Under the pieces are notes generated by a model. It saw only the letters and a list, made by a program, of their open reading frames with translations, was not told the DNA's origin and searched no databases. Positions 1 to 53,596 of a DNA stretch of 53,596 nt are shown piece by piece; position 1 is the stretch's first letter; each line of letters starts with the position of its first letter. The stretch is from a virus (taxonomy: Duplodnaviria; Caudoviricetes). A program made the position numbers and the translations under genes. The DNA is taken from positions 1 through 53,596 of the IMG/VR virus record IMGVR_UViG_3300025030_000023. One strand, written 5' to 3'.

Positions 1-127
1 CCCCCACCTGCCCCAAGATGCCAGTTTTAACCCATTGCAATGCACTGAGAGAGGCCAATAGAAAGGCCAAGGAGGGGAAATGAAGGTGATTTCCAGCATA
101 GAGTTTTCCATTCTCGACAATGGCAAG
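1..127. repeat. Terminal direct repeat, copy 1 (identical to 53470-53596); circular-assembly overlap
   Basis: Exact 127-nt match of both window ends. Confidence 0.97.
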
Positions 128-445
128 TATCGGCTGGACAAGGCCATTATTTATCACTCCCCACGGTACGACCGCACCATCACCGTACCAGCCGGATATA
201 TCAGCGACGGCGCAACGGGGGCAATGGATATTGCGTCTCAAGCGTGGTGGGTCCATGATCGTGCGTGTGAAGGGAAATGGAATGATGGAACCGACATCTG
301 CAACTGGGAGTGTTCCCAAATCTTGCAGGACATTTTGGCGGCAGAGGGCAGGTGGTGGCAGTCAAAATATTGGTTCGCCGCAACATTCCTGTTTGGAGGC
401 GGCAAGGCTCGCAAGAACGGGATGTTCAAAGTGAGGACAGCATGA
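80..445 (+). CDS. DUF1353-like conserved phage protein
   Basis: ITVPAGYISDGA...WWVHD motif; GGAGG RBS; lysis-region position. Confidence 0.7.
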   Translation: MKVISSIEFSILDNGKYRLDKAIIYHSPRYDRTITVPAGYISDGATGAMDIASQAWWVHDRACEGKWNDGTDICNWECSQILQDILAAEGRWWQSKYWFAATFLFGGGKARKNGMFKVRTA

Positions 446-633
446 AACGTCGCATTGGCTCCGCCGCAGGGGGCGCTATCGCTACGGCTGCAATACCGGC
501 AGGAATGGGCGTGTGGGACTTGAAAGTATTAGCGGGAGCTGCTGCAATTGGCGCGATAGGGGGGCTGTGTGGGGTGAACGTCGCGCAAAGGGTGCAGAGG
601 GCAATGGCGCAAAGAAAAGCGCCCCCACCGTAG
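442..633 (+). CDS. Small membrane protein, possible holin
   Basis: ATG overlaps upstream stop; two Gly/Ala-rich hydrophobic segments and a basic C-terminus. Confidence 0.5.
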   Translation: MKRRIGSAAGGAIATAAIPAGMGVWDLKVLAGAAAIGAIGGLCGVNVAQRVQRAMAQRKAPPP

Positions 634-648
634 CAGGGGCGCGGGTGG

Positions 649-912
649 TTACTCTGCCGGTTCGTAAGTGGCTGCGAAAATATCCGGTTTGCAAGGGTAA
701 AACTCGCCCTTAATCCCCTTAATAATCCAGTCGCCTTTGTCTGCTCTGTGTGTACCTTCAAGCGTCGGGATGGAAAGACTCCCATTCACCCAACTAGCCA
801 ACTCATTGCCTGGGCGGTAACCTTTGTTTATCCAGTGGAGCAAACCATAACTTTCAGCATCGTCGTTAAACTGATGCGCCTCTATCACTACCGGCTTTTT
901 TCTGAACTTCAT
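649..912 (-). CDS. Conserved phage protein (KFRKKPVVIEA...GEFYPCKPDIF family)
   Basis: Characteristic widespread phage motif. Confidence 0.8.
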   Translation of the reverse strand: MKFRKKPVVIEAHQFNDDAESYGLLHWINKGYRPGNELASWVNGSLSIPTLEGTHRADKGDWIIKGIKGEFYPCKPDIFAATYEPAE

Positions 913-949
913 TTTTTCCTACCCCTCTGTTATGGCTCTCGCCGTGATA

Positions 950-1067
950 GTTATTCTAGTTCCAAACCCTTTTCGTTTCTCTCTTCAGTGGAGATGCCCA
1001 CATCTCGGATGGGGTGCGCTAGAACTTGCCGCACCGTCTCCTTGCCCTTGCCATTGACAGACACTCA
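950..1067 (-). repeat. Dispersed element, subtype A
   Basis: TGAGTGTCTGTCA-N14-GAGACG-N14-AGCGCACCCCATCCGAG...GAAGAGAGAAACGAAAAGGGTTT...TAAC on the minus strand. Confidence 0.85.
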
Positions 1068-1071
1068 AGAA

Positions 1072-1341
1072 TCAATCATCCCATAACTGATGCTTCGAAC
1101 AAATTGCGTCCATGTCGGGCCTTCCACGATAAACACGCAACTCCCCGCCATCTTTGTAGACATGCTTGATGTACCGCTGGCCCGGCAGGATCTTGAACCC
1201 GTCCGTCTGCGCAGCAACATACCCTGGTACATCCTCATCCGGCAAGTCTTGGACACATGACCCGTTATGAAATACCCTTGACGCATCGCAGAAGTACTCT
1301 TTTTTAGCTCTTGGCTCAGATGCCTTTATCAAATCGCCCAC
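1072..1341 (-). CDS. Hypothetical protein (cargo between inverted elements)
   Basis: GTG start after GGAGG; open frame. Confidence 0.65.
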   Translation of the reverse strand: MGDLIKASEPRAKKEYFCDASRVFHNGSCVQDLPDEDVPGYVAAQTDGFKILPGQRYIKHVYKDGGELRVYRGRPDMDAICSKHQLWDD

Positions 1342-1360
1342 GGTCCATCCTCCCTGTTTT

Positions 1361-1466
1361 TTAGTGCCTGTCAGTGACCGCACCCCGCAAACACCGCACT
1401 CCGTTCCGGATGCACCCCTTGCGAGATAGCGGCATTGCGGTGAAGCTTCTCACCAAACGCCTTTGA
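1361..1466 (+). repeat. Dispersed element, subtype B (central box degenerate)
   Basis: TTAGTGCCTGTCA...GCACCCCTTGCGAG...TTCTCACCAAACGCCTTTGA; same 106-bp length as the 8287-8392 copy. Confidence 0.7.
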
Positions 1467-1537
1467 CTTTCCTACGCTCAACAGATAACCAGCAACCATA
1501 TCAGTATGAGCAAAAAGGTTGTCTCGGCTTCCACTGG

Positions 1538-2008
1538 CTATCCCTCCGTAGATGTAGGGGCAAGGGCTTCACGGGCGATGTCGGCTAAGCAGTGCTTATA
1601 CCACTCGGGGTGAACGGATATCCGGCATAAGGCTTTTCTGTATCTGTCCCTCTCCCCCTTCACCTCTTTCAGCTCCGCATAGATGGCGTCATGGGCGACT
1701 CACCATGTGTCGCGCTCAGCAATGGTCATTTCTAGTGTCTTCGCAAGAGTTCTTACGCACTCTTTCTGCCCATCAAGTTCGGACTCAGTTGCCTCAGCCC
1801 GTTCAACAAACGAATGGCCAACTGGACCATTGGCCCAATCCGTCACGAGGCTGTCAAAGTTGGCCCTTGACTGTGCCAACTCCCCCTCTACGGTAGAGAG
1901 TTGCTGGCGCAAAAATTCTATCTGTTCGGCGTGGCGCTCAATCAACCTGTTGGTTTTGGCGTTGAACTCGGCCTCAATTTCGGCTATGAGCTTGCCTGCG
2001 TTATCCAT
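1538..2008 (-). pseudogene. Coiled-coil protein interrupted by an in-frame TGA at 1700-1702
   Basis: Frame continues 53 sense codons past the TGA with coiled-coil character (ELKEVKGERDRYRKAL...IAREAL). Confidence 0.55.
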
Positions 2009-2030
2009 ACTTCCCTCCTTATCCCACATA

Positions 2031-2098
2031 GTTAAACATCTAAAATCATTCGTTTCTCCCCTCCGCGCAGCCGCCGACATGCTAGGTGGGGTGCTCCG
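2031..2098 (-). repeat. Partial (outer half) subtype A element
   Basis: GGAGCACCCCACCTAG...GGAGGGGAGAAACGAATGATTTT...TAAC on the minus strand. Confidence 0.6.
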
Positions 2099-2211
2099 AT
2101 ACTAATTTGTTAATGATATAAACTTCTTGGGCGTTACGGCTTTGCCGCCGCTCTGTCATGAACTGAGCCTCTGTGAGCCTCAGCCCTTCGGGTGACGGTC
2201 GCTAACGCTTA

Positions 2212-2970
2212 TCAGCCTATCAGCGTTTCCCATGCCAGTTTAACCACTGCTGGAACTTGGCCGTTTCCAGTTGCCGCAAGCCTGTCCACGATTGTGGCCA
2301 CAGCATCAAGAGTTCGTGCATCGTCGGACAAAGCCATCCGTCCTGCGTCCAGAGCTCGACCGCTGGTCTGAACCACATCAGACTTGACCCTACCGACGCC
2401 CCACTTGGTCGAGATTCTCTGCGTTCCTTTCGGCCCATTGTTGTTTTGCAGACTACTTTCAGACCATCGGTTTTGCATGGAGTCGGCCAAAATCCAGATG
2501 CGTTCGCGGAGGTGTCGTGCTCCAGCATCCGCTGCTGAAAACACTCCCCACCTAGCATTAAACCCCATCTCGGCCAAGTCTCCGAGAACCCTTCCAAGTC
2601 CCCTAGAAGTGAGAATTGGTGAGTTTTCCACGAAGACAAATCTTGGCTGTACCTCGCAAATGATCCTCGCCATTTCTCCCCAAAGTCCTTATCTTTTGCC
2701 TTCAATTCCTGCACCGGTCCCTGCACAACTAATGTCTTGGCAGGGAAACCCGCCAGAAACCACGTCAACAATGCCTCGCCACGGTCTGCCGTCAAAGGTG
2801 CAAACGTCATCCCAGACAGGGAAGGTGCCGAGAACGCCGTCATTCTGTCGCTGCATAAGTACGCTAGCGGCATAGGGGTCTCGTTCAACGGCACAGACGG
2901 TGCGCCATCCGAGAAGTTTGCCACCGAGTATTCCTCCACCAGCGCCTGCGAAAAGTGCCAACTCATTCAC
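2212..2970 (-). pseudogene. C5-cytosine DNA methyltransferase 1 (alpha chain) with an in-frame TAA at 2689-2691
   Basis: Motifs FAGAGG, GFPCQ, ENS, RERIW and GNGQVP all in one frame; reads GKR*GLW. Confidence 0.85.
2220..2966 (-). CDS. Nested out-of-frame beta subunit of methyltransferase 1
   Basis: 248-codon ORF inside the MTase; FWPTP and motif IX-like LCPTMHELLMLWPQSWT; parallels 9527-10048. Confidence 0.65.
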   Translation of the reverse strand: MSWHFSQALVEEYSVANFSDGAPSVPLNETPMPLAYLCSDRMTAFSAPSLSGMTFAPLTADRGEALLTWFLAGFPAKTLVVQGPVQELKAKDKDFGEKWRGSFARYSQDLSSWKTHQFSLLGDLEGFSETWPRWGLMLGGECFQQRMLEHDTSANASGFWPTPCKTDGLKVVCKTTMGRKERRESRPSGASVGSSLMWFRPAVELWTQDGWLCPTMHELLMLWPQSWTGLRQLETAKFQQWLNWHGKR

Positions 2971-3427
2971 TGGTTCTCCCCTCTGTCTCACTCGGCGGGG
3001 CGGATAGCGAAAGATACTCTTGATAGATGTTGGCGCGTTCATCACCTGTGACCATACAGGCATACAACGGATTGACAATATATGCACTACCCCCCTTGGC
3101 GCGAGGCCGCATAATGTCTTTCGCTATGAGCGTGGCTTTTATCTTCTTACAGTTGGCTAGTGAAACTTCGATCTCCCGTAAAATCTCTTCGGGGTCAAAG
3201 AAAACCAAATTATCCTTGCGCATATTGAGGACAAGAAACTGTATAACCTCATGCGTTGCACCTGACATCCCTTTAGGGAACATACGCCCTCTCCCGTTTT
3301 GGAACACCTTGTAAAAGATGTCCTGTAAGTATGGTGCAAACTCGGTAGCCATAAGGCTTTCACCGGTCTGCTCGTTAAAAACTTCCCTCTTTCCCTTGTA
3401 CTTCCATTTTGTGCGTTGGTTGTGCAT
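2963..3427 (-). CDS. RepL-like winged-HTH protein 1
   Basis: N-terminal EQTGE, HTH region, YIVNP motif; paralogue of 8942-9388. Confidence 0.7.
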   Translation of the reverse strand: MHNQRTKWKYKGKREVFNEQTGESLMATEFAPYLQDIFYKVFQNGRGRMFPKGMSGATHEVIQFLVLNMRKDNLVFFDPEEILREIEVSLANCKKIKATLIAKDIMRPRAKGGSAYIVNPLYACMVTGDERANIYQEYLSLSAPPSETEGRTSE

Positions 3428-3500
3428 GAGCCATATTACAAGATACGTCTGTATCCGTCAAGGATAAAATCGTATCCCGATAAGGTGTACTTTTGTATCC
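3428..3500 (-). promoter_or_regulatory. Sigma70-type promoter with three GGATAC repeats; probably leaderless mRNA
   Basis: TTGACG-17-TAATAT-5 nt-ATG; GTATCC on + strand at 3451, 3472 and 3495. Confidence 0.65.
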
Positions 3501-3528
3501 ACGGCACATAAGAATTACGGTGACTTAC

Positions 3529-3644
3529 GGGCCGCACTTCTTAGTCTAGTTCATACCCTTACTGTTGAACCTTTAGCCGGTGAGTTTTTGGCTTGGTTCA
3601 CCACACTTGAAAAGAGCTTTTGAATCTCCCAGATAAGGTTTTGA
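3529..3644 (-). repeat. 116-bp conserved element upstream of RepL-like gene 1
   Basis: Aligns nearly gap-free with 8712-8827 (shared TATCTGG, AAAAGC, GGTGA, CTAAAG-TTCA, GGTAT, AGACTA, GCGGCCC). Confidence 0.8.
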
Positions 3645-3646
3645 CT

Positions 3647-4171
3647 TTACCGCCTGCGTTCCAACATCTGATTATATTTCTCGTTCAGATTGGTAATTGT
3701 AGCCTCAACATCTATACCGTAGTGATTCCAGAACTCCCACCCCGTTAGCCTCGCTGACCCGTGATAGCTTCCTGGCAGCGCAGGAGTGCCACCCAGAGTA
3801 TGATGCCAACAGCATATAGGCAATGTGCGGTATGAGCTGCAAACACCGCCCTTTCGCCCTTCCTTGCGCTTATTTTGGTGATGACTTTGTGCGGGACCAC
3901 CGCAGATCAAGCACGGCAAACTGCGTATCCACGCCATGTACTTTTCATCGACAACAGGGACCTCTTTTATCTGCGCCCTCATCTCCGGTCGGCTATGATT
4001 GCCCGACATCCCCCCAAGGGAAGGCTTACCGCGCTCTGCTGGGGAGGGGGTATGAAGCCTTGCACATTTTCGGCGGCAGAACTGAGAGCGTAGCCGCTCC
4101 TTGTAGTCATCATCAGACTCGGCGTAATACTGGCCCTGTATGATTTCTATGCCGCAGTGTTTGCAGTTCAT
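3647..4171 (-). CDS. DUF968/HNH-like Zn-binding protein
   Basis: YMAWIRSLPCLICG...HH...LPICCWHH. Confidence 0.7.
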   Translation of the reverse strand: MNCKHCGIEIIQGQYYAESDDDYKERLRSQFCRRKCARLHTPSPAERGKPSLGGMSGNHSRPEMRAQIKEVPVVDEKYMAWIRSLPCLICGGPAQSHHQNKRKEGRKGGVCSSYRTLPICCWHHTLGGTPALPGSYHGSARLTGWEFWNHYGIDVEATITNLNEKYNQMLERRR

Positions 4172-4329
4172 CAGCCGTTGTCCCTGCCAGACATTGCCGC
4201 GCTGTGACAGTCTTCGCAGTAAGGACCAGTTTTAGCGCCGTCAATTTCCCATGTTAAATAAAGGCTGTCTTCGCCCTCGCCTGCTTTGCCTGTCGGGTAT
4301 CCGCAATTGATACATATTTCTTCTTCCAT
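4171..4329 (-). CDS. Small Zn-finger protein (52 aa)
   Basis: CINC...CEDC; GGAGGG RBS. Confidence 0.55.
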   Translation of the reverse strand: MEEEICINCGYPTGKAGEGEDSLYLTWEIDGAKTGPYCEDCHSAAMSGRDNG

Positions 4330-4413
4330 TATTCCCTCCCCCTTTTCAGTTGATCCAGATGAAACACCGCCACACTAAACGCGCTCCGCAGGTCACTTGC
4401 CCCTACTAGGGGT

Positions 4414-4743
4414 TTACGTTATCAGTAGGTCAATGCCATGTACTGACTTCATCAAGTGCATCTTGACGCGGAACACATCAGTCTGGACCCCTTTCACGTC
4501 CTCAACAACCGTCTTCCCTGTCGCATCATCAATGTAGACGAAATCAGCACAGTACCGCAGGGCTGGCTTACGCCTCCCATGCAGAACCACAGAAGGTGCC
4601 AAGATGAAAACCCGTTGGCGGTCTAATTCTCTGATCTTGCCCACTTTGTAAAGCATCTTCAAATCTTGCCACCGGCGTCCTTCCTTGGCTGAGTCAAACT
4701 TGATGCCATCTATTACCACCTTCTTGTTGCCGTACTTGGGCAT
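4414..4743 (-). CDS. DUF1064 family PD-(D/E)xK endonuclease
   Basis: KYGNKK..IDGIKFDSAKE, YCADFVY, VEDVKG. Confidence 0.85.
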   Translation of the reverse strand: MPKYGNKKVVIDGIKFDSAKEGRRWQDLKMLYKVGKIRELDRQRVFILAPSVVLHGRRKPALRYCADFVYIDDATGKTVVEDVKGVQTDVFRVKMHLMKSVHGIDLLIT

Positions 4744-4769
4744 CTATTCCTCCAGTAAAGGGTGGTGTG

Positions 4770-5486
4770 CTAGGCTATCTGCTTATGAGCTACAGGAACG
4801 AGAGACTTGCCTATCAAATCGGCATAGCTTTCGACCCTTTTCTTTGCCAGAATATAAATCTCTTTGTAGTGCAACCCTTGGTCCATACCATCCCTCAGGG
4901 CTTTCATTACAACTTGGTCAGCACTTTTGACTGTGGAAAGCTGATGAAGGTCTAGTAGGTTGCGGATGTTTTTGTACTTCTGCTCCAAAAGGAACAGGGC
5001 CTTGTTCTCCATCGTGGTCAGTGTGATGTAATACTTCGCCGCATTCATGCTGCCTTGCGCTGTGGCGTAGTCAGTGAAGTTTTTGATGGTATCAGTGGTG
5101 AGCAATCGCGTTTCCTTGCCAAGCTTGCGCTGCTCCAACCATTCAGCGTTCTGATGCATAGCCGCAAGCTGTGACAGTCGCCGTTCCATCTGGTTGAAGG
5201 CGTCAATGTATTGCAGCTTAAACTCAAGAGCTTTCTTGCCAGTGAAACCCATTGCCAATAAACTGAAGCCGTCACGGTTCATGGTAAACATGACCTGAAG
5301 CCTCTGCTGCTCGTTGAGATACGTTGACTCCCCAAAAATGGGGAGACGTTCCGGCGGCAGTTCGCCCATTAGTTTTCTGATATCGCGGATAACATGGTCA
5401 TGGCGTTTGCCGAAAACTTCAGCCACGATCAAGCTAGTGGTTTGCGCCTCCTCGCGCTGTATCGTCACTAACTGTTGCACTGTCAT
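4770..5486 (-). CDS. rha: Rha family regulatory protein 1
   Basis: TSLIVAEVFGKRHDHVIRDI...MNRDGFSLLAMGFTGKKALEFK. Confidence 0.9.
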   Translation of the reverse strand: MTVQQLVTIQREEAQTTSLIVAEVFGKRHDHVIRDIRKLMGELPPERLPIFGESTYLNEQQRLQVMFTMNRDGFSLLAMGFTGKKALEFKLQYIDAFNQMERRLSQLAAMHQNAEWLEQRKLGKETRLLTTDTIKNFTDYATAQGSMNAAKYYITLTTMENKALFLLEQKYKNIRNLLDLHQLSTVKSADQVVMKALRDGMDQGLHYKEIYILAKKRVESYADLIGKSLVPVAHKQIA

Positions 5487-5680
5487 GCCACGTCTCCTAT
5501 CTTCTTGGGCTCAACTTCCAGAGCCGCCGCCAGTTTCTTGAGCACACCAAGTGACACAGCACCCCCTTTCTCTGCATGGCAGATGGTGGGGACCGACACC
5601 CCTGACTTCTCTGCCAAGTCTTGCTGTGTGAGGAAGTTCTCGGCCCGAAGCCGTCGCAAGTCTTTAATATGATATTCCAT
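5483..5680 (-). CDS. XRE/Cro-like HTH regulator
   Basis: LRRLR...LTQQDLAEKSGVSVPTI...KLAAALEV. Confidence 0.85.
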   Translation of the reverse strand: MEYHIKDLRRLRAENFLTQQDLAEKSGVSVPTICHAEKGGAVSLGVLKKLAAALEVEPKKIGDVA

Positions 5681-5853
5681 GTACACCTCCGTTTTGTTTC
5701 GTCCAATATACATGACCCCACGCTAGAGTCAAGGTTTTTATCTACGATCGACCAAAAGATATTTCTTGCCTTTATGCAAACTTTGTCCTTTACAACCCCC
5801 TCCCTCCGTGCTAAATTTGCCCCATCAGACAGACCAACTAAAGGAGGGATAAG
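5681..5853. promoter_or_regulatory. Divergent promoter region
   Basis: Strand switch; TTGACT-16-TATATT (minus) and TTTACA-17-TAAATT (plus). Confidence 0.5.
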
Positions 5854-6171
5854 ATGGACACCATGCATAAACGTACAATGAAGTTCAACGGCAACGAGAT
5901 AGTTTTCACTGATACCCCTAACTGCGGCATAGCCGGTATCGCCAATGACCAACCCGAAGAGTTGGCGGAAGAGATTGTCAATCGCTGGAACCAACACACA
6001 TGCGGCGTCGGCATGTACGGTGAAACTCCCCGCGTCCAGATCGGCAAGTTTTCCCTTTGCCGCCAGGATGACAACAGCGTGTGGTTAGAAATCGAAGGTG
6101 AGGAAGGCCAGCAGATTGGCGATGCTGTTATGGAAGCCGACTTGCAGGAAATCTTTGACAAGAGATTTTAG
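5854..6171 (+). CDS. Hypothetical early protein
   Basis: AAGGAGG RBS; AEEIVNRWN motif. Confidence 0.7.
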   Translation: MDTMHKRTMKFNGNEIVFTDTPNCGIAGIANDQPEELAEEIVNRWNQHTCGVGMYGETPRVQIGKFSLCRQDDNSVWLEIEGEEGQQIGDAVMEADLQEIFDKRF

Positions 6172-6179
6172 GGGGAACC

Positions 6180-6428
6180 ATGACCTACTCGGACAAAAGA
6201 ACACTGGTAGCGTTTCTCGGCATCATGCAGCACTCGCGGGACTACTCGCAACGGAAGATGGCAGATTACAGGAAGATAGCTGCAACGGTAGAGAACGACC
6301 TTGACCGCGACCTTGCCAACAGGATGAAAGCCAGATACGAGGCGAAGTCGGAAACGGCGGAAGAATTTATTGAAGATTTCATGGAGCTGTACGCCGAAGA
6401 GTTGGGGGAGTTGTCCAATGGCGAATAA
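6180..6428 (+). CDS. Hypothetical protein
   Basis: RBS; operon spacing. Confidence 0.65.
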   Translation: MTYSDKRTLVAFLGIMQHSRDYSQRKMADYRKIAATVENDLDRDLANRMKARYEAKSETAEEFIEDFMELYAEELGELSNGE

Positions 6429-6468
6429 CGAATTTAGCTGTGCCGTGAGGCACGAGCGGGTGTTAAAC
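6423..6468 (+). mobile_element. Minimal attC-like site
   Basis: TAAC...GCTGTGCC-GTGA-GGCAC-G-AGC...GTTAAAC; stem with an extrahelical G. Confidence 0.55.
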
Positions 6469-6481
6469 CCGCAAGGAGGGG

Positions 6482-6949
6482 GTGGTGGCGATTAGGATCA
6501 GGACTGTCAATGGCGTAACGGTAGCATTATGCGCCGTCGAATCTGATGAACGGCAAGGAGATATCTACCTGGACGATGGGGCACACCATGCCCTTTCAAC
6601 CAAATTCGGTCTTGATTTTCACTCAATGGGGTACTTGGACAATCCACGGGCGGACCCTCTCGTTGTTGAAGTTATGGCTACGCAGAAAGTAAGAGATGCC
6701 GAGGAAGAACATAATCTTTGGGAAAGGGAAAGGAATGCCTGTCGCAGAGGCGGTGCGGCCACGATAGAGATCATCAAAATCCTGTGGGGCGGATTGCTCT
6801 GCTTCGCTGGCATCCACGACGGAGCGCCTGATGGCGACTGGCTCACCTGTGACCGTTGCGGCGACAAGATGCCGATGTCTCGCATCATCCCGCTAGGGGC
6901 TGATGCACGGAAACAGGCCAAAGAGTACAGGGACAGAGAGTCGGTTTAA
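6482..6949 (+). CDS. Hypothetical protein, cassette 1 cargo
   Basis: Stop codon lies in the R'' box GTTTAAC. Confidence 0.65.
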   Translation: MVAIRIRTVNGVTVALCAVESDERQGDIYLDDGAHHALSTKFGLDFHSMGYLDNPRADPLVVEVMATQKVRDAEEEHNLWERERNACRRGGAATIEIIKILWGGLLCFAGIHDGAPDGDWLTCDRCGDKMPMSRIIPLGADARKQAKEYRDRESV

Positions 6950-7030
6950 CGGATGGCGCATGAGGCGCACCAACCCGCGCCAGCTTGCGCAAACTATCAC
7001 ACACCAGCCGCCTCGATGCGCTGGTTACAC
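6944..7030 (+). mobile_element. attC: Integron attC site (87 bp)
   Basis: R'' GTTTAAC, L'' CGCATGAGG, L' CCTC-G-ATGCG, R' GTTACAC. Confidence 0.8.
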
Positions 7031-7051
7031 AAGCACAAAGGAGATTATGCA

Positions 7052-7888
7052 ATGAAATGCTTTTATCACAGTGCAGACCTGGACGGGCAATGCAGCGGGG
7101 CTATCGTGAAGATGGTCAACCCTGAGTGCGAGATGATCGGCATCAATTACGGTGACACTTTCCCCTGGGAGAAGATCGACCAGGGCGAGACGGTGTTCAT
7201 GGTGGATTTCTGCCTCCAGCCGTTCTCTGACATGCTGCGCCTTCAGGAGTTGGCGGATTTCATCTGGATCGACCATCACAAAACCTCGCTGGAAGCTGCG
7301 GAGGGGTCCGGCTTCAACATGGTCAATGCGCTGCTGGAAATCGGACGGGCGGGCTGTGAACTGACTTGGCAGTGGTTCCATGAGGCGGATGTCTTTCTAC
7401 CCCGCACCGTTTTCCTCCTGGGACGCTATGACGTGTGGGACCACCACAACCACGCCGGCGCGCTGGAGTTCCAGTACGGGATGAGGAATGTTGGCGACAC
7501 GAGGCCCGACAACCAGTGGCTCTGGCAAAACCTCTTTAACCATGCCGGAGATGTCGAGGATATCATCGGAAAGGGCGGGGCTCTTCTCGCCTACGAGGAA
7601 CGGAACAACGAGATGTACGTCAAGTCCTGCGCCTTTGAGACGGAACTGGACGGCCTGCGCTGCATCGCCGTGAACAAGGGGCTGACGAACTCGCTGTTGT
7701 TCAAGTCGGTCTATGACCCGGCGAAACATGACGCCATGCTTTCTTTTGTTCGTCGCCCTGGTAAGTGGACTTGCTCCCTTTACGCCGACAAGCCGGAGGT
7801 GGACGCCTCGGCGATCTGCAAGGCTCGCGGTGGTGGCGGTCACAAGGGCGCGGCGGGGTTCCAGTGCGAGACGCTGCCGTTTGTGTAA
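7052..7888 (+). CDS. DHH/DHHA1 phosphoesterase (nanoRNase-like), cassette 2 cargo
   Basis: YHSADLDG, MVDF, IDHHK, GGGGHKGAAGF. Confidence 0.9.
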   Translation: MKCFYHSADLDGQCSGAIVKMVNPECEMIGINYGDTFPWEKIDQGETVFMVDFCLQPFSDMLRLQELADFIWIDHHKTSLEAAEGSGFNMVNALLEIGRAGCELTWQWFHEADVFLPRTVFLLGRYDVWDHHNHAGALEFQYGMRNVGDTRPDNQWLWQNLFNHAGDVEDIIGKGGALLAYEERNNEMYVKSCAFETELDGLRCIAVNKGLTNSLLFKSVYDPAKHDAMLSFVRRPGKWTCSLYADKPEVDASAICKARGGGGHKGAAGFQCETLPFV

Positions 7889-7974
7889 CTATTTACTATC
7901 TAGCCGCGTGGCGGCATATCGCGCAAGGGCGATCAACGGGATTATCCTGTGATAGCCGCCACATAGCTGAGATA
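7883..7974 (+). mobile_element. attC: attC site with R' lost
   Basis: R'' GTGTAAC; TATCT-AGC / GCT-G-AGATA and GTGGCGGC/GCCGCCAC arms; no terminal GTT. Confidence 0.6.
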
Positions 7975-8286
7975 ATGAAAACGCAAATACCGCCACAGGA
8001 GTCACCATTGATCTGTCCAAACTGCAGCTCAGACGACTACCACCGCAACGGCTACGCTGGCACCACCCGCTGCAACTATTGCGGCTACGACGCCAAACTT
8101 CCCCACATCCGCCCCGTTCTCTTCGTGGGACCACAGAGGGTAGTTGACGCAACGTGGCTAGCGGAGCAGGCGGAGTATATCGCGGAGCACGGGTATGGGT
8201 GCTGCGGAAGTAGGACAATTGGGCAGCACATGTACGACTGCCGACAGCAGCCGAGAGAGTATAGGACTATTAGACGCCGTGGATAA
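7975..8286 (+). CDS. Zn-ribbon hypothetical protein
   Basis: CPNC...CNYC; start codon uncertain. Confidence 0.5.
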   Translation: MKTQIPPQESPLICPNCSSDDYHRNGYAGTTRCNYCGYDAKLPHIRPVLFVGPQRVVDATWLAEQAEYIAEHGYGCCGSRTIGQHMYDCRQQPREYRTIRRRG

Positions 8287-8392
8287 TCAAAGGCTTACGG
8301 GGAGACAGAGCGCCAGAGCCTCCCACTGCACAGGTAGGGGCGCTCCGTGACACTGGCACCGTCTCCCTGCTACATTAACTGACAGGCACATG
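8287..8392 (-). repeat. Dispersed element, subtype B
   Basis: GTGCCTGTCA-N14-GAGACG-N15-AGCGCCCCTACCTGTG...TCTCCCCGTAAGCCTTTGA on the minus strand. Confidence 0.85.
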
Positions 8393-8408
8393 GGCCAGGG
8401 GGGGAAGT

Positions 8409-8657
8409 ATGAAGTGGATAAAAACAGCAGAACAGTTACCGGAGTTGGGCGAGTTGGTCGCAGTGATAAATGTTGATACTTTGCAGAACTCTCACACCGG
8501 CAACTATCCGGTAGGTAGGCTCGGCTACTTGGCAGAGTTTGGCGATAAATACTGGTCATGCTACGGGGAACGCGCCGACCGGCTGGAAGCCTACACCCAC
8601 TGGTGTGCTCTCCCTGCAATGCCCACAGAATTTACCAGCCAGTTTGACACTGAGTAA
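8409..8657 (+). CDS. DUF551-like protein
   Basis: MKWIKTAEQLPE...THWCALP. Confidence 0.8.
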   Translation: MKWIKTAEQLPELGELVAVINVDTLQNSHTGNYPVGRLGYLAEFGDKYWSCYGERADRLEAYTHWCALPAMPTEFTSQFDTE

Positions 8658-8711
8658 TCTAACCCCGTCTCCGGCTCCGCTGGAACGGGCAGCATAGGAT
8701 TAGAGGATAAT

Positions 8712-8827
8712 TCAAAGGCGTATCTGGAAAAGTTAAAAGCGTTCTAGAAGCGGGGTGAGTCAAAACCAGTGGTCAAACTAAAGATTCAGCATTACAGGTA
8801 TAATAAAGACTAGAGACAACGCGGCCC
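8712..8827 (+). repeat. 116-bp conserved element upstream of RepL-like gene 2
   Basis: Homologous to 3529-3644 (minus). Confidence 0.8.
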
Positions 8828-8862
8828 CTTTGTAACGATTGCAGATACTTAGGGGCCAGCTT

Positions 8863-8941
8863 TTTATCACCCGTGCGTACTTTCTTTATCACCCATGATA
8901 AAAAGCGTTGCAATGGTGATAAATAGGTAGTAATATGCTTC
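8863..8941 (+). promoter_or_regulatory. Iteron/operator repeats and promoter; probably leaderless mRNA
   Basis: TTTATCACCC at 8863 and 8885, inverted GGTGATAAA at 8915; TTGCAA-17-TAATAT-5 nt-ATG. Confidence 0.7.
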
Positions 8942-9388
8942 ATGCGTAATTCAAGACGAGTTTACAAATATTCAGGTTCAAAAGAGACAGTAGACGTGAA
9001 GACCGGAGAGGTCGAACGGGCAGTTTTAGTCAAACAGAAAATTCAAGATATTAACTTCATCAAAATCTTTTTACCAGAGAGGGGATATCGTATGTACCCA
9101 AAGGAAATGAACCAGTCGGCTAGGGACTTGCTCGATTACTTGTGTGTGGTGATGGATAAGCAAAACATCGCCATTGCACCAGTTGCCGAGATACAGGAGA
9201 GGATGGACCTTTCCACCGCATCCATTGCAAGGGCCAAGCTACAACTTATGGAAATGGATTTTATTCGCCAGCGTACTCCGCACGTTTATATGGTGAATCC
9301 CGGCCATGCCTGTAAATCAGCCGGCGACGATAGGCAAACCGTTTACGAAGCATATTCCATGCTACCCCATAAGCTCAAAGAGAAATGA
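8942..9388 (+). CDS. RepL-like winged-HTH protein 2
   Basis: VDVKTGEV, FIKIF, HTH, YMVNP. Confidence 0.75.
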   Translation: MRNSRRVYKYSGSKETVDVKTGEVERAVLVKQKIQDINFIKIFLPERGYRMYPKEMNQSARDLLDYLCVVMDKQNIAIAPVAEIQERMDLSTASIARAKLQLMEMDFIRQRTPHVYMVNPGHACKSAGDDRQTVYEAYSMLPHKLKEK

Positions 9389-10104
9389 ATGTCCTAGACC
9401 TGTTCAGTGGAATAGGGGGATTCTCGCTAGGGTTGGAACGGGCGGGGATGAAAACAGTGGCGTTTTGTGAGATAGAACCATATCCACAGGCGGTATTGAG
9501 AAAGAACTTTCCAGGAGTACCAATTTATGACGATGTGCGAACAATCTCAGCAGAGCGGCTGGCAACAGATGGAATTGGGCGCGTTGATCTTGTCTGCGGC
9601 GGTTTTCCCTGTCAGCCGTTTTCCAATGCTGGGAAGCGAAGAGGCAAAGATGATGACCGTTTCCTCTGGCCGGAAATGCTCCGCATTGTGCAGGAGTTCC
9701 AGCCCACTTGGGTCATTGGTGAAAATGTTGCTGGTTTCATCGACATGGCACTCTGCGATGTGTCATTTGACTTGGAAGCCGCAGGTTACGAAGTCCAATC
9801 GCTTGTTATTCCAGCTTGTGCCGTCGGACTCCCGCACCGGAGAGATCGTGTCTGGATTATGGCCCACAATCAGGAAAAGCGGCCAATCAAGGGCATGGAA
9901 AGCGTACCAAAGGGAAGACTACCACGGGAATTTGGAAGAGTGGATTTCAACTCGTGGGAAAACTGGCTGGATTCTACCGTTGTTACCACAGAATATGCAG
10001 GGATACCCCCTTGGTTGGGCGAGCTTGAGTGTTACGGAAATACCGTGACCCCGCTTATTCCTGAGATCATCGGTAACATCATTATGGAGATAGAAGGGTT
10101 CTGA
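9385..10104 (+). CDS. dcm: C5-cytosine DNA methyltransferase 2 (alpha chain)
   Basis: DLFSGIGG, GFPCQPFS, ENV, RDRVW, GNTVTP; motif IX absent. Confidence 0.92.
   Translation: MNVLDLFSGIGGFSLGLERAGMKTVAFCEIEPYPQAVLRKNFPGVPIYDDVRTISAERLATDGIGRVDLVCGGFPCQPFSNAGKRRGKDDDRFLWPEMLRIVQEFQPTWVIGENVAGFIDMALCDVSFDLEAAGYEVQSLVIPACAVGLPHRRDRVWIMAHNQEKRPIKGMESVPKGRLPREFGRVDFNSWENWLDSTVVTTEYAGIPPWLGELECYGNTVTPLIPEIIGNIIMEIEGF
9527..10048 (+). CDS. Nested out-of-frame beta subunit of methyltransferase 2
   Basis: 173-codon ORF; GLWPT and motif IX-like ILPLLPQNMQGYPLGW. Confidence 0.65.
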   Translation: MTMCEQSQQSGWQQMELGALILSAAVFPVSRFPMLGSEEAKMMTVSSGRKCSALCRSSSPLGSLVKMLLVSSTWHSAMCHLTWKPQVTKSNRLLFQLVPSDSRTGEIVSGLWPTIRKSGQSRAWKAYQREDYHGNLEEWISTRGKTGWILPLLPQNMQGYPLGWASLSVTEIP

Positions 10105-10216
10105 GTGCCTGTCCGCCACCCGCAGCGAGGAGACGCCGCCAGTGATCCAGCGCGACCCTACCCGTGAAAATGGCGACTCCGCAGAAGTGAAAAACGTAAT
10201 GTTTACAGCAGTTAAC
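10102..10216 (+). repeat. Dispersed element, subtype A
   Basis: TGAGTGCCTGTCC-N15-GAGACG-N13-AGCGCGACCCTACCCGTG...GAAGTGAAAAACGTAATGTTT...TAAC. Confidence 0.85.
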
Positions 10217-10235
10217 CAGCAGAGAGGGGGAGAGT

Positions 10236-10970
10236 ATGACAGATACGCCGATAGGACTAGCAAAAATGAGGGAGGCTTTTCTGCCGAATCAGATCAGCAA
10301 ACTTTGCCGGTCTACGAAGAAGGATAACCCTAAAGGAAGCTGCAACGTGTGCGGCGGCTATCACGGCAAACCATCCATCGCGCTTGACTACGTGGGCCAT
10401 GCGGCACTGACCGACAGGCTACTTGACTGCGACCCCCTTTGGACGTGGGAGCCGCTATCGCTGGACCCTACCGGCTCGCCACTTCTGGACCGTGACGGTG
10501 GCATGTGGATTAAGCTAACCGTGTGCGGGGTGACTCGCTTTGGCTACGGTGATGCACAAGGCAAGTCAGGCGGGGATGCCATGAAGGAGCGTATCGGTGA
10601 CGCTTTGCGGAATGCTGCAATGAGATTCGGCGCGGCTCTTGACCTCTGGCACAAGGGTGATCTTCACGTTGAGGAAGATGAGCCGAAAGCAAAGCCAGCA
10701 AAAGAACCAGTCAAGGCTAAAACGCTATCCGAGGACCAGATCAAATACTTCCCCCGCATCAAGGCCGCGCTAGATACCCTCCACGGCACCGATGTTGCGG
10801 CGAAGAAGGCAACCATTAAGGCTAACACCGCCATGCCCGCTAAAGACACGTATCCGCCGCGTGAGGGTGTAGAGGACTACCGCACACTTGACGGCAAACG
10901 GATTGAGTACTTGGCCCACGCATTAGAGGGGCTGGCGAAGAAGAAAGAAGCCAACAACCCGCCCGAATAG
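10236..10970 (+). CDS. Rad52/Sak-like single-strand annealing protein
   Basis: LDYVGHAALTDRL, LTVCGVTRFGYG, GDALRNAAMRFGAALDLW. Confidence 0.8.
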   Translation: MTDTPIGLAKMREAFLPNQISKLCRSTKKDNPKGSCNVCGGYHGKPSIALDYVGHAALTDRLLDCDPLWTWEPLSLDPTGSPLLDRDGGMWIKLTVCGVTRFGYGDAQGKSGGDAMKERIGDALRNAAMRFGAALDLWHKGDLHVEEDEPKAKPAKEPVKAKTLSEDQIKYFPRIKAALDTLHGTDVAAKKATIKANTAMPAKDTYPPREGVEDYRTLDGKRIEYLAHALEGLAKKKEANNPPE

Positions 10971-10988
10971 GGCCACGGAGGGAAGGGG

Positions 10989-11252
10989 ATGAAACCGTCA
11001 GACTTCACAAAGACGCCGATTGCAGAGGCAACGCAGATACCAACTAAGGGCCAGTTTGTCCAGATACTCCGCGACCGCTTTTGGGCCGTGTCAGAGGACG
11101 ATTGCATACTCACCTACAAGGGAAGCAGCCCCCAATGTAATGATAACGAGGGAATCGTGGAGCGGATCATAAAAGGCGACCACCACCCCGGCGTCAAGGT
11201 CCAGTTTATTCCTCTAGTGTTCTTGCCACACGACTGCCGCGACTACGTTTAA
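10989..11252 (+). CDS. Hypothetical protein
   Basis: RBS; operon context. Confidence 0.65.
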   Translation: MKPSDFTKTPIAEATQIPTKGQFVQILRDRFWAVSEDDCILTYKGSSPQCNDNEGIVERIIKGDHHPGVKVQFIPLVFLPHDCRDYV

Positions 11253-11323
11253 GGAGACCCCATGACCACCCAAGAGATAGCCACACAGGACGGAGAGCAA
11301 ACATTCTATTATCAGGAGGAAAC

Positions 11324-12061
11324 ATGCAAACACCGCAGGAGAGAGCCAAGGAACTAGCCGTAGCACATTGGTATGGATATGTAGAGGACACCGTCTCAGT
11401 ACACATGCCCGACCGCAACCGCACATACACTAGAGACGAGGTGCTGGCTATCGCAAAACACCACTACATCAGCGCATCGTGCCACGGATACAAGCACGCC
11501 ATTTCCGACGAACGTGCAGGCATCTTCCGCCCCCGTATCGGGGAACTGTCGGCGGTAGAGGTGGAGGCGATCGGCGGGGAGGTGGGCTTATGCGGGATGT
11601 GTAGGTCAGACCACTGCGAGGACTCCTACCCTACTGAGACATCATGTTCCAGTTATGTCCCGGCTATCGAAAGCCTCGCCCCTCTCGACCTCTCCCTCCC
11701 CTCTATCACGTTGCCAGGAACGGAGCATGATGTGTGGGCCAAATACCATGAAGAACTAGAAGAGTGTCGCAGAGAGCGCCCGTATTCTATGGGTTTTCTA
11801 GTGGAACGCTGGGACGTGCTACAGGCGCTTCAAACTCACAAGGAACGCGGGGGGCATAGCCCTGAAACTTATGCCACCGTTGCGCGGGATCTGGAAGACA
11901 TGCACGCAGGTGGTATGCCAGTTATGGAGGCGAAGCGGCAGATGATTTTGAAGAACGCCACCCGTATGCGGCCTACTGTCGGAGGTGAATGTACCGGCTA
12001 CTACGCCCCCGAAGTCTGCGCCCGTATCCTCGCCACCTCCGGCGCATCCTTCACCCCATGA
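11324..12061 (+). CDS. Hypothetical protein
   Basis: AGGAGG RBS; 245 codons. Confidence 0.7.
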   Translation: MQTPQERAKELAVAHWYGYVEDTVSVHMPDRNRTYTRDEVLAIAKHHYISASCHGYKHAISDERAGIFRPRIGELSAVEVEAIGGEVGLCGMCRSDHCEDSYPTETSCSSYVPAIESLAPLDLSLPSITLPGTEHDVWAKYHEELEECRRERPYSMGFLVERWDVLQALQTHKERGGHSPETYATVARDLEDMHAGGMPVMEAKRQMILKNATRMRPTVGGECTGYYAPEVCARILATSGASFTP

Positions 12062-12213
12062 GCAAGCCAACAGGGACGTGGCAACCCACCGCCTGCGCCG
12101 ATTGCCGCGTCCCTTTCACCACTAAGAGCGTCTACGTGGCCGACTCTGGCGCAGATGGCAAATTCGATTTCTATTGCTGGCGATGCTGGCTGAAAAGGAG
12201 GGGGTATGAGTAA
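12058..12213 (+). CDS. Small Zn-finger protein
   Basis: CADC...CWRC; ATGA coupling. Confidence 0.5.
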   Translation: MSKPTGTWQPTACADCRVPFTTKSVYVADSGADGKFDFYCWRCWLKRRGYE

Positions 12214-12583
12214 GGAGCCGCAGCACCCAACGCTGTATATCCGGACCATTTCCGATGGTGGCAAAGTGACATATCGGGAATATTCTGGGGCCGTCGCTGT
12301 TGTTGACCACACACCGAAGATTGCCGAAGACCTCAAGGCATCAGAGTTCGACGCAGCCGAGACAATCACATGGGCTGTGGCCCTCGCCATGACTCAACTG
12401 ATGATCTTGCGGAAACAGTTACCAGAACACGCGAGAAACGCCCGTAAGATCAAAGCGGTCGAAGAGTCTATCTACGACCTTGCCAAAGGCCACGGTAAGC
12501 CGCTGTCGGATGAAATGGTTGATTACGTGATAGGATGCTGGAATTCCACTATGCAACGCGTGCAAGCGGGGTTAGAGCCATGA
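12206..12583 (+). CDS. Hypothetical protein
   Basis: AGGAGG RBS. Confidence 0.7.
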   Translation: MSKEPQHPTLYIRTISDGGKVTYREYSGAVAVVDHTPKIAEDLKASEFDAAETITWAVALAMTQLMILRKQLPEHARNARKIKAVEESIYDLAKGHGKPLSDEMVDYVIGCWNSTMQRVQAGLEP

Positions 12584-13146
12584 GCCTCGCCGCCACCATC
12601 TGCCCATCTTGCCAGAAGAACCCCCGCCCCTTTGGTCGCCAAAAGTGTGACCCGTGCGTTGAGGCTGCAAAGGTCGCCAGGGTAGCCAAGTACAACGAGT
12701 TGAAGCGGCAACAGCGTGCCTCCGCTGGTCCAAGGATGGAGCCTTGCCGATGCGGGTGTGGCGTCATGGTCGCATACCCTTACAGATACACGGTGGAGTG
12801 CGGAGAAACCGCGAAGGGTGCCAGGGCGAGGGCCAAGGCAAAGGAGTCGAAAAATGCGCGGCTGTCTTGCCCCAAGGTTGCCAAAGAGGATATTGCCCCG
12901 CCGCCCTTGGTGACCGACGAAGAGCAGACCGCAATCAATGAGGAGTCGCTACGCCGCGAAGCCGCGAGGGTAGACCGCATCTATCGGGAAATGGGACTTA
13001 CCTCCGCCAAGGGGCGTCAACTGGCATCCGAACCGCGCAGCCTCGCCCCTGAGGAGATAACCGCCATAGCGCACACCATCAAACCCCCGCGCCACTATCG
13101 GGATACGCTGGCGCCGTATGCGGTGGGGTGTCAGGCGGGGAGATAA
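12580..13146 (+). CDS. Cys-rich hypothetical protein
   Basis: CPSC, CDPC, CRCGCG; ATGA coupling. Confidence 0.65.
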   Translation: MSLAATICPSCQKNPRPFGRQKCDPCVEAAKVARVAKYNELKRQQRASAGPRMEPCRCGCGVMVAYPYRYTVECGETAKGARARAKAKESKNARLSCPKVAKEDIAPPPLVTDEEQTAINEESLRREAARVDRIYREMGLTSAKGRQLASEPRSLAPEEITAIAHTIKPPRHYRDTLAPYAVGCQAGR

Positions 13147-13165
13147 TATTGCCATAGGAGGGCAA

Positions 13166-13372
13166 ATGTCCAAGCAGAAAGAACACCCCATCCTCAACCA
13201 TCCCCGCACCGCTGGCCGCTGTCCCAAGTGTAACCACCGGAGCGGCTACCAGCCGCAGTGCGGCCCCATGCCCCCCGGCGAACACTGTCCCGTTTGCGGC
13301 TGGCACGACTTCGATATGGTGGCCATGAAAGAGCCGGATTGGGACGCGATGCCGGATACGAGGAGGGGATAG
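13166..13372 (+). CDS. Small Zn-ribbon protein
   Basis: CPKC...CPVCG; RBS. Confidence 0.6.
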   Translation: MSKQKEHPILNHPRTAGRCPKCNHRSGYQPQCGPMPPGEHCPVCGWHDFDMVAMKEPDWDAMPDTRRG

Positions 13373-13375
13373 TTG

Positions 13376-13549
13376 TTGACAGTACCGGCGAAATGGGATA
13401 GTGTCGCCCCACAATTTGATAGTGATTCGTCGGCCATGGCGAATTGCTCACGATAGTCCTCCCCCTCTTAACTTCTAGCCGTCGTTGCGCGGGGGAGGAT
13501 GAACAGCCCACACCCAGGATGGCCCCTGAGTGTGGGCGTTTTTTATTTT
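13376..13549 (+). ncRNA. Promoter plus three-hairpin leader ending in an intrinsic terminator (kissing-loop leader 1)
   Basis: TTGACA-17-TAGTGT; loops GGCCAT (13432) and ATGGCC (13519); T-tract follows. Confidence 0.7.
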
Positions 13550-13559
13550 GGAGGGGTGG

Positions 13560-14945
13560 ATGGAGTACAACGAGTTTCTGCAAACAAAACTCATAACATC
13601 AGCACCATCTGGATTTGACATTGATCGGGGCAGTTTACCGGCTCAGTTGTATGAATACCAGAAAGATTTGGTGCAGTGGTCGTGCAAGAGAGGTAAAGCC
13701 GCACTGTTTACCATGACTGGCACCGGCAAAACTGCCATGCAGGTGTCATGGGCTGATGAGGTGGTCAAGCACACTGGCGGCAAGGTTCTGGTGCTGGCAC
13801 CTTTAGCCGTATCGAAGCAGACCGTCAACGAGTCGCTGAAATTCGGCGTAAATGTTCAGATATGCCGGTTTTCGGATGATCTGACTGACGGCAACAACAT
13901 ATCCAACTACGAGAAACTGCACCATTTCGACCCTGCCGATTTTGTCGGCATTGTGCTTGATGAGAGCTCCATCATCAAAGCCCAAGACGGCAAAACCCGG
14001 CAAGCTATCATCGAGTTCGCACAGCGGATACCCTACCGGCTTGCTTGCACCGCTACCCCCTCGCCCAACGATTACATGGAGCTTGGCAACCATGCCGAGT
14101 TCTTGGGGATTATGAGCTACACCGAAATGCTCGCCACGTACTTTGTGCATGACGGCGGAGAAACTGCCAAGTGGCGGCTTAAAGGCCACGCAGAAGAGAG
14201 ATTTTGGGAATGGCTCGCGTCGTGGGGTGTGTTCCTTACCAAGCCGTCCGACCTTGGATACTCGGATGAAGGATTTGACCTCCCACCGCTTTGCACCCAT
14301 CAACACGTGGTGGCGTCGGCTCCCACGGAAGGAAGCCTTTTTGTGGTGGAAGCATCCAGTCTCACCGAACGGCGCGCAGCAAGGAAGGAGTCGCTTGAAC
14401 GGAGGGTGGCAAAATGCGCCGAGATTGTCGCGCAAAGCCGCAAGCCTTTTCTGGTATGGTGTGGGCTTAATGCGGAGTCGGAAATGCTTAAGGCCGCTAT
14501 TCCCGGCGCGGTAGAAGTGACCGGCAGCGACAGCGACGAACACAAAGAGAAGTCCATGCTTGATTTTGCCGCTGGCAATATTGACGTGATGATTTCGAAG
14601 TCTTCGATCTGTGGTTTCGGCATGAACTGGCAGGTTTGCGCAGATACCGCGTTCGTCGGCATGTCGGACTCTTTCGAGGCTCTGTTCCAGTCTACCAAGC
14701 GTTTTCACCGTCACGGCCAGACCCGCGAAGTCAACCGGCATCTGATAATCAGCGAAGCCGAAGGATCGGTGTTAAACAACGTCAAGCGCAAGGAAAAAGA
14801 GTTTGAAACCATGATTGCTCACATGGTTGAACATACCAAGAAAATGAGCATTGCCAACATTCGCAGTCTTACCAATCAGAAGGATTCTTACAGAGCAGAG
14901 GATGATATTATCATCCCGGCATGGCTCAAAGAGGGAGGGTATTAA
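13560..14945 (+). CDS. SNF2-like SF2 helicase
   Basis: TGTGKT, LDESS, TATP, GMNWQ, HRHGQ. Confidence 0.9.
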   Translation: MEYNEFLQTKLITSAPSGFDIDRGSLPAQLYEYQKDLVQWSCKRGKAALFTMTGTGKTAMQVSWADEVVKHTGGKVLVLAPLAVSKQTVNESLKFGVNVQICRFSDDLTDGNNISNYEKLHHFDPADFVGIVLDESSIIKAQDGKTRQAIIEFAQRIPYRLACTATPSPNDYMELGNHAEFLGIMSYTEMLATYFVHDGGETAKWRLKGHAEERFWEWLASWGVFLTKPSDLGYSDEGFDLPPLCTHQHVVASAPTEGSLFVVEASSLTERRAARKESLERRVAKCAEIVAQSRKPFLVWCGLNAESEMLKAAIPGAVEVTGSDSDEHKEKSMLDFAAGNIDVMISKSSICGFGMNWQVCADTAFVGMSDSFEALFQSTKRFHRHGQTREVNRHLIISEAEGSVLNNVKRKEKEFETMIAHMVEHTKKMSIANIRSLTNQKDSYRAEDDIIIPAWLKEGGY

Positions 14946-14946
14946 C

Positions 14947-15186
14947 GTGGAAATCAAGATTCCCGGGTGGGTCGGCAATGGCAAATCCAATACTCCGGTG
15001 CCAGTCAAAGAACAGCCGAAGAAAAAGGATCGCGTCCCGCACCGCATCACATTGCAAAGGGTTAAGTTGGAGTGGGAGGCTTGCACTATCATAGATGCTT
15101 TTGACCCCGATATGGTTGACTGGCTCATATCCAGAGTCGAAACACTTGAGCGGAGACTCGCAAAACACAGGGGTCAAGAATCATAG
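14947..15186 (+). CDS. Hypothetical protein
   Basis: GTG after GGAGGG. Confidence 0.55.
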   Translation: MEIKIPGWVGNGKSNTPVPVKEQPKKKDRVPHRITLQRVKLEWEACTIIDAFDPDMVDWLISRVETLERRLAKHRGQES

Positions 15187-15243
15187 ATTTGCCTTGCTCT
15201 ATTCGGGTTCGTATAGTATATTCATGGCAAGGAGGGTTTACCC

Positions 15244-15798
15244 ATGGTTATAAAATACGAGTTCGATTGCAAGGTTTGCGGCAAGCACGTAGTGAAGTCG
15301 AGGGCAGAATGGCAGACACCTCCGACATTTTGCAGCAATGAGTGCAAGTTCAAGGGGCAAGTTGGGAAAGAGCGCAAGAAAATTATCAACACTGATTTTG
15401 CATGTCTTTATTGCGGCAAGCACGTCATTGGATACCGTGGGCCTCAATACCTAGCCAAGTACGGCCAACCACAATTTTGCAGCGCTCAATGCTTGGGTGC
15501 TTCACGCCGTGGGGCAAATAACCCAAACTACAAAGAAGGTGTCCGCAAGATGAAGGGAGGATATATCGGCATACATGTGCCCGATCATCCGGCAGCAATC
15601 GCAGACGGTACGGTGCCAGAACATAGGCTAGTCATGGAAAAGCACCTTGGCCGGTATCTCGCGGATGAAGAGATAGTACATCACGATGACGAAAATAGGT
15701 CTAATAACAAAATAGAGAACTTGGTTCTTTGCGCGAATCAATCTGAGCATTCCAAATTACATCGTCACGGGGGGCGGCATTATGAAAAAAAACACTAG
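15244..15798 (+). CDS. HNH homing endonuclease with N-terminal Zn fingers
   Basis: EHRLVMEKHLGR...VHHDDENRSNNKIENL; FCS repeats. Confidence 0.88.
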   Translation: MVIKYEFDCKVCGKHVVKSRAEWQTPPTFCSNECKFKGQVGKERKKIINTDFACLYCGKHVIGYRGPQYLAKYGQPQFCSAQCLGASRRGANNPNYKEGVRKMKGGYIGIHVPDHPAAIADGTVPEHRLVMEKHLGRYLADEEIVHHDDENRSNNKIENLVLCANQSEHSKLHRHGGRHYEKKH

Positions 15799-16714
15799 CA
15801 TTATGGATCAAGAGGTTAACGATAAGTTCGCAGTGTATCATGCCGACTGTGTGGAGGTGGCAAAATCAATTCCTACAAATTCCATTCACTATTCCATATC
15901 ATCAATTCCATTCGCATCGTTGTACACATACAGTAACAGTTGCCGCGATTTAGGAAATTGCCGCACCTACTCCGAGTTCGGCGACCACTTCGCGTTCATG
16001 GTGAAGGAGTGGCACCGCGTCATGATGCCGGGGCGTCTGGTGTCGATCCACTGCATGAACCTGCCAACTAGCAAGCAGCATCACGGCTATATCGGGCTGC
16101 AAGACTTTCGTGGAGATATCATCCGGTGGTTTCAGTCCGAAGGGTTTATCTATCACTCGGAGGTCTGCATCTGGAAAGATCCTGTAGTCGCCATGCAGCG
16201 AACCAAGGCACTCGGTCTGCTGCACAAGCAGATCAAGAAGAACAGCGCCATGAGCCGCCAGGGAATACCCGACTACCTTATCACGTTCCGCAAGCCCGGC
16301 GACAACCCCGAGCCTGTTACCCATACCAATGAGTCATTCCCTGTCCAGATGTGGCAGAGGTACGCCGATCCGGTATGGGTAACAACCAACCAGATAGAAG
16401 AAGATGGTTTCTTCAAGCTTACCCAAGACATCAACCCAAGCGACACTTTGCAGAAACAATCGGCCCGTGACCATAAAGACGAGCGCCACATTTGCCCTTT
16501 GCAGCTCAAAGTCATTGAAAGGGGTATCAAACTATGGAGCAACCCCGGCGACGTGGTGTATGATCCATTTGGGGGCATCGGCAGCACTGGCTATGTGGCA
16601 CTCAAGAACCAACGGCGAGCAGTTATGTCGGAGCTGAAAGAAAGCTACTTCAAGCAGCTCGCTCTTAATTGCCAGTCAGCGGTTGACCACAGAGACAGTA
16701 TGCTGCTTTTCTAG
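15782..16714 (+). CDS. N4-C/N6-A DNA methyltransferase (beta class)
   Basis: SSIPF catalytic-motif variant, HICPLQ, DPFGGIGSTG. Confidence 0.88.
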   Translation: MKKNTSIMDQEVNDKFAVYHADCVEVAKSIPTNSIHYSISSIPFASLYTYSNSCRDLGNCRTYSEFGDHFAFMVKEWHRVMMPGRLVSIHCMNLPTSKQHHGYIGLQDFRGDIIRWFQSEGFIYHSEVCIWKDPVVAMQRTKALGLLHKQIKKNSAMSRQGIPDYLITFRKPGDNPEPVTHTNESFPVQMWQRYADPVWVTTNQIEEDGFFKLTQDINPSDTLQKQSARDHKDERHICPLQLKVIERGIKLWSNPGDVVYDPFGGIGSTGYVALKNQRRAVMSELKESYFKQLALNCQSAVDHRDSMLLF

Positions 16715-16727
16715 CCCCACTTCCCCC

Positions 16728-16912
16728 TTGACACTCATTAGCAAAACTGCTAGGGTGGGGGTACAACTGAATACCAGATACACATCGTGCGAGGATGTGT
16801 TATCATAGAAATTCGTAGGCTCTCCCCCTTACCAAATGAGGGGTGCGGGTCTGCGAGACACTAGACCCCCCGTTCGACAGCTCGCACCTGTCGGCGGGGG
16901 TCTTTTTATTTT
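16728..16912 (+). ncRNA. Promoter plus three-hairpin leader ending in an intrinsic terminator (kissing-loop leader 2)
   Basis: TTGACA-17-TAGGGT; loops GTGCGAG (16787) and CTCGCAC (16881); T-tract follows. Confidence 0.72.
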
Positions 16913-16940
16913 GTGCTATGTAGTTGCAAAGGAGCGGCAA

Positions 16941-17291
16941 ATGGGACTACCTTGGTATGCTTTTTACCCTGGCGATTATGCAAGGGATACGGCAGACCTT
17001 TCACTTCTTGAGCATGGTGCTTACCGTTTACTCCTCGATTTCTACTATTCCACGTGCAGTTTTTTACCCGATACCTACGAACCTAACTACCGGATATGCA
17101 AGGCATATACGTCGGAAGAAAAGAAAGCAGTCAAGAAAATACTCCAAAAATATTTCGTGAAAGGTGGCGGCAACTTTAGACATTTACGCGCCGACATTGA
17201 GATAAACAAGCAGATGGAGAAAAGTGCTAGAGCCGCACAGAAAGCCACTGAAGCTGCTAAAAAGCGGTGGGAAAATGAAAGAAGCAAGTGA
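16941..17291 (+). CDS. DUF1376/YdaU replication initiator, N-terminal domain only
   Basis: PWYAFYPGDYARDTADLSLLEHGAYRLLLDFYY...AAKKRW. Confidence 0.85.
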   Translation: MGLPWYAFYPGDYARDTADLSLLEHGAYRLLLDFYYSTCSFLPDTYEPNYRICKAYTSEEKKAVKKILQKYFVKGGGNFRHLRADIEINKQMEKSARAAQKATEAAKKRWENERSK

Positions 17292-17340
17292 TGCTTGGAG
17301 CAATGCTTGTGGCATGCTTGGAGCAATGCTTGAGCAATGC
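17291..17340. repeat. Iterons, putative replication origin
   Basis: ATGCTTGGAGCAATGCTTG twice (17291, 17314), ATGCTTG four times; AT-rich tract follows. Confidence 0.75.
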
Positions 17341-17429
17341 CATCCACAGCCACATAACTTCTAAAGGCTTCCTTGATAATACCAATGATACAGGGCGACT
17401 ATATTATGATGATAGTAAGGGGGATAGCA

Positions 17430-18983
17430 ATGCAGCTTAGACCGTACCAACAGAACGCGCTCGACCGAATCCGTGGAGCTTTTGTAAAGCACAAAGCCAA
17501 CAAGACGACTCCGAAGGTTTTGGTCTGTTCCCCTACCGGTTCCGGCAAGGGTGTGATGTTGTCCAGCGTAATCAACAGCGCAGCGTCCAAGGGTACTAAG
17601 GTTTTGTTTCTTGTCCACCGGACCGAGATACTTTTCCAAGTGTCGGACTACATGGACCACTATGACATTCGCCACGGAATCATCAAGGCGGGGGAAGAGT
17701 ATGACCCTAGGCACAATGTTGACCTTGCCAGTGTCCAGACCATGATTCGGCGCATCAAGCACAAAGACTTTGGCACATACGACATGATAGTAGTAGACGA
17801 GGCGCATCACAGCACGGCAGACACCTACGTTGAAATCATCGAGAAGTACGCCCCAAAGTTGCTCTTGGGGTTTACAGCTACCCCTTGCCGCAGTACAGGT
17901 CTAGGGCTTGGTACGCTTTACAACGAACTTATAGTAGTGGCAACCATGCAGGATTTAGTTGACCAGGGCTTTCTTGTTCCAGTCAGATATTTCGCCCCGT
18001 TTGAGCCTGATCTGAAAGGCGTCAAAATCACGGCAGGGGATTACAACCTAAAGCAGCTCAACATGACCATGATGCAAGGAGCAATAACAGCTAACATAGT
18101 GGAGAAGTGGAAGCAGTTAGGAGAAGACCGGCAGACGGTGTGTTTTACTACCACAGTTGCTCATTCGGTGGCAGTATGCGAAAAGTTTCGCGCCGAAGGT
18201 ATCAGCGCCGAGCATGTTGACGGTGCCACTGATCCCGATGAACGGAAGGAAATTCTCAGGCGGTACGCCAAAGGGGAGTTCAAAATACTTTGCAACTGCG
18301 CCGTGTTTACAGAGGGCGTAGATATTCCCTCAATTTCATGTGTCATAATGGCGCGGCCTACCAAGTCAATTGTCATGTACCTGCAATGTGTCGGCAGGGG
18401 TATGAGGCTTGCCGATGGTAAGAAGGACATGGTTTTGCTGGATATGGCCGGTGTCTATTGGGAACACGGTCCGATTACCGAAATCACCAACTGGACCCTT
18501 TCGGAAAAGACCAAAGCGGCCAGCGCGAAGAATGAAGAGCGCAAAGAGCGCAACTCCCGCCCAATCACTTGTCTCTCATGCCAACACGTGTACACAGGGC
18601 AGCTAAAATGCCCCCATTGCGGCACGATCCCCGTAAAGGAAAGGTACGGGCAGGACGTGGAAGAGATAGACGCCATATTGGGCGAAATCGTCTACAAGGG
18701 GAACACCGGCAAAGACAAGGGGAAGAAAGAGCGCCCTGCGACAATGGAAGAGAAACAGTCTTGGTACAGCCAGCTTATCCAGCATGGGAAAAATAAGGGA
18801 TACAAGGAAGGTTGGGCGGCAAATCAATATAGGGCCAAATATACAACGTGGCCGAATAAACTTGAAAAGGTTCCAAAGCCAATAACGATAAATGTTGCCA
18901 ACTGGATCAAGTCGCAAAATATCCGAAAAGCTCATAGCCCGAATAAGGTTGACAGCCATACCCAGAATATGTTACCGTCATAA
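17430..18983 (+). CDS. SF2 DEAH helicase (RadD/YejH-like) with Zn finger
   Basis: LRPYQ, PTGSGK, DEAHH, TATP, QCVGRGMR, CLSC/CPHC. Confidence 0.92.
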   Translation: MQLRPYQQNALDRIRGAFVKHKANKTTPKVLVCSPTGSGKGVMLSSVINSAASKGTKVLFLVHRTEILFQVSDYMDHYDIRHGIIKAGEEYDPRHNVDLASVQTMIRRIKHKDFGTYDMIVVDEAHHSTADTYVEIIEKYAPKLLLGFTATPCRSTGLGLGTLYNELIVVATMQDLVDQGFLVPVRYFAPFEPDLKGVKITAGDYNLKQLNMTMMQGAITANIVEKWKQLGEDRQTVCFTTTVAHSVAVCEKFRAEGISAEHVDGATDPDERKEILRRYAKGEFKILCNCAVFTEGVDIPSISCVIMARPTKSIVMYLQCVGRGMRLADGKKDMVLLDMAGVYWEHGPITEITNWTLSEKTKAASAKNEERKERNSRPITCLSCQHVYTGQLKCPHCGTIPVKERYGQDVEEIDAILGEIVYKGNTGKDKGKKERPATMEEKQSWYSQLIQHGKNKGYKEGWAANQYRAKYTTWPNKLEKVPKPITINVANWIKSQNIRKAHSPNKVDSHTQNMLPS

Positions 18984-19005
18984 AAAAGCATACATGGGGG
19001 GCAAT

Positions 19006-19884
19006 ATGCCAAGGAAAATAAACACATGCGGGATATACGCGATCAAAACCCCTGCGGGTTCTACTTATGTTGGAAGTTCCATCCACATCGAAAGACGTTT
19101 TTGTGAGCATAAGAGCATGTTAAGGCGAGGACAGCACCATAGTCATAGATTGCAAAAAGCGTATGAGAGACACGGTGACAAACTTGTATTTTCTATACTT
19201 TGTACGTGTGAAGAATGTGATCTAGTCAGTTTGGAACAGCAATATATCAACAGCCACAAAGCTAAACTTAATGTGGCTCAAGATGTAAACAATGTATGGA
19301 CTAACCCACAAGTTAGAGCCAAACTTGAAGCAACGTATTCTTCACCTGAATATCGCGAAAAGAGAAGCATTATTGCCAATAGACCCTCTAAAAGCTGGAA
19401 GAAGGTTGAATGTAGTGACGGTTCAATTTATAGAAATATGACAGAGGCTGGCCGAGCATACGGTATTAGTGCTTCCCATGTAAAAGAGATGATACGAACC
19501 GGATACCCTGGCAATAAGATAACGGTTAGGTTTAAATTGCTCGGACAAGATTGGATTCATAACTTTTCTCATGGAGAACGGTTGAGACAATCTAGGGTTA
19601 AAAATGGCAATGATAAAATGTCGGAAGATGCAAAACGTAAAATGCGTATTGCGGCTATAGGAAGAAAGCCATGTCAAAATGCAATCAATGCGTCCGTGAG
19701 AGTGTCATCAATCGCAGTCAAAGGTATTAATCTAAATACAGGCGAAGAGGTAATATACACGTCTTCTATGTCTGCTGCTCGCGCTCATGGCAATGAAAGG
19801 GTAAGGACTGCGGCCTCGCAAATCAACAAGTGTATCAAGGGAGTCAAAAAAACGGCATACGGTCACACTTGGAGCTATGCATGA
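19006..19884 (+). CDS. GIY-YIG homing endonuclease with NUMOD-like repeats
   Basis: GIYAIK...YVGSS...R..EH...EQQYI; AT-rich. Confidence 0.88.
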   Translation: MPRKINTCGIYAIKTPAGSTYVGSSIHIERRFCEHKSMLRRGQHHSHRLQKAYERHGDKLVFSILCTCEECDLVSLEQQYINSHKAKLNVAQDVNNVWTNPQVRAKLEATYSSPEYREKRSIIANRPSKSWKKVECSDGSIYRNMTEAGRAYGISASHVKEMIRTGYPGNKITVRFKLLGQDWIHNFSHGERLRQSRVKNGNDKMSEDAKRKMRIAAIGRKPCQNAINASVRVSSIAVKGINLNTGEEVIYTSSMSAARAHGNERVRTAASQINKCIKGVKKTAYGHTWSYA

Positions 19885-20705
19885 AACAGCGCGTAACCGG
19901 CAAATACCTGTACCATGCCGCAGATGGCACATTGGTCTATTACAAAGAGCGTATTGAGCCAGGGCGCAAGACTGCCAAAGAGTTCCGGTTCTACCACGGG
20001 AGAAAAGAACTAGGGCGCGGTAGTGATCCGATACTTTACAACCTTCCCAACGTGATAAGGTCCAAGGCGGTTATCTTCACCGAAGGGGAGAAGCAAGCCG
20101 ACATAATCAACAAGTGGGGGCTTTGCGGCACTACTTTTGACAGCGGAAGCAACAGCAAATTTCCATCGGAGATGGTGCCGCACCTGAAAGGCAAAAGAGT
20201 TGCCGTGCTGAGGGACAATGACTCAGCCGGTTTAGTTTATGCCGAAATGATAGCCAACACTTTGCACAACATATGCGAGGTTTCGCGCATTGTGCTTTTG
20301 CCAGGACTACCGCCAAAGGGTGACGTTTGCGATTGGGTGGAGTCAGTCGGGAATGATAAAGCCGCCATGCTTGAGATTATCAAGGATACGCCACTATTCC
20401 AATATGTGCCACCACCCCCTAAAGCCGAACTGTTCAAAAAAGGGGCAGTCAAGAAGGGTGATATTGACGGGGATATGGTTGCAATAGCCAAGGCGTTTCC
20501 GGTAGAAAGGTTGATCGAGTTTCACCAAGGGTATGCGCTGTGCCTGTGGCACAAAGAAGAAAAACCGAGCCTTCACCACCATGCGGCGAGCAACCGCGTC
20601 AAATGCTTTTCCTGCGGTAAAGGTGCAGATTCGGTCGAAATCATTATGAAGCGTGACGGTCTAAGTTTCCCCGAAAGTGTGAGGGCTTTATGCGGTTCTC
20701 TGTGA
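19881..20705 (+). CDS. Primase: TOPRIM plus C-terminal CHC2 Zn finger
   Basis: TEGEKQAD, DNDSAG, KGDVCDW; CLWH...PS...CFSC. Confidence 0.85.
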   Translation: MKQRVTGKYLYHAADGTLVYYKERIEPGRKTAKEFRFYHGRKELGRGSDPILYNLPNVIRSKAVIFTEGEKQADIINKWGLCGTTFDSGSNSKFPSEMVPHLKGKRVAVLRDNDSAGLVYAEMIANTLHNICEVSRIVLLPGLPPKGDVCDWVESVGNDKAAMLEIIKDTPLFQYVPPPPKAELFKKGAVKKGDIDGDMVAIAKAFPVERLIEFHQGYALCLWHKEEKPSLHHHAASNRVKCFSCGKGADSVEIIMKRDGLSFPESVRALCGSL

Positions 20706-21028
20706 ATGTCGGCGGGAAGTGGAAAAAGGAAGTACCATGCCATGTTTTCAAGTGGCTGTGGCGTAATGACGGCGTGACTTCTGTGGTGATAGATGATGAT
20801 GCCAATACCTACTATTGCGGGACCATCGCGCTTATGGAGACATATCAGAGTAAGTGGGCCGCAGAGGGGAAGAAGGAAGACCCCCGCCGCGCATCCACCT
20901 TTGCCGCGCTCGGCCAGGTCCTCTACGCGCAACAGCCGATGCCGGATCATACGCAAAGTGCTGCATGGTGCAAAAGGATGCAAGTGCTGTGCAGCGAGAA
21001 GGTGGGGTGTGGCAAAGAATGTTGCTAA
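20690..21028 (+). CDS. Hypothetical protein
   Basis: Coupled to primase. Confidence 0.55.
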   Translation: MRFSVNVGGKWKKEVPCHVFKWLWRNDGVTSVVIDDDANTYYCGTIALMETYQSKWAAEGKKEDPRRASTFAALGQVLYAQQPMPDHTQSAAWCKRMQVLCSEKVGCGKECC

Positions 21029-21104
21029 CCGCCCACCTTCTTGACACACCGGAGCAGTTGAGGGAGTGTATGGACATCAAACGAAGTACGCCGGGGAGGT
21101 TGAA

Positions 21105-21416
21105 ATGATGCAGAGAATCAAACGTATATGGTGCGATATGTGGGGATGCCGCGATGATGAGGATTTCACCGGATGCACCCGTTGCGGATCGCATTACTAC
21201 GGCGGTCATGACGGCGGCAACCCTTTCTACACTGAGGGCCGGTTATTCTGGCTGCAATGCAGGGTGTGGAGGGTTAAGTGGTGGCTTAGGGATACATGGC
21301 AGTACGTCAGCCGTGCTCATATCTGCGCGGAATGCGGCGAAAGGATGGAGAGATGGAACCAGCGGAAAGATAGCTGTTGCTCGGAAGAGTGCTATCAGCA
21401 GCATGTGCCGTTCTGA
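21105..21416 (+). CDS. Cys-rich hypothetical protein
   Basis: GGAGG RBS; CxxC pairs. Confidence 0.6.
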   Translation: MMQRIKRIWCDMWGCRDDEDFTGCTRCGSHYYGGHDGGNPFYTEGRLFWLQCRVWRVKWWLRDTWQYVSRAHICAECGERMERWNQRKDSCCSEECYQQHVPF

Positions 21417-21517
21417 GTGTCTGTCAGCGACCGCAGCAGAGAGACGGTGGGATAATCACAGCGCACCCCATCCGAGCAAGCGGCAGAAGGGTGAACTTTC
21501 ACCCCAAAAGGTTTGGA
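21414..21517 (+). repeat. Dispersed element (B-like tail)
   Basis: TGAGTGTCTGTCA-N14-GAGACG-N13-AGCGCACCCCATCCGAG...CTTTCACCCCAAAAGGTTTGGA. Confidence 0.85.
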
Positions 21518-21632
21518 GAAGGAAAACGCGCTTAAAGGGGTGAGAGCGGTAAGGGTAGGGGTTGGTTTGCACCTGTGCCATAAGACATCCGGAAAGCGGC
21601 AACACAGCGCAGGAAACTAGAGTTAGACGAAG

Positions 21633-21664
21633 CGCGGCCCCTGTCCAGTGAGGAAGGGGCCGCG
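21633..21664. terminator. GC-rich hairpin between convergent operons
   Basis: CGCGGCCCCT/AGGGGCCGCG; no clear U-tract. Confidence 0.5.
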
Positions 21665-21671
21665 AAGGGGG

Positions 21672-22136
21672 TTACTCGGTGTATGTGTAAACGAGGGTGC
21701 CAGTTTTGCCGATGGGGATGTCATCCGGGAATGGTGCCACTCTTACCCATCTGCAAGACCCTGAACGGTCCTCTACCAAAGAGGCGTTGTGCAAGGTCCA
21801 GATCTTCTCTACAGGCTGTTTCTTGGGGCGCTGGTAGGAGCCGGTGAGCGATACAACTTGGTATTTGAAAAATGGGGAATTATCATTACCAACTTGGCTC
21901 CGCTGAAGATCCTCGTTGCCGCTTGTCGTTTCGACAAACCCAGACGGGGCGACTATGGCCCACACCGTCACCTCCACCGTCTCCATCTCAGGGGGAGAAG
22001 CTAAAACTTGCTGGATAGCCCTTATTGCGCTAGCAGCGTTTTCCGAATCTGCGCGGAAAGAAAACTGTTTCATGTTAGTGAATGAGTCCAGAGCAATTTC
22101 AACAGCCTTTTCCAGCCTCTCTATTTTCGTTTTCAT
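21672..22136 (-). CDS. Hypothetical protein
   Basis: AAGGAGG RBS. Confidence 0.7.
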   Translation of the reverse strand: MKTKIERLEKAVEIALDSFTNMKQFSFRADSENAASAIRAIQQVLASPPEMETVEVTVWAIVAPSGFVETTSGNEDLQRSQVGNDNSPFFKYQVVSLTGSYQRPKKQPVEKIWTLHNASLVEDRSGSCRWVRVAPFPDDIPIGKTGTLVYTYTE

Positions 22137-22155
22137 ACTCCCTCCTTGTAATGGG

Positions 22156-22335
22156 CTATTTGCCCTCGTAATACCTGCGTTGCGCCTCTTTCCTCATCCC
22201 CGCCACCTCCCCATCCGTCACCCCTGCCGCTCCGTCCAGCTGACCGCTGTAGTGGTAGAGGGCGAGGGTGCCGAGGGTGATGAAGGCGAGGGTGAGGTAG
22301 GTCATGAATGACAGGGTGCGGGGTTTATTCATCAT
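22156..22335 (-). CDS. Small membrane protein
   Basis: MMNKPRTLSFMTYLTLAFITLGTLAL... Confidence 0.5.
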   Translation of the reverse strand: MMNKPRTLSFMTYLTLAFITLGTLALYHYSGQLDGAAGVTDGEVAGMRKEAQRRYYEGK

Positions 22336-22426
22336 GATCCCGCCCCACGGCCAAAATGCACATTATCACCACGCCGACGAAGGCTCCCCCCGTGGCAGAT
22401 ACCACGCATAGCATGAAAGTGGTCAT
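22325..22426 (-). CDS. Small membrane peptide
   Basis: MTTFMLCVVSATGGAFVGVVIMCILAVGRD. Confidence 0.45.
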   Translation of the reverse strand: MTTFMLCVVSATGGAFVGVVIMCILAVGRDHDE

Positions 22427-22593
22427 CGGAGCACCCCGTCAAGGATGCAACAAAGCTGCCGAGATCCAGGGAGGTCAAAGTCGTTTGCCTGTCCCATGGC
22501 CTTGCGCCACTTTTCAGCGTCTTCGATTGTCTCGAATATCAGCCCAACGGTTACAGGCTTGAACCCCTCAGTTATCTGCTTTTGTACCTTCAT
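22423..22593 (-). CDS. Hypothetical protein
   Basis: GGAGGG RBS before MKVQKQ. Confidence 0.55.
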   Translation of the reverse strand: MKVQKQITEGFKPVTVGLIFETIEDAEKWRKAMGQANDFDLPGSRQLCCILDGVLR

Positions 22594-22753
22594 ACATTCC
22601 CTCCCGCCGTATGGCTGTGAGTAGTCCAGAATATGTCGCGTCTCGGAGCAGGCTGCCCAGGTGCGCAGATAACTTTCAGGCACGGAGGGCAGTAGCTCTT
22701 GCCGTTGGTCATATTACCGCACTGTAGGCAGGGGTGGGAGTAGTAGGCCATTC

Positions 22754-23206
22754 TCATGCTGTCACCCCCTCTGTCGCATCATGCCGTGCAGGCATCCCCG
22801 CGTTGGCCGCGATAGCGTCCGCCAGAGCCACTATCATCCCCGCGTTCTCCCTGTGGTGTTGTTCAAGCTCCCTTTCCTCCCGCGCCCTCATCATCCCTCG
22901 TACCACGTCCAGCAGCCAAGCGTCCCGATCCGCTTCATTGGCGAAAGTAAAGCCGTTGAGGTCTACCGGTTCCATCCAGCAGTCGGTCACAGACTGAAAC
23001 CCCGGCACACCCTGCACCAGTGGCTTGAGCAGTCCCTGCACCCTTGTCATGGCGTCGGCATAGGTGAGCGGCACGGCGTTGATGATGCTGGTATGGACCC
23101 CAACCCCGTTGGGAGAAGGGTAGCGGCGGGACATCAGCACGTTGAACAGGCAGATGTGGGGAGTGGCAAACTGCGCGGTGTGGGATACGGCGGCGGTTAC
23201 TTTCAT
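22754..23206 (-). CDS. Hypothetical protein
   Basis: AGGAGG RBS. Confidence 0.65.
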   Translation of the reverse strand: MKVTAAVSHTAQFATPHICLFNVLMSRRYPSPNGVGVHTSIINAVPLTYADAMTRVQGLLKPLVQGVPGFQSVTDCWMEPVDLNGFTFANEADRDAWLLDVVRGMMRAREERELEQHHRENAGMIVALADAIAANAGMPARHDATEGVTA

Positions 23207-23236
23207 GTGTTCCCTCCTGAGATTGTATTGGGATGG

Positions 23237-23845
23237 TTAAGCCAAATAGGACTTGATGATTGTCGACTGGGCGTCCCTTGCTGCGTCCCTTGCTGCGGCC
23301 CTTGCTGCGTCCCTTGCTGCGGTCCATGCTGCGGCCCCTGCTGCGGTCCATGCTGCGGCCCCTGCTGCGGCCCGTGCTGCGTCCCTTGCTGCGGCCCGTG
23401 CTGCGTCCCTTGCTGCGGCCCCTGCTGCGGCCCCTGCTGCGGTCCATGCTGCAGCCCCTGCTGCGGCCCGTTCGGTTTCAGTGGCTTCCCCGTTGGCAAA
23501 TTTCCTAGCAACAGCAATAGCTTCACGTGGGCGGGTATCATCGGGTCGCTCCTGCTCGAAAATATGGAGTACAGAATCGGCACAGTCACAGGCGATATAA
23601 CGGGCGATCTTGTCGCGGTCGGGGTGTTTCACTGCACGTAGCGCCCACAGACAATCATCGGCGCCATTGGACTCCAGGATATGAAGTAGGTTGATAGGCT
23701 CCTTGTGGGCGAACCGGATGTAGATGTCACGATCTGAGTTGTACTCCTGTCCGCTGAGCGAGCATACCAGTTTGTTGTAGCCGCTGACACAGGCACCTTG
23801 TTTGCGAAGTTCTGCCAGTGTTACGGTGAAAGTTACTTTTTCCAT
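23237..23845 (-). CDS. Imm5-like protein with Ala-rich tetrapeptide repeats
   Basis: ACDCADSVLHIFE..RPDDTRPREAIAVAR followed by AARD/AAGA/AAWT repeats. Confidence 0.75.
   Translation of the reverse strand: MEKVTFTVTLAELRKQGACVSGYNKLVCSLSGQEYNSDRDIYIRFAHKEPINLLHILESNGADDCLWALRAVKHPDRDKIARYIACDCADSVLHIFEQERPDDTRPREAIAVARKFANGEATETERAAAGAAAWTAAGAAAGAAARDAARAAARDAARAAAGAAAWTAAGAAAWTAARDAARAAARDAARDAQSTIIKSYLA
23270..23470. repeat. 12-bp tandem repeat array (coding)
   Basis: Units GCAGCAnGGrmC on the minus strand, about 16-17 copies. Confidence 0.9.
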
Positions 23846-23941
23846 TTCATCCCTCCTGAGATTGAATACCGAGTCTGCCGCGCTCGGCTGGCGGTGGGGG
23901 TTATTTACAAAAGGTGTCCAGTATAGACTTTCGTGGCTCCC

Positions 23942-24094
23942 CTACTTGGCATCGTCAAAAGTTGCGTTGAATCCGATTTTATCGCAGTGGTTGGCGGCCT
24001 GATTGAAAACGTTTTCGGGTGTCGGCCCCTCGAACACTTTTACCTCGACGGGGCTTTTCCCGGCATCTGCGTCTGCGGCACTCTTCCAGATCAT
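23942..24094 (-). CDS. Small ORF or gene remnant overlapped by the antA tail
   Basis: MIWKSAADADAGKSPVEVKVFEG...; natural composition, different frame from antA. Confidence 0.4.
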   Translation of the reverse strand: MIWKSAADADAGKSPVEVKVFEGPTPENVFNQAANHCDKIGFNATFDDAK

Positions 24095-24530
24095 TCACGG
24101 CAAGCGCAAATGCCACAAGGGGCTTTTGTTCTTCGAGCTGATTGGCTTGGTTCGATGCAAGTAGCAGAGCCTCAGCGTAGGTCTGCGGAATCTGGAACTG
24201 TGCAGTTTTCAAGGCGGCTTTCTCGCAAGCGATGAAGTAATCCCTCACCTCAAAACCTTTGTCGCACCCGCTCATCATGCTGATGTGCTTACCGGCTTCC
24301 GTGGTCAAGTGGTACTCTTTCGCGTTGTGGCCCCCCCGCTTTTTGCCTGACATATTTGTCGTGCAAACGAAGTCCCTGTTTTCTAACAACCTTGCCCTTT
24401 CGATCTGTGTTTTGACCCAGTTGGAGAACTCCGCCTTACTCTCAAGAAAAGAGTGGATATCCCTAGCGTTGACCGTCTGGACAGTCTCCCCACCGATGTT
24501 ACCTTGTGCGATGGTTATCAACTCGTTCAT
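23979..24530 (-). CDS. antA: AntA/AntB antirepressor, probably C-terminally truncated
   Basis: VNARDIHSFLE..FSNWVK...VRDYFIACEK...IPQTYAEAL. Confidence 0.85.
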   Translation of the reverse strand: MNELITIAQGNIGGETVQTVNARDIHSFLESKAEFSNWVKTQIERARLLENRDFVCTTNMSGKKRGGHNAKEYHLTTEAGKHISMMSGCDKGFEVRDYFIACEKAALKTAQFQIPQTYAEALLLASNQANQLEEQKPLVAFALAVNDLEECRRRRCREKPRRGKSVRGADTRKRFQSGRQPLR

Positions 24531-24679
24531 TTAGACAACTCCTTGTCGTGGGCTTGCTCTTTGTCAAACAGTGCGTCGATAGCGCGTCTCAACACTTCGG
24601 AACGGGAAAGACCGGTTTTGAGCATGAGGCCGGTCAACTTCGTGTCGTGCATTTGTGTCAGGCTGATCTGTCTTTGCAT
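24527..24679 (-). CDS. Ribbon-helix-helix (CopG-like) regulator
   Basis: RQISLT...TGLSRSEVLRRAID. Confidence 0.75.
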   Translation of the reverse strand: MQRQISLTQMHDTKLTGLMLKTGLSRSEVLRRAIDALFDKEQAHDKELSK

Positions 24680-24728
24680 GGTAGTTCCTTTAGGCCGGTA
24701 CGGTGCCCCGGCTAGGCAGTGGGAAGGG

Positions 24729-25052
24729 TTAGAAATCGTCAGATGGTTTGGTGCAAACCCCTGACAATGCGTTCAGCGTTTCCCGTTCGTAATCGGCACG
24801 GGCCTGTTTTGCCAAGTATTCAAAACTGGGGTGAAAGTAAACTTCGGGTTTGCGTCCGTTTCTTGCTAAGTGTTTAAGTTCGCCACATTTGGCTGCGGCA
24901 TTTAATGCTTTGCGGACCTGTTGGGGAAGTCGTCCTGTGACAACCTGGACCCTCGCCATTTTTACCTTTTCTACGTTTGCTTGGTCAGCGGTCATTTCGC
25001 CGCGCAGTAACATGTCTTGCAAGCGTTCCATATTGTTCTGTGTTAGTTTCAT
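24729..25052 (-). CDS. Hypothetical protein
   Basis: First gene of the minus operon. Confidence 0.65.
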   Translation of the reverse strand: MKLTQNNMERLQDMLLRGEMTADQANVEKVKMARVQVVTGRLPQQVRKALNAAAKCGELKHLARNGRKPEVYFHPSFEYLAKQARADYERETLNALSGVCTKPSDDF

Positions 25053-25091
25053 GTCCGCCCCCGTTTTCGTGTTGCTCAGTTCTTGAATAAC

Positions 25092-25120
25092 AATATAATG
25101 GTAATCGTGTACTATGTCAA
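25092..25120 (-). promoter_or_regulatory. Near-consensus sigma70 promoter
   Basis: TTGACA-17-TATATT on the minus strand. Confidence 0.7.
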
Positions 25121-25186
25121 TACTATTTATAAACAAATCTGCAATTTATTTTATGCAGTGGTGGGCGGTGGGGTATTACGGCCTTT

Positions 25187-25292
25187 CGAGGGCCTGTCAG
25201 CCACCGACGGCAGGGAGACGGTGGAGCCGCTGACAGCGAGACACTACCGTGATAGCGCCCCAAGTGTGCACTTTCTCCCCATAAGTTTTTAT
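25187..25292 (+). repeat. Dispersed element, subtype B
   Basis: GAGGGCCTGTCA-N15-GAGACG-N14-AGCGAGACACTACCGTG...CTTTCTCCCCATAAGTTTT. Confidence 0.8.
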
Positions 25293-25320
25293 TGACACTC
25301 TTCTCATGAAGGGATATATT
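25292..25320 (+). promoter_or_regulatory. Near-consensus sigma70 promoter before the late region
   Basis: TTGACA-17-TATATT. Confidence 0.7.
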
Positions 25321-25325
25321 CCCGC

Positions 25326-25600
25326 GCAACGAGCTATTCGTTCGGTTAATCTGGAGCCGTGGCCGTTAACGCACCTCATCAGTGCAACCTCCAGTGTCGG
25401 CGTGGCCCCTCCACCAGTAGCCGACCGTCAAGCTTGGATGTGCGTGAGATTCAGGCTGGCACTCGGGAAAGACCGAGAAGAAGTTAACACCGTTCCCGCT
25501 CTGCTTAGGCATCGGGCTTGTAAGATCCCCCTTAGCTCAAAGAGAGCCCCAACACAGATTGGGAGGTGCCGGAGCGTTACCGGTAGGGGGAACACAGCAA
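25326..25600 (+). ncRNA. Putative structured RNA or late leader
   Basis: Many hairpins and a multi-way junction directly after the promoter; no convincing ORF. Confidence 0.5.
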
Positions 25601-25619
25601 CCACACCACAGGAGGGAGT

Positions 25620-25958
25620 ATGGAAGGAAGAGTGGAATACGTAGGCCAGAAGGTAGGAGCGACGGTAGCGCACCGCACAACTTCAAACGGGTGTCTGGAA
25701 CCGGCGGCAAGGATGTCTCAGACCGAGGAACAGATATCGGAACTCGACCGCGTTCAAGGTCGACTCTCAGAGTGCATCGGCCGACTGGAGGAGAGGCTAG
25801 CCAAGGGGATGCGCGGCGACTATCCCAACGTCGATTGCTGCGAGAATGCCAAAGAAGAGGAATTGGTGCCGTTGGCTGACTCCATACGGTCCATCCGCAA
25901 GCGCATCTCTTGGGCATGTGACCGCGTAGACAGTATTCTCAATCGCATTGAACTGTAG
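25620..25958 (+). CDS. Coiled-coil hypothetical protein (start uncertain)
   Basis: RBS; C-terminal LNRIEL. Confidence 0.6.
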   Translation: MEGRVEYVGQKVGATVAHRTTSNGCLEPAARMSQTEEQISELDRVQGRLSECIGRLEERLAKGMRGDYPNVDCCENAKEEELVPLADSIRSIRKRISWACDRVDSILNRIEL

Positions 25959-26023
25959 CAGAAGCCGTAGACACCCCGGACGTCTCTGATATAAGCGCAC
26001 CATCCGGGGTAGAGCATAAGGCC

Positions 26024-26158
26024 ATGGACATAACGGAAGAGTTTGCAGAGTGGGCCAAGAGGAAAGGGCTGACCGCACCCTCCGATGAAGAGGACGCCTA
26101 TTACATCCTATGGGCGCAGTTTCTTGATGAAGAGTATAACGACCAGCACAATTGGTAG
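26024..26158 (+). CDS. Small acidic protein (44 aa) flanked by 14-bp direct repeats
   Basis: MDITEEFAEWAKRKG...; GGTAGAGCATAAGG at 26008 and 26154. Confidence 0.5.
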   Translation: MDITEEFAEWAKRKGLTAPSDEEDAYYILWAQFLDEEYNDQHNW

Positions 26159-26198
26159 AGCATAAGGGGAGAGGGATGGCGAAGAAGGAGGGAACCAC

Positions 26199-26525
26199 AT
26201 GAACCTATCAGACCGCACCATTAACCCCCTCACCACTCTCCGCGCTGTTTTTCAGCAGCAGGAGAACGCCGCCCTCACCTACTCCATCGACTACACCGCC
26301 ATGCTCAACGGCGATGCTATTACCGAGTCAACGTGGACATGCAGGGACGCTATCACCATTACCCCCTCGCTCAGCGGCCAGGTGGCAAGCGCGACTATCA
26401 GCGGCAAAGCGGGGTGCTACAACATCGTCAACAGGATTACCACGGCAAGCGGCATGGTGGATGAACGGCTGATAGTGCTGAAGGTCCGGCAGAACGACGA
26501 AGGGGCGCAGGGGGATTACCAGTAA
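26199..26525 (+). CDS. Small beta-rich virion/adaptor-like protein
   Basis: YSIDYTAML.GDAITESTW...ATISGKAG..YNIVNRITT. Confidence 0.6.
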   Translation: MNLSDRTINPLTTLRAVFQQQENAALTYSIDYTAMLNGDAITESTWTCRDAITITPSLSGQVASATISGKAGCYNIVNRITTASGMVDERLIVLKVRQNDEGAQGDYQ

Positions 26526-27118
26526 TGGCAGGAGGGAAGAAAGACGCCACAATAGAAGAGAAGCCGCTCACTGAAAAAGAAGAGTGGCTTTGTCGTGAGT
26601 TCGTGTCTGATGCAGGGGAAAACCAGACTCGTGCATACATGCGGGTTTTCCCTAGTTGCGCCTATGATTCAGCAAGAACCTTGGCAGCACGTATGTTTGC
26701 AGATGTTCGCATAAGTCAAAGAATTGACGAACTGAGAGTGGAACGCACCAAGCGGCTGGAAATTACAGCAGACCGCGTGATGATGGAGCTTGCCAAGCTT
26801 GCATTTTACGACCCACGGGGGTTTTTTGACGATGATGGACGGCTGAAACCCATCAACGAGATTGATGCTGACCAAGCGGCGGTAATTGGTGGCATCGAGA
26901 CTATTCATAAGGTCGTTGGTGAAGAATCGGATGGGATAACCGTGCTCACCAAAATCAAGCTACCGGAGAAGAAGGGGGCGCTTGAACTGATAGGCCGCAA
27001 CCTCAACATGTGGAAAGAAGTAGGAAGCAAAGATAATCCTGTGACGGGGATAATGGAGCACAAACACGAACTCTCCGATGATATGCTGGCCGCGATAGCC
27101 TCCGGCGCAAATGGCTAA
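26525..27118 (+). CDS. terS: Terminase small subunit
   Basis: LTEKEEWLCREF...AY...ITADRVMMELAKLAF...KGALELIGR; precedes TerL. Confidence 0.88.
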   Translation: MAGGKKDATIEEKPLTEKEEWLCREFVSDAGENQTRAYMRVFPSCAYDSARTLAARMFADVRISQRIDELRVERTKRLEITADRVMMELAKLAFYDPRGFFDDDGRLKPINEIDADQAAVIGGIETIHKVVGEESDGITVLTKIKLPEKKGALELIGRNLNMWKEVGSKDNPVTGIMEHKHELSDDMLAAIASGANG

Positions 27119-28658
27119 CCTCTCCCCCCAAGAAGCAGCGCGTGAACTCCTCCGCCGCCGCCTCGCCCGTAAAAGTCTCATTGGCTTTGCCAACTCCATA
27201 GAGATCCCCGGCGCTCCTGTTTCGGAAGACCCCGAAGAGTGGATGTTTTCGCCCATTGAAACTACCGTGGCAAAGCATCATGAGATTATCATGACTACGC
27301 TTGACGAGGTTGTGGTCGGGACCGTCAAAAGAGTGATGTTTTTCCTCCCTCCTGGCAGCGCCAAATCGACCTACGCCTCAGTTGTATTCCCCTCGTACTT
27401 TCTTGGCAAAGTTCCAGGTAGCAAGATAATTGCTACTTCCTACGGCTCTGACCTCGCCAAACGTATGGGCCGTAAAGCGAGACAGGTTACCCGCAGCAAG
27501 TCGTATGGCCCGATATTCTCTGCGACCCTCAGCACAGAAACTAGCGCCGCCGACGAATGGGCGCTGTCAAACACCAGTGAGTATCAAGCGGGGGGCATCC
27601 TTTCCGGTATCACAGGCTCAAGGGCGCACGGCATCATTATTGATGACCCTATTAGGGGGAGAGCTGACGCTGACTCAGAAATCATCCGAAATCGCACATG
27701 GGTAGCTTATCAAGATGACCTTTTAACCCGCCTCATTCCTGGCGGGTGGCAAGTGATCATCCAAACCCGATGGCATGAAGATGACCTAGCTGGCCGCATC
27801 CTTCCCAAAGAATGGAGCGGCGAATCCGGCGACATAGTATGCAGGGACGGCGAGACGTGGCGAGTCGTCTGCATCCAGGCGCAATGCGAACGGGCAGACG
27901 ATCCTGTCGGCAGGAAAATAGGCGAGTACCTTTGGCCGGGATGGTTTAGCGAGAAACACTTTGCACAGTTCAAGCGAGTGCCAAGGACGTGGAACGCTCT
28001 TTACCAGCAGATACCAGCGTCAGAAGAGGGCGACTACTTCCGCACCGAGTGCTGCCAGTGGTATGAGACTCGCCCCAAACACCTACGCATTTACGGTGCA
28101 TCCGACTATGCTGTGACGGACGGCGGCGGTGACTGGACGGAACACGGCATCTTTGGCGTAGACCCGAACGACGACCTCTACATCCTCGATTGGTGGTACG
28201 GCCAGACAACATCTGACGTGTGGATAGAGGAAAAGCTTGACCTCGTGCAGCGACACAAGCCGATAGCGTGGTATGGCGAAGCTGGCCCGATCCGCCGCGC
28301 TGTGGAGCCTACACTGTTGAGGCGAAGCAGGGAAAGGCGGGTGTACTGTGATTTCCAATGGCTCGCATCCATAAGTGATAAGCCGACCAGGGCAAGGGGC
28401 TTTCAATCCCGTTGGGCCATGAAGAAGGTCTACCTTCCCGCCAATGCCGCTAACTCTCCGTGGGCGGCTCGGCTCCTGCGCCAGTTATCCCGCTTTCCGG
28501 CAGGGGCAGAGGATGACGGCGTTGACGTTTGCTCGCTTATCGGCAGGGCGCTAGATAACATTTTCGGAGCCAGTGCGCCGACATCGGAGCAGAAACGGCA
28601 ACAGGATTACTACCCCCCCGAAGATGAGGATGATGGGGACGGGTGGAAAACGGCGTAA
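27111..28658 (+). CDS. terL: Terminase large subunit
   Basis: PPGSAKS, IIIDDP, QTRWHEDDLAG, ALYQQ, FPAGAEDDGVD. Confidence 0.95.
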   Translation: MANLSPQEAARELLRRRLARKSLIGFANSIEIPGAPVSEDPEEWMFSPIETTVAKHHEIIMTTLDEVVVGTVKRVMFFLPPGSAKSTYASVVFPSYFLGKVPGSKIIATSYGSDLAKRMGRKARQVTRSKSYGPIFSATLSTETSAADEWALSNTSEYQAGGILSGITGSRAHGIIIDDPIRGRADADSEIIRNRTWVAYQDDLLTRLIPGGWQVIIQTRWHEDDLAGRILPKEWSGESGDIVCRDGETWRVVCIQAQCERADDPVGRKIGEYLWPGWFSEKHFAQFKRVPRTWNALYQQIPASEEGDYFRTECCQWYETRPKHLRIYGASDYAVTDGGGDWTEHGIFGVDPNDDLYILDWWYGQTTSDVWIEEKLDLVQRHKPIAWYGEAGPIRRAVEPTLLRRSRERRVYCDFQWLASISDKPTRARGFQSRWAMKKVYLPANAANSPWAARLLRQLSRFPAGAEDDGVDVCSLIGRALDNIFGASAPTSEQKRQQDYYPPEDEDDGDGWKTA

Positions 28659-28735
28659 CTTCCCCCTTGCGCTGGCACATTAGGTGTGATACTTTAACAC
28701 CTAATTGAGATACCACGGCGTAAGGGGCGATTTGC

Positions 28736-29479
28736 ATGAAAGAATTGGTAGAGGTCCAGCGCGGGGAAGTATATTGCGATAGCCAAATGGTGGCTGATAA
28801 GTTTGGCTATCAACACGTCCATGTGATGAGGGTTATCAGGAGGCTGATAGATGAGTACGGCAAACTTGAGGTGTGTCAATCCGCACACCTAAACTTTGTG
28901 GAAACTGAGCGGGAATGGCACGGCCAAAGGTTCAAAAGATTCATGATGGACCGCCGCGCTTTTTCCTTGTTGGCAATGCGGTTCCAAGGGGCCAAAGCTC
29001 TTGAGTGGCAGGTTAAGTTCAACGATGCGTTTTACCTCATGGAAAAGACGCTGCTTGTTGAACAGACAAACAAGGGCAACGCCTCATGGGTTACCCAGAG
29101 AGAACAAGGCAAACTTGCTAGGAAGGAAGCTACTGACACTATCAGCGAGTTTGTGGAGTATGCCAAGAACCAAGGGAGCCATAACGCTCAGTTCTACTAC
29201 AAGCATGTGACCGTGGCATGTTACAAATGTCTTCAACTGGTCCAGTCGGAAAAGCCCAAACTGCGCGATACCCTGGATATCATGGAGTTGAACCAACTAG
29301 CCCTTGCTGAACACCTCGCAGAAAAATCACTCAAGAAACACATGGCAAGCGGCGAACACTACAAGGCCATTTTCTCATTGGTCAAAGCCGACCTCGAACG
29401 GTTCGCAGAAGGTCTGATGATTGAACGGCCCAAACTGGCAGGGAAGAAAGAGGCACGGCGAGAGAAGGAGGCGGGGTGA
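28736..29479 (+). CDS. rha: Rha family regulatory protein 2
   Basis: DSQMVADKFG..HVHVMR...MDRRAFSLLAMRFQG; shares a C-terminal domain with 4770-5486. Confidence 0.88.
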   Translation: MKELVEVQRGEVYCDSQMVADKFGYQHVHVMRVIRRLIDEYGKLEVCQSAHLNFVETEREWHGQRFKRFMMDRRAFSLLAMRFQGAKALEWQVKFNDAFYLMEKTLLVEQTNKGNASWVTQREQGKLARKEATDTISEFVEYAKNQGSHNAQFYYKHVTVACYKCLQLVQSEKPKLRDTLDIMELNQLALAEHLAEKSLKKHMASGEHYKAIFSLVKADLERFAEGLMIERPKLAGKKEARREKEAG

Positions 29480-29712
29480 TGGCTCGCTACTGTGAATGTG
29501 GCCTCCCCCTCATTCAGAAACCCCGCGAGAGTGCCGCCGACTTCGCGTCCCGCCGCTATTGCGACTCTGCGCACCGATACCGATATTTTCGCCCATGTCC
29601 AGCTAGCAAGAACTTTGGCATGGAGCGCACCAAGCCAGAGGGACGGCAGAGAACGGGGCAGGGGCTGTTGCATTACCTTTACAGTAGGCCGCTGCCACAG
29701 GTGGCGAGATAG
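29476..29712 (+). CDS. Small Zn-finger protein
   Basis: CECG...RRYCDSAH. Confidence 0.5.
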   Translation: MMARYCECGLPLIQKPRESAADFASRRYCDSAHRYRYFRPCPASKNFGMERTKPEGRQRTGQGLLHYLYSRPLPQVAR

Positions 29713-29722
29713 GGAGGGTAAA

Positions 29723-29914
29723 ATGGGAAGTTATGAACTGATATTGGCACTGTACAACGCCATATTGAAAGCGGACGCACTCAGCGCGGTCGGCGTGGCG
29801 GAAGGTCTTGACGCCGATCGCAAAGTTTTGAAGAAAGGTCAGGAAAGCGCCGAAGCTCCGTACAACAGGTGGAAGTTTGGAGAAGGCTTCAAATTCCCGT
29901 GGGAGGCCCAATGA
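29723..29914 (+). CDS. Hypothetical protein
   Basis: GGAGGG RBS. Confidence 0.5.
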   Translation: MGSYELILALYNAILKADALSAVGVAEGLDADRKVLKKGQESAEAPYNRWKFGEGFKFPWEAQ

Positions 29915-30132
29915 GAAAGCCTAGATACCTGAGCGCGAGGAACAAAGCTAACAAAGAAAAAGCCGAGGAGATAATGCGCAGGCTTGCCTTGGAAGACGAA
30001 CGTGGGAAGAAACACGGGCTTGGGCCTAGATTGATCACACCCGAAGAGTGCGAAAAATACTTGTATCCATTGGGCCTAGGGAGAAAGCTAAATGCTAAGA
30101 TCATGGCAGGCAGAATAAAAACTCTTGACTAA
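29911..30132 (+). CDS. Hypothetical basic protein
   Basis: GGAGG RBS; ATGA coupling. Confidence 0.5.
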   Translation: MRKPRYLSARNKANKEKAEEIMRRLALEDERGKKHGLGPRLITPEECEKYLYPLGLGRKLNAKIMAGRIKTLD

Positions 30133-30220
30133 TTAAAGAATCCGTGTTTTTATCCTCATGAACCCTCCCCTAGCCATTTTTAGCAGCGTTGGCGTGCTTC
30201 GCTCAAGCGAAGGAATCTAA

Positions 30221-32089
30221 ATGGCCGAAAAAGCCGCAATTACCCTCACCCAAGTTATCCAGTATTTCGAGGAAGCCGAGGAACTCTCCTACGACTCCCG
30301 CACGTCTGCTGAAAAATGTCGAGATTATTACGACCACGACCAGTGGACGGAATCCGAGAAAGCCGCACTCCGCAAGCGCAAGCAACCCGCCGTTACCCGC
30401 AACAGAATCAAGCCCAAGGTCGATTTCCTCAAAGGGATGGAAACACAGACCCGCACCGATCCCAAGGCTTTCCCCCGCACCCCCGGTGACGATGACGCAG
30501 CAAGCGCGGCCACCGATGCCATCCGCTTTGTCTGCGATCAAGCCAAATTTACCGATACCAAATCCGGATGCTTTGAAAACCTCACCATAGAGGGGGTTTG
30601 CGGCGTTGAGGTATATGCTAAGCCAGGGCGTGGCAAGGATATTGACGTTTGCATCCGCCGCTTTCAGTGGGACCGCCTCTTTTGGGACCCGCACAGCCGC
30701 GAAAAGGATTTCTCCGATGCTCGCTATCGTGGCGGCGTTATCTGGATGGATTTTGAGGAAGCCGTAGACCGCTACCCAAGCAAGCGCGAAGCCCTTTCCA
30801 ATACCCTTTCTAAAGAAGGGTCCATGTCTAGCACCTACGATGACACCCCCCGCCTGCGTTGGGCCGATGACAAGCGCAAGCGCGTTCGCATCGTCAAGGT
30901 GGAGTTCAAACGTGGGGAAGAAGTTTACACCTGTGAGTTTACCAAGGGCGGAATCCTCTCCGACCCCGAACCGTCACCCTACGTTGACGAGAACGGCGTC
31001 CCTGATTGGTCGATTCTCCTTTACTCAGCCCATGTAAAACGCAATGGCGACCGTTACGGGTGGGTGCAGGCATGGCTCGACTTGCAGGACGAGATCAACA
31101 AGAGGGCATCCAAGGGGCTGCACCTCGCATCCGTTCGGCAGACGTTCGGCACCAAGGGCTCAGTATCGGACGTGAACAAGGCGAAGCGTGAGCTTGCCAA
31201 GCCGGATGGCCACCTTGAAGTTGAAATGGGGGAATTCGGCAAGGATTTCGGAATTCTGCCCACTGGCGACCTTGCAGCGGCTCAGTTCAGCATGTTGCAG
31301 GAGGCAAAACAGGAGATTGACTCGGTAGGCGTCAACGCGGCTCTCTCAGGCTCCGACCAGCGCGGGTTGAGCGGCAAGGCAATAGGCAGGTTGCAGCAGG
31401 GAGGATCGACAGAGATAAAGCCCCTCCTTGATTGTCTCGCATCGTTCAACAACGCCGTCTATCGCGCAGTATGGAACCGAATCAAACAGTTCTGGACCGC
31501 TGAGAAATGGATACGTGTTACCGACGATGAGAACAACCTGAAATGGGTAGGCTTGAATCAGCCTGTCACTCTCGGCCAGCAGTTGCAGGATGAAATGGGC
31601 GAACTGCCCCCTGAGTTCGCTGGTGACCCCAGGCTAAACGAGGTTGTAGAGGTCAAGAACGAAGTCACCCGGATTGACGTCGACATCATCATTGATGAAG
31701 TGCCGGATACCATCACCGTTATGCAGGAGCAGTTCGACGCTCTCACCGCTATATTCCCCGCCATCCCCGACATGCAGAAACCGGCCATGCTGGAAATGCT
31801 CATTGAATCGTCCTCGCTTCGCAACAAGAGCAAAATCCTTGAGCGGCTGAAGGGTGGCGATCAGCAAGACCCCGCAGCGCAGCAGGCACAAGCCGCGCAG
31901 GAATCCCAAATGCAGCAGATGCAAGCGCAGATGGACCAGATGACCGCCAATCTAGAGAAAACACAGAGCGAGACGGAGAAGAACCGCGCAGCCTCGCTGA
32001 AGAGCATGGCCGAAGCGGAGAGCCTAGTCAATCAACCGCAAATGACCGAGCAACAGATGATGTTAGCCGGGCAGATGGAGGGCATGTGA
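30221..32089 (+). CDS. Portal protein (P22-like)
   Basis: DYYDHDQW...RKQPAVTRNRIKPKVD, WDPHSREKDFSDARY, QDEINKR, Q-rich C-terminal barrel. Confidence 0.92.
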   Translation: MAEKAAITLTQVIQYFEEAEELSYDSRTSAEKCRDYYDHDQWTESEKAALRKRKQPAVTRNRIKPKVDFLKGMETQTRTDPKAFPRTPGDDDAASAATDAIRFVCDQAKFTDTKSGCFENLTIEGVCGVEVYAKPGRGKDIDVCIRRFQWDRLFWDPHSREKDFSDARYRGGVIWMDFEEAVDRYPSKREALSNTLSKEGSMSSTYDDTPRLRWADDKRKRVRIVKVEFKRGEEVYTCEFTKGGILSDPEPSPYVDENGVPDWSILLYSAHVKRNGDRYGWVQAWLDLQDEINKRASKGLHLASVRQTFGTKGSVSDVNKAKRELAKPDGHLEVEMGEFGKDFGILPTGDLAAAQFSMLQEAKQEIDSVGVNAALSGSDQRGLSGKAIGRLQQGGSTEIKPLLDCLASFNNAVYRAVWNRIKQFWTAEKWIRVTDDENNLKWVGLNQPVTLGQQLQDEMGELPPEFAGDPRLNEVVEVKNEVTRIDVDIIIDEVPDTITVMQEQFDALTAIFPAIPDMQKPAMLEMLIESSSLRNKSKILERLKGGDQQDPAAQQAQAAQESQMQQMQAQMDQMTANLEKTQSETEKNRAASLKSMAEAESLVNQPQMTEQQMMLAGQMEGM

Positions 32090-32349
32090 AGAAGAAAGCA
32101 ACCCCGATGAAGAGTATCTTGGGACCGCCCAGGGGTAAACCCGCCGCGAAGAAAGCAGCACCGGCCAAGAAGACAGCCAGCAAGGGCAACATGGCGATGC
32201 CGGTCGGCTATTCCGACCCCAAGACAGTACGTATTACCAAAGCGGAGAACGGCCTGACCGTCTCTTGCTACGGGCCAAAAGGCGAAGAGTTACGCGTCGC
32301 CAAAAGTGACGCCGAAGCCATGCGCCATGCTAAAGACATGCTGAAGTAA
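32086..32349 (+). CDS. Small Lys/Ala/Pro-rich basic protein
   Basis: KPAAKKAAPAKKTASK. Confidence 0.65.
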   Translation: MKKKATPMKSILGPPRGKPAAKKAAPAKKTASKGNMAMPVGYSDPKTVRITKAENGLTVSCYGPKGEELRVAKSDAEAMRHAKDMLK

Positions 32350-32377
32350 CACCTTCCCCCATAAAAGGAGATCCACC

Positions 32378-32755
32378 ATGAAAAGCTTTACTGTAGCACT
32401 CACCCTCTGCGCCATGCTGTTCGTATCCGCTGTCGCCTTCGCTGGCAACATCCACAAGGACGGCAACGGCGCGGCAATGCAGGTATTCACCCCCCTGCGT
32501 AACACCACCGTAACGCAGACCAAGGCCGACGTAACCTACACTCCCACCGCTGGGACCAAGGTAGTCAGGGTACAGCCGAATGCCGCCGTCACCTACAAGA
32601 TCAACGGGACCGGCGCAGCCTATCCCATCGCTTCCGGCGCGAATGAGGGTCCGTTTGGTATCGGCACCCGTATCGGCGCAGGCGTCAAGGTGTCTACCAT
32701 CGTTTTCGGCGGGGCCAGCTCCGCGACGAAGACGATCTACATTCAGGAGCAGTAA
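32378..32755 (+). CDS. Signal-peptide-bearing beta-rich protein
   Basis: MKSFTVALTLCAMLFVSAVAFA|GN; AAGGAG RBS. Confidence 0.75.
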   Translation: MKSFTVALTLCAMLFVSAVAFAGNIHKDGNGAAMQVFTPLRNTTVTQTKADVTYTPTAGTKVVRVQPNAAVTYKINGTGAAYPIASGANEGPFGIGTRIGAGVKVSTIVFGGASSATKTIYIQEQ

Positions 32756-32895
32756 TGACCGTCGAGCAAGAGCAGAGAGAAATCAGAGAAGCCTTCCGCC
32801 AGGACTTCGACCACTTCAAAAGATCGGCTTGCAAGTTGCCGTTCTGGAAGCGGCTGGGATTCTGCTGGAAGATCATGCACCGCGACCCCAAGTAG
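32755..32895 (+). CDS. Small hypothetical protein
   Basis: TAATG coupling; 46 aa. Confidence 0.45.
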   Translation: MTVEQEQREIREAFRQDFDHFKRSACKLPFWKRLGFCWKIMHRDPK

Positions 32896-32900
32896 GTTGC

Positions 32901-32962
32901 AGCCCGTCTTCGGGGCCAATCGGAAGCTAATACAAGAGCCGTCTTCGGGCTATATCGGAAGC
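32901..32962 (+). promoter_or_regulatory. Tandem hairpin/pseudoknot repeat in the scaffold leader
   Basis: AGCC(C)GTCTTCGGG(G)C..ATCGGAAGC twice, just before the RBS. Confidence 0.55.
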
Positions 32963-32976
32963 GTAAGGAGAAGCAA

Positions 32977-33777
32977 ATGGAAGACATGGACAACATTCTC
33001 AACCCGACTATGCCGGATAGGGAGTCTGAAACTGTTCACGAAGAATCACCCCGTGAAGAGACGGAAACCGAAGGCGCGGGAAACGAAGAATCCGGACAGC
33101 ATGAAACGGGCGGGAAAGCGTCTCAGGTCGCCGCTGAGAAGGAAGAGAATCAGGAAGAGGCCAAACCCAACGCTACCGCCGAGGCCGTCCGCGCAGAACT
33201 CGCCGCACTGACCAAGGAACGCGAACGGTTGCGCCAGAAGACCGCCGAACTTGACGCTGAAAGGGAACGCCTCAAACATCCGGTAAAGGAAGAGGAAAAG
33301 CCCGACTTTTGGGAAGACCCCGAAGCGCAACTATCGGCACTTGAACAGCGCATGGAACAAAAGCTGGTTGCCGAGCGGCTGAACATCTCCGAGACCTATG
33401 CACGTGGGAAATACGCCGACTTCCAGGAAAAGCTCGACGTGTTCGCGGGGATGATCCAGGAAAGCCCCGAACTGCACCAGCGGATGCTCCGCGACCCGAA
33501 CCCTGCTGAATTTGCCTACCAGACTGCCACCAATAAGCAGAAAATGGCGAAGTTTCAGGAATTAGGCGACCCCGAAGAGTACCGCGCCAAACTTCGTGAC
33601 GAACTGAAAGCCGAAATCCTTGCAGACCTGAAAAAGGAAGAGGCCGAGAAGGTCGAAGCCAAGATCAGGGAAAAGCTCAAGGGTGGCGGGTTCAGCGAGC
33701 AGCGCAGCGTCGGCAATGAACGAACGACAACCAAGACTTTCAACGGGCCAACGCCGATGGGTAAAATCCTCGGCTAG
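32977..33777 (+). CDS. Capsid scaffolding protein
   Basis: Acidic coiled coil, PDFWEDPEA, PNPAEFAY; directly before the capsid gene. Confidence 0.8.
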   Translation: MEDMDNILNPTMPDRESETVHEESPREETETEGAGNEESGQHETGGKASQVAAEKEENQEEAKPNATAEAVRAELAALTKERERLRQKTAELDAERERLKHPVKEEEKPDFWEDPEAQLSALEQRMEQKLVAERLNISETYARGKYADFQEKLDVFAGMIQESPELHQRMLRDPNPAEFAYQTATNKQKMAKFQELGDPEEYRAKLRDELKAEILADLKKEEAEKVEAKIREKLKGGGFSEQRSVGNERTTTKTFNGPTPMGKILG

Positions 33778-33830
33778 ACCAGCGAGAGTCGCAACCCTTT
33801 GCGGGATAATTACCCGCCAGGAGATACACA

Positions 33831-34997
33831 ATGAAACGTCTGCAAGCTTTCCTGAAAGGTTTTTTCAACTTTCACGCGATTGTAAGATCTCCACTCTGTG
33901 TTCTGTTTGGCACCGAGACCACCGCCGCCGAACGTGTCACCCAATGGGAAGACACCTTCTTTTCCGAGTACGTCCGCTCCAACCGCTATAAGCGGTACAT
34001 GGGAACGGATGAAAACGCCATCATCCAGATCAAAGAAAACCTGACCAAGACGCAGGGCGATGCTATCACCATCAATCTTGTGGGCGCTCTCGACGCTTCC
34101 GCTGGCCCGAATACCGGAACATCCGCCCTTGTCGGCTTCGAGAAGGCGCTCCCCAACGACGGCCACAAGATCACCGTTGGCGTGGTCCGCGATGCCGTCA
34201 CCGTCAACGGCATGGAAGAGCAGGCAAGCCCCATCGACATCCGTAACGCTGGTAAGGTCGCGCTGAAAGACCTCTCCATGCGCTACCTGCGTAACGGCAT
34301 CAACGACGCGCTGCACAGCATCAACGGCGTGGTCTACGCTTCAGCGAACGCCGCCGCCCGTAACACGTGGCTGGTAGACAACGCCGACCGCGTTCTCTTC
34401 GGCGGCTCCACGGCCAACAATCTCGCCAACGTCCACGCCGATTCCCTCGCCACCATCAACGACACCGACGATAAACTGACCGGCGATGTGGTGTCTCTGG
34501 CAAAGCGAATGGCGCAGACCGCCACCACCGCCAACGGTGACGGCATCCGCCCCTTCACCTACGGCGAGGATAACGAGACCTTCGTGATGTTCGTTCCGGC
34601 CCTTGCTTTCCGCGACCTCCGCAAATGGATGGTAGCGAATGGCCACTGGGACACCGCAATGGAGCGCAGCAAGGAAAACCCGCTGTACTCCGGTCCTACC
34701 TCCATCGAGTGGGACGGCGTAATCGTAAGGGAAATGCCGGAACTGCCGGTGCTGTCGGCGGTAGGCGCGGAAGGAATCAACGTGGCTCCCTGCTTCCTTT
34801 GCGGAGCGCAGGCTCTCGGCATCGCATGGGCCAAGCGGACCAAGACCACCATCAAGAAAGAGGACGATTACGAGTTCTCCCACGGTGTTGGCTTCATGGA
34901 AATCCGTGGCATCAACAAGATCCAGTGGGGCCAGGGCGGAGACGCCGTTGACTGGGCGGTCCTCACCTTGTACGTCAGTGCCGTTGCGGACGCCTGA
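33831..34997 (+). CDS. Major capsid protein (DUF4043/N4-gp56-like)
   Basis: IQIKENLTKTQGDAITINLV, LVGFEKAL, NPLYSG..IEWDGVIVRE, LCGAQAL, EDDY. Confidence 0.9.
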   Translation: MKRLQAFLKGFFNFHAIVRSPLCVLFGTETTAAERVTQWEDTFFSEYVRSNRYKRYMGTDENAIIQIKENLTKTQGDAITINLVGALDASAGPNTGTSALVGFEKALPNDGHKITVGVVRDAVTVNGMEEQASPIDIRNAGKVALKDLSMRYLRNGINDALHSINGVVYASANAAARNTWLVDNADRVLFGGSTANNLANVHADSLATINDTDDKLTGDVVSLAKRMAQTATTANGDGIRPFTYGEDNETFVMFVPALAFRDLRKWMVANGHWDTAMERSKENPLYSGPTSIEWDGVIVREMPELPVLSAVGAEGINVAPCFLCGAQALGIAWAKRTKTTIKKEDDYEFSHGVGFMEIRGINKIQWGQGGDAVDWAVLTLYVSAVADA

Positions 34998-35006
34998 TAG
35001 ACCAAA

Positions 35007-35039
35007 GCGGGGTAGGGGCGACTCTACCCCGCAGCTTTA
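35007..35039 (+). terminator. Hairpin terminator after the capsid gene
   Basis: GCGGGGTAG/CTACCCCGC; short T-run. Confidence 0.6.
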
Positions 35040-35049
35040 AGGGGATAAT

Positions 35050-35349
35050 ATGAAATTCAGATACATCGGTGACAGCGACAGTATGAGGGCTTACGGGTAC
35101 GACTTCCGCAACGGCAACGAGCCGGATGTGACGGACGCCACCGCGATCAAGCGGCTGAGCGGCAACCGTTACTTTGAGGCTTTGCCCGAAGAGGAAGACA
35201 CAAAGCAGCCCGATACTCCGTTTGTTGCCGATGTTATCGCAGAAGCACAGATGTCAATAGTTGAGGGCGCACCGGCTTTGCCCCAGATCGTAGCAGTACC
35301 GGCCAGAAAGAAGCCCGGCAGGAAGCCCAAAACAGCAGCAACCGAGTAA
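35050..35349 (+). CDS. Hypothetical virion-associated protein
   Basis: MKFRYIG...KRLSGNRYFE; basic tail. Confidence 0.7.
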   Translation: MKFRYIGDSDSMRAYGYDFRNGNEPDVTDATAIKRLSGNRYFEALPEEEDTKQPDTPFVADVIAEAQMSIVEGAPALPQIVAVPARKKPGRKPKTAATE

Positions 35350-35358
35350 GGAGCCGCC

Positions 35359-36036
35359 GTGTACCCCATTTCGATACGGTATGACAAGGATTTAGGCAGT
35401 CTTGCAATCAACGCCCGTATGCTCTACGGCGCGGGATATTGGGACTTTGCCAATGGGGTTGAGTCGGCAGAGGACACGGCCAATTGTCGCGTGTTCCTTG
35501 CGGAACTCCCCACGTCTTCGCTTACCCAATCGTGGTACACGGTAGACGTTACCCTTCCCGCAGCTCCCGGCCCTTTCCCTATTGAGATATTCGATGGCAA
35601 CGGGGATTTGATAGGTGATGACCTCGCCCCAGGCACGGCGGCAGGGTCAACGGGCGGAGCAGGGTCAACAGCGGCAGGCATCACCCGTGAACAGTTGGCA
35701 ATCAAGGTGCTATCGGTACTTGGAGTTTACGAGCGAAGCGGCCTTGACGCAGAAGACCAGCAGAACGTACTTGACGCCTACGACGCAGTTTATCAGGAGT
35801 TGAAAGACGATGGTTTGGTTACATGGGCGCAGGGCGACGGCGAGGCTATCCCTGTTCGGTTCATGAACTCCATTATTGCCATTGTAGCGGCAACGGATGT
35901 GCTGTTAGGTTCATACCCTCAAGATTCCCTCAGCACCCAACGGATCATGGCGGGATCGGTGGCAGCGCAGCGCAGAATCAGGCGGCAGTTGGCAAGCGCG
36001 CAGGATACGGAAACCACCACAGTGGAGTATTTCTGA
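35359..36036 (+). CDS. Head-tail adaptor-like protein
   Basis: TREQLAIKVLSVLGV...C-terminal VEYF; position. Confidence 0.6.
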   Translation: MYPISIRYDKDLGSLAINARMLYGAGYWDFANGVESAEDTANCRVFLAELPTSSLTQSWYTVDVTLPAAPGPFPIEIFDGNGDLIGDDLAPGTAAGSTGGAGSTAAGITREQLAIKVLSVLGVYERSGLDAEDQQNVLDAYDAVYQELKDDGLVTWAQGDGEAIPVRFMNSIIAIVAATDVLLGSYPQDSLSTQRIMAGSVAAQRRIRRQLASAQDTETTTVEYF

Positions 36037-36281
36037 TGGGCCAAGCAGCGAAAATAGCCAAACTGAAGATAGCCCCGAAGTACAACCAACAAGTGGTTGA
36101 TACTCTGGAGACGCTCCTTGAACAGGCGAAACGGGGCGAAATCACTGAGTTAATGGCAACCACGAAGTGGAATGACGGCGACTATACCCATTGTTGGACC
36201 GGCTGTGAAAACCTGATGGAACTGGTAGAAGTGTTAGAAAGGCAGAAATTGCAGGCACTACGCAGGATGGACACGGAATAA
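36036..36281 (+). CDS. Hypothetical protein
   Basis: VVDTLETLLEQAKRGEI; coupled at both ends. Confidence 0.6.
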   Translation: MGQAAKIAKLKIAPKYNQQVVDTLETLLEQAKRGEITELMATTKWNDGDYTHCWTGCENLMELVEVLERQKLQALRRMDTE

Positions 36282-37726
36282 TGCCAAAAATCCCCCTCGC
36301 ATTCGGTCAAATGGACCTTGAGAATGATCAGACCAGCCGCAAGGACACGGTTCTGGCTCATCTCATAAACGGCTTCCGTGTCGGTACAAGCCTGCACATG
36401 TGGCCGGACCATGCAGAGTACTGCGATTTAGGGGAAGGTGGCGCGGTAGCGGTCTACGTGTGGCAGTCTACCCTACATGGCGTCAAATATGCCGTTTGCG
36501 CGGGGAAACTGTACCGCGTCAATGGCGAAGGGCAAAAGACGGAGATAGCCGACACCAATTTGACCTCTGGCGTACCCCCCACCTTCACCGAAGACGCACA
36601 CCATGTCTTTGTCGCCGCCGCCTCGCCAATTCACCAGATCAGTGGGGATGTTGTACTGTTCAACGCAGAGGGGGATGCACCTCTTAACGTCACCTCTCTG
36701 GCGTATCTGTCGGGATTCCTCGTGGCAAACGGAGAAGATCCAAACGGAGGAGGATTGGCGGGTGATTTCGCCTATTCCGATACCGTGGGGGAGGATGGTG
36801 TTCCAACCTATGCCGTGTGGAGTTATGAGAATAACGCCAGCAAGCCGGATGCGCTGCAAGGTCTGATTGCCACGGCGGACGATTACCTTTATGCCATCGG
36901 CACGGAGTCCGTTGATGTCTCATATATCAGCGGCAACGTGGAGAACCCCTTTACCAGCAACAAGGCAGCGGCCCAACCTTTCGGCACTCCGGAACGCCAC
37001 ACTATAGCATACGACAGCCAGTCCATTTTCTTCCTGTCTATCATCCAAGGGAACAGGCAGATAGTACGGCTGGTAGGAGGTAGAACGCCGCAAATCATCG
37101 GCTTCCCCATTGGTGTACCTGTCCAGAACGCAGATATCACAGGGGCAAGGGCGCACTTGACAGGACACAGGGGGCAAACCTTCTACATCATCACATTCCC
37201 TCAGGCCAACGTCACCATTGACGACCTGTTCTTTCCCTCCCTCACCCTTGCCTTCAATATCCGCGCTGAAGAATGGGCCATTTTGGGGCAATGGGACGAC
37301 ATGCAGGGGCGATACGGTGACTATCTCGGTCAATCCTTCGCCTATGACGGCACAACTCGCTTAGTCGGCGGCGGTGACGGCAAGGTTTATACACTAGCCG
37401 ACGAAAGCCGCGTTGACGAGCCTGTTATGATGCACCGTTGGCGTAACGATGGACGCATGGAGTGGGGCAACGCTCGCAGCATCCCTTTAGGGGCCATTGG
37501 CGACCGTATCGGACCGAAGAAACAGCGGCAGTGCGGCAGATACTACAAGCGTCAGGATGAATTCATCCTTGCCAACGGTGGGACTCGCATGTCAATCCGT
37601 ACCGGATGGCGCACATGGGGCAAACTCGGCTTGAAAATCAGCAATGAGTACGCTTACGACGTGAAGCGCGGGGATATCGGCGTGGTGTTTGACGGTGTTG
37701 AGGAAGATATCAAGGTGGTTTCGTGA
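36281..37726 (+). CDS. Tail hub / DNA-stabilisation protein (P22 gp10-like)
   Basis: Beta-propeller character, ASKPDALQG, VMMHRWRNDGRMEWGN. Confidence 0.7.
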   Translation: MPKIPLAFGQMDLENDQTSRKDTVLAHLINGFRVGTSLHMWPDHAEYCDLGEGGAVAVYVWQSTLHGVKYAVCAGKLYRVNGEGQKTEIADTNLTSGVPPTFTEDAHHVFVAAASPIHQISGDVVLFNAEGDAPLNVTSLAYLSGFLVANGEDPNGGGLAGDFAYSDTVGEDGVPTYAVWSYENNASKPDALQGLIATADDYLYAIGTESVDVSYISGNVENPFTSNKAAAQPFGTPERHTIAYDSQSIFFLSIIQGNRQIVRLVGGRTPQIIGFPIGVPVQNADITGARAHLTGHRGQTFYIITFPQANVTIDDLFFPSLTLAFNIRAEEWAILGQWDDMQGRYGDYLGQSFAYDGTTRLVGGGDGKVYTLADESRVDEPVMMHRWRNDGRMEWGNARSIPLGAIGDRIGPKKQRQCGRYYKRQDEFILANGGTRMSIRTGWRTWGKLGLKISNEYAYDVKRGDIGVVFDGVEEDIKVVS

Positions 37727-38763
37727 TAGCCAACCAGATACCCAAATCGCCGCGAGAATTGGAACAGTTCTACCGCGACCTCGTGCGGACGCTTGGCAAT
37801 TTAGCCGGTATCGCGTGGAGCCTTGTCAACAAAGCGGGGAGCCGCCTTAACGAGATCACCATTCGGCCTCACTCCGACCTTGAAGACATCCTTGATTGGC
37901 AGGACGGAGCTAACAGCCGCCATATCTCAGTTGCAGACGGCGAAGCGTGGCAATCCCACATTGAAGAGGTGAACGGCAATCCCCACGGCACCGACCATGC
38001 AATGCTTGACGCGATATCCGTGCTTGATCCCACCAGCGCAGACATAATTAAAGACCGTCATTTATCTGACGCGCAGGGTAAGGTTTGGCAGGACCACGTA
38101 GGAGCGTCACGGGACGTTCACGGCATCGGCGCAGGCAACAGCGTAGTAGGCACAGGCACGGCCCAGACCATCAGCGGCAAGAAGTATGGCAGCGATACCG
38201 ATTACAGCGAGTTTGAATCTGACGGGACGGCCCATTTTGTGGGGGACGCGACAGTCTGGAAAGATATTTTCTTCCCAATGGCACCCCCGAAGACCACAGG
38301 CGCAGGCAATCCGACACTGACAACATGGAACGGCAACCTGCGTGGCTATGTTTTTGCTGTCAACGATACCCACGACTTTGACCCTCAAGAGTTCGCCCAT
38401 GACGGCAAAGAGGGCAGTACTGCAACGTGGCACATTCACTTTGTTAGCCGAACCAACGTGGCGGCAGATAGAGCGGTCAAGTTCCAATTGGAATACTCCC
38501 AGGCCGACCGCAACGGAGTTTTCCCCGCGCCGACTACCGTGTCAACAGAGATTGTTATACCGTCAGGGACCACCGCTAACACCCACATCGCCGAAGACAT
38601 AGCCACCTTTACCACGGGCGACATTGCGGGGCAGATGTTTGTGAAACTCACCCGTATTGCGGCAGTAGGGACGGCACCGGCTGACGATCCTGTCATTATC
38701 GGCGTTCACTACCATTATGAATTGGACACCGTGGGCAGCCGCGAAATATTCAGTAAGGGGTAA
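37723..38763 (+). CDS. Virion structural protein
   Basis: NPHG/DVHG fibre-like repeats; position. Confidence 0.6.
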   Translation: MIANQIPKSPRELEQFYRDLVRTLGNLAGIAWSLVNKAGSRLNEITIRPHSDLEDILDWQDGANSRHISVADGEAWQSHIEEVNGNPHGTDHAMLDAISVLDPTSADIIKDRHLSDAQGKVWQDHVGASRDVHGIGAGNSVVGTGTAQTISGKKYGSDTDYSEFESDGTAHFVGDATVWKDIFFPMAPPKTTGAGNPTLTTWNGNLRGYVFAVNDTHDFDPQEFAHDGKEGSTATWHIHFVSRTNVAADRAVKFQLEYSQADRNGVFPAPTTVSTEIVIPSGTTANTHIAEDIATFTTGDIAGQMFVKLTRIAAVGTAPADDPVIIGVHYHYELDTVGSREIFSKG

Positions 38764-38764
38764 T

Positions 38765-39565
38765 ATGTCCGAGATTTTAGACCAAATGGAACAACTCATG
38801 GTACAAATGCCGCAATCTCCTTGCCCTGTGGTCCACACTTTCCACGATAGCGTGTATATGCGGCAAGTGTTCATGCCAGCGGGGACCGTGGCAGTGGGCC
38901 ACTATCAGCGGTTTGAGCATATCAACATATTAGTGCAGGGCGCGGTTCAAGTGAGAAATGATGATGGTTCGCTGACTGTGCTAGAAGCCCCTTTGACTTT
39001 CATCGGGCAACCAGGGCGTAAGGTAGGTCTGGTTTTGACAGACATGGTATGGATCAATGTCTACAAGACCGACATAAACGATGTGGCAGAGGCAGAAGCC
39101 TACTTTTTAGACAAGTCGCAATCAGTGCCAATCCCACAGATAGAATCAGACCGTGCATCCGACCGTGCAGATTACGCGGCCATGTTGGTTGAAGTTGGGA
39201 TAAGCGAAGAAACGGTGCGCTCACAGGCTGAGGATACCAGCGATTGCATCCCCTTTCCCTCTGGCTCTTACAGTTGCGGTGTGTTTGATTCTCCCATCAG
39301 TGGCAAAGGGCTGTTTGCAACGGCAGACTTCCCCATAGGCTCCGTTATCGCACCGGCAAGAATAGGCGACCAACGCACCCCCGCAGGGCGATATATCAAC
39401 CATAGCGCCGATCCTAATGCTGATATGGTGGAATATGGCGGCAATATATACGCTGTAGCGACAAGGGACATTGCAGGATGTCGCGCTTCACTCTTGGGTG
39501 AGGAAATCACCACGGATTACCGCAAAAACGTAGGTTTGGTAAGGAGGTTGGCATGTCAGGTATAG
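38765..39565 (+). CDS. Cupin-like plus SET-domain protein
   Basis: HTFHDSVYMRQVFMPAG..GH..H; SPISGKGLFAT, RYINHSADPN, GEEITTDY. Confidence 0.85.
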   Translation: MSEILDQMEQLMVQMPQSPCPVVHTFHDSVYMRQVFMPAGTVAVGHYQRFEHINILVQGAVQVRNDDGSLTVLEAPLTFIGQPGRKVGLVLTDMVWINVYKTDINDVAEAEAYFLDKSQSVPIPQIESDRASDRADYAAMLVEVGISEETVRSQAEDTSDCIPFPSGSYSCGVFDSPISGKGLFATADFPIGSVIAPARIGDQRTPAGRYINHSADPNADMVEYGGNIYAVATRDIAGCRASLLGEEITTDYRKNVGLVRRLACQV

Positions 39566-40449
39566 CGACGGCAGTAGCAGTAACGGGGCTTGTTGGCGCA
39601 GGTGCAAGCATGGCGGCATCCAACAGCGCATCTAAGAAAGCATCTAACGCGACCAAGTACGCCGCCGATGCTGCCAGCCAAGTGCAATGGGACATGTACG
39701 ACCAGACGCGCCAGGACTTTGACCCTTTCCGCCAACCATCGAACCGCGCCATTGCCACACTTCAGAGCGCCCTTTACGGTGGAGATTTCCAATATGACGA
39801 TCCAACCACCACGGCGCTGACCCCTGAAGAACTGGCATCAGAGAATTGGAACGCGCTCCAGGGGAAACAGTTTGATTTTGGCGCGGATTTCAGAAAGGAC
39901 ATCGGCAACGGTGAAGACCCCGCAAGCCGGTTGGCCCGTGGAATGGGTAACGGCGATTACGCAGGGGTATTGCCTTACGATGCAACCCAAGAATGGTACA
40001 AGGGCGCAGACGGCAAACTAACCAACGTGGCCCCGCAACGGCTCACAGCCACCTTCAAGCCGCAGGAGTCGGAAGGGTTCAAATACACCAAGTCGCGCAC
40101 ACTGGAGGACTTGGGCCGCTCGCTCCGCATGATGGGGAGAGGGTCCGGCACCGTTGCCGCCAACTCCACGGGGCGTACCTTGGGTGATCTGAACGCCAAC
40201 AACGAGGCTACGCAGCGTAACGAGTTGTGGAACATGGTGAAGACGGGGCAGGGCGCTGCGGGGAGCATCGCAGGGGCGGGGCAGAACGCCGCCAACAACG
40301 TTTCCAACAACACTATGAGCGCAGGTAATAACCTCGCCAATATCGCCATGACGAACGGGCAGACGCAGGCCAACCTATGGGCTGGTTTGGGCGGAACGGC
40401 GGCTAACGCGGTCGGTGCTTACCAGATGGGGCAGTATCTCAACAAGTAA
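39553..40449 (+). CDS. DNA ejection/pilot protein (P22 gp7-like)
   Basis: Gly/Ala-rich N-terminus, MYDQTRQDFDPFRQ, GQGAAG. Confidence 0.75.
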   Translation: MSGIATAVAVTGLVGAGASMAASNSASKKASNATKYAADAASQVQWDMYDQTRQDFDPFRQPSNRAIATLQSALYGGDFQYDDPTTTALTPEELASENWNALQGKQFDFGADFRKDIGNGEDPASRLARGMGNGDYAGVLPYDATQEWYKGADGKLTNVAPQRLTATFKPQESEGFKYTKSRTLEDLGRSLRMMGRGSGTVAANSTGRTLGDLNANNEATQRNELWNMVKTGQGAAGSIAGAGQNAANNVSNNTMSAGNNLANIAMTNGQTQANLWAGLGGTAANAVGAYQMGQYLNK

Positions 40450-40451
40450 CA

Positions 40452-42110
40452 ATGGGAGTCACTATGGCCGGATTCGATCCGTGGGCATCTACAAATCAGG
40501 GGCTATCCAACCTCACCAATACGCTCGGAACTCTGGCGCAACTGAAGCGGCAGGATCAGCAGTACGCCGATGAAGCGCCGTTGCGGTCACTCCAGATGCA
40601 GCAAGCGCAGCAAGGTGTAGAACAACAGGGGCTGACCCTTGCCAATCTTAAAGGGCAGCAGAACGCCATGATAGGCCGGTACGGTACCAAGGACCAAACC
40701 GATCCACTTGCCAGAGCTTATGAGTTTCAAGCTGGAGAGCAGGAGGCCGCAGAGCAGCAAAAAGCGCAGATGGAAAAACAGAAATTCGCCTTTGACGCCT
40801 TCACCAAAGTCCAGGATGCCGTCAAAAACCGCCTCATTGACCCGGCCAAGGCTGGCGACTTTTACCACACTCAGATGAAGATTGCGGGGCTGGACCTTGA
40901 CGGTGCAGGGGTGAAGATGGAGTTTATGGACAGGGGCAGTTACTTTTCCGGCCCCATCACTCCTGAGGCGCTGTTTATGGTGAACGGCAAGCCCACCCCT
41001 TACGGTGGCAACGGGACCATAGAAAAGGCGCGGATAGTGGGGCAAGATCCGCAGACCGGCAAACCTATCTTTGAGATGGATGAGCATACCGCGTTCAAAC
41101 AAGCCGAAGTTCCCAAGGAAGCCCCTGAAACATGGGGAGAACCATACCAAGATAGCATCGGTGGTAAAAAAGCGATGTTGCAAAAGAGCAGCCGTGGGCG
41201 GGTTCAGCCCGTGATTCAGGATACCAGCACTACGGTAGTGGTGAAGCCGGGCAATCATGGCAACGGACATGGTGACAGCCCTGATGAATTTTCTAAATGG
41301 TCAAAAGAAGAAAAGCAATGGTGGTTTGAAAACCAAAAGGCAACAGGTCAAAAACCCGATTTAGGCGCTGGTGGTGCGTCTTCCAAGGCGAGGCAGCAAT
41401 ACACAAGAGAATATGCTGCATGGAACAGGGGAGAAGGTGTCAGAGGCATAGACGCGGCAGTAGAAGGTGAGGCGTTCAAGGCTGATTCTGCAGCATTCAA
41501 GGCGTCTATCTCCCAGCAACAGAAACAGGTAGGTGCAATGGGGTCTTTCGTCAAGAACATGGGCGCACAGATCAGCCGTGTTGACCAACTCGCCAAAGAA
41601 CTAAGCACCTTTGATACTCGCTTGCTCAACATACCTCTCCGCGCTGTACGTGGCCGAGTAGTTGGCTCCCCACAACAGGCTAAATATGACATGTACCTTG
41701 CCGAGATAGAGAGTGAGATCGGCAAACTGGCGACCGGCTCGGCTGGCAGTGTGTCTGAACTTTCCGTGGGCGCACAAGAAAAATGGGCAAAGATCCACGA
41801 CAAGAACCTTTCCATCAAGGATATGCAATCGCTGTTAAAAGAAACCAAGCACGCTGGCGAGCTCCGCATGAAGTCTGTGCAGGAACAGCTTGAAGAAACT
41901 CGAAAACAACAGAGGAACAGGGGCAAAACGGACGTCGGGGCAGGGAATACCGAAGTTGGCACATCATTCATTGCTAGCCAGTACGATGCTTACCGGAAAG
42001 CCAACCTTCCGGATGCTGACATCCAGGGCCGCATATACTCCAAACTGAAAGCGCAGAAGTGGACGAATAAGCAGATAGCCGCCGCATGGCAGGCATACAA
42101 GGGGCAATAA
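40452..42110 (+). CDS. DNA ejection protein (gp20-like position)
   Basis: Q-rich helical; synteny. Confidence 0.6.
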   Translation: MGVTMAGFDPWASTNQGLSNLTNTLGTLAQLKRQDQQYADEAPLRSLQMQQAQQGVEQQGLTLANLKGQQNAMIGRYGTKDQTDPLARAYEFQAGEQEAAEQQKAQMEKQKFAFDAFTKVQDAVKNRLIDPAKAGDFYHTQMKIAGLDLDGAGVKMEFMDRGSYFSGPITPEALFMVNGKPTPYGGNGTIEKARIVGQDPQTGKPIFEMDEHTAFKQAEVPKEAPETWGEPYQDSIGGKKAMLQKSSRGRVQPVIQDTSTTVVVKPGNHGNGHGDSPDEFSKWSKEEKQWWFENQKATGQKPDLGAGGASSKARQQYTREYAAWNRGEGVRGIDAAVEGEAFKADSAAFKASISQQQKQVGAMGSFVKNMGAQISRVDQLAKELSTFDTRLLNIPLRAVRGRVVGSPQQAKYDMYLAEIESEIGKLATGSAGSVSELSVGAQEKWAKIHDKNLSIKDMQSLLKETKHAGELRMKSVQEQLEETRKQQRNRGKTDVGAGNTEVGTSFIASQYDAYRKANLPDADIQGRIYSKLKAQKWTNKQIAAAWQAYKGQ

Positions 42111-44890
42111 TGGGCATCCTTGACGATATCACAGCAAAAGTGGGCGGCGGATCAGGCGGCGGGATACTCGACCGGATTGCTGGACTTGGGAACGAGCGCC
42201 AATCCGAGATTGGAAAAGGCGCGAAGATGACAGGCCAAGAGGTCAAGTCGTATTCATCCAACCGCGAAGCCTTTGAATCTGATGACGGTGATACATTGGC
42301 AACCCTCAAGCGCGGAGCAAAAAAGGTTGTCAAGACCGTCATGCCCTACGTGCGGCCAGTTCTGGAAGGCGGCGGGGCGGCTCTCGGCGGGATACTCGGC
42401 GCAGGTGGTGGAGGTCTCGCAGGTTTGGCAGGAGGACCAGCCGCACCCGCTACCGTTCCCTATGGGGCTATTGCCGGTGGAGTCGCAGGGGGCGCTACCG
42501 GATACGCTACGGGGAAATACCTTGCCGACGCGATAGAAGGCGCTCCGCAGTCAGCGCCCCAAACGCTGGCCGACCTTCGCACAGGAGCCATGTACGAAAT
42601 GGGGGGGCAAGGATTGGCCGCTGTCGGCGGTAAGGTTCTGAGTGCAGGTGCAAATGCTTACCGTAAAGGGGCGACCACATTGTCTCGCAACACCCCCGCA
42701 TTGACTAAAGCGGCCATCAACCGCAAGGCCGCTGAAACCATAGCAGAGAACACCGGCCAAGGTGCTGTCTATGAAAAGAACGCGGCAGAAGCGGCAAAAG
42801 TCAACATCCCTGGATATAAACCCTCACTCGGTGAAGCCCGTAACGATCCCGCGCTGATTAAATTGCAAAGGGGCATCGAGGCGCAGACCGGCACGGCGGG
42901 GAATACCATCATTGAGCAGAGAGCCGCTAATCAAACAGCGGTCAAGGAGTATCTGGAAAACGAGTTTAAGGGCGACGAGTCCATAGATGATGTGGTAAAT
43001 GCTCTCAACCAGAAAAAGGCCCAGATAGCGGCAACCACGGCGCAGTCTGAGCGTGGAGCGGCAGGGGCTAAGGGTGCGCTTAACCCTGCCGATTCGCAGA
43101 CCGTAGGCAGAGGCATTGCCGACGAAATAGACGATGCTGTAGCCCCCCTGAAATCGGCGGAGCGCGAAGCTTGGAAGAAAGTACCAAATTACCCGATACC
43201 TTCCAACAACTTCGATGACGCCGCCGAAATGCTCAAAAACACTCCAATGGTGGCAGAGACAGAAACGGCGGTAAAAAGCATTCTCAGCTATGCCGACAGG
43301 ATGCCAAAGACCACGGAAGGGCTGCAAAGCATCGAGCGCACCATTAACGATAAGATGTTTGCACCGAATGCCGACCCCAACATCAAGCGCGTTCTCGGTC
43401 AGCTTAAAAAAGCTATTGGGGATGATTTTAAAGCAATGGGCGAGGCGGCAGACGCCGGGGATATTGCACTGTTTGAGGACAAAGTGGTCCATCCATCCAA
43501 ACTGAAGGATGAACTAGACAACCTCACAACCAGAATTGCAGAAGGCAACGTGGCAAAAGCCGCTGAACCCGACATACCGGCTATCACCACTGCGCTCCGA
43601 GACGCGGGAGACTCCCCCAATCTGTGGATGAAACAGGTGAACGAAACCGGTAAGACCTACGGTGACCGCATTGCCGCGAGGTATCAGCAGAAAATAGGCA
43701 GCGCCCCGCCTATGTTGAAAGCCGAAGACTCTCCGCTTATAAAGGGGTGGAAAGACAGACAATCGCAGATTACCAACCAATTAGATAACCTGCAACCTGC
43801 CGATGATGTGGCGACCGCATACCGCGCAGCGAAGGACGTTTCAAAGGAGCGTTTCGACCGATTCGGCAAAGGTGTAATCAGTGATGTGACACAGAGCGGC
43901 AACCAAGCCAGTGGGCGCAAACTGCCGGATGCGATGATACCCCCCAAGGTATTTACACCTGATGGTGCAGACGATTTTATCCGCGCCGTTGGCAAAGATA
44001 AAGCCGCTGCCCATGCCGACCAGTACGCCGCGCAAGATCTTTTGTCCAAAGCCAATCCATTGACTGGAGAGATACCGGCTAAGGCTGTCGCTTCGTGGCT
44101 CAACAAGAACATGGTCATGCTTCGCAAGTATGGCATATCTGGCAAGTACACCACTGTTGCCAAGGCGCAGGCACAAGCCGAGATTGCACGGGCGGCAGAG
44201 ATTGATTTCACCAAGAGTGCCGCTAGTAGAATCTTAGGATCGGATGTTGACAAGGCGATAGGCTCGGCTTTCTCCTCCAATCCTTCTAATACCGGCGCTG
44301 TAGTCGATGAACTCTTGAAGCAGATAGGAAACGACAAGCAAGGCGTGAAGGGGCTGCAAAACGCTTTCAAAGAGTTCCTTGTGTCCAAGATCGAAACCAC
44401 CGCGAAGACTATCAGCGGAGATTCTGTGATATCCCCCGCCGCCATGCAGAAGCAACTAGCCAAGTACGCCCCCGCTATGCGGAGACTTTACGCCACCGAT
44501 CCCGGCAAAATTGCAGCACTCAAGAAAGTCAGCAACGCCATTGAGATTCAAGCGCGCTCGGCTAAAACACCTGCAATCGGCAGTTCCAGCACGGCAGAAA
44601 ATAACAACGTGGCGAGGGCCATGCTTGGCAAGGTAATAGGTTTAGTCCCTGGCGGCAATTGGACTATGCAGCTTGGTAAAATCGGGCTGTCGAAACTGAA
44701 CGAGTTGAACGCGGCAGAACTCAACAAGGTTATAGTTCGCGCTCTCTACGATGCCGACTTTGCACAGACGCTTACACTCGCAGCCAAACGCTACAAACCG
44801 CAGGTAGTGGAAAAGCGTATCAATAGCCACTTGGTAACAATGGGGCTGGCGGCAATGACTGACGAGAAAAGCGGGGAATCCAAAGATTAG
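42110..44890 (+). CDS. Large DNA ejection protein (gp16-like position)
   Basis: Gly-rich hydrophobic segment, Ala-rich helical body; synteny. Confidence 0.65.
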   Translation: MGILDDITAKVGGGSGGGILDRIAGLGNERQSEIGKGAKMTGQEVKSYSSNREAFESDDGDTLATLKRGAKKVVKTVMPYVRPVLEGGGAALGGILGAGGGGLAGLAGGPAAPATVPYGAIAGGVAGGATGYATGKYLADAIEGAPQSAPQTLADLRTGAMYEMGGQGLAAVGGKVLSAGANAYRKGATTLSRNTPALTKAAINRKAAETIAENTGQGAVYEKNAAEAAKVNIPGYKPSLGEARNDPALIKLQRGIEAQTGTAGNTIIEQRAANQTAVKEYLENEFKGDESIDDVVNALNQKKAQIAATTAQSERGAAGAKGALNPADSQTVGRGIADEIDDAVAPLKSAEREAWKKVPNYPIPSNNFDDAAEMLKNTPMVAETETAVKSILSYADRMPKTTEGLQSIERTINDKMFAPNADPNIKRVLGQLKKAIGDDFKAMGEAADAGDIALFEDKVVHPSKLKDELDNLTTRIAEGNVAKAAEPDIPAITTALRDAGDSPNLWMKQVNETGKTYGDRIAARYQQKIGSAPPMLKAEDSPLIKGWKDRQSQITNQLDNLQPADDVATAYRAAKDVSKERFDRFGKGVISDVTQSGNQASGRKLPDAMIPPKVFTPDGADDFIRAVGKDKAAAHADQYAAQDLLSKANPLTGEIPAKAVASWLNKNMVMLRKYGISGKYTTVAKAQAQAEIARAAEIDFTKSAASRILGSDVDKAIGSAFSSNPSNTGAVVDELLKQIGNDKQGVKGLQNAFKEFLVSKIETTAKTISGDSVISPAAMQKQLAKYAPAMRRLYATDPGKIAALKKVSNAIEIQARSAKTPAIGSSSTAENNNVARAMLGKVIGLVPGGNWTMQLGKIGLSKLNELNAAELNKVIVRALYDADFAQTLTLAAKRYKPQVVEKRINSHLVTMGLAAMTDEKSGESKD

Positions 44891-44960
44891 TTCTAATCTT
44901 CTTGCAAACTAATGAACCAATAGTGTACTTTGCACCCATTAAACCACAAAGGAGTCACAC

Positions 44961-45080
44961 ATGCCGAAGAAGACCACTCCCGCACCGAAGAAGACAATGG
45001 CAATGGCACCGCACCCGCCCCGTTTTGGCAACATGAGCGGCGGGAAGAAAGGGACCAAGGGCGGCGGCAAGAAGTGCTAA
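44961..45080 (+). CDS. Lys/Gly-rich 39-aa peptide
   Basis: AAGGAG RBS; MPKKTTPAPKK...GGKKGTKGGGKKC. Confidence 0.55.
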   Translation: MPKKTTPAPKKTMAMAPHPPRFGNMSGGKKGTKGGGKKC

Positions 45081-45124
45081 CACTCGGGGCATCCTTGCCT
45101 CACTTCGAACACTAGGGGGCAGGG

Positions 45125-45376
45125 ATGCCAAGCGCCGAGATAATCATTTGGACGGCAATTTCGGGAATGATTGTGATGATGATAGCTCTCATCGCCTTTC
45201 TCATGAAATTCGGGCTTGACCGGATATTGACAGAGATACAGGGCTTACGCCTCGACATAAAGACCGAGAACTCGGAACGGGCCAAATTGGAGCTCCGACA
45301 GGAGCGCATGGAAACCCGATGCAAAGTGATCCACGGTGAAGACCCCATGCCGTGTAAAAGTATTCACCCCTCTTAG
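45125..45376 (+). CDS. Single-TM plus coiled-coil protein (holin-like)
   Basis: IIIWTAISGMIVMMIALIAFLM followed by a coiled coil. Confidence 0.6.
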   Translation: MPSAEIIIWTAISGMIVMMIALIAFLMKFGLDRILTEIQGLRLDIKTENSERAKLELRQERMETRCKVIHGEDPMPCKSIHPS

Positions 45377-45384
45377 GAGCCACC

Positions 45385-47868
45385 ATGAAACGCTTTCTCG
45401 CCTCCCTCCTCATAGCCGCCTTTCTTGCCGCTTGCGGCTCCCCTCACCCCGCCGAAGCAGCCACCAACGCACAGAGTATCACCTTTTTGCTCTCCCAGGT
45501 CCGCAACACATCGGGACCGCTGGCAGGGGGGAAGGTCTACGCATACGCGGCAGGGACCAGCACCCCGAAAACTATCTGGCTGAACAGGTCGAAATCAACG
45601 GTTGCCGCCAACCCCTACACACTGGACAGCAACGGCACGGCCCCCCTGTTTGGGGATGGTCTGTATCGCTTCGTTATCAAGACAGCGGCGGGTGTGACGG
45701 TCTACGACAGGGATTATGTTAGTGTCCGTGACGCTTCAGGGTACGTTTATAACGTGGAAGATTACGCATCCCTAGCAGCGGCAGTGGCGGCTATCGGCAA
45801 CACACGCGCAACGCTGCAATATTCAACAGATCAGACCTTATCCGCACATCTTTCTGTCCCATCAACACTAGAACTTTTGCCTGTAAATGGGGCCATTATC
45901 AACCACGGTTCTTATACGGTCTACTACGGGGGCAGCACGGCAAGGTGGGACTTAGCGCAGAAGTTCAACGGGACGGGAGCGGTTACCGGTCTTAGAGAGT
46001 TCCGCCCTGAATGGAACGGTGCAACAGGTGGTGCGGATGACACCATTGCGCTAAAGAAGACCTTTGTTGACGGTGCGGGGGCCAATATCTACTTGGTATC
46101 TGGCCGGACTTACACCACGGACGGCTCATTTATGAAGGTGTATTCCAACACCACCGTTTGGGGATACGGTGCGACATTGAAGATCAAGGACGGGTCCTAC
46201 ACCAGCGCGGTCTATTTCCTCGGAACCAGCGCAACCGTCAACCCAGTATCGGGCGACCCTTCGCTGGATGCAGTGACAGAAAATGTCACCATCCGTGGCC
46301 TTACTATGGATGGCAACACAAGCAACATTACCACCACGGCGTCAAGTACCGCAGTGTTCGTCTATCGGGGCAAGAACTGGACTATTGAGGATGTGGTTAT
46401 AAAGGAAATGCCGGGGGAGATCGGCGGCGGATACGGGATCATTGGGTCCATGTCCGATGGAGTCTATGTCAACCGCTGCGAGATTGACCGCACGGATCGC
46501 TCCAACGTTTACGTGTGGGAGACAAAGAACTTCGTCATCACCAACAGCAAGCTCAACGGCTCCTACTACCGCGACTGTATCACGGCTGGCGGGAATGACC
46601 CGCAGCAGTTCCAGCGGTCCAACCTGAAAATATCCAACTCGGTACTGACCAGCGAATATCCAACATCAACCCACGTACTCCGATTCAGCGGCCCGGTTGA
46701 CGGGATGCTGAACAACTTGGAAATCAACGGATATCTAGCTGACAATGGTGGGGGCAGTGGGGCCACGGCTACAGCCACCATATCGGGCGGAGTGGTCACA
46801 GGGGTCAACATCACCAGCGGTGGTTCAGGATACACCACCGTACCTGACATTCAGATTCTCGGTGGCGGCGGGAGTATAGCTACCGCGACGGCCACAGTAT
46901 CGGCAGGGGCTGTCGATACCATCACTGTGACGGATGGTGGCACAGGGTACACCAGCGCGCCCGACGTGAGAATAGGCGAGGGGTCGGAAGGCATCTACAT
47001 TGCAGGCACTATACCTATCTCGGTTGTCGCCAACAACGTGAGGATCAACAACGCTCAGTACGGTGTGCTGATGGAGACCAACGCTGCACACAACCTGCAA
47101 ATGAACAATTTTGAGATAGGAGGCACGACCGCTGCCCGTAACGGCATCCGCATACTGTCCTCCGGTTCCAGTGTCAAATTTACCAACGGGCTGATTAAAT
47201 CCACACTTCAACCTCTATATGTGGCGTTCGCCACACGGTCAAACACCTCTGGTGTTGATATCGAGGGAGGTAGTTCCGCTATATCGCTCTTGCCAGTTAC
47301 GGGCGGGACCACCGTATTTGCCAACAACACGATCAAGGGGATGACTTCCGCATCGTACTCTGTGCTGGTGGGCGGCGACAGCGCGGCAGTGCCGAGCATC
47401 ACAGGCAACGTGTGCAGGGGCAACACCGTCGATCAGATCAGAGGGCTTTACAGTGGTAGATTTATCGGTAATGACTGCACCGTTGTCGCCACTGGCGCTA
47501 ACTCCCAAATGGGCAATAGTACGCGAACAGTGCAGGCTTCTGCCGTCCCTGTGATAGATACTTGGGGTGTTAACGACAGGGCTGTCAGGTTCCCCTCCGC
47601 CGTAGGCCAACCCTGTGCGTGGTCGGTAACCACTGCGGGTGGGGCGTATTCCACTACCAGGGCAAATTCAACTGCGTACACGTCCAACACTTGGGCAAAG
47701 TGGACCACAGGAACGACAGTATGGAAATGCACCACAGCGGGGACTAGCGATGTAGCTGCACCTAGTATAGCCGGGAAAGTAGTAGGCGATACGGTAACCG
47801 ATGGAACTGTCATCTGGACAATGCAGAGTCTTACTTCTGCCGTATTTACCAGCGAAGGTAATCTCTAA
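45385..47868 (+). CDS. Tailspike with right-handed beta-helix and N-terminal signal peptide
   Basis: PLAGGKVYAYAAGT...ANPYTLDSNG head-binding-like domain; GATGGADDTIAL; parallel beta repeats. Confidence 0.85.
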   Translation: MKRFLASLLIAAFLAACGSPHPAEAATNAQSITFLLSQVRNTSGPLAGGKVYAYAAGTSTPKTIWLNRSKSTVAANPYTLDSNGTAPLFGDGLYRFVIKTAAGVTVYDRDYVSVRDASGYVYNVEDYASLAAAVAAIGNTRATLQYSTDQTLSAHLSVPSTLELLPVNGAIINHGSYTVYYGGSTARWDLAQKFNGTGAVTGLREFRPEWNGATGGADDTIALKKTFVDGAGANIYLVSGRTYTTDGSFMKVYSNTTVWGYGATLKIKDGSYTSAVYFLGTSATVNPVSGDPSLDAVTENVTIRGLTMDGNTSNITTTASSTAVFVYRGKNWTIEDVVIKEMPGEIGGGYGIIGSMSDGVYVNRCEIDRTDRSNVYVWETKNFVITNSKLNGSYYRDCITAGGNDPQQFQRSNLKISNSVLTSEYPTSTHVLRFSGPVDGMLNNLEINGYLADNGGGSGATATATISGGVVTGVNITSGGSGYTTVPDIQILGGGGSIATATATVSAGAVDTITVTDGGTGYTSAPDVRIGEGSEGIYIAGTIPISVVANNVRINNAQYGVLMETNAAHNLQMNNFEIGGTTAARNGIRILSSGSSVKFTNGLIKSTLQPLYVAFATRSNTSGVDIEGGSSAISLLPVTGGTTVFANNTIKGMTSASYSVLVGGDSAAVPSITGNVCRGNTVDQIRGLYSGRFIGNDCTVVATGANSQMGNSTRTVQASAVPVIDTWGVNDRAVRFPSAVGQPCAWSVTTAGGAYSTTRANSTAYTSNTWAKWTTGTTVWKCTTAGTSDVAAPSIAGKVVGDTVTDGTVIWTMQSLTSAVFTSEGNL

Positions 47869-47910
47869 CTTTTTAACCGTTTGCCGCCGAACAGCGACCA
47901 CGGAGGATAC

Positions 47911-50900
47911 ATGAAACGCTTTGCAACATACCTCGCCCTTGCCCTATGCCTCGCACTCCCCATCAGCCAGATTGTGCAGGGGGCCGCTACCCCTGTTGCC
48001 AATGTCGCCACAACCGAACGCGCGGGGATCGTCAAGCCCGGCGTCGGTCTTGAGGTTGAGGCAGACGGCACGCTCAATGCCACGGGTGAGACTACGGCGG
48101 GGATTTCTCCGGAAGTCTTCGCTAGCTACACCGGAGCAGGCGGGGGACGCGTCACCTTCGATCAAATCTCCTCGCTGGTAGGACCGGCAGGACAGGCAGC
48201 GACCATCGCTGTCGGCACCGTTACCACGGGCGCTGCGGGATCTTCGGCCACGGTCAATAACACCGGCACCAGCTCGGCAGCGGTACTTGACTTCTCCATT
48301 CCAAGGGGAGCAACGGGACTACAAGGCATCCAAGGCATCCAAGGTGTGCAGGGTGTGCAGGGTATCCAAGGCACCGCTGGCGGCTCAATGGCATGGCGCG
48401 GGGTTTACAGCGAAGTGGTCGAGTACTACGCCAATGATGCCGTCTCTTATGGCACCCCCGCAGCAACCTACATTGCTATTGCCACATCCACGGGCCAACT
48501 CCCCGACGCTGAAGGGTCCGCTTATTGGAGTATCAGCGCCGATCACGGCGAGCAGGGGATACAGGGCGAAACTGGCCCCGAAGGTCCGCAGGGGATACAG
48601 GGGTTCCAGGGATACAGCGGAGCTACCGGACCGCAGGGAATACAGGGAGAAACTGGCGAGACAGGACCGCAGGGGGCAGCGGGTACGGACGGCGGAACGC
48701 TCAATTTCCTAGGGGCATGGTCCGCCTTCACCAACTATTCAACGCTCGACTCCGTGACTTACAACGGCTCTAGCTTCGCGGCCAAACTGCCGTCGCTCAA
48801 CCTCCCTCCGTGGATACCTCCCGCAAGCCCGACCACCCCGCAGAATGACACATGGCAGATGCAGGCGCAGAAGGGCGCGGACGGCGCAACGGGGGCAACG
48901 GGTGCCACAGGCGCAACGGGTCCGGCAGGATCTACCGACCATGCCGCACTCAGCAACCTCGACTATGACGGTAGCGGCCACACGGGTTTTACATCTACCG
49001 CCGCCTTCACCTCCTATTCCACCGCCCGTGCCGCGCAGTTTACCGCTGCCAGTGCATTGATACAGCGGCCATGCAGCAAACTCGTTTGCGCCTCCAACGC
49101 CACCAACACCACGGGCTGCGATTACTTGGCAGACGGCACAGCGGATGAAGTGCAGATCAACGCGGCCATTGCAGCTGTCGGCACCTACGGCGCAGTATGC
49201 CTCTCCGATGGGGTGTTTGAGACTGACGCCACTATCACGATAAATAATTCATATTTCGCGCTTAAGGGGCAAGGCGGCGGTGCTACGGTCATCCACAGGA
49301 ACACTGACTACGGTGACACGGTGCTTGTCAGCCACTCCAGCCCCGTGACTTCCATGAGCTGGAACGTGGCAATTACCGGTATCAAGTTTCACAACGAGAC
49401 GGTTGCCATGACGGATGTCGGCGGAACCCTCCCCTACGGCTCGGCCCACATCCACCTCAAATCCGTGGGGCGAGTTCTTCTGGCCGATAATGAGTACAGG
49501 GGGCATTTAGGCGGTATCTTGAGCGAGGGTGCGCGGCAGGTAGAAATCACCCAATTCAAAGCTAATACCGGTTTGCTCTACACCGGAGGCGAAGACACCT
49601 ATAACTTCCGCTCGGTAGTCGGCCCAGGCGATGGAATATCAGTTGACCCGCAAAGCTACTCTGTCCACGTCCACGGCATGGAGTTCGGTAGCGAGTCAAC
49701 GGGGTTCTACAAGTATGGCTTTTGGGTGCAGTCGCTCGATGACTTCTCAGTAACGGGCGGTCACCTCAACGGATACATCCACAGCGGGGTTTTGCTGGAT
49801 AAAGTTGCAGCCAGTAAGTCAATCATTACCAGCAGGTTTCAGGGAGTCTACTTCGACGGCAACACGTCAGGAGCCAGTACCCGCGCCGTCACCATTCAAG
49901 GCACTGGCGGCACTGGTAACTATGGTGGGCTCACCTTTGCCAATGGTGCGTTCATGGGACAGGCGACCACTGAGAACGCCTTTTACATCAACTCCACCTC
50001 CGTCAAGGGTGTCCAGATCAAAAACAACGATATCTGGAATTACACACAAACCGGCATAGACATCGCGGCAGGTTCCGGAATCTCGGTCCAAGGCAACAGC
50101 ATTGCCAAGAACAACACTTCTGCCGGAGCGTATGATGGCATCAGCGTTGCCGATAGTCTGACCGATATTGATATCTCTGGTAACACCATCGGCGGCGAGG
50201 CTGTCGGTTCTGGCACTCAGACTGTCGGCCTCCATGTCGGCACGGGCGTAACGGAAAGTACTTTTGCCCCCAACACCTACGGCGCAGGGAATACCACCGA
50301 TTACACGGTTTCCGCTACGGCGCAGAACATGAGACTGCACGGTGCTCTTGAGTTTTCGGACGGCACCAGCATGAGCACTGCGGCTAGTGGCAGTGGTTCA
50401 GGCGACGTCACCTCTGGTTCCAACATCACAGATAACGCCATAGTGCGCGGCGATGGCGGGACAAAAGGTGTTCAAGAAAGTGCTGTCTCAGTGGACGATA
50501 GCGGTAACATGACAACTGTCGGTTCTCTCTCTCTCGGCCAATCCAGCGACACCACTTCACGCCTCACCCTTTTAGGTGGTAGTGGAGGTAACTCTGTCCT
50601 CAAAATGGAACGCACCGCAGGTACGACCGAAAAGTGGGAGGCGAGCCTCGCCGGAGGTGGGCTTAGTTGGAAAGATACGGTAGCTGCAAAGACTGCGCTA
50701 ACTATCGATGGCAACGCCTCATACTCATACCTCATGCTTGGCAATACCAACGTAGAGGGGGGCAATTCGCGGGTTTCGGCGGTGATAGGCGAAAGCGCGG
50801 CCACTGGTAGCACCAACACCGCAGGAGGGGTAATTCACATCAGGGGTGGAGCCGGTACGGGTAGCGCGGCCCATGGCGCTGTATTCATAGGCGGATATGC

Positions 50901-51570
50901 TCCAGTGGCAAGCGGGACGACTAAACAGAGCACGGCGAAGTTTGAAATAGGCGTTAGGACAAATGGCATACTGTTTGACCTTGACGGCGTATCTGACAGC
51001 TTTACGCCCGAAGCTGGGGTTGATTTCGGTTTTAATGGACCTGTTAAAGTCGAAACTCTCAACGGCAATACCATCACCACCGGCACCGGCACCCTCACCC
51101 TTGGGGCAGGCAAGACCCTTACTGCCAGCAACACCCTCACCTTGACTGGCACGGACAGCAGCTCGGTGGCCTTCGGTGATGGCGGCACGGTGGCTTATCA
51201 GGGCGGTGCGCTCGGGGCGGCTACGGCTACCACGGCAGCACCAGGGACCAACACGACGCAGGTAGCTACTACGGAGTTCGTGACTGCTGCGGTGTCTGGT
51301 GCCGCCGTGGTAACTGCCGCCGTCATATACGACGCCGCCAACATCACCGCTGGAACCAACGGGGCAATAAATTCGTTCACCGTGACCGGCGCGGCTGTAG
51401 GGGATATCGTACAGGTCAGCGTCAGCAACACGACAATCGGCAACAACCTCATTTTGACAGGGTACGTGTCATCCGGCAATGCCGTTGATGTCAAAGGGTA
51501 CAGACCGGCAGGTTCAGATTACGATCCTCCGTCGGCAACCTATTACATTCGAGTGATAGCTCACCCGTAA
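47911..51570 (+). CDS. Collagen-like tail fibre with beta-helix domain and N-terminal signal peptide
   Basis: G-X-Y runs; DGTADEVQINAAI; NTTQVATTEFV. Confidence 0.85.
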   Translation: MKRFATYLALALCLALPISQIVQGAATPVANVATTERAGIVKPGVGLEVEADGTLNATGETTAGISPEVFASYTGAGGGRVTFDQISSLVGPAGQAATIAVGTVTTGAAGSSATVNNTGTSSAAVLDFSIPRGATGLQGIQGIQGVQGVQGIQGTAGGSMAWRGVYSEVVEYYANDAVSYGTPAATYIAIATSTGQLPDAEGSAYWSISADHGEQGIQGETGPEGPQGIQGFQGYSGATGPQGIQGETGETGPQGAAGTDGGTLNFLGAWSAFTNYSTLDSVTYNGSSFAAKLPSLNLPPWIPPASPTTPQNDTWQMQAQKGADGATGATGATGATGPAGSTDHAALSNLDYDGSGHTGFTSTAAFTSYSTARAAQFTAASALIQRPCSKLVCASNATNTTGCDYLADGTADEVQINAAIAAVGTYGAVCLSDGVFETDATITINNSYFALKGQGGGATVIHRNTDYGDTVLVSHSSPVTSMSWNVAITGIKFHNETVAMTDVGGTLPYGSAHIHLKSVGRVLLADNEYRGHLGGILSEGARQVEITQFKANTGLLYTGGEDTYNFRSVVGPGDGISVDPQSYSVHVHGMEFGSESTGFYKYGFWVQSLDDFSVTGGHLNGYIHSGVLLDKVAASKSIITSRFQGVYFDGNTSGASTRAVTIQGTGGTGNYGGLTFANGAFMGQATTENAFYINSTSVKGVQIKNNDIWNYTQTGIDIAAGSGISVQGNSIAKNNTSAGAYDGISVADSLTDIDISGNTIGGEAVGSGTQTVGLHVGTGVTESTFAPNTYGAGNTTDYTVSATAQNMRLHGALEFSDGTSMSTAASGSGSGDVTSGSNITDNAIVRGDGGTKGVQESAVSVDDSGNMTTVGSLSLGQSSDTTSRLTLLGGSGGNSVLKMERTAGTTEKWEASLAGGGLSWKDTVAAKTALTIDGNASYSYLMLGNTNVEGGNSRVSAVIGESAATGSTNTAGGVIHIRGGAGTGSAAHGAVFIGGYAPVASGTTKQSTAKFEIGVRTNGILFDLDGVSDSFTPEAGVDFGFNGPVKVETLNGNTITTGTGTLTLGAGKTLTASNTLTLTGTDSSSVAFGDGGTVAYQGGALGAATATTAAPGTNTTQVATTEFVTAAVSGAAVVTAAVIYDAANITAGTNGAINSFTVTGAAVGDIVQVSVSNTTIGNNLILTGYVSSGNAVDVKGYRPAGSDYDPPSATYYIRVIAHP

Positions 51571-51593
51571 CCCGCCCGATAGGGGCTAGGAGT

Positions 51594-51653
51594 TTGCGGC
51601 TAGGCTGATCCCCGAAAGCGAGAACCCTACTCGTTGCCGCAATTCACTTAGGG
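51594..51653 (+). ncRNA. Small structured RNA with a possible pseudoknot
   Basis: TTGCGGC/GCCGCAA stem; inner GCGAG/CTCGT hairpin whose loop CCCTA matches downstream TAGGG. Confidence 0.5.
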
Positions 51654-51672
51654 ATATCCGAAGGGGGGATTT

Positions 51673-51852
51673 ATGGTTACTGTCTGGTTTTTTGGCTTTT
51701 TGATTACACTTGGGGCAACATTGGAAGCTAAGGCTGACGGTTTCCTGGACGGTTTACGCCTGTGGCTTATCTGCATGTTCTGGCCTCTGTTTTGGGGCGC
51801 AGTGGCGCGTAAATATTTAAAACTGAAGGGCGTTTTAGGAGAAGATTATTAA
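51673..51852 (+). CDS. Small membrane protein (59 aa), moron-like
   Basis: Two hydrophobic segments, WPLFWG; T-rich; flanked by 18-bp direct repeats. Confidence 0.6.
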   Translation: MVTVWFFGFLITLGATLEAKADGFLDGLRLWLICMFWPLFWGAVARKYLKLKGVLGEDY

Positions 51853-51889
51853 TGCGATACTAACACCCCGATAGGGGCTAGGAGGGAAT

Positions 51890-52105
51890 ATGACACGGTT
51901 GAAACTTCTTATCAACGCTGCAATATATTGGCTCGACCCACAACGCGGGGCGATAGACGCATTGCTTCGCAAAGTGAAGGCGCAGGACGATTTGATTCTC
52001 ACCATTACGGCAGACCGCCAGTCTATCGAAAATGAGAATGCAAAGCTGTGGGCGCGCATTGCCGAACTTGAGTCTGTCGTGGAGGCACACGATGCAGCCG
52101 ATTAA
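51890..52105 (+). CDS. Coiled-coil hypothetical protein
   Basis: AGGAGG RBS. Confidence 0.6.
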   Translation: MTRLKLLINAAIYWLDPQRGAIDALLRKVKAQDDLILTITADRQSIENENAKLWARIAELESVVEAHDAAD

Positions 52106-52209
52106 CCGAGAAGCCTTTTTCGACTCCTACCGCACTCACTACCGAATTAGGTTGTAAGTGTGGCGGTAAATGCAGTATAATATGACCTCCTTGAAGGAGG
52201 ATAACAATT

Positions 52210-52755
52210 ATGGATAAACCTAGCTATAAATGGACTTATGCTGAGTGTAAAGCAAACGGTGTCTGCCCTTCTTGCAGATCAAAAACGCCTGTACCCGGCA
52301 AGGCTCTCTGTAAAGAGTGCCGAGAAAACAGAGCCTTGCCCCACAACAAAGCTCGTCAAAAAAAGATGGTCCAAGCCCTTGCCTCTAGATATCACGAAAA
52401 GGGAATGTGCCGGTGTGGTAGACCATCGTTGCCAGGGGTAAAGATATGCCAATCGTGTTCTGACAAAGCCAAAGTCGCGAGAGATAAAATCAGGGACAAC
52501 ATACTGGTACATTATGGAGACAAGTGTGCTTGTTGCGGGGAGCACAGGAGAGAATTTCTCACAATAGACCATATTAACAATGATGGACACCGTGAAAGGA
52601 AAAAGTTGGACTGTCGGGGGTACTCTGGTGGTTTTTACCACAGCATAATAAAACGTGGGTTCCCTGACCACTATCAAATTTTGTGCTGGAACTGCAACTG
52701 CGCAAAAGGTCGTTATGGCCAATGCCCACATGAAAAGGAGCGAAATAATGTCTAG
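52210..52755 (+). CDS. HNH-like endonuclease with Cys-rich repeats
   Basis: HYGDKCACCGE...LTIDHINNDG...QILCWNCN. Confidence 0.85.
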   Translation: MDKPSYKWTYAECKANGVCPSCRSKTPVPGKALCKECRENRALPHNKARQKKMVQALASRYHEKGMCRCGRPSLPGVKICQSCSDKAKVARDKIRDNILVHYGDKCACCGEHRREFLTIDHINNDGHRERKKLDCRGYSGGFYHSIIKRGFPDHYQILCWNCNCAKGRYGQCPHEKERNNV

Positions 52756-53167
52756 AATTGGCACGCTTGAACCAGATTTCAAGCCGCTGATAGAGGAACT
52801 ATTAGCTAGGACCGAAGCCGCCACAAATCGCAAGTGGGGGATTAGCGATGCACGGCGAACTATGGCACAGCAGCGCAACATCTATGCACAGGGGCGCACC
52901 AAACCCGGCAAGGTAGTCAGCAATGCCAAACCGGGGCAGTCGGCGCACAACTTCGGATACGCTGTGGACCTGTGGCCGATGAAAGGTGATGACTTCGATT
53001 GGAACGCAAGTGCAAAGACTTTTAAGGTGATGGCCGACATCGCTGTCAGTATGGGGCTAACCGCTGGTTACTATTTCAAAAGTATCTTCGATGCACCTCA
53101 CATAGAGAGTCCCAAGTGGAAAAAGCAGCAGGCGCTTTGGAAGGACGGCGCTTTAGATGTCGCATGA
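52748..53167 (+). CDS. Endolysin, M15 family peptidase
   Basis: RTMAQQRNIYAQGRTKPG, SAHNFGYAVD, DAPHIE. Confidence 0.92.
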   Translation: MSRIGTLEPDFKPLIEELLARTEAATNRKWGISDARRTMAQQRNIYAQGRTKPGKVVSNAKPGQSAHNFGYAVDLWPMKGDDFDWNASAKTFKVMADIAVSMGLTAGYYFKSIFDAPHIESPKWKKQQALWKDGALDVA

Positions 53168-53409
53168 AGGCGCTTGCCCTCCTTCTTGCCCTCTCTCTCA
53201 CCTCCTGCATCGGCCTCGGAGCTCGCCGCAGCTCCTTTGAGTATTCCGACGGCCGCAAGGTGATTGTTTACTGCCAGAGTGACGGGCGGTGTCAGGATGG
53301 GAACGTCATAATTGATAACAGAGGGCCGCTGGCGGCTGTGTGGGCGGCTGGTACGGCGGCGCTCGGCAGGGTCTACGACAGGATCAAGGATGAACCAACG
53401 GTGAAATAG
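53164..53409 (+). CDS. Lipoprotein, possible spanin
   Basis: MKALALLLALSLTS|C lipobox; follows the endolysin. Confidence 0.6.
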   Translation: MKALALLLALSLTSCIGLGARRSSFEYSDGRKVIVYCQSDGRCQDGNVIIDNRGPLAAVWAAGTAALGRVYDRIKDEPTVK

Positions 53410-53417
53410 GGGGCAAC

Positions 53418-53552
53418 ATGGAGCCGACCTTTTGCACATGGGCACAGGGTGTCTGCCCTTACAACAACACCCCCACCTGCCCCAAGATGCCAGTTTTAAC
53501 CCATTGCAATGCACTGAGAGAGGCCAATAGAAAGGCCAAGGAGGGGAAATGA
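53418..53552 (+). CDS. Small Cys-rich protein
   Basis: 44 aa, 4 Cys; ATGA coupling to the DUF1353-like gene. Confidence 0.45.
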   Translation: MEPTFCTWAQGVCPYNNTPTCPKMPVLTHCNALREANRKAKEGK

Positions 53553-53596
53553 AGGTGATTTCCAGCATAGAGTTTTCCATTCTCGACAATGGCAAG
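53470..53596. repeat. Terminal direct repeat, copy 2
   Basis: Exact match to 1-127. Confidence 0.97.

What the first reader, a model, noticed from the sequence alone, without database searches (positions are those of the whole stretch)
950..25292. Family of ~105-118 bp A/B elements bracketing cargo genes as inverted pairs: candidate non-autonomous cassette system
Seen: six full copies (950-1067 -, 1361-1466 +, 8287-8392 -, 10102-10216 +, 21414-21517 +, 25187-25292 +) and one half copy (2031-2098 -). The full copies share GwGTGyCTGTCA-N14/15-GAGACG-N13/15-AGCGC.CCCy..CCGwG at fixed spacing (central box degenerate at 1361). The outer ~40 bp has two subtypes: A (GAAGnGArAAACG.A...TTT...TAAC) and B (CTkTCTCCCC..AAG..TTTGA). 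Gene 1072-1341 and block 8409-10104 each have B upstream and A downstream in inverted orientation. The half A copy lies downstream of the other RepL/MTase module. Several ends abut stop codons, and copies occur sense or antisense to transcription without conserved pairing. Inference: these are DNA-level left and right ends for a recombinase or transposase supplied in trans, since none is encoded here, that shuttle small cargo into the early region. Caveat: the 21414 copy does not fit the B-upstream rule.
Basis: partly seen in the sequence, partly recalled or inferred. Interest (0 to 1): 0.88.

Follow-up and report, generated by a model that had tools for sequence, protein, structure and literature searches.

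The report
Two-form intergenic linker elements in phages
A small clade of uncultured groundwater phages carries a family of discrete ~105-115-base intergenic elements that come in two strand-dependent forms, bracket variable early genes as inverted pairs and sit at the points where related genomes stop being alike; their mechanism is still open.

Summary
The window, a complete 53.6-kb phage record, has six full copies of a ~105-115-bp non-coding element (E 1e-18 to 5e-25) and one 3' half copy. There is no Rfam match, no open frame and no consensus fold.

New here:
- The family also occurs in relatives: G001 (8 copies plus a fragment), G002 (2), G008 (1.5), and fragments L042 and L044 (1 each). 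It is absent from five phages with portal identity of 60% or less and from the representative bacterial genomes scanned.
- Tail type follows orientation. All 7 copies co-oriented with their operon have the purine-rich A tail. All 5 full opposed in-operon copies have the pyrimidine-rich B tail.
- Along transcription the order is always B...(B)...A, with heads facing the bracketed genes. The RepL module is bracketed this way in two phages.
- Elements are sharp islands of homology. Similarity between relatives begins or ends at element edges.

Against active transposition:
- Paralogues are only 50-70% alike.
- No terminal inverted repeats were seen, and target duplications were not sought.
- No recombinase was found.
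- No joint at any element edge among the 15 joints shown.
- Several slots are syntenic.

Best reading (about 0.4): strand-adapted linker modules that serve as exchange points for gene shuffling, PeSL-like in role. This scan has noted inverted repeats bracketing swappable phage genes on other DNA before.

The parts
950..1071 (-). Full copy, A tail. It is co-oriented with the leftward operon. The head lies 4 nt after the stop of gene 1072-1341, and the tail ends 37 nt before the start of gene 649-912.
   Evidence: nhmmer E 7.8e-23; R1 E 1.6e-19; flanks
1357..1468 (+). Full copy, B tail, opposed to the leftward operon. The head lies 15-20 nt upstream of the RBS and GTG start of gene 1072-1341. 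The central GAGACG box is degenerate.
   Evidence: nhmmer E 7.3e-24; R1 E 5.2e-19
1072..1341 (-). Bracketed gene: 89 aa, PHROG 13613, function unknown. It lies between the two inward-facing heads.
   Evidence: E 1.7e-19; gene call
2031..2107 (-). 3' half of an A-type copy (model positions ~47-108), downstream of the second RepL/C5-methyltransferase module and 23-26 nt upstream of gene 1700-2008. The head half is missing.
   Evidence: nhmmer E 0.076; R1 only 4.7 bits; aligns to the 3' halves of G001 A copies; D11 repeat
8283..8394 (-). Full copy, B tail, opposed to the rightward operon. The tail overlaps the stop of 8008-8286, and the head lies 14 nt before the start of the DUF551 gene 8409-8657.
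   Evidence: nhmmer E 1.5e-22; R1 E 5.4e-19
8409..10104 (+). Bracketed block: DUF551 gene, RepL-like gene (8942-9388) and C5 DNA methyltransferase (9385-10104).
   Evidence: Pfam DUF551 2.9e-6, RepL 6.9e-12, DNA_methylase 5.7e-45; PHROGs
10098..10216 (+). Full copy, A tail, co-oriented with the rightward operon. The head's TGA is the methyltransferase stop codon, and the tail ends 19 nt before the annealing-protein gene 10236-10970.
   Evidence: nhmmer E 8.2e-22; R1 E 8.8e-18; PHROG 3290
21410..21519 (+). Full copy, B tail, at the junction where the rightward operon (5854-21028) and the leftward operon (25052-21672) converge. It is opposed to the leftward operon. The head's TGA closes ORF 21066-21416, and an unsupported 53-codon ORF 21243-21404(-) starts 6 nt from the head.
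   Evidence: nhmmer E 1.4e-28; R1 E 2.3e-24; ORFs; no PHROG hit for either ORF
25184..25294 (+). Full copy, B tail, in the spacer between two divergent sigma-70-like promoters. The tail runs into the -35 hexamer of the rightward promoter. This is the best conserved slot, with orthologues in G001, G002, G008, L042 and L044.
   Evidence: nhmmer E 4.9e-26; R1 E 4.9e-25; promoters 25120-25092(-) and 25292-25320(+), 11 of 12 each; orthologue alignment

Best explanation
The elements are a clade-specific family of discrete, non-coding intergenic linker modules. Each fills the whole gap between one gene's stop codon and the next gene's ribosome-binding site.

Each has a ~75-bp core that can lie in either orientation and a ~35-bp tail that exists in two versions. 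The A tail is found when the element points the same way as transcription. The B tail is found when it points against transcription. As a result, in the 12 full in-operon copies the message strand carries the purine-rich box and not its pyrimidine-rich complement.

I propose that they work at the DNA level as shared exchange points. When related phages co-infect, recombination within or at these modules swaps the genes lying between or beside them. The most likely agent is relaxed homologous recombination by the phage's own single-strand-annealing protein, whose gene sits directly after one element in both complete genomes. A dedicated site-specific enzyme is less likely. Placing the two modules around a gene block in inverted order would protect that block from deletion by recombination between direct repeats.

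Shown: the family, its two forms, the orientation rule, the bracket order, and the coincidence with homology breaks.
Inferred: that recombination happens in them, which enzyme does it, and why the core boxes are conserved.
For: 1. The family is real and confined to one clade. The window has six copies. G001 has 8 plus a fragment and G002 has 2. G008 has 1 plus a half. L042 and L044 have 1 each. 0 of 5 records with portal identity of 60% or less have a match. None of the 9 pattern hits in genome contigs fits the profile. 0 of 24 loci of annealing-protein relatives have a copy.

2. Orientation rule. 7 of 7 co-oriented copies have the A tail: window 950, 2035 and 10098; G001 13691, 18546 and 32424; G002 9422. 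5 of 5 full opposed in-operon copies have the B tail: window 1357 and 8283; G001 16245, 16880 and 19933. A sixth opposed copy, G001 34007, has a degenerate pyrimidine-rich tail. The closest cores in the window, 950 (A) and 21410 (B), differ in tail (0.70; 0.67, reciprocal best).

3. Bracket order. B...A with heads inward occurs in the window at 1468..950 and 8283..10216, in G001 at 16880..18657 around its RepL gene (83% aa identity to the window's; Pfam RepL), and in G002 at 8002..9530.

4. Homology breaks at element edges.
- Window versus L042, L044 and G001: similarity starts at 25184, the head, and the left flanks are unrelated.
- G002 versus G001: one match ends at the head (G002 8111 / G001 35863), and a 104-bp match of 93% covers only the A element (G002 9423-9525 / G001 32531-32428). 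Both flanks there are unrelated.
- Three of the 54 match ends in G002 lie within 5 nt of its 4 element ends. By my own arithmetic, about 0.13 would be expected by chance.

5. Non-orthologous genes occupy the same slot. After the A element that follows the RepL module comes a PHROG 3290 annealing protein in the window and an ERF-family annealing protein in G001, with no BLASTP match between them.

6. G001 34007 is a partial direct duplicate of the slot-1 copy. It lies 1.8 kb from it and has 0.83 core identity to it. Integration of DNA by recombination in the element would leave this pattern.

7. Precedents. PeSL cassettes are associated with shuffling in T4-type phages (PMC2839356, abstract and section 13 read; PMC4122927, abstract read). 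Rad52-like phage recombinases are proposed to drive exchange by relaxed homologous recombination (PMC3945230, title and start of the abstract in a search listing only).
Against: - No recombination event at an element was observed. In contigs of four metagenome runs laid on 1-20000, none of the 15 joints shown lies at an element edge (17 more joints were not shown; contigs hide rare forms).
- Paralogues in one genome share too little identity for ordinary homologous recombination: 49-70% in the core, with a 13-nt head as the longest shared run.
- A linker role alone does not explain why the same boxes stay conserved among old paralogues. That calls for a sequence-specific partner (a protein or RNA) that I could not identify.
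- Sharp islands of homology could also arise from purifying selection on a regulatory element while the flanks are replaced by illegitimate recombination.
- Copies at syntenic slots 2 and 3 are only 55-58% alike while the RepL gene between them is 75% alike at the DNA level.
- The slot-1 copy sits upstream of both early promoters with its tail in fixed register with the -35 box in four of the six slot-1 orthologues. That looks regulatory.
Confidence: 0.4

Rival explanations
1. Dispersed binding sites for a regulator or replication protein. The core boxes would be a composite DNA site for a phage or host protein. The slot-1 copy would control the two divergent early promoters, and the dispersed copies would insulate or co-regulate modules such as RepL, in the manner of dispersed operators in other phages. 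(That comparison is recalled, not looked up here.)
For: - The slot-1 copy lies between promoters 25120-25092(-) and 25292-25320(+), each matching 11 of 12.
- It is about 85-90% conserved across orthologues while both flanks vary; the figure is my estimate from alignment A3.
- Its tail abuts the -35 hexamer in the window, G001, G002 and G008.
- The other B tails end in a -35-like hexamer at the same place, without a usable -10 (my reading).
- Boxes at fixed spacing without conserved pairing suit a protein site.
- RepL is conserved and bracketed by elements in two phages.
Against: - The element contains no repeated half-site or dyad (my inspection).
- No cognate protein was identified.
- A protein site would not need its tail box flipped according to the direction of transcription.
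- It does not by itself explain homology breaks at both edges.
Confidence: 0.17
2. RNA-level punctuation. In the polycistronic message, the reverse complement of an upstream B copy would pair with the downstream A copy, at least through the 11-13-nt heads. The bracketed genes would be looped out for RNase III-type processing or insulation, like the helices that flank rRNAs. The flipped tail box would stay unpaired on both strands.
For: - The order B then A along transcription, with heads inward, is constant.
- Heads abut the RBS on one side and the stop codon on the other.
- Co-folding of window partners pairs the heads.
- Conserved boxes with free spacers of equal length fit an interrupted duplex.
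- In the 12 full in-operon copies the message strand carries the purine-rich box in both forms.
Against: - Partners do not pair better than non-partners. The mean dimer gain is -13.8 kcal/mol for 5 partner pairs, -21.7 for 61 non-partner pairs and -8.5 for shuffled controls.
- Partner core identity (0.59, 0.60) equals that of non-partners.
- Several B copies have no A partner: window 21410 and 25184, and G001 19933.
- The slot-1 copy lies upstream of both promoters, so it may not be transcribed.
- No RNA data exist for this phage.
Confidence: 0.15
3. A and B would be the two different ends of non-autonomous gene cassettes moved by a site-specific recombinase or transposase supplied in trans by the host or a helper.
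For: - The elements are discrete units with sharp edges on both sides.
- Reciprocal nearest cores lie in unrelated gene contexts: window 1357 and G001 19933, 0.68.
- Copy number and positions differ between genomes.
- Two independent half A copies are truncated at almost the same model position: 47-48 in the window and 46 in G008. That could mark a crossover point.
- No recombinase is encoded by the phage among the genes scanned.
Against: - The outer termini are not inverted repeats (my inspection). Target duplications were not looked for.
- The copies are old and divergent.
- Tail type follows transcription rather than descent.
- Several slots are syntenic between the window and G001.
- The family is absent from the representative bacterial genomes scanned.
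- No joints lie at element edges.
- No dif-like site.
Confidence: 0.13
4. Small RNA genes. The element in its own sense direction would be a ~100-nt RNA. B would be the free-standing form with a terminal hairpin and U-run. A would be the form embedded in an operon with the hairpin's 3' arm destroyed so that transcription reads through.
For: - B tails hold a short G-rich/C-rich hairpin followed a few bases later by a T-run, and A tails lack the 3' arm.
- Among slot-1 orthologues, some substitutions keep G-U pairs only on the sense strand (my reading).
Against: - There is no conserved promoter upstream of the head, because the upstream DNA is unrelated between orthologues.
- The tail hairpins are weak and are not directly followed by the U-run. 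None is listed by the terminator scans.
- RNAalifold finds no consensus structure over 18 copies.
- A hand-drawn three-helix structure gives 68% of cells paired against 66% in shuffles.
- Two slot-1-type copies (G008 23346 and the partial duplicate G001 34007) carry uncompensated changes in the first candidate hairpin (my reading).
- No Rfam hit.
Confidence: 0.05

Closest known systems
PeSL (promoter-early stem-loop) regulatory cassettes of T4-type phages (Arbiol et al. 2010, PMC2839356; Comeau et al. 2014, PMC4122927)
   Same: Both are short repeated intergenic modules. They run from the upstream stop codon to the downstream ribosome-binding site, are concentrated among variable early genes of unknown function, flank genes that differ between close relatives, and coincide with insertion, deletion or replacement boundaries.
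   Different: - By definition a PeSL is a strong sigma-70 promoter plus a terminator stem-loop. Only the slot-1 copy here adjoins a promoter, and no copy has a scan-detectable terminator.
- The papers report small circular DNAs formed by exchange between nearby PeSLs. Here the bracketing pairs are inverted, and there are two strand-adapted tail forms.
- No circles or joints were seen here.
pdif / dif modules of Acinetobacter plasmids (e.g. PMC6449649, PMC13141974; search listing and start of the abstracts only)
   Same: Gene modules, including replication genes, are each bounded by recombination-type sites and shuffled between replicons, with no recombinase of their own. That those bounding sites are inverted is recalled; it is not in the listings I saw.
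   Different: pdif sites are Xer recombinase binding sites; their 28-bp length is recalled. The elements here are ~105-115 bp, and no match to a recalled dif consensus was found within 3 mismatches. The host is a phage rather than a plasmid, and Xer involvement is untested.
Integron attC sites / cassette arrays
   Same: Non-coding sites of ~60-140 bp lie directly after cassette ORFs. Stop codons lie inside the site, sequence identity between sites is low, and the enzyme can be absent from the array.
   Different: As I recall them, attC sites are imperfect palindromes with inverse-core and core boxes at their two ends, all in one orientation. These elements show no conserved hairpin, occur in both orientations, and I saw no such paired end boxes.
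   Same: They are of ~100-bp scale, lie in transcribed intergenic positions, and occur in both orientations relative to transcription, with orientation-dependent effects reported for some.
   Different: Those are palindromic or carry terminal inverted repeats, are present in tens to hundreds of near-identical copies per bacterial genome, and are MITE-like. These are non-palindromic, number 2-9 per phage record where present (complete genomes: 6 full plus a half, and 8 plus a fragment), are highly diverged, and were not found in the bacterial genomes scanned.

Membership tests
Any Rfam RNA family | Covariance-model match at or near the gathering score | tested here: not met
   0 matches in the whole window at gathering threshold. 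No match on any element at E <= 10 in four short loci holding five copies. None in 25000-26300 at E <= 1.
Structured RNA or ssDNA hairpin site (attC-like, ssi-like) | Conserved secondary structure supported by covariation | tested here: not met
   RNAalifold gives 7 pairs with 0 covarying on 6 copies and 0 pairs on 18 copies. A hand-drawn three-helix structure has 68.3% of cells paired against 65.9% in shuffles, with 3 pairs changed on both sides against a shuffle mean of 3.9.
PeSL cassettes | Sigma-70-like early promoter inside the repeat | tested here: not met
   The promoter scan lists strong sites only beside the slot-1 copy (25292-25320+ and 25120-25092-), plus one weak 9-of-12 site inside copy 8283 in a non-conserved spacer. 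The other B tails keep a -35-like hexamer without a -10 (my reading).
PeSL cassettes | Stem-loop that acts as a terminator or attenuator | tested here: inconclusive
   No element is listed by the terminator scans. B tails fold into short hairpins (whole-tail folding energies -6 to -18 kcal/mol) that are not directly followed by a U-run, and A tails lack them. Function is not testable here.
PeSL cassettes | Located at indel or replacement boundaries between close relatives | tested here: met
   Homology breaks at element edges in the window versus L042, L044 and G001, and in G002 versus G001.
MITE / transposon ends | Terminal inverted repeats at the outer ends | tested here: not met
   The head and the two tails are unrelated in sequence. 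In a bracket the outer ends are the dissimilar A and B tails. Flanking target-site duplications were not looked for.
MITE / transposon ends | Near-identical copies from recent transposition; an autonomous partner encoding a transposase | tested here: not met
   Pairwise identity is 39-65% overall and 49-70% in the core. No transposase or integrase domain was found in about 50 early and flanking ORFs scanned. No copies in representative bacterial genomes: the 9 pattern hits are close to my chance estimate of about 6.5, and none fits the profile.
dif / pdif modules | Xer-binding site with two arms and a central region | tested here: not met
   No match to a recalled 22-nt dif consensus within 3 mismatches anywhere in the window. 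More distant Xer sites are not excluded.
Leader-trailer processing helices (RNase III type) | The two flanks of a gene are specifically complementary to each other | tested here: inconclusive
   The heads of any B and any A can pair over 9-13 bp. Partner pairs gain less than non-partner pairs (-13.8 against -21.7 kcal/mol; shuffled -8.5).
Protein-coding repeat | One open frame conserved across copies | tested here: not met
   No frame is free of stops in all six full copies on either strand, and single-base indels separate the copies.

The most novel reading that the evidence does not exclude
The elements are the recognition sites of a phage gene-cassette exchange system that works in trans. 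An unidentified host- or helper-encoded recombinase would act on ~105-bp asymmetric sites whose two forms (A and B) define the downstream and upstream edge of a cassette. The crossover point would lie near model position 46-48, where two independent half copies are truncated. This would be an integron-like or dif-module-like mechanism in lytic or plasmid-like phages, with a new type of site.
Probability: 0.13. Interest if true: 0.85.

Novelty: new variant of a known kind. Interest (0 to 1): 0.55.

Why it matters
How phage genomes become mosaics is a long-standing question: random illegitimate joining followed by selection, or recombination at shared linker sequences. This is a compact natural case. 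The same ~105-bp module recurs at the edges of variable early genes in at least four related phage records and two further fragments. It forms sharp islands of homology with unrelated DNA on both sides, and it has a strand-adapted form for each orientation. The strict coupling of tail form to transcription direction has, as far as I recall, not been described for PeSLs or dif modules (I did not search the literature for this specific point). It shows that the elements are under selection at the level of expression as well. If exchange at these modules can be shown, they would be a handle for predicting and engineering gene swaps in phage accessory regions. If instead they bind a regulator, they define a new dispersed control element. 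No cultured host is known, so for now the value lies in the pattern.

Tried and rejected
- Protein-coding repeat: rejected, because no frame is open in all six full copies.
- tRNA or tmRNA: none.
- Known RNA family: none.
- Conserved fold: single-copy folds give z-scores of -0.4 to -1.9 on the sense strand and +0.02 to -3.6 on the antisense strand, with no common structure. An exhaustive search for column-pair helices found only 4-bp stacks. RNAalifold was run per subgroup on both strands.
- Cyanobacterial HIP1 octamer as a host clue: 0 sites.
- Restriction-site avoidance of the GAGACG box: 15 + 13 sites against about 13 expected per strand, so no avoidance.
- The GTTTAAC-type motif near A tails: 6 sites against about 6.6 expected, so no enrichment.
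- dif-like site: none.
- B tails as canonical terminators: not convincing.
- Partner-specific RNA duplexes: not supported.
- Near relatives among named phages: megablast of 1-12000 found nothing. The closest named portal is Pseudanabaena phage Pan3 at 46%, which is not evidence about the host.
- Pattern scans that found only chance matches: viral contigs (3 hits, none fits the profile), genome contigs (9 hits, none fits) and viral contigs (0 hits). In metagenome contigs, one search gave 10 hits, of which 2 were real.
- Laying contigs of four runs on 1-20000: no joint at an element edge among the 15 joints shown. All four runs are kept as contigs, 17 joints were not shown, and copies 21410 and 25184 lay outside the stretch. 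This is no evidence against rare rearrangements.
- Supplementary files of the PeSL papers were not opened. They hold the reporter assays and may bear on how PeSL boundaries were defined.
- Claims that something is not in print rest on only four searches. I did not search specifically for tail forms that depend on orientation.

Full report
WHAT THE WINDOW IS

The window is a complete virus record of 53,596 bases with a 127-base terminal direct repeat and 53.8% G+C. The portal's closest named relative is Pseudanabaena phage Pan3 at 46% identity, and no named phage is close at the DNA level. Near-identical DNA is held by groundwater and sediment metagenome runs.

My own crude gene calls, together with promoter and terminator scans, give four transcription units:
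- leftward, 5680 to 649;
- rightward, 5854 to about 21028;
- leftward, 25052 to 21672;
- rightward, from about 25300 through the virion genes.

Family scans of about 50 early and flanking ORFs found the following:
- two RepL-like genes and two C5 methyltransferase genes (one of them broken);
- a single-strand-annealing protein (10236-10970);
- helicases, HNH and GIY-YIG nucleases;
- Cro/C1-type HTH, RHH, Rha-like and Ant-like regulators.

No integrase, transposase, invertase or ParB was found.

CHECKING THE OBSERVATION

- A profile of the six claimed copies finds exactly those six at E 1e-22 to 1e-28. Next comes the half copy at E 0.076, and after that only noise.
- A richer sequence-only model (R1, built from 13 copies including these six), run with filters off, again gives six copies at E 9e-18 to 5e-25 and no further full copy.
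- Under that model the half copy scores only 4.7 bits. Its 3' 60-70 bases nevertheless align box for box with full A-type copies of a related phage, so it is a genuine partial copy.
- The copies share boxes at fixed spacing but are only 58% alike on average.
- They are not coding, not tRNA-like and match no Rfam family.
- They have no consensus secondary structure on either strand. A structure I drew by hand reached 68% paired cells against 66% in shuffles.

THE FAMILY IN OTHER GENOMES

- An exact-pattern scan of metagenome contigs gave 10 hits, of which 2 (L042, L044) are full-length copies.
- Relatives of the protein encoded at 26199-26525 led to two IMG/VR records, G001 (54.9 kb, complete) and G002 (18.5 kb).
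- Model R1 finds 8 full copies plus a fragment in G001 and 2 in G002.
- A further pattern led to G008 (24.5 kb), which has one full copy and one half copy.
- The family is absent from five records whose portal is 60% identical or less and from 24 loci encoding relatives of the annealing protein.
- It was not found in the representative bacterial and archaeal genomes. The strict pattern gave 9 hits there, close to my chance estimate of about 6.5, and none fits the profile.

It is thus a clade-specific phage family, not a host MITE.

ANATOMY AND THE ORIENTATION RULE

I call the conserved 5' end the head. It is a T-run followed by GAGTGCCTGTCAG. The variable 3' part is the tail.

Laying all copies against gene calls gives a rule without exception among the in-operon copies:
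- Every copy that points the same way as its operon has the A tail, a purine-rich box of the GGGGAGAAAC type followed by GAAA.G.TTTT. This holds for 7 of 7: window 950, 2035 and 10098; G001 13691, 18546 and 32424; G002 9422.
- Every full copy that points against its operon has the B tail, a pyrimidine-rich box of the CTTTCTCCCC type followed by A.AAG..TTT. This holds for 5 of 5: window 1357 and 8283; G001 16245, 16880 and 19933.
- A sixth opposed copy, G001 34007, has a degenerate pyrimidine-rich tail.
- The remaining B copies lie outside operons. Window 21410 is at a convergent junction. The slot-1 copies of the window, G001, G002, G008, L042 and L044 lie between divergent promoters.

Only about 10 bases differ in strand sense between the two tails, and the distal part aligns directly. 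The result is that the message strand carries the purine-rich box whichever way an in-operon element lies.

Counting orthologous copies once, this is roughly four A lineages against three B lineages. That gives 1 chance in 35 by my arithmetic.

Tail form is not inherited with the core. The most similar cores in the window are 950 (A) and 21410 (B) (0.70; 0.67 and reciprocal best).

Copy 21414 is B because it is opposed to the leftward operon that ends beside it.

BRACKETS

Along the direction of transcription the order is always B, sometimes a second B, then A, with the heads turned towards the enclosed genes.
- In the window this encloses gene 1072-1341 (PHROG 13613, function unknown) and the block DUF551-RepL-methyltransferase at 8409-10104.
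- In G001 the RepL homologue (83% aa identity; Pfam RepL) is enclosed in the same way by 16880(-) and 18546(+).
- In G002, 8002(-) and 9422(+) enclose four small genes.

Each element fills its intergenic gap completely. The head's TGA serves as the stop codon of ORFs 9385-10104 and 21066-21416. Gene calls overlapping the head by 5 bases suggest the same for G001 32528-32896 and G002 9082-9426. The outer end of B tails supplies or overlaps the stop of the preceding gene at window 8286, G001 16250 and G001 19935.

ELEMENTS AS ISLANDS OF HOMOLOGY

The early regions of the window and G001 share few genes, yet both keep the elements.
- Similarity between the window and L042, L044 and G001 starts exactly at 25184, the head of the slot-1 copy, and the DNA to the left is unrelated in each.
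- Between G002 and G001, one match ends at the same head.
- Also between G002 and G001, a 104-base match of 93% covers the A element alone. The upstream genes are unrelated right up to the TGA, and the DNA is unrelated directly after the T-run of the tail.
- The gene after the A element that follows RepL is an annealing protein in both complete phages, but of unrelated families: PHROG 3290 in the window and ERF in G001.
- G001 34007 is a partial direct duplicate of the slot-1 copy, 1.8 kb away.
- Window 1357 and G001 19933 are reciprocal nearest cores (0.68) but lie in different operons among unrelated genes.

Positions are therefore partly conserved (slot 1, both sides of RepL, and the slot of the half copy) and partly lineage-specific.

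EVIDENCE AGAINST ACTIVE MOBILITY

- Paralogues are 49-70% alike in the core.
- Even the syntenic copies on either side of RepL are only 55-58% alike, although the RepL DNA between them is 75% alike.
- The outer ends of a bracket are the two dissimilar tails, so I saw no terminal inverted repeats. I did not look for target duplications.
- Contigs of four runs laid on 1-20000 show no joint at any element edge among the 15 joints shown. This test cannot see rare forms: 17 joints were not shown, and two copies lay outside the stretch.

RNA-LEVEL READINGS

- If B and A pair in the message, partners should fit each other. They do not fit better than non-partners: -13.8 against -21.7 kcal/mol, with shuffled controls at -8.5. 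Only the 9-13-base heads pair reliably.
- B tails contain a short G-rich/C-rich hairpin that A tails lack. The hairpin is weak and is not directly followed by the T-run, and no scan lists it as a terminator.
- The slot-1 copy lies between two strong divergent promoters, upstream of both. Its tail runs into the -35 hexamer in the window, G001, G002 and G008. In L044 and L042 that hexamer has diverged. This suggests a DNA-level, possibly regulatory, role for that copy.

WHAT I CONCLUDE

The safest statement is descriptive. This is a family of discrete intergenic modules with an orientation-free core and a transcription-adapted tail. The modules are placed at module boundaries of the early operons and coincide with the breakpoints of mosaicism in this clade.

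For mechanism I put:
- about 0.4 on shared exchange points for recombination between co-infecting relatives, with the inverted arrangement guarding the enclosed genes against deletion;
- about 0.17 on dispersed protein-binding sites;
- about 0.15 on long-range RNA pairing;
- about 0.05 on small RNA genes.

These are not mutually exclusive. A regulatory element shared by all members of a phage population automatically becomes a linker for homologous exchange.

The conserved boxes imply a sequence-specific partner that I could not name.

COMPARISON WITH KNOWN SYSTEMS

- The nearest described concept is the PeSL cassette of T4-type phages (PMC2839356, abstract and section 13 read; PMC4122927, abstract read). 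It shares the intergenic span, the association with variable genes and the boundary role. It differs in being a promoter plus a terminator, and small circular DNAs are reported to form by exchange between nearby PeSLs.
- dif modules of Acinetobacter plasmids share modules bounded by recombination-type sites without their own enzyme. Their sites are Xer sites (a length of 28 bp and an inverted layout are recalled), and none was found here (papers seen in a search listing only).
- attC sites share length, low identity and embedded stop codons, but not the hairpin or the single orientation.
- Earlier notes of this same scan describe inverted repeats bracketing swappable phage genes, and RNA stems around phage early genes, on other DNA. 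I used them as leads only, and I tested the partner-pairing idea here with a negative result.

I therefore class the finding as a new variant of a known kind. Its interest is moderate and rests mainly on the strict tail-orientation rule and the clean homology islands.

Noticed in passing
window 6473-7971: Contigs of runs X1 and X3 join 6473 to 7971, skipping 1497 bases (genes 6482-6949 and 6953-7888, the latter DHH-like). The matching sides are only 20-25 nt, so the joint may come from a relative. Loose ends cluster at 6426-6472 and 7943-7995. This is the stretch that another first-stage note called an attC-like cassette array.
   Followed up: partly
window 14950-15959: Contigs of runs X3 and X5 skip 1008 bases that contain the HNH endonuclease gene 15244-15798. 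This looks like a presence/absence polymorphism of a homing-type nuclease.
   Followed up: no
window 25092-25120 (-) and 25292-25320 (+): Two divergent sigma-70-like promoters, each matching 11 of 12 (TTGACA, 17 nt, TATATT), flank the slot-1 element. The rightward one is kept in G001, G002, G008 and L044.
   Followed up: partly
L044 786-855 (-) and 175-249 (-): A related metagenome fragment has an int-alpA RNA match (RF02996, 39.7 bits, above the gathering score) and a tRNA just downstream of its slot-1 element. The window has neither.
   Followed up: partly
window 2031-2107 and G008 23866-23931: Two independent half A copies are truncated at nearly the same model position (47-48 and 46), at the start of the third conserved box. 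This may be a preferred breakpoint or a coincidence.
   Followed up: partly
window 23235-23510: Sixteen tandem 12-base repeats lie inside gene 23237-23845(-), whose product has an Imm5-like domain.
   Followed up: no
window 619-642: A strong G+C-rich hairpin with a T-run, listed on the minus strand, lies just past gene 649-912(-), the last gene of the leftward operon. The rightward gene 442-633 ends at the same spot, so it could serve both strands; only the minus-strand site was listed.
   Followed up: no
G008 about 23820-23845: A perfect 9-bp palindromic hairpin with a T-run on the opposite strand lies directly upstream of the half A copy, where the head half would be.
   Followed up: no

What the first reader, a model, noticed from the sequence alone, without database searches (positions are those of the whole stretch)
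6423..7974. Integron gene-cassette array inside a phage with no integron integrase
Seen: three attC-like sites. Each cassette's leading core is the exact reverse complement of its own trailing R'' box: GTTAAACC (6462) with GGTTTAAC (6943), and GTTACACAA (7024) with TTGTGTAAC (7881). Stop codons fall within the TAAC boxes, and the L''/L' arms carry an extrahelical G. Known: this offset complementarity is the signature of IntI-mediated insertion of circular cassettes at G|TT. Inference: the phage uses a host IntI and a minimal 46-bp attC-like landing site to acquire early genes; the last attC has lost R', fixing the DHH cassette.
Basis: partly seen in the sequence, partly recalled or inferred. 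Interest (0 to 1): 0.82.

Follow-up and report, generated by a model that had tools for sequence, protein, structure and literature searches.

The report
Reversed integron-type gene cassettes in phage
Two early genes of this phage sit in swappable integron-type gene cassettes, each with its folded recombination site ahead of the gene rather than behind it, and the phage has no integrase of its own; phage cassette arrays are already published, but this back-to-front layout is unusual.

Summary
The two core pairs, the TAA stops inside the TAAC boxes and the bulged G are all real. The window alone could be chance: such a two-pair chain turns up about once per 600 kb of phage DNA.

Relatives settle it. 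The phage that holds the homologous DHH gene (G001) has four consecutive genes flanked the same way. A third phage (L088) has two. Three more phages (L182-L184) carry arrays of sites 93-94% identical to 6426-6488.

A covariance model built only from class 1 integron attC sites scores those array-mates at 17-30 bits; held-out true attC sites score 29-37. The window's own sites score weakly: 11.5 bits at 6944-7030 and 7.7 bits at 6423-6468. All hits lie on the strand antisense to the genes.

So there are two cassettes, not three. Each attC precedes its gene. The stretch 7889-7974 is flank, not a decayed attC.

No integron integrase is found in any of the 8 phage records, and no tyrosine recombinase at all in this complete genome. 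Which recombinase acts is therefore inferred, not shown.

Clusters of attC sites in phages are published (Qi et al. 2023). This scan has also noted similar reversed arrays on other DNA.

The parts
6423..6468 (-). attC-type site A (46 nt), belonging to cassette 1. Read on the - strand: R'' GTTTAAC, a 3-bp stem, a bulged C, a 5-bp stem, a 4-nt loop, then R' GTTATTC.
   Evidence: Model R3 scores it 7.7 bits, E 0.84 within 2.6 kb, full length, - strand. It is 93-94% identical to sites in L182 and L184, whose array-mates score 19-30 bits. Fold (z -2.6). The stem covaries across 6 distinct family members.
6429..6949 (.). Cassette 1 as inferred: site A plus the ORF. Crossover points are inferred at AA|C, 6428|6429 and 6949|6950.
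   Evidence: Its ends are 8 nt complementary: GTTAAACC 6462 and GGTTTAAC 6943. The exact crossover position is inferred from integron biology, not shown.
6485..6949 (+). ORF of 154 aa (155 aa from GTG 6482) with no known family. It is a mosaic: the N-terminal half is shared with other phages.
   Evidence: No Pfam or PHROG match. Positions 6485-6708 are 88% nt identical to L001. The start at 6485 is inferred from the homology starts in L001 and L002.
6944..7030 (-). attC-type site B (87 nt), belonging to cassette 2. Read on the - strand: R'' GTGTAAC, L'' CAT-C-GAGGCG, a long loop, L' CGCCTC-ATG, R' GTTAAAC.
   Evidence: Model R3 scores it 11.5 bits, full length, - strand. It is the best hit in 5800-8400 (E 0.065) and fifth of 7 hits in the 86 kb.
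6950..7888 (.). Cassette 2 as inferred: site B plus the DHH gene.
   Evidence: Its ends are 9 nt complementary: GTTACACAA 7024 and TTGTGTAAC 7881. The homologous gene in G001 is flanked by its own, different 9-nt pair.
7052..7888 (+). DHH-family phosphoesterase gene (278 aa).
   Evidence: phrog_4771, E 4e-37. Pfam DHH at 19.7 bits, below the 28.1-bit cut-off. 76% aa identity to L003/G001 and 73% to a Nitrospira MAG locus, L041. No sequence match in the PDB.
6426..6429 (+). Left junction of the array: the stop codon TAA of gene 6180-6428 plus C. On the - strand this is the G|TT of site A's R'.
   Evidence: Metagenome contigs that carry a site-A copy diverge from the window exactly here (loose ends before 6426 and 6427).
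7881..7889 (+). Right end of the array: the trailing box of cassette 2, containing the DHH stop codon. The inferred junction is at 7888|7889.
   Evidence: No attC-type site follows it.
7889..7974 (.). Long imperfect hairpin in the flank. It is not an attC and its role is unknown.
   Evidence: Fold -16.3 kcal/mol, z -2.2. It contains no GTT, gets no model hit and is not terminator-like.

Best explanation
Window 6429-7888 is a short array of two integron-type gene cassettes, inserted right at the stop codon of the early gene 6180-6428 of a complete phage genome with terminal repeats.

Each cassette consists of a folded attC-type site followed by one gene:
- cassette 1: site A plus a 154-aa ORF;
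- cassette 2: site B plus a DHH phosphoesterase gene.

The genes run antisense to the canonical attC top strand. Each gene ends on a TAA that is the complement of the conserved G|TTA.

I infer, but have not shown, the following:
- The cassettes were captured, and can be excised as circles, by single-strand recombination at G|TT on the - strand (AA|C on the + strand).
- This explains why the two ends of each cassette are complementary: in the circle they form the R-box stem.
- The enzyme is supplied in trans, most likely an integron integrase of the unknown host, because the phage has no tyrosine recombinase.

Shown here: the site anatomy, the complementary cassette ends, family membership through near-identical sites in other phages, and the strand.
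For: 1. Anatomy at the stated coordinates is confirmed.

2. Replication in other phages.
- G001 shares only the DHH ORF with window 1-20000 (7052-7881 at 73% nt).
- Yet it has four consecutive genes whose ends are complementary: GTTATAGCGCAC/GTGCGCTATAC (with a 1-nt indel), and exact pairs of 9, 9 and 10 nt.
- L088 has two cassettes with 8-nt pairs.
- Over 9 cassettes from the three phages, the true lead-trail pairing is the single best of all 362,880 possible pairings.

3. The DHH homologues carry different but each self-complementary end boxes: GTTACACAA/TTGTGTAAC in the window against GTTATAAAT/ATTTATAAC in G001.

4. Site A has a family.
- Copies 93-94% identical occur in L182 and L184, and a 77% copy in L183. 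No window protein matches these loci.
- The inner stem differs completely between members yet always pairs, with the bulged G kept in place: GTGCC/GGCAC, CACC/GGTG, GACGGC/GCCGTC, CAGCG/CGCTG.
- One outer stem shows a double change, GCT/AGC to GTT/AAC.

5. Test with a model of true attC sites.
- Model R3 was built from 10 class 1 integron attC sites.
- It finds both held-out true sites, at 37.0 and 28.6 bits.
- In L182-L184 (27 kb) it scores 30.3, 25.2, 21.7, 19.4, 19.2 and 17.3 bits (E from 2e-6 to 0.014) at regularly spaced intergenic sites.
- In window+G001+L088 (86 kb) its five best hits of 7 are cassette junctions (four I had delimited, plus a TAAC..GTTA interval listed), all full length and all on the - strand.
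- In 5800-8400 the two best hits are exactly sites B and A.

6. Polarity.
- In 8 of 9 cassettes the longest open frame lies on the strand opposite the model hit.
- In true integrons the hits lie on the gene's own strand (with 43, 64).

7. No IntI over the cut-off in 0 of 8 phage records. No PF00589 match in the window.
Against: - The window's own sites score only 11.5 and 7.7 bits. A control of 90 kb of other phage loci gave 13.7 and 11.4 bits. By score alone they are therefore not distinguishable from noise; the case rests on position, strand and family.
- My model is home-made from 10 clinical attC sites. It is not IntegronFinder's model.
- The GTTAAACC/GGTTTAAC pair of cassette 1 is the family consensus.
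- DNA homology between the two DHH cassettes stops at the ORF ends and their attC sites are unrelated. The gene may have moved by ordinary recombination rather than as a cassette.
- No empty site was seen, and no excision junction at 6428|6950, 6949|7889 or 6428|7889 among the metagenome contigs. Contigs cannot show absence.
- The spacers beside the L box are 4 and 7 nt (site A), or 5 and 8 nt (site B as the model aligned it). The clinical sites I harvested have 5 and 5-6 nt.
- The host and its integrase are unknown.
Confidence: 0.7

Rival explanations
1. The cassette architecture is the same, but it is served by a different tyrosine recombinase rather than an integron integrase. This could be a Xer-like enzyme of the host or of related phages. 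It would be a parallel, phage-centred cassette system that only resembles attC.
For: - No IntI in 0 of 8 phage records.
- The sites are short: 44-50 nt against 57-133 nt for the 12 clinical sites.
- A GTTAT core is preferred in G001 and L088.
- The genes are reversed relative to the site.
- The window, G001 and L088 sites score weakly with the model.
- Earlier notes of this scan report Xer-like genes beside such arrays. These are leads only and were not checked here.
Against: - A model trained only on class 1 attC sites reaches 30.3 and 25.2 bits on array-mates of site A. That is the same range as held-out true attC sites.
- The bulged base sits 3 bp into L'', as in aadA1, cmlA1 and aac(6')-IIc.
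- No recombinase gene lies beside any of the six arrays I looked at. Only ordinary phage integrases were found, about 45 kb from the array in G001 and at the end of the record in G008.
Confidence: 0.2
2. Three attC sites each follow their gene (canonical polarity), the 46-nt site is a landing site, and the third site has lost its R'.
For: - The stops lie in the TAAC boxes, as in many canonical cassettes (aadA1 shown).
- In L088 a third site follows the second cassette.
Against: - All model hits are on the - strand. Where both strands hit, the + strand is weaker; for example L184 3114-3159 scores 30.3 on its + strand (antisense to the genes) against 15.4 on its - strand.
- There is no hit and no GTT at 7889-7990.
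- In both the window and G001 the last gene's trailing box is followed by no site, while a site precedes the first cassette.
Confidence: 0.05
3. Chance inverted 8- and 9-mers lie next to ordinary intergenic hairpins, such as RNA processing sites or terminators. On this view there is no cassette biology.
For: - Two-pair chains occur about once per 600 kb of phage DNA.
- GTT-anchored pairs are not enriched genome-wide.
- The hairpin z-scores are modest: -2.6 for site A and -1.4 for site B.
Against: - The permutation result is 1 of 362,880.
- The pattern is replicated in five other phages.
- The stems covary.
- The true-attC model hits the family.
- There is no terminator-like site at either hairpin. 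Two were found in 5600-8500, elsewhere, against 2.4 expected.
Confidence: 0.03

Closest known systems
CALINs (clusters of attC sites lacking an integron integrase) in bacteriophage genomes. Source: Qi, Rajabal, Ghaly, Tetu and Gillings 2023, PMC9892861. I read the abstract and sections 2.1 and 3.4.
   Same: - There are two or more attC-type sites within 3-4 kb bounding single genes, inside a phage with no integron integrase.
- The cassettes carry accessory genes.
- That paper showed IntI1 recombining 5 of 6 tested phage attC sites.
   Different: - Here the genes run antisense to the attC top strand in 8 of 9 cassettes examined.
[quoted passage not shown] Its main text holds no passage on reversed genes (term search).
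- The sites here are 44-50 nt in the site-A family.
- These are uncultivated phages from metagenomes, and nothing here is tested at the bench.
Cassette arrays of sedentary chromosomal integrons with homogeneous attC sites.
   Same: - Near-identical attC sites are attached to unrelated genes. Site A has copies in four phage records, and one 44-nt site body occurs twice in G001.
- R-box complementarity lies between the two ends of each cassette.
   Different: - There is no integrase and no attI next to the array.
- The arrays are 2-5 cassettes long and lie in phage early regions.
- The genes are reversed.
Isolated cassettes inserted at non-att genomic sites (attG). Source: Loot et al. preprint 10.1101/2022.09.11.507474. 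I saw the abstract and the section list only.
   Same: A cassette array sits outside any integron platform, apparently inserted at a plain G|TT. Here that is the complement of the TAA|C at the stop of gene 6180-6428.
   Different: That work concerns bacterial chromosomes and experimental insertions by IntI. Here the target is a phage genome and the insertion event is only inferred.

Membership tests
Integron attC recombination site | Inverse core boxes R'' (ending AAC) and R' (G|TTRRRY, as written in PMC9892861 section 3.4) at the two ends of the site. | tested here: met
   Read on the - strand, site A has GTTTAAC ... GTTATTC and site B has GTGTAAC ... GTTAAAC. AAC and GTT are invariant. Positions 5-7 depart from RRRY in part.
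Integron attC recombination site | An imperfect inner inverted repeat (L''/L') with an extrahelical base in L'' three pairs in from the spacer. This is what I saw in aadA1, cmlA1 and aac(6')-IIc. | tested here: met
   On the - strand, site A reads GCT-C-GTGCC / GGCAC-AGC and site B reads CAT-C-GAGGCG / CGCCTC-ATG. The spacers differ: 4 and 7 nt (site A) or 5 and 8 nt (site B), against 5 and 5-6 nt.
Integron attC recombination site | A significant score with a covariance model of true attC sites. | tested here: inconclusive
   The window sites score 11.5 and 7.7 bits. Noise in control phage DNA reaches 13.7 bits. Near-identical twins of site A score 11.4 bits, but their array-mates score 30.3, 25.2, 21.7, 19.4, 19.2 and 17.3 bits. 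Held-out true attC sites score 37.0 and 28.6 bits. The model is my own, built from 10 sequences; it is not IntegronFinder's.
Integron attC recombination site | Structure is conserved while sequence varies (covariation in the stems). | tested here: met
   Four unrelated inner stems and one double change in the outer stem occur among 6 distinct members of the site-A family. This was read by eye; MAFFT columns were too shifted for the count of structure pairs.
Integron gene cassette | The first bases of a cassette are the reverse complement of the R'' of its own attC. This is the signature of excision and insertion at G|TT. | tested here: met
   The runs are 8 and 9 nt in the window, and at least 7 nt in 8 of 9 cassettes. 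The true pairing is the unique best of 362,880 pairings.
Integron gene cassette | The ORF is on the same strand as the attC top strand, with the attC downstream of the ORF (the usual bacterial layout). | tested here: not met
   The longest open frame is opposite to the model strand in 8 of 9 cassettes. In the window both genes are on + and both sites on -.
Integron gene cassette | Recombined by an integron integrase (IntI). | not testable with these tools
   This needs an attC x attI assay or an excision assay.
CALIN | At least two attC sites close together (within 3 kb in PMC9892861 section 2.1) and no integron integrase nearby. | tested here: met
   The two sites lie 476 nt apart. There is no TIGR02249 match in the whole 53,596-nt genome. 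This holds only if the sites are accepted as attC.
Complete integron | An IntI gene with attI next to the array. | tested here: not met
   no match in the window.
Intrinsic terminator hairpins | A G+C-rich stem followed by a T run. | tested here: not met
   One search gives no terminator-like site at 6437-6459, 6956-7021 or 7897-7972.

The most novel reading that the evidence does not exclude
Phages of one groundwater and sediment community, and others elsewhere, keep their own pool of miniature attC cassettes in inverted orientation. They shuffle early accessory genes, possibly counter-defence genes such as the DHH phosphoesterase, from phage to phage. They do this by borrowing the integron integrase of whatever host they infect. 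Integrons would then be a gene-exchange network shared by bacteria and their viruses, and the inverted layout would be an adaptation that lets phage early transcription read through the array.
Probability: 0.3. Interest if true: 0.8.

Novelty: new variant of a known kind. Interest (0 to 1): 0.58.

Why it matters
Integron cassettes are a main route by which bacteria trade accessory genes, including defence genes. If phages hold working cassettes without an integrase, they can both carry cassettes between hosts and use the host's integrase to re-equip themselves.

The back-to-front layout is consistent across six phage records here. It is not discussed in the main text of the one paper on phage CALINs that I could read. 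It would bear on two questions: how such cassettes are expressed, and which DNA strand folds during infection.

The finding also gives concrete, testable sites. These are the two in the window and stronger ones in L182-L184.

Tried and rejected
**Database searches that gave nothing**
- Rfam: 0 matches at gathering thresholds over the window. In 5700-8500 there was only a chance-level ClpQY_promoter hit at E 3. I saw no attC family among Rfam's answers.
- blastn of 5800-8400 against 50,697 phage records: no match.
- Relatives of the flanking proteins in viral contigs: 0 for 6180-6428, 0 for 7975-8286, and 1 distant hit for 5854-6171. No syntenic relative was available, so no empty-site comparison was possible.
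- The RecT-like neighbour of the L088 array gave 80 loci, but apart from L088's own contig (L092) none was closer than 60%. No presence/absence variant was found. I used part of this set as background.
- DHH against PDB sequences: no match.

**Steps that found mostly noise**
- The pattern search GTCCACNGNNCTGGTTAT returned 17 stretches. Only G001 and L088 hold real sites. The other 15 stretches are matches without the TAAC..hairpin context, apparently inside coding sequence.
- DHH flanks were inspected in 6 loci. Only the window and L003 had GTTA-anchored pairs. L041 (73% aa) sits in a compact operon with none, L012 is cut off, and L013 and L014 have none.

**Models and alignments**
- Models R1 and R2 were too narrow. 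R2 missed 2 of 7 held-out true attC sites (arr-2, dfrA17) and scored the phage sites at 13 bits or less.
- The MAFFT alignment of the two site subfamilies was not structurally consistent. I therefore did not run the count of structure pairs or fold_alignment, and give the covariation as read by eye.

**Metagenome contigs (Logan contigs only; runs X1-X4 may be the source)**
- No joint at the predicted cassette boundaries. Contigs cannot show absence.
- A joint 6473->7971 ('skips 1497, between: not known', sides 20-25 nt) and a joint 6472->6740 (sides 19-22 nt) were seen.
- Loose ends lie before 6426/6427, behind 6472/6473 and behind 7995.
- I read these as copies of site A, and of a 25-nt piece 7971-7995, in other genomes of the same community. 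I do not read them as an empty site. The short sides make this weak.

**Ideas dropped**
- I considered TTAA-type target duplication, IS200/IS605-like ends, and a gene inserted into a palindrome. I dropped all three because the flanks are inverted, not direct, and differ between cassettes.

**Tools and files closed**
- Supplementary tables of PMC9892861 were closed. They may list gene orientation relative to attC.
Full report
**What the window is.** The window is a complete virus record of 53,596 nt with direct terminal repeats.
- The finding lies in the early region.
- A Rha-like gene (4770-5486) and an HTH repressor-like gene (5483-5713) are on the - strand.
- Then, on the + strand, come ORFs 5854-6171, 6180-6428 and 6482-6949 (no family).
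- They are followed by a DHH phosphoesterase (7052-7888; phrog_4771, E 4e-37) and a zinc-ribbon ORF (7975-8286).
- Next come DUF551, a RepL-like gene and a C5 methyltransferase.
- There are no tRNAs and no Rfam match.

**The observation.**
- The three stops are TAA followed by C.
- The hairpins at 6437-6459 and 6956-7021 each have one bulged G in the 3' arm on the + strand.
- The third 'attC' is not there. 7890-7990 contains no GTT and no model hit falls there.

**Is the window alone more than chance?** Only weakly.
- The pairs are not among the 25 longest of 99 inverted pairs in the region.
- GTT-anchored 8-mer inverted pairs number 50 genome-wide, against a mean of 46 per anchor.
- A chain of two GTTA-anchored pairs separated by 20-125 nt occurred twice (L078, L080) in about 1.25 Mb of unrelated phage loci. 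That is roughly 0.09 per genome of this size, before asking that all boxes be intergenic.
- A scan of very many windows would meet such chains by chance.

**Relatives with the same layout.** The DHH gene has a 76% aa relative in a viral contig (L003, in record G001).
- G001 shares nothing else with window 1-20000 at the DNA level, and the homology stops at the ORF ends: 7052-7881.
- Yet the G001 gene is flanked by its own pair, GTTATAAAT/ATTTATAAC.
- Its neighbours are flanked likewise: GTTATAGCGCAC/GTGCGCTATAC (1-nt indel), GTTATGCCA/TGGCATAAC and GTTATGCTGA/TCAGCATAAC.
- Between successive genes lies xATAAC, then 37-110 nt rich in hairpins, then CTGGTTATx. One 44-nt body occurs twice, identically.
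- A motif search found the same site type in L088, 91% identical over 54 nt to a G001 site. It has two more cassettes: GTTATCGG/CCGATAAC and GTTATTTT/AAAATAAC.
- Over the 9 cassettes of the three phages, the true pairing of leading and trailing boxes is the single best of all 9! = 362,880 pairings.

**Site A has a family.** A structural pattern taken from site A found three more viral contigs.
- They share no protein with the window, but they hold copies of 6426-6488 at 93-94% (L182, L184) and 77% (L183), in arrays.
- Among 6 distinct members the outer stem and the bulged G are kept.
- The inner stem is GTGCC/GGCAC, CACC/GGTG, GACGGC/GCCGTC or CAGCG/CGCTG.
- One member changes GCT/AGC to GTT/AAC.
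- This is the hallmark of a site recognised by shape.
- It also shows that GTTAAACC/GGTTTAAC is the family's consensus R box. One L183 cassette departs from it on both sides: GTTAAACGG with CCGTTTAAC.

**Test against true attC sites.** Rfam gave no attC match, so I built my own model.
- I took attC sites from class 1 integron arrays in ten plasmid stretches.
- I built models stepwise. The final model, R3, rests on 10 sites.
- It finds both held-out true sites (aac(6')-Ib3 at 37.0 bits, arr-2 at 28.6 bits), with noise in those loci at or below 10.1 bits.
- On L182-L184 (27,151 nt, filters off) it gave 19 hits at E up to 10. The best were 30.3, 25.2, 21.7, 19.4, 19.2 and 17.3 bits, at regularly spaced sites on one strand per contig. 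The twins of site A scored 11.4 bits.
- On window+L062+L088 (86,311 nt) it gave 7 hits. The best five (14.7, 14.6, 12.9, 12.8, 11.5 bits) are all cassette junctions, full length, on the - strand. The next hits are 9.4 bits.
- In 5800-8400 alone, the best two of 5 hits are site B (11.5 bits, E 0.065) and site A (7.7 bits, E 0.84), with the predicted ends.
- Against this, a control of 89,852 nt of other phage loci gave 13.7 and 11.4 bits.
- The window's scores are therefore not significant by themselves. Position, strand and kinship to high-scoring sites carry the argument.

**Polarity.** In true integrons the model hits lie on the gene's strand (with the annotations). Here they lie on the opposite strand.
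- In 8 of 9 cassettes the longest open frame is opposite to the hit.
- Read on the - strand, the bulged base lies in L'' three pairs in, as in aadA1, cmlA1 and aac(6')-IIc.
- In the window and in G001 a site precedes the first cassette and none follows the last.
- So each site belongs to the gene on its right.
- The cassettes are 6429-6949 and 6950-7888.
- The array sits between the stop codon of gene 6180-6428 and 7889.
- L088 is ambiguous on this point. A third site is followed by a gene flanked by an 18-nt direct repeat.

**The recombinase.**
- TIGR02249 is over its cut-off in 0 of 8 phage records.
- The window has no PF00589 match at all.
- G001 and G008 have ordinary phage integrases far from their arrays.
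- The Nitrospira MAG that holds a 73% DHH relative has no true IntI: best 86.5 bits against a cut-off of 265.
- That MAG is not shown to be the host. Action in trans by a host integron integrase is inference.

**Metagenome contigs.** Six rows (four possibly the source) from three studies of groundwater and sediment hold the stretch.
- Laid contigs show copies of site A with other DNA on both sides, diverging at 6426/6427 and at 6472/6473.
- This fits a shared attC type in that community.
- No excision junction was seen. These are contigs with short sides, so this is weak either way.

**Comparison with what is known.** Qi et al. 2023 (PMC9892861; abstract and sections 2.1 and 3.4 read) screened 10,705 phage genomes.
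- They found 17 CALINs and showed IntI1 recombining 5 of 6 phage attC sites. The kind is therefore known.
- Their main text has no passage on reversed genes.
- Loot et al. (preprint; abstract only) show cassette insertion at non-att genomic sites, which is a plausible route into a phage genome.
- Two literature searches turned up no paper on inverted phage arrays.
- Earlier notes of this scan describe similar reversed arrays on other DNA. I had reached the reversed reading from array ends before that look-up, and I tested it here independently.

**Caveats.**
- The model is home-made.
- Covariation was read by eye.
- No empty site or excision product was seen.
- The two DHH cassettes have unrelated attC sites.
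- The host is unknown.

Noticed in passing
window 7889-7974: An 86-nt imperfect hairpin (about 25 pairs with bulges; -16.3 kcal/mol, z -2.2) lies between the DHH stop and the zinc-ribbon ORF. It is not an attC and not terminator-like. It sits where an attI-like entry site would lie in the reversed array.
   Followed up: partly
window 6485-6949: The 154-aa ORF is a mosaic. Positions 6485-6708 are 88% nt identical to L001, where the ORF ends soon after. Metagenome contigs break at 6708-6744, and one joins site A directly to 6740.
   Followed up: partly
window 7971-7995: A 25-nt piece covering the start of the zinc-ribbon ORF recurs in several metagenome contigs, which then diverge at 7995. In one of them a stop codon follows directly, and then a new ribosome-binding site and ATG.
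   Followed up: no
window, whole genome: This is a complete genome with terminal repeats, repressor- and Rha-like genes and a RepL-like gene, but no tyrosine recombinase (I did not search for serine recombinases). It may persist as a plasmid-like prophage.
   Followed up: no
L062 10069-10186 and 11846-11963 (G001): Two long sites of about 115 nt enclose the ribosome-binding site and the first 50-80 nt of the next ORF in their loop. The gene start therefore lies inside the recombination site.
   Followed up: partly
L088 5237-5254 and 5713-5730: An 18-nt direct repeat that includes the ribosome-binding site flanks gene 5254-5718, just after the third site. This looks like a gene gained or lost by a mechanism other than attC recombination.
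   Followed up: no
L182 (reverse complement) about 1080-1105: There is a remnant of a site-A type attC with the hairpin deleted, between two genes of one cassette. It is probably a decayed site that fused two cassettes.
   Followed up: no
L100 1838-1874 (- strand): A 37-nt stretch with GGCTAAC ... GTTGGAC ends scores 13.7 bits with the attC model, in an unrelated phage locus used as a control. It may be noise or another mini site.
   Followed up: no
L041 (Nitrospira MAG contig): A DHH homologue (73% aa) sits in a compact operon without any flanking hairpin or core box. The gene therefore also exists outside cassettes.
   Followed up: partly
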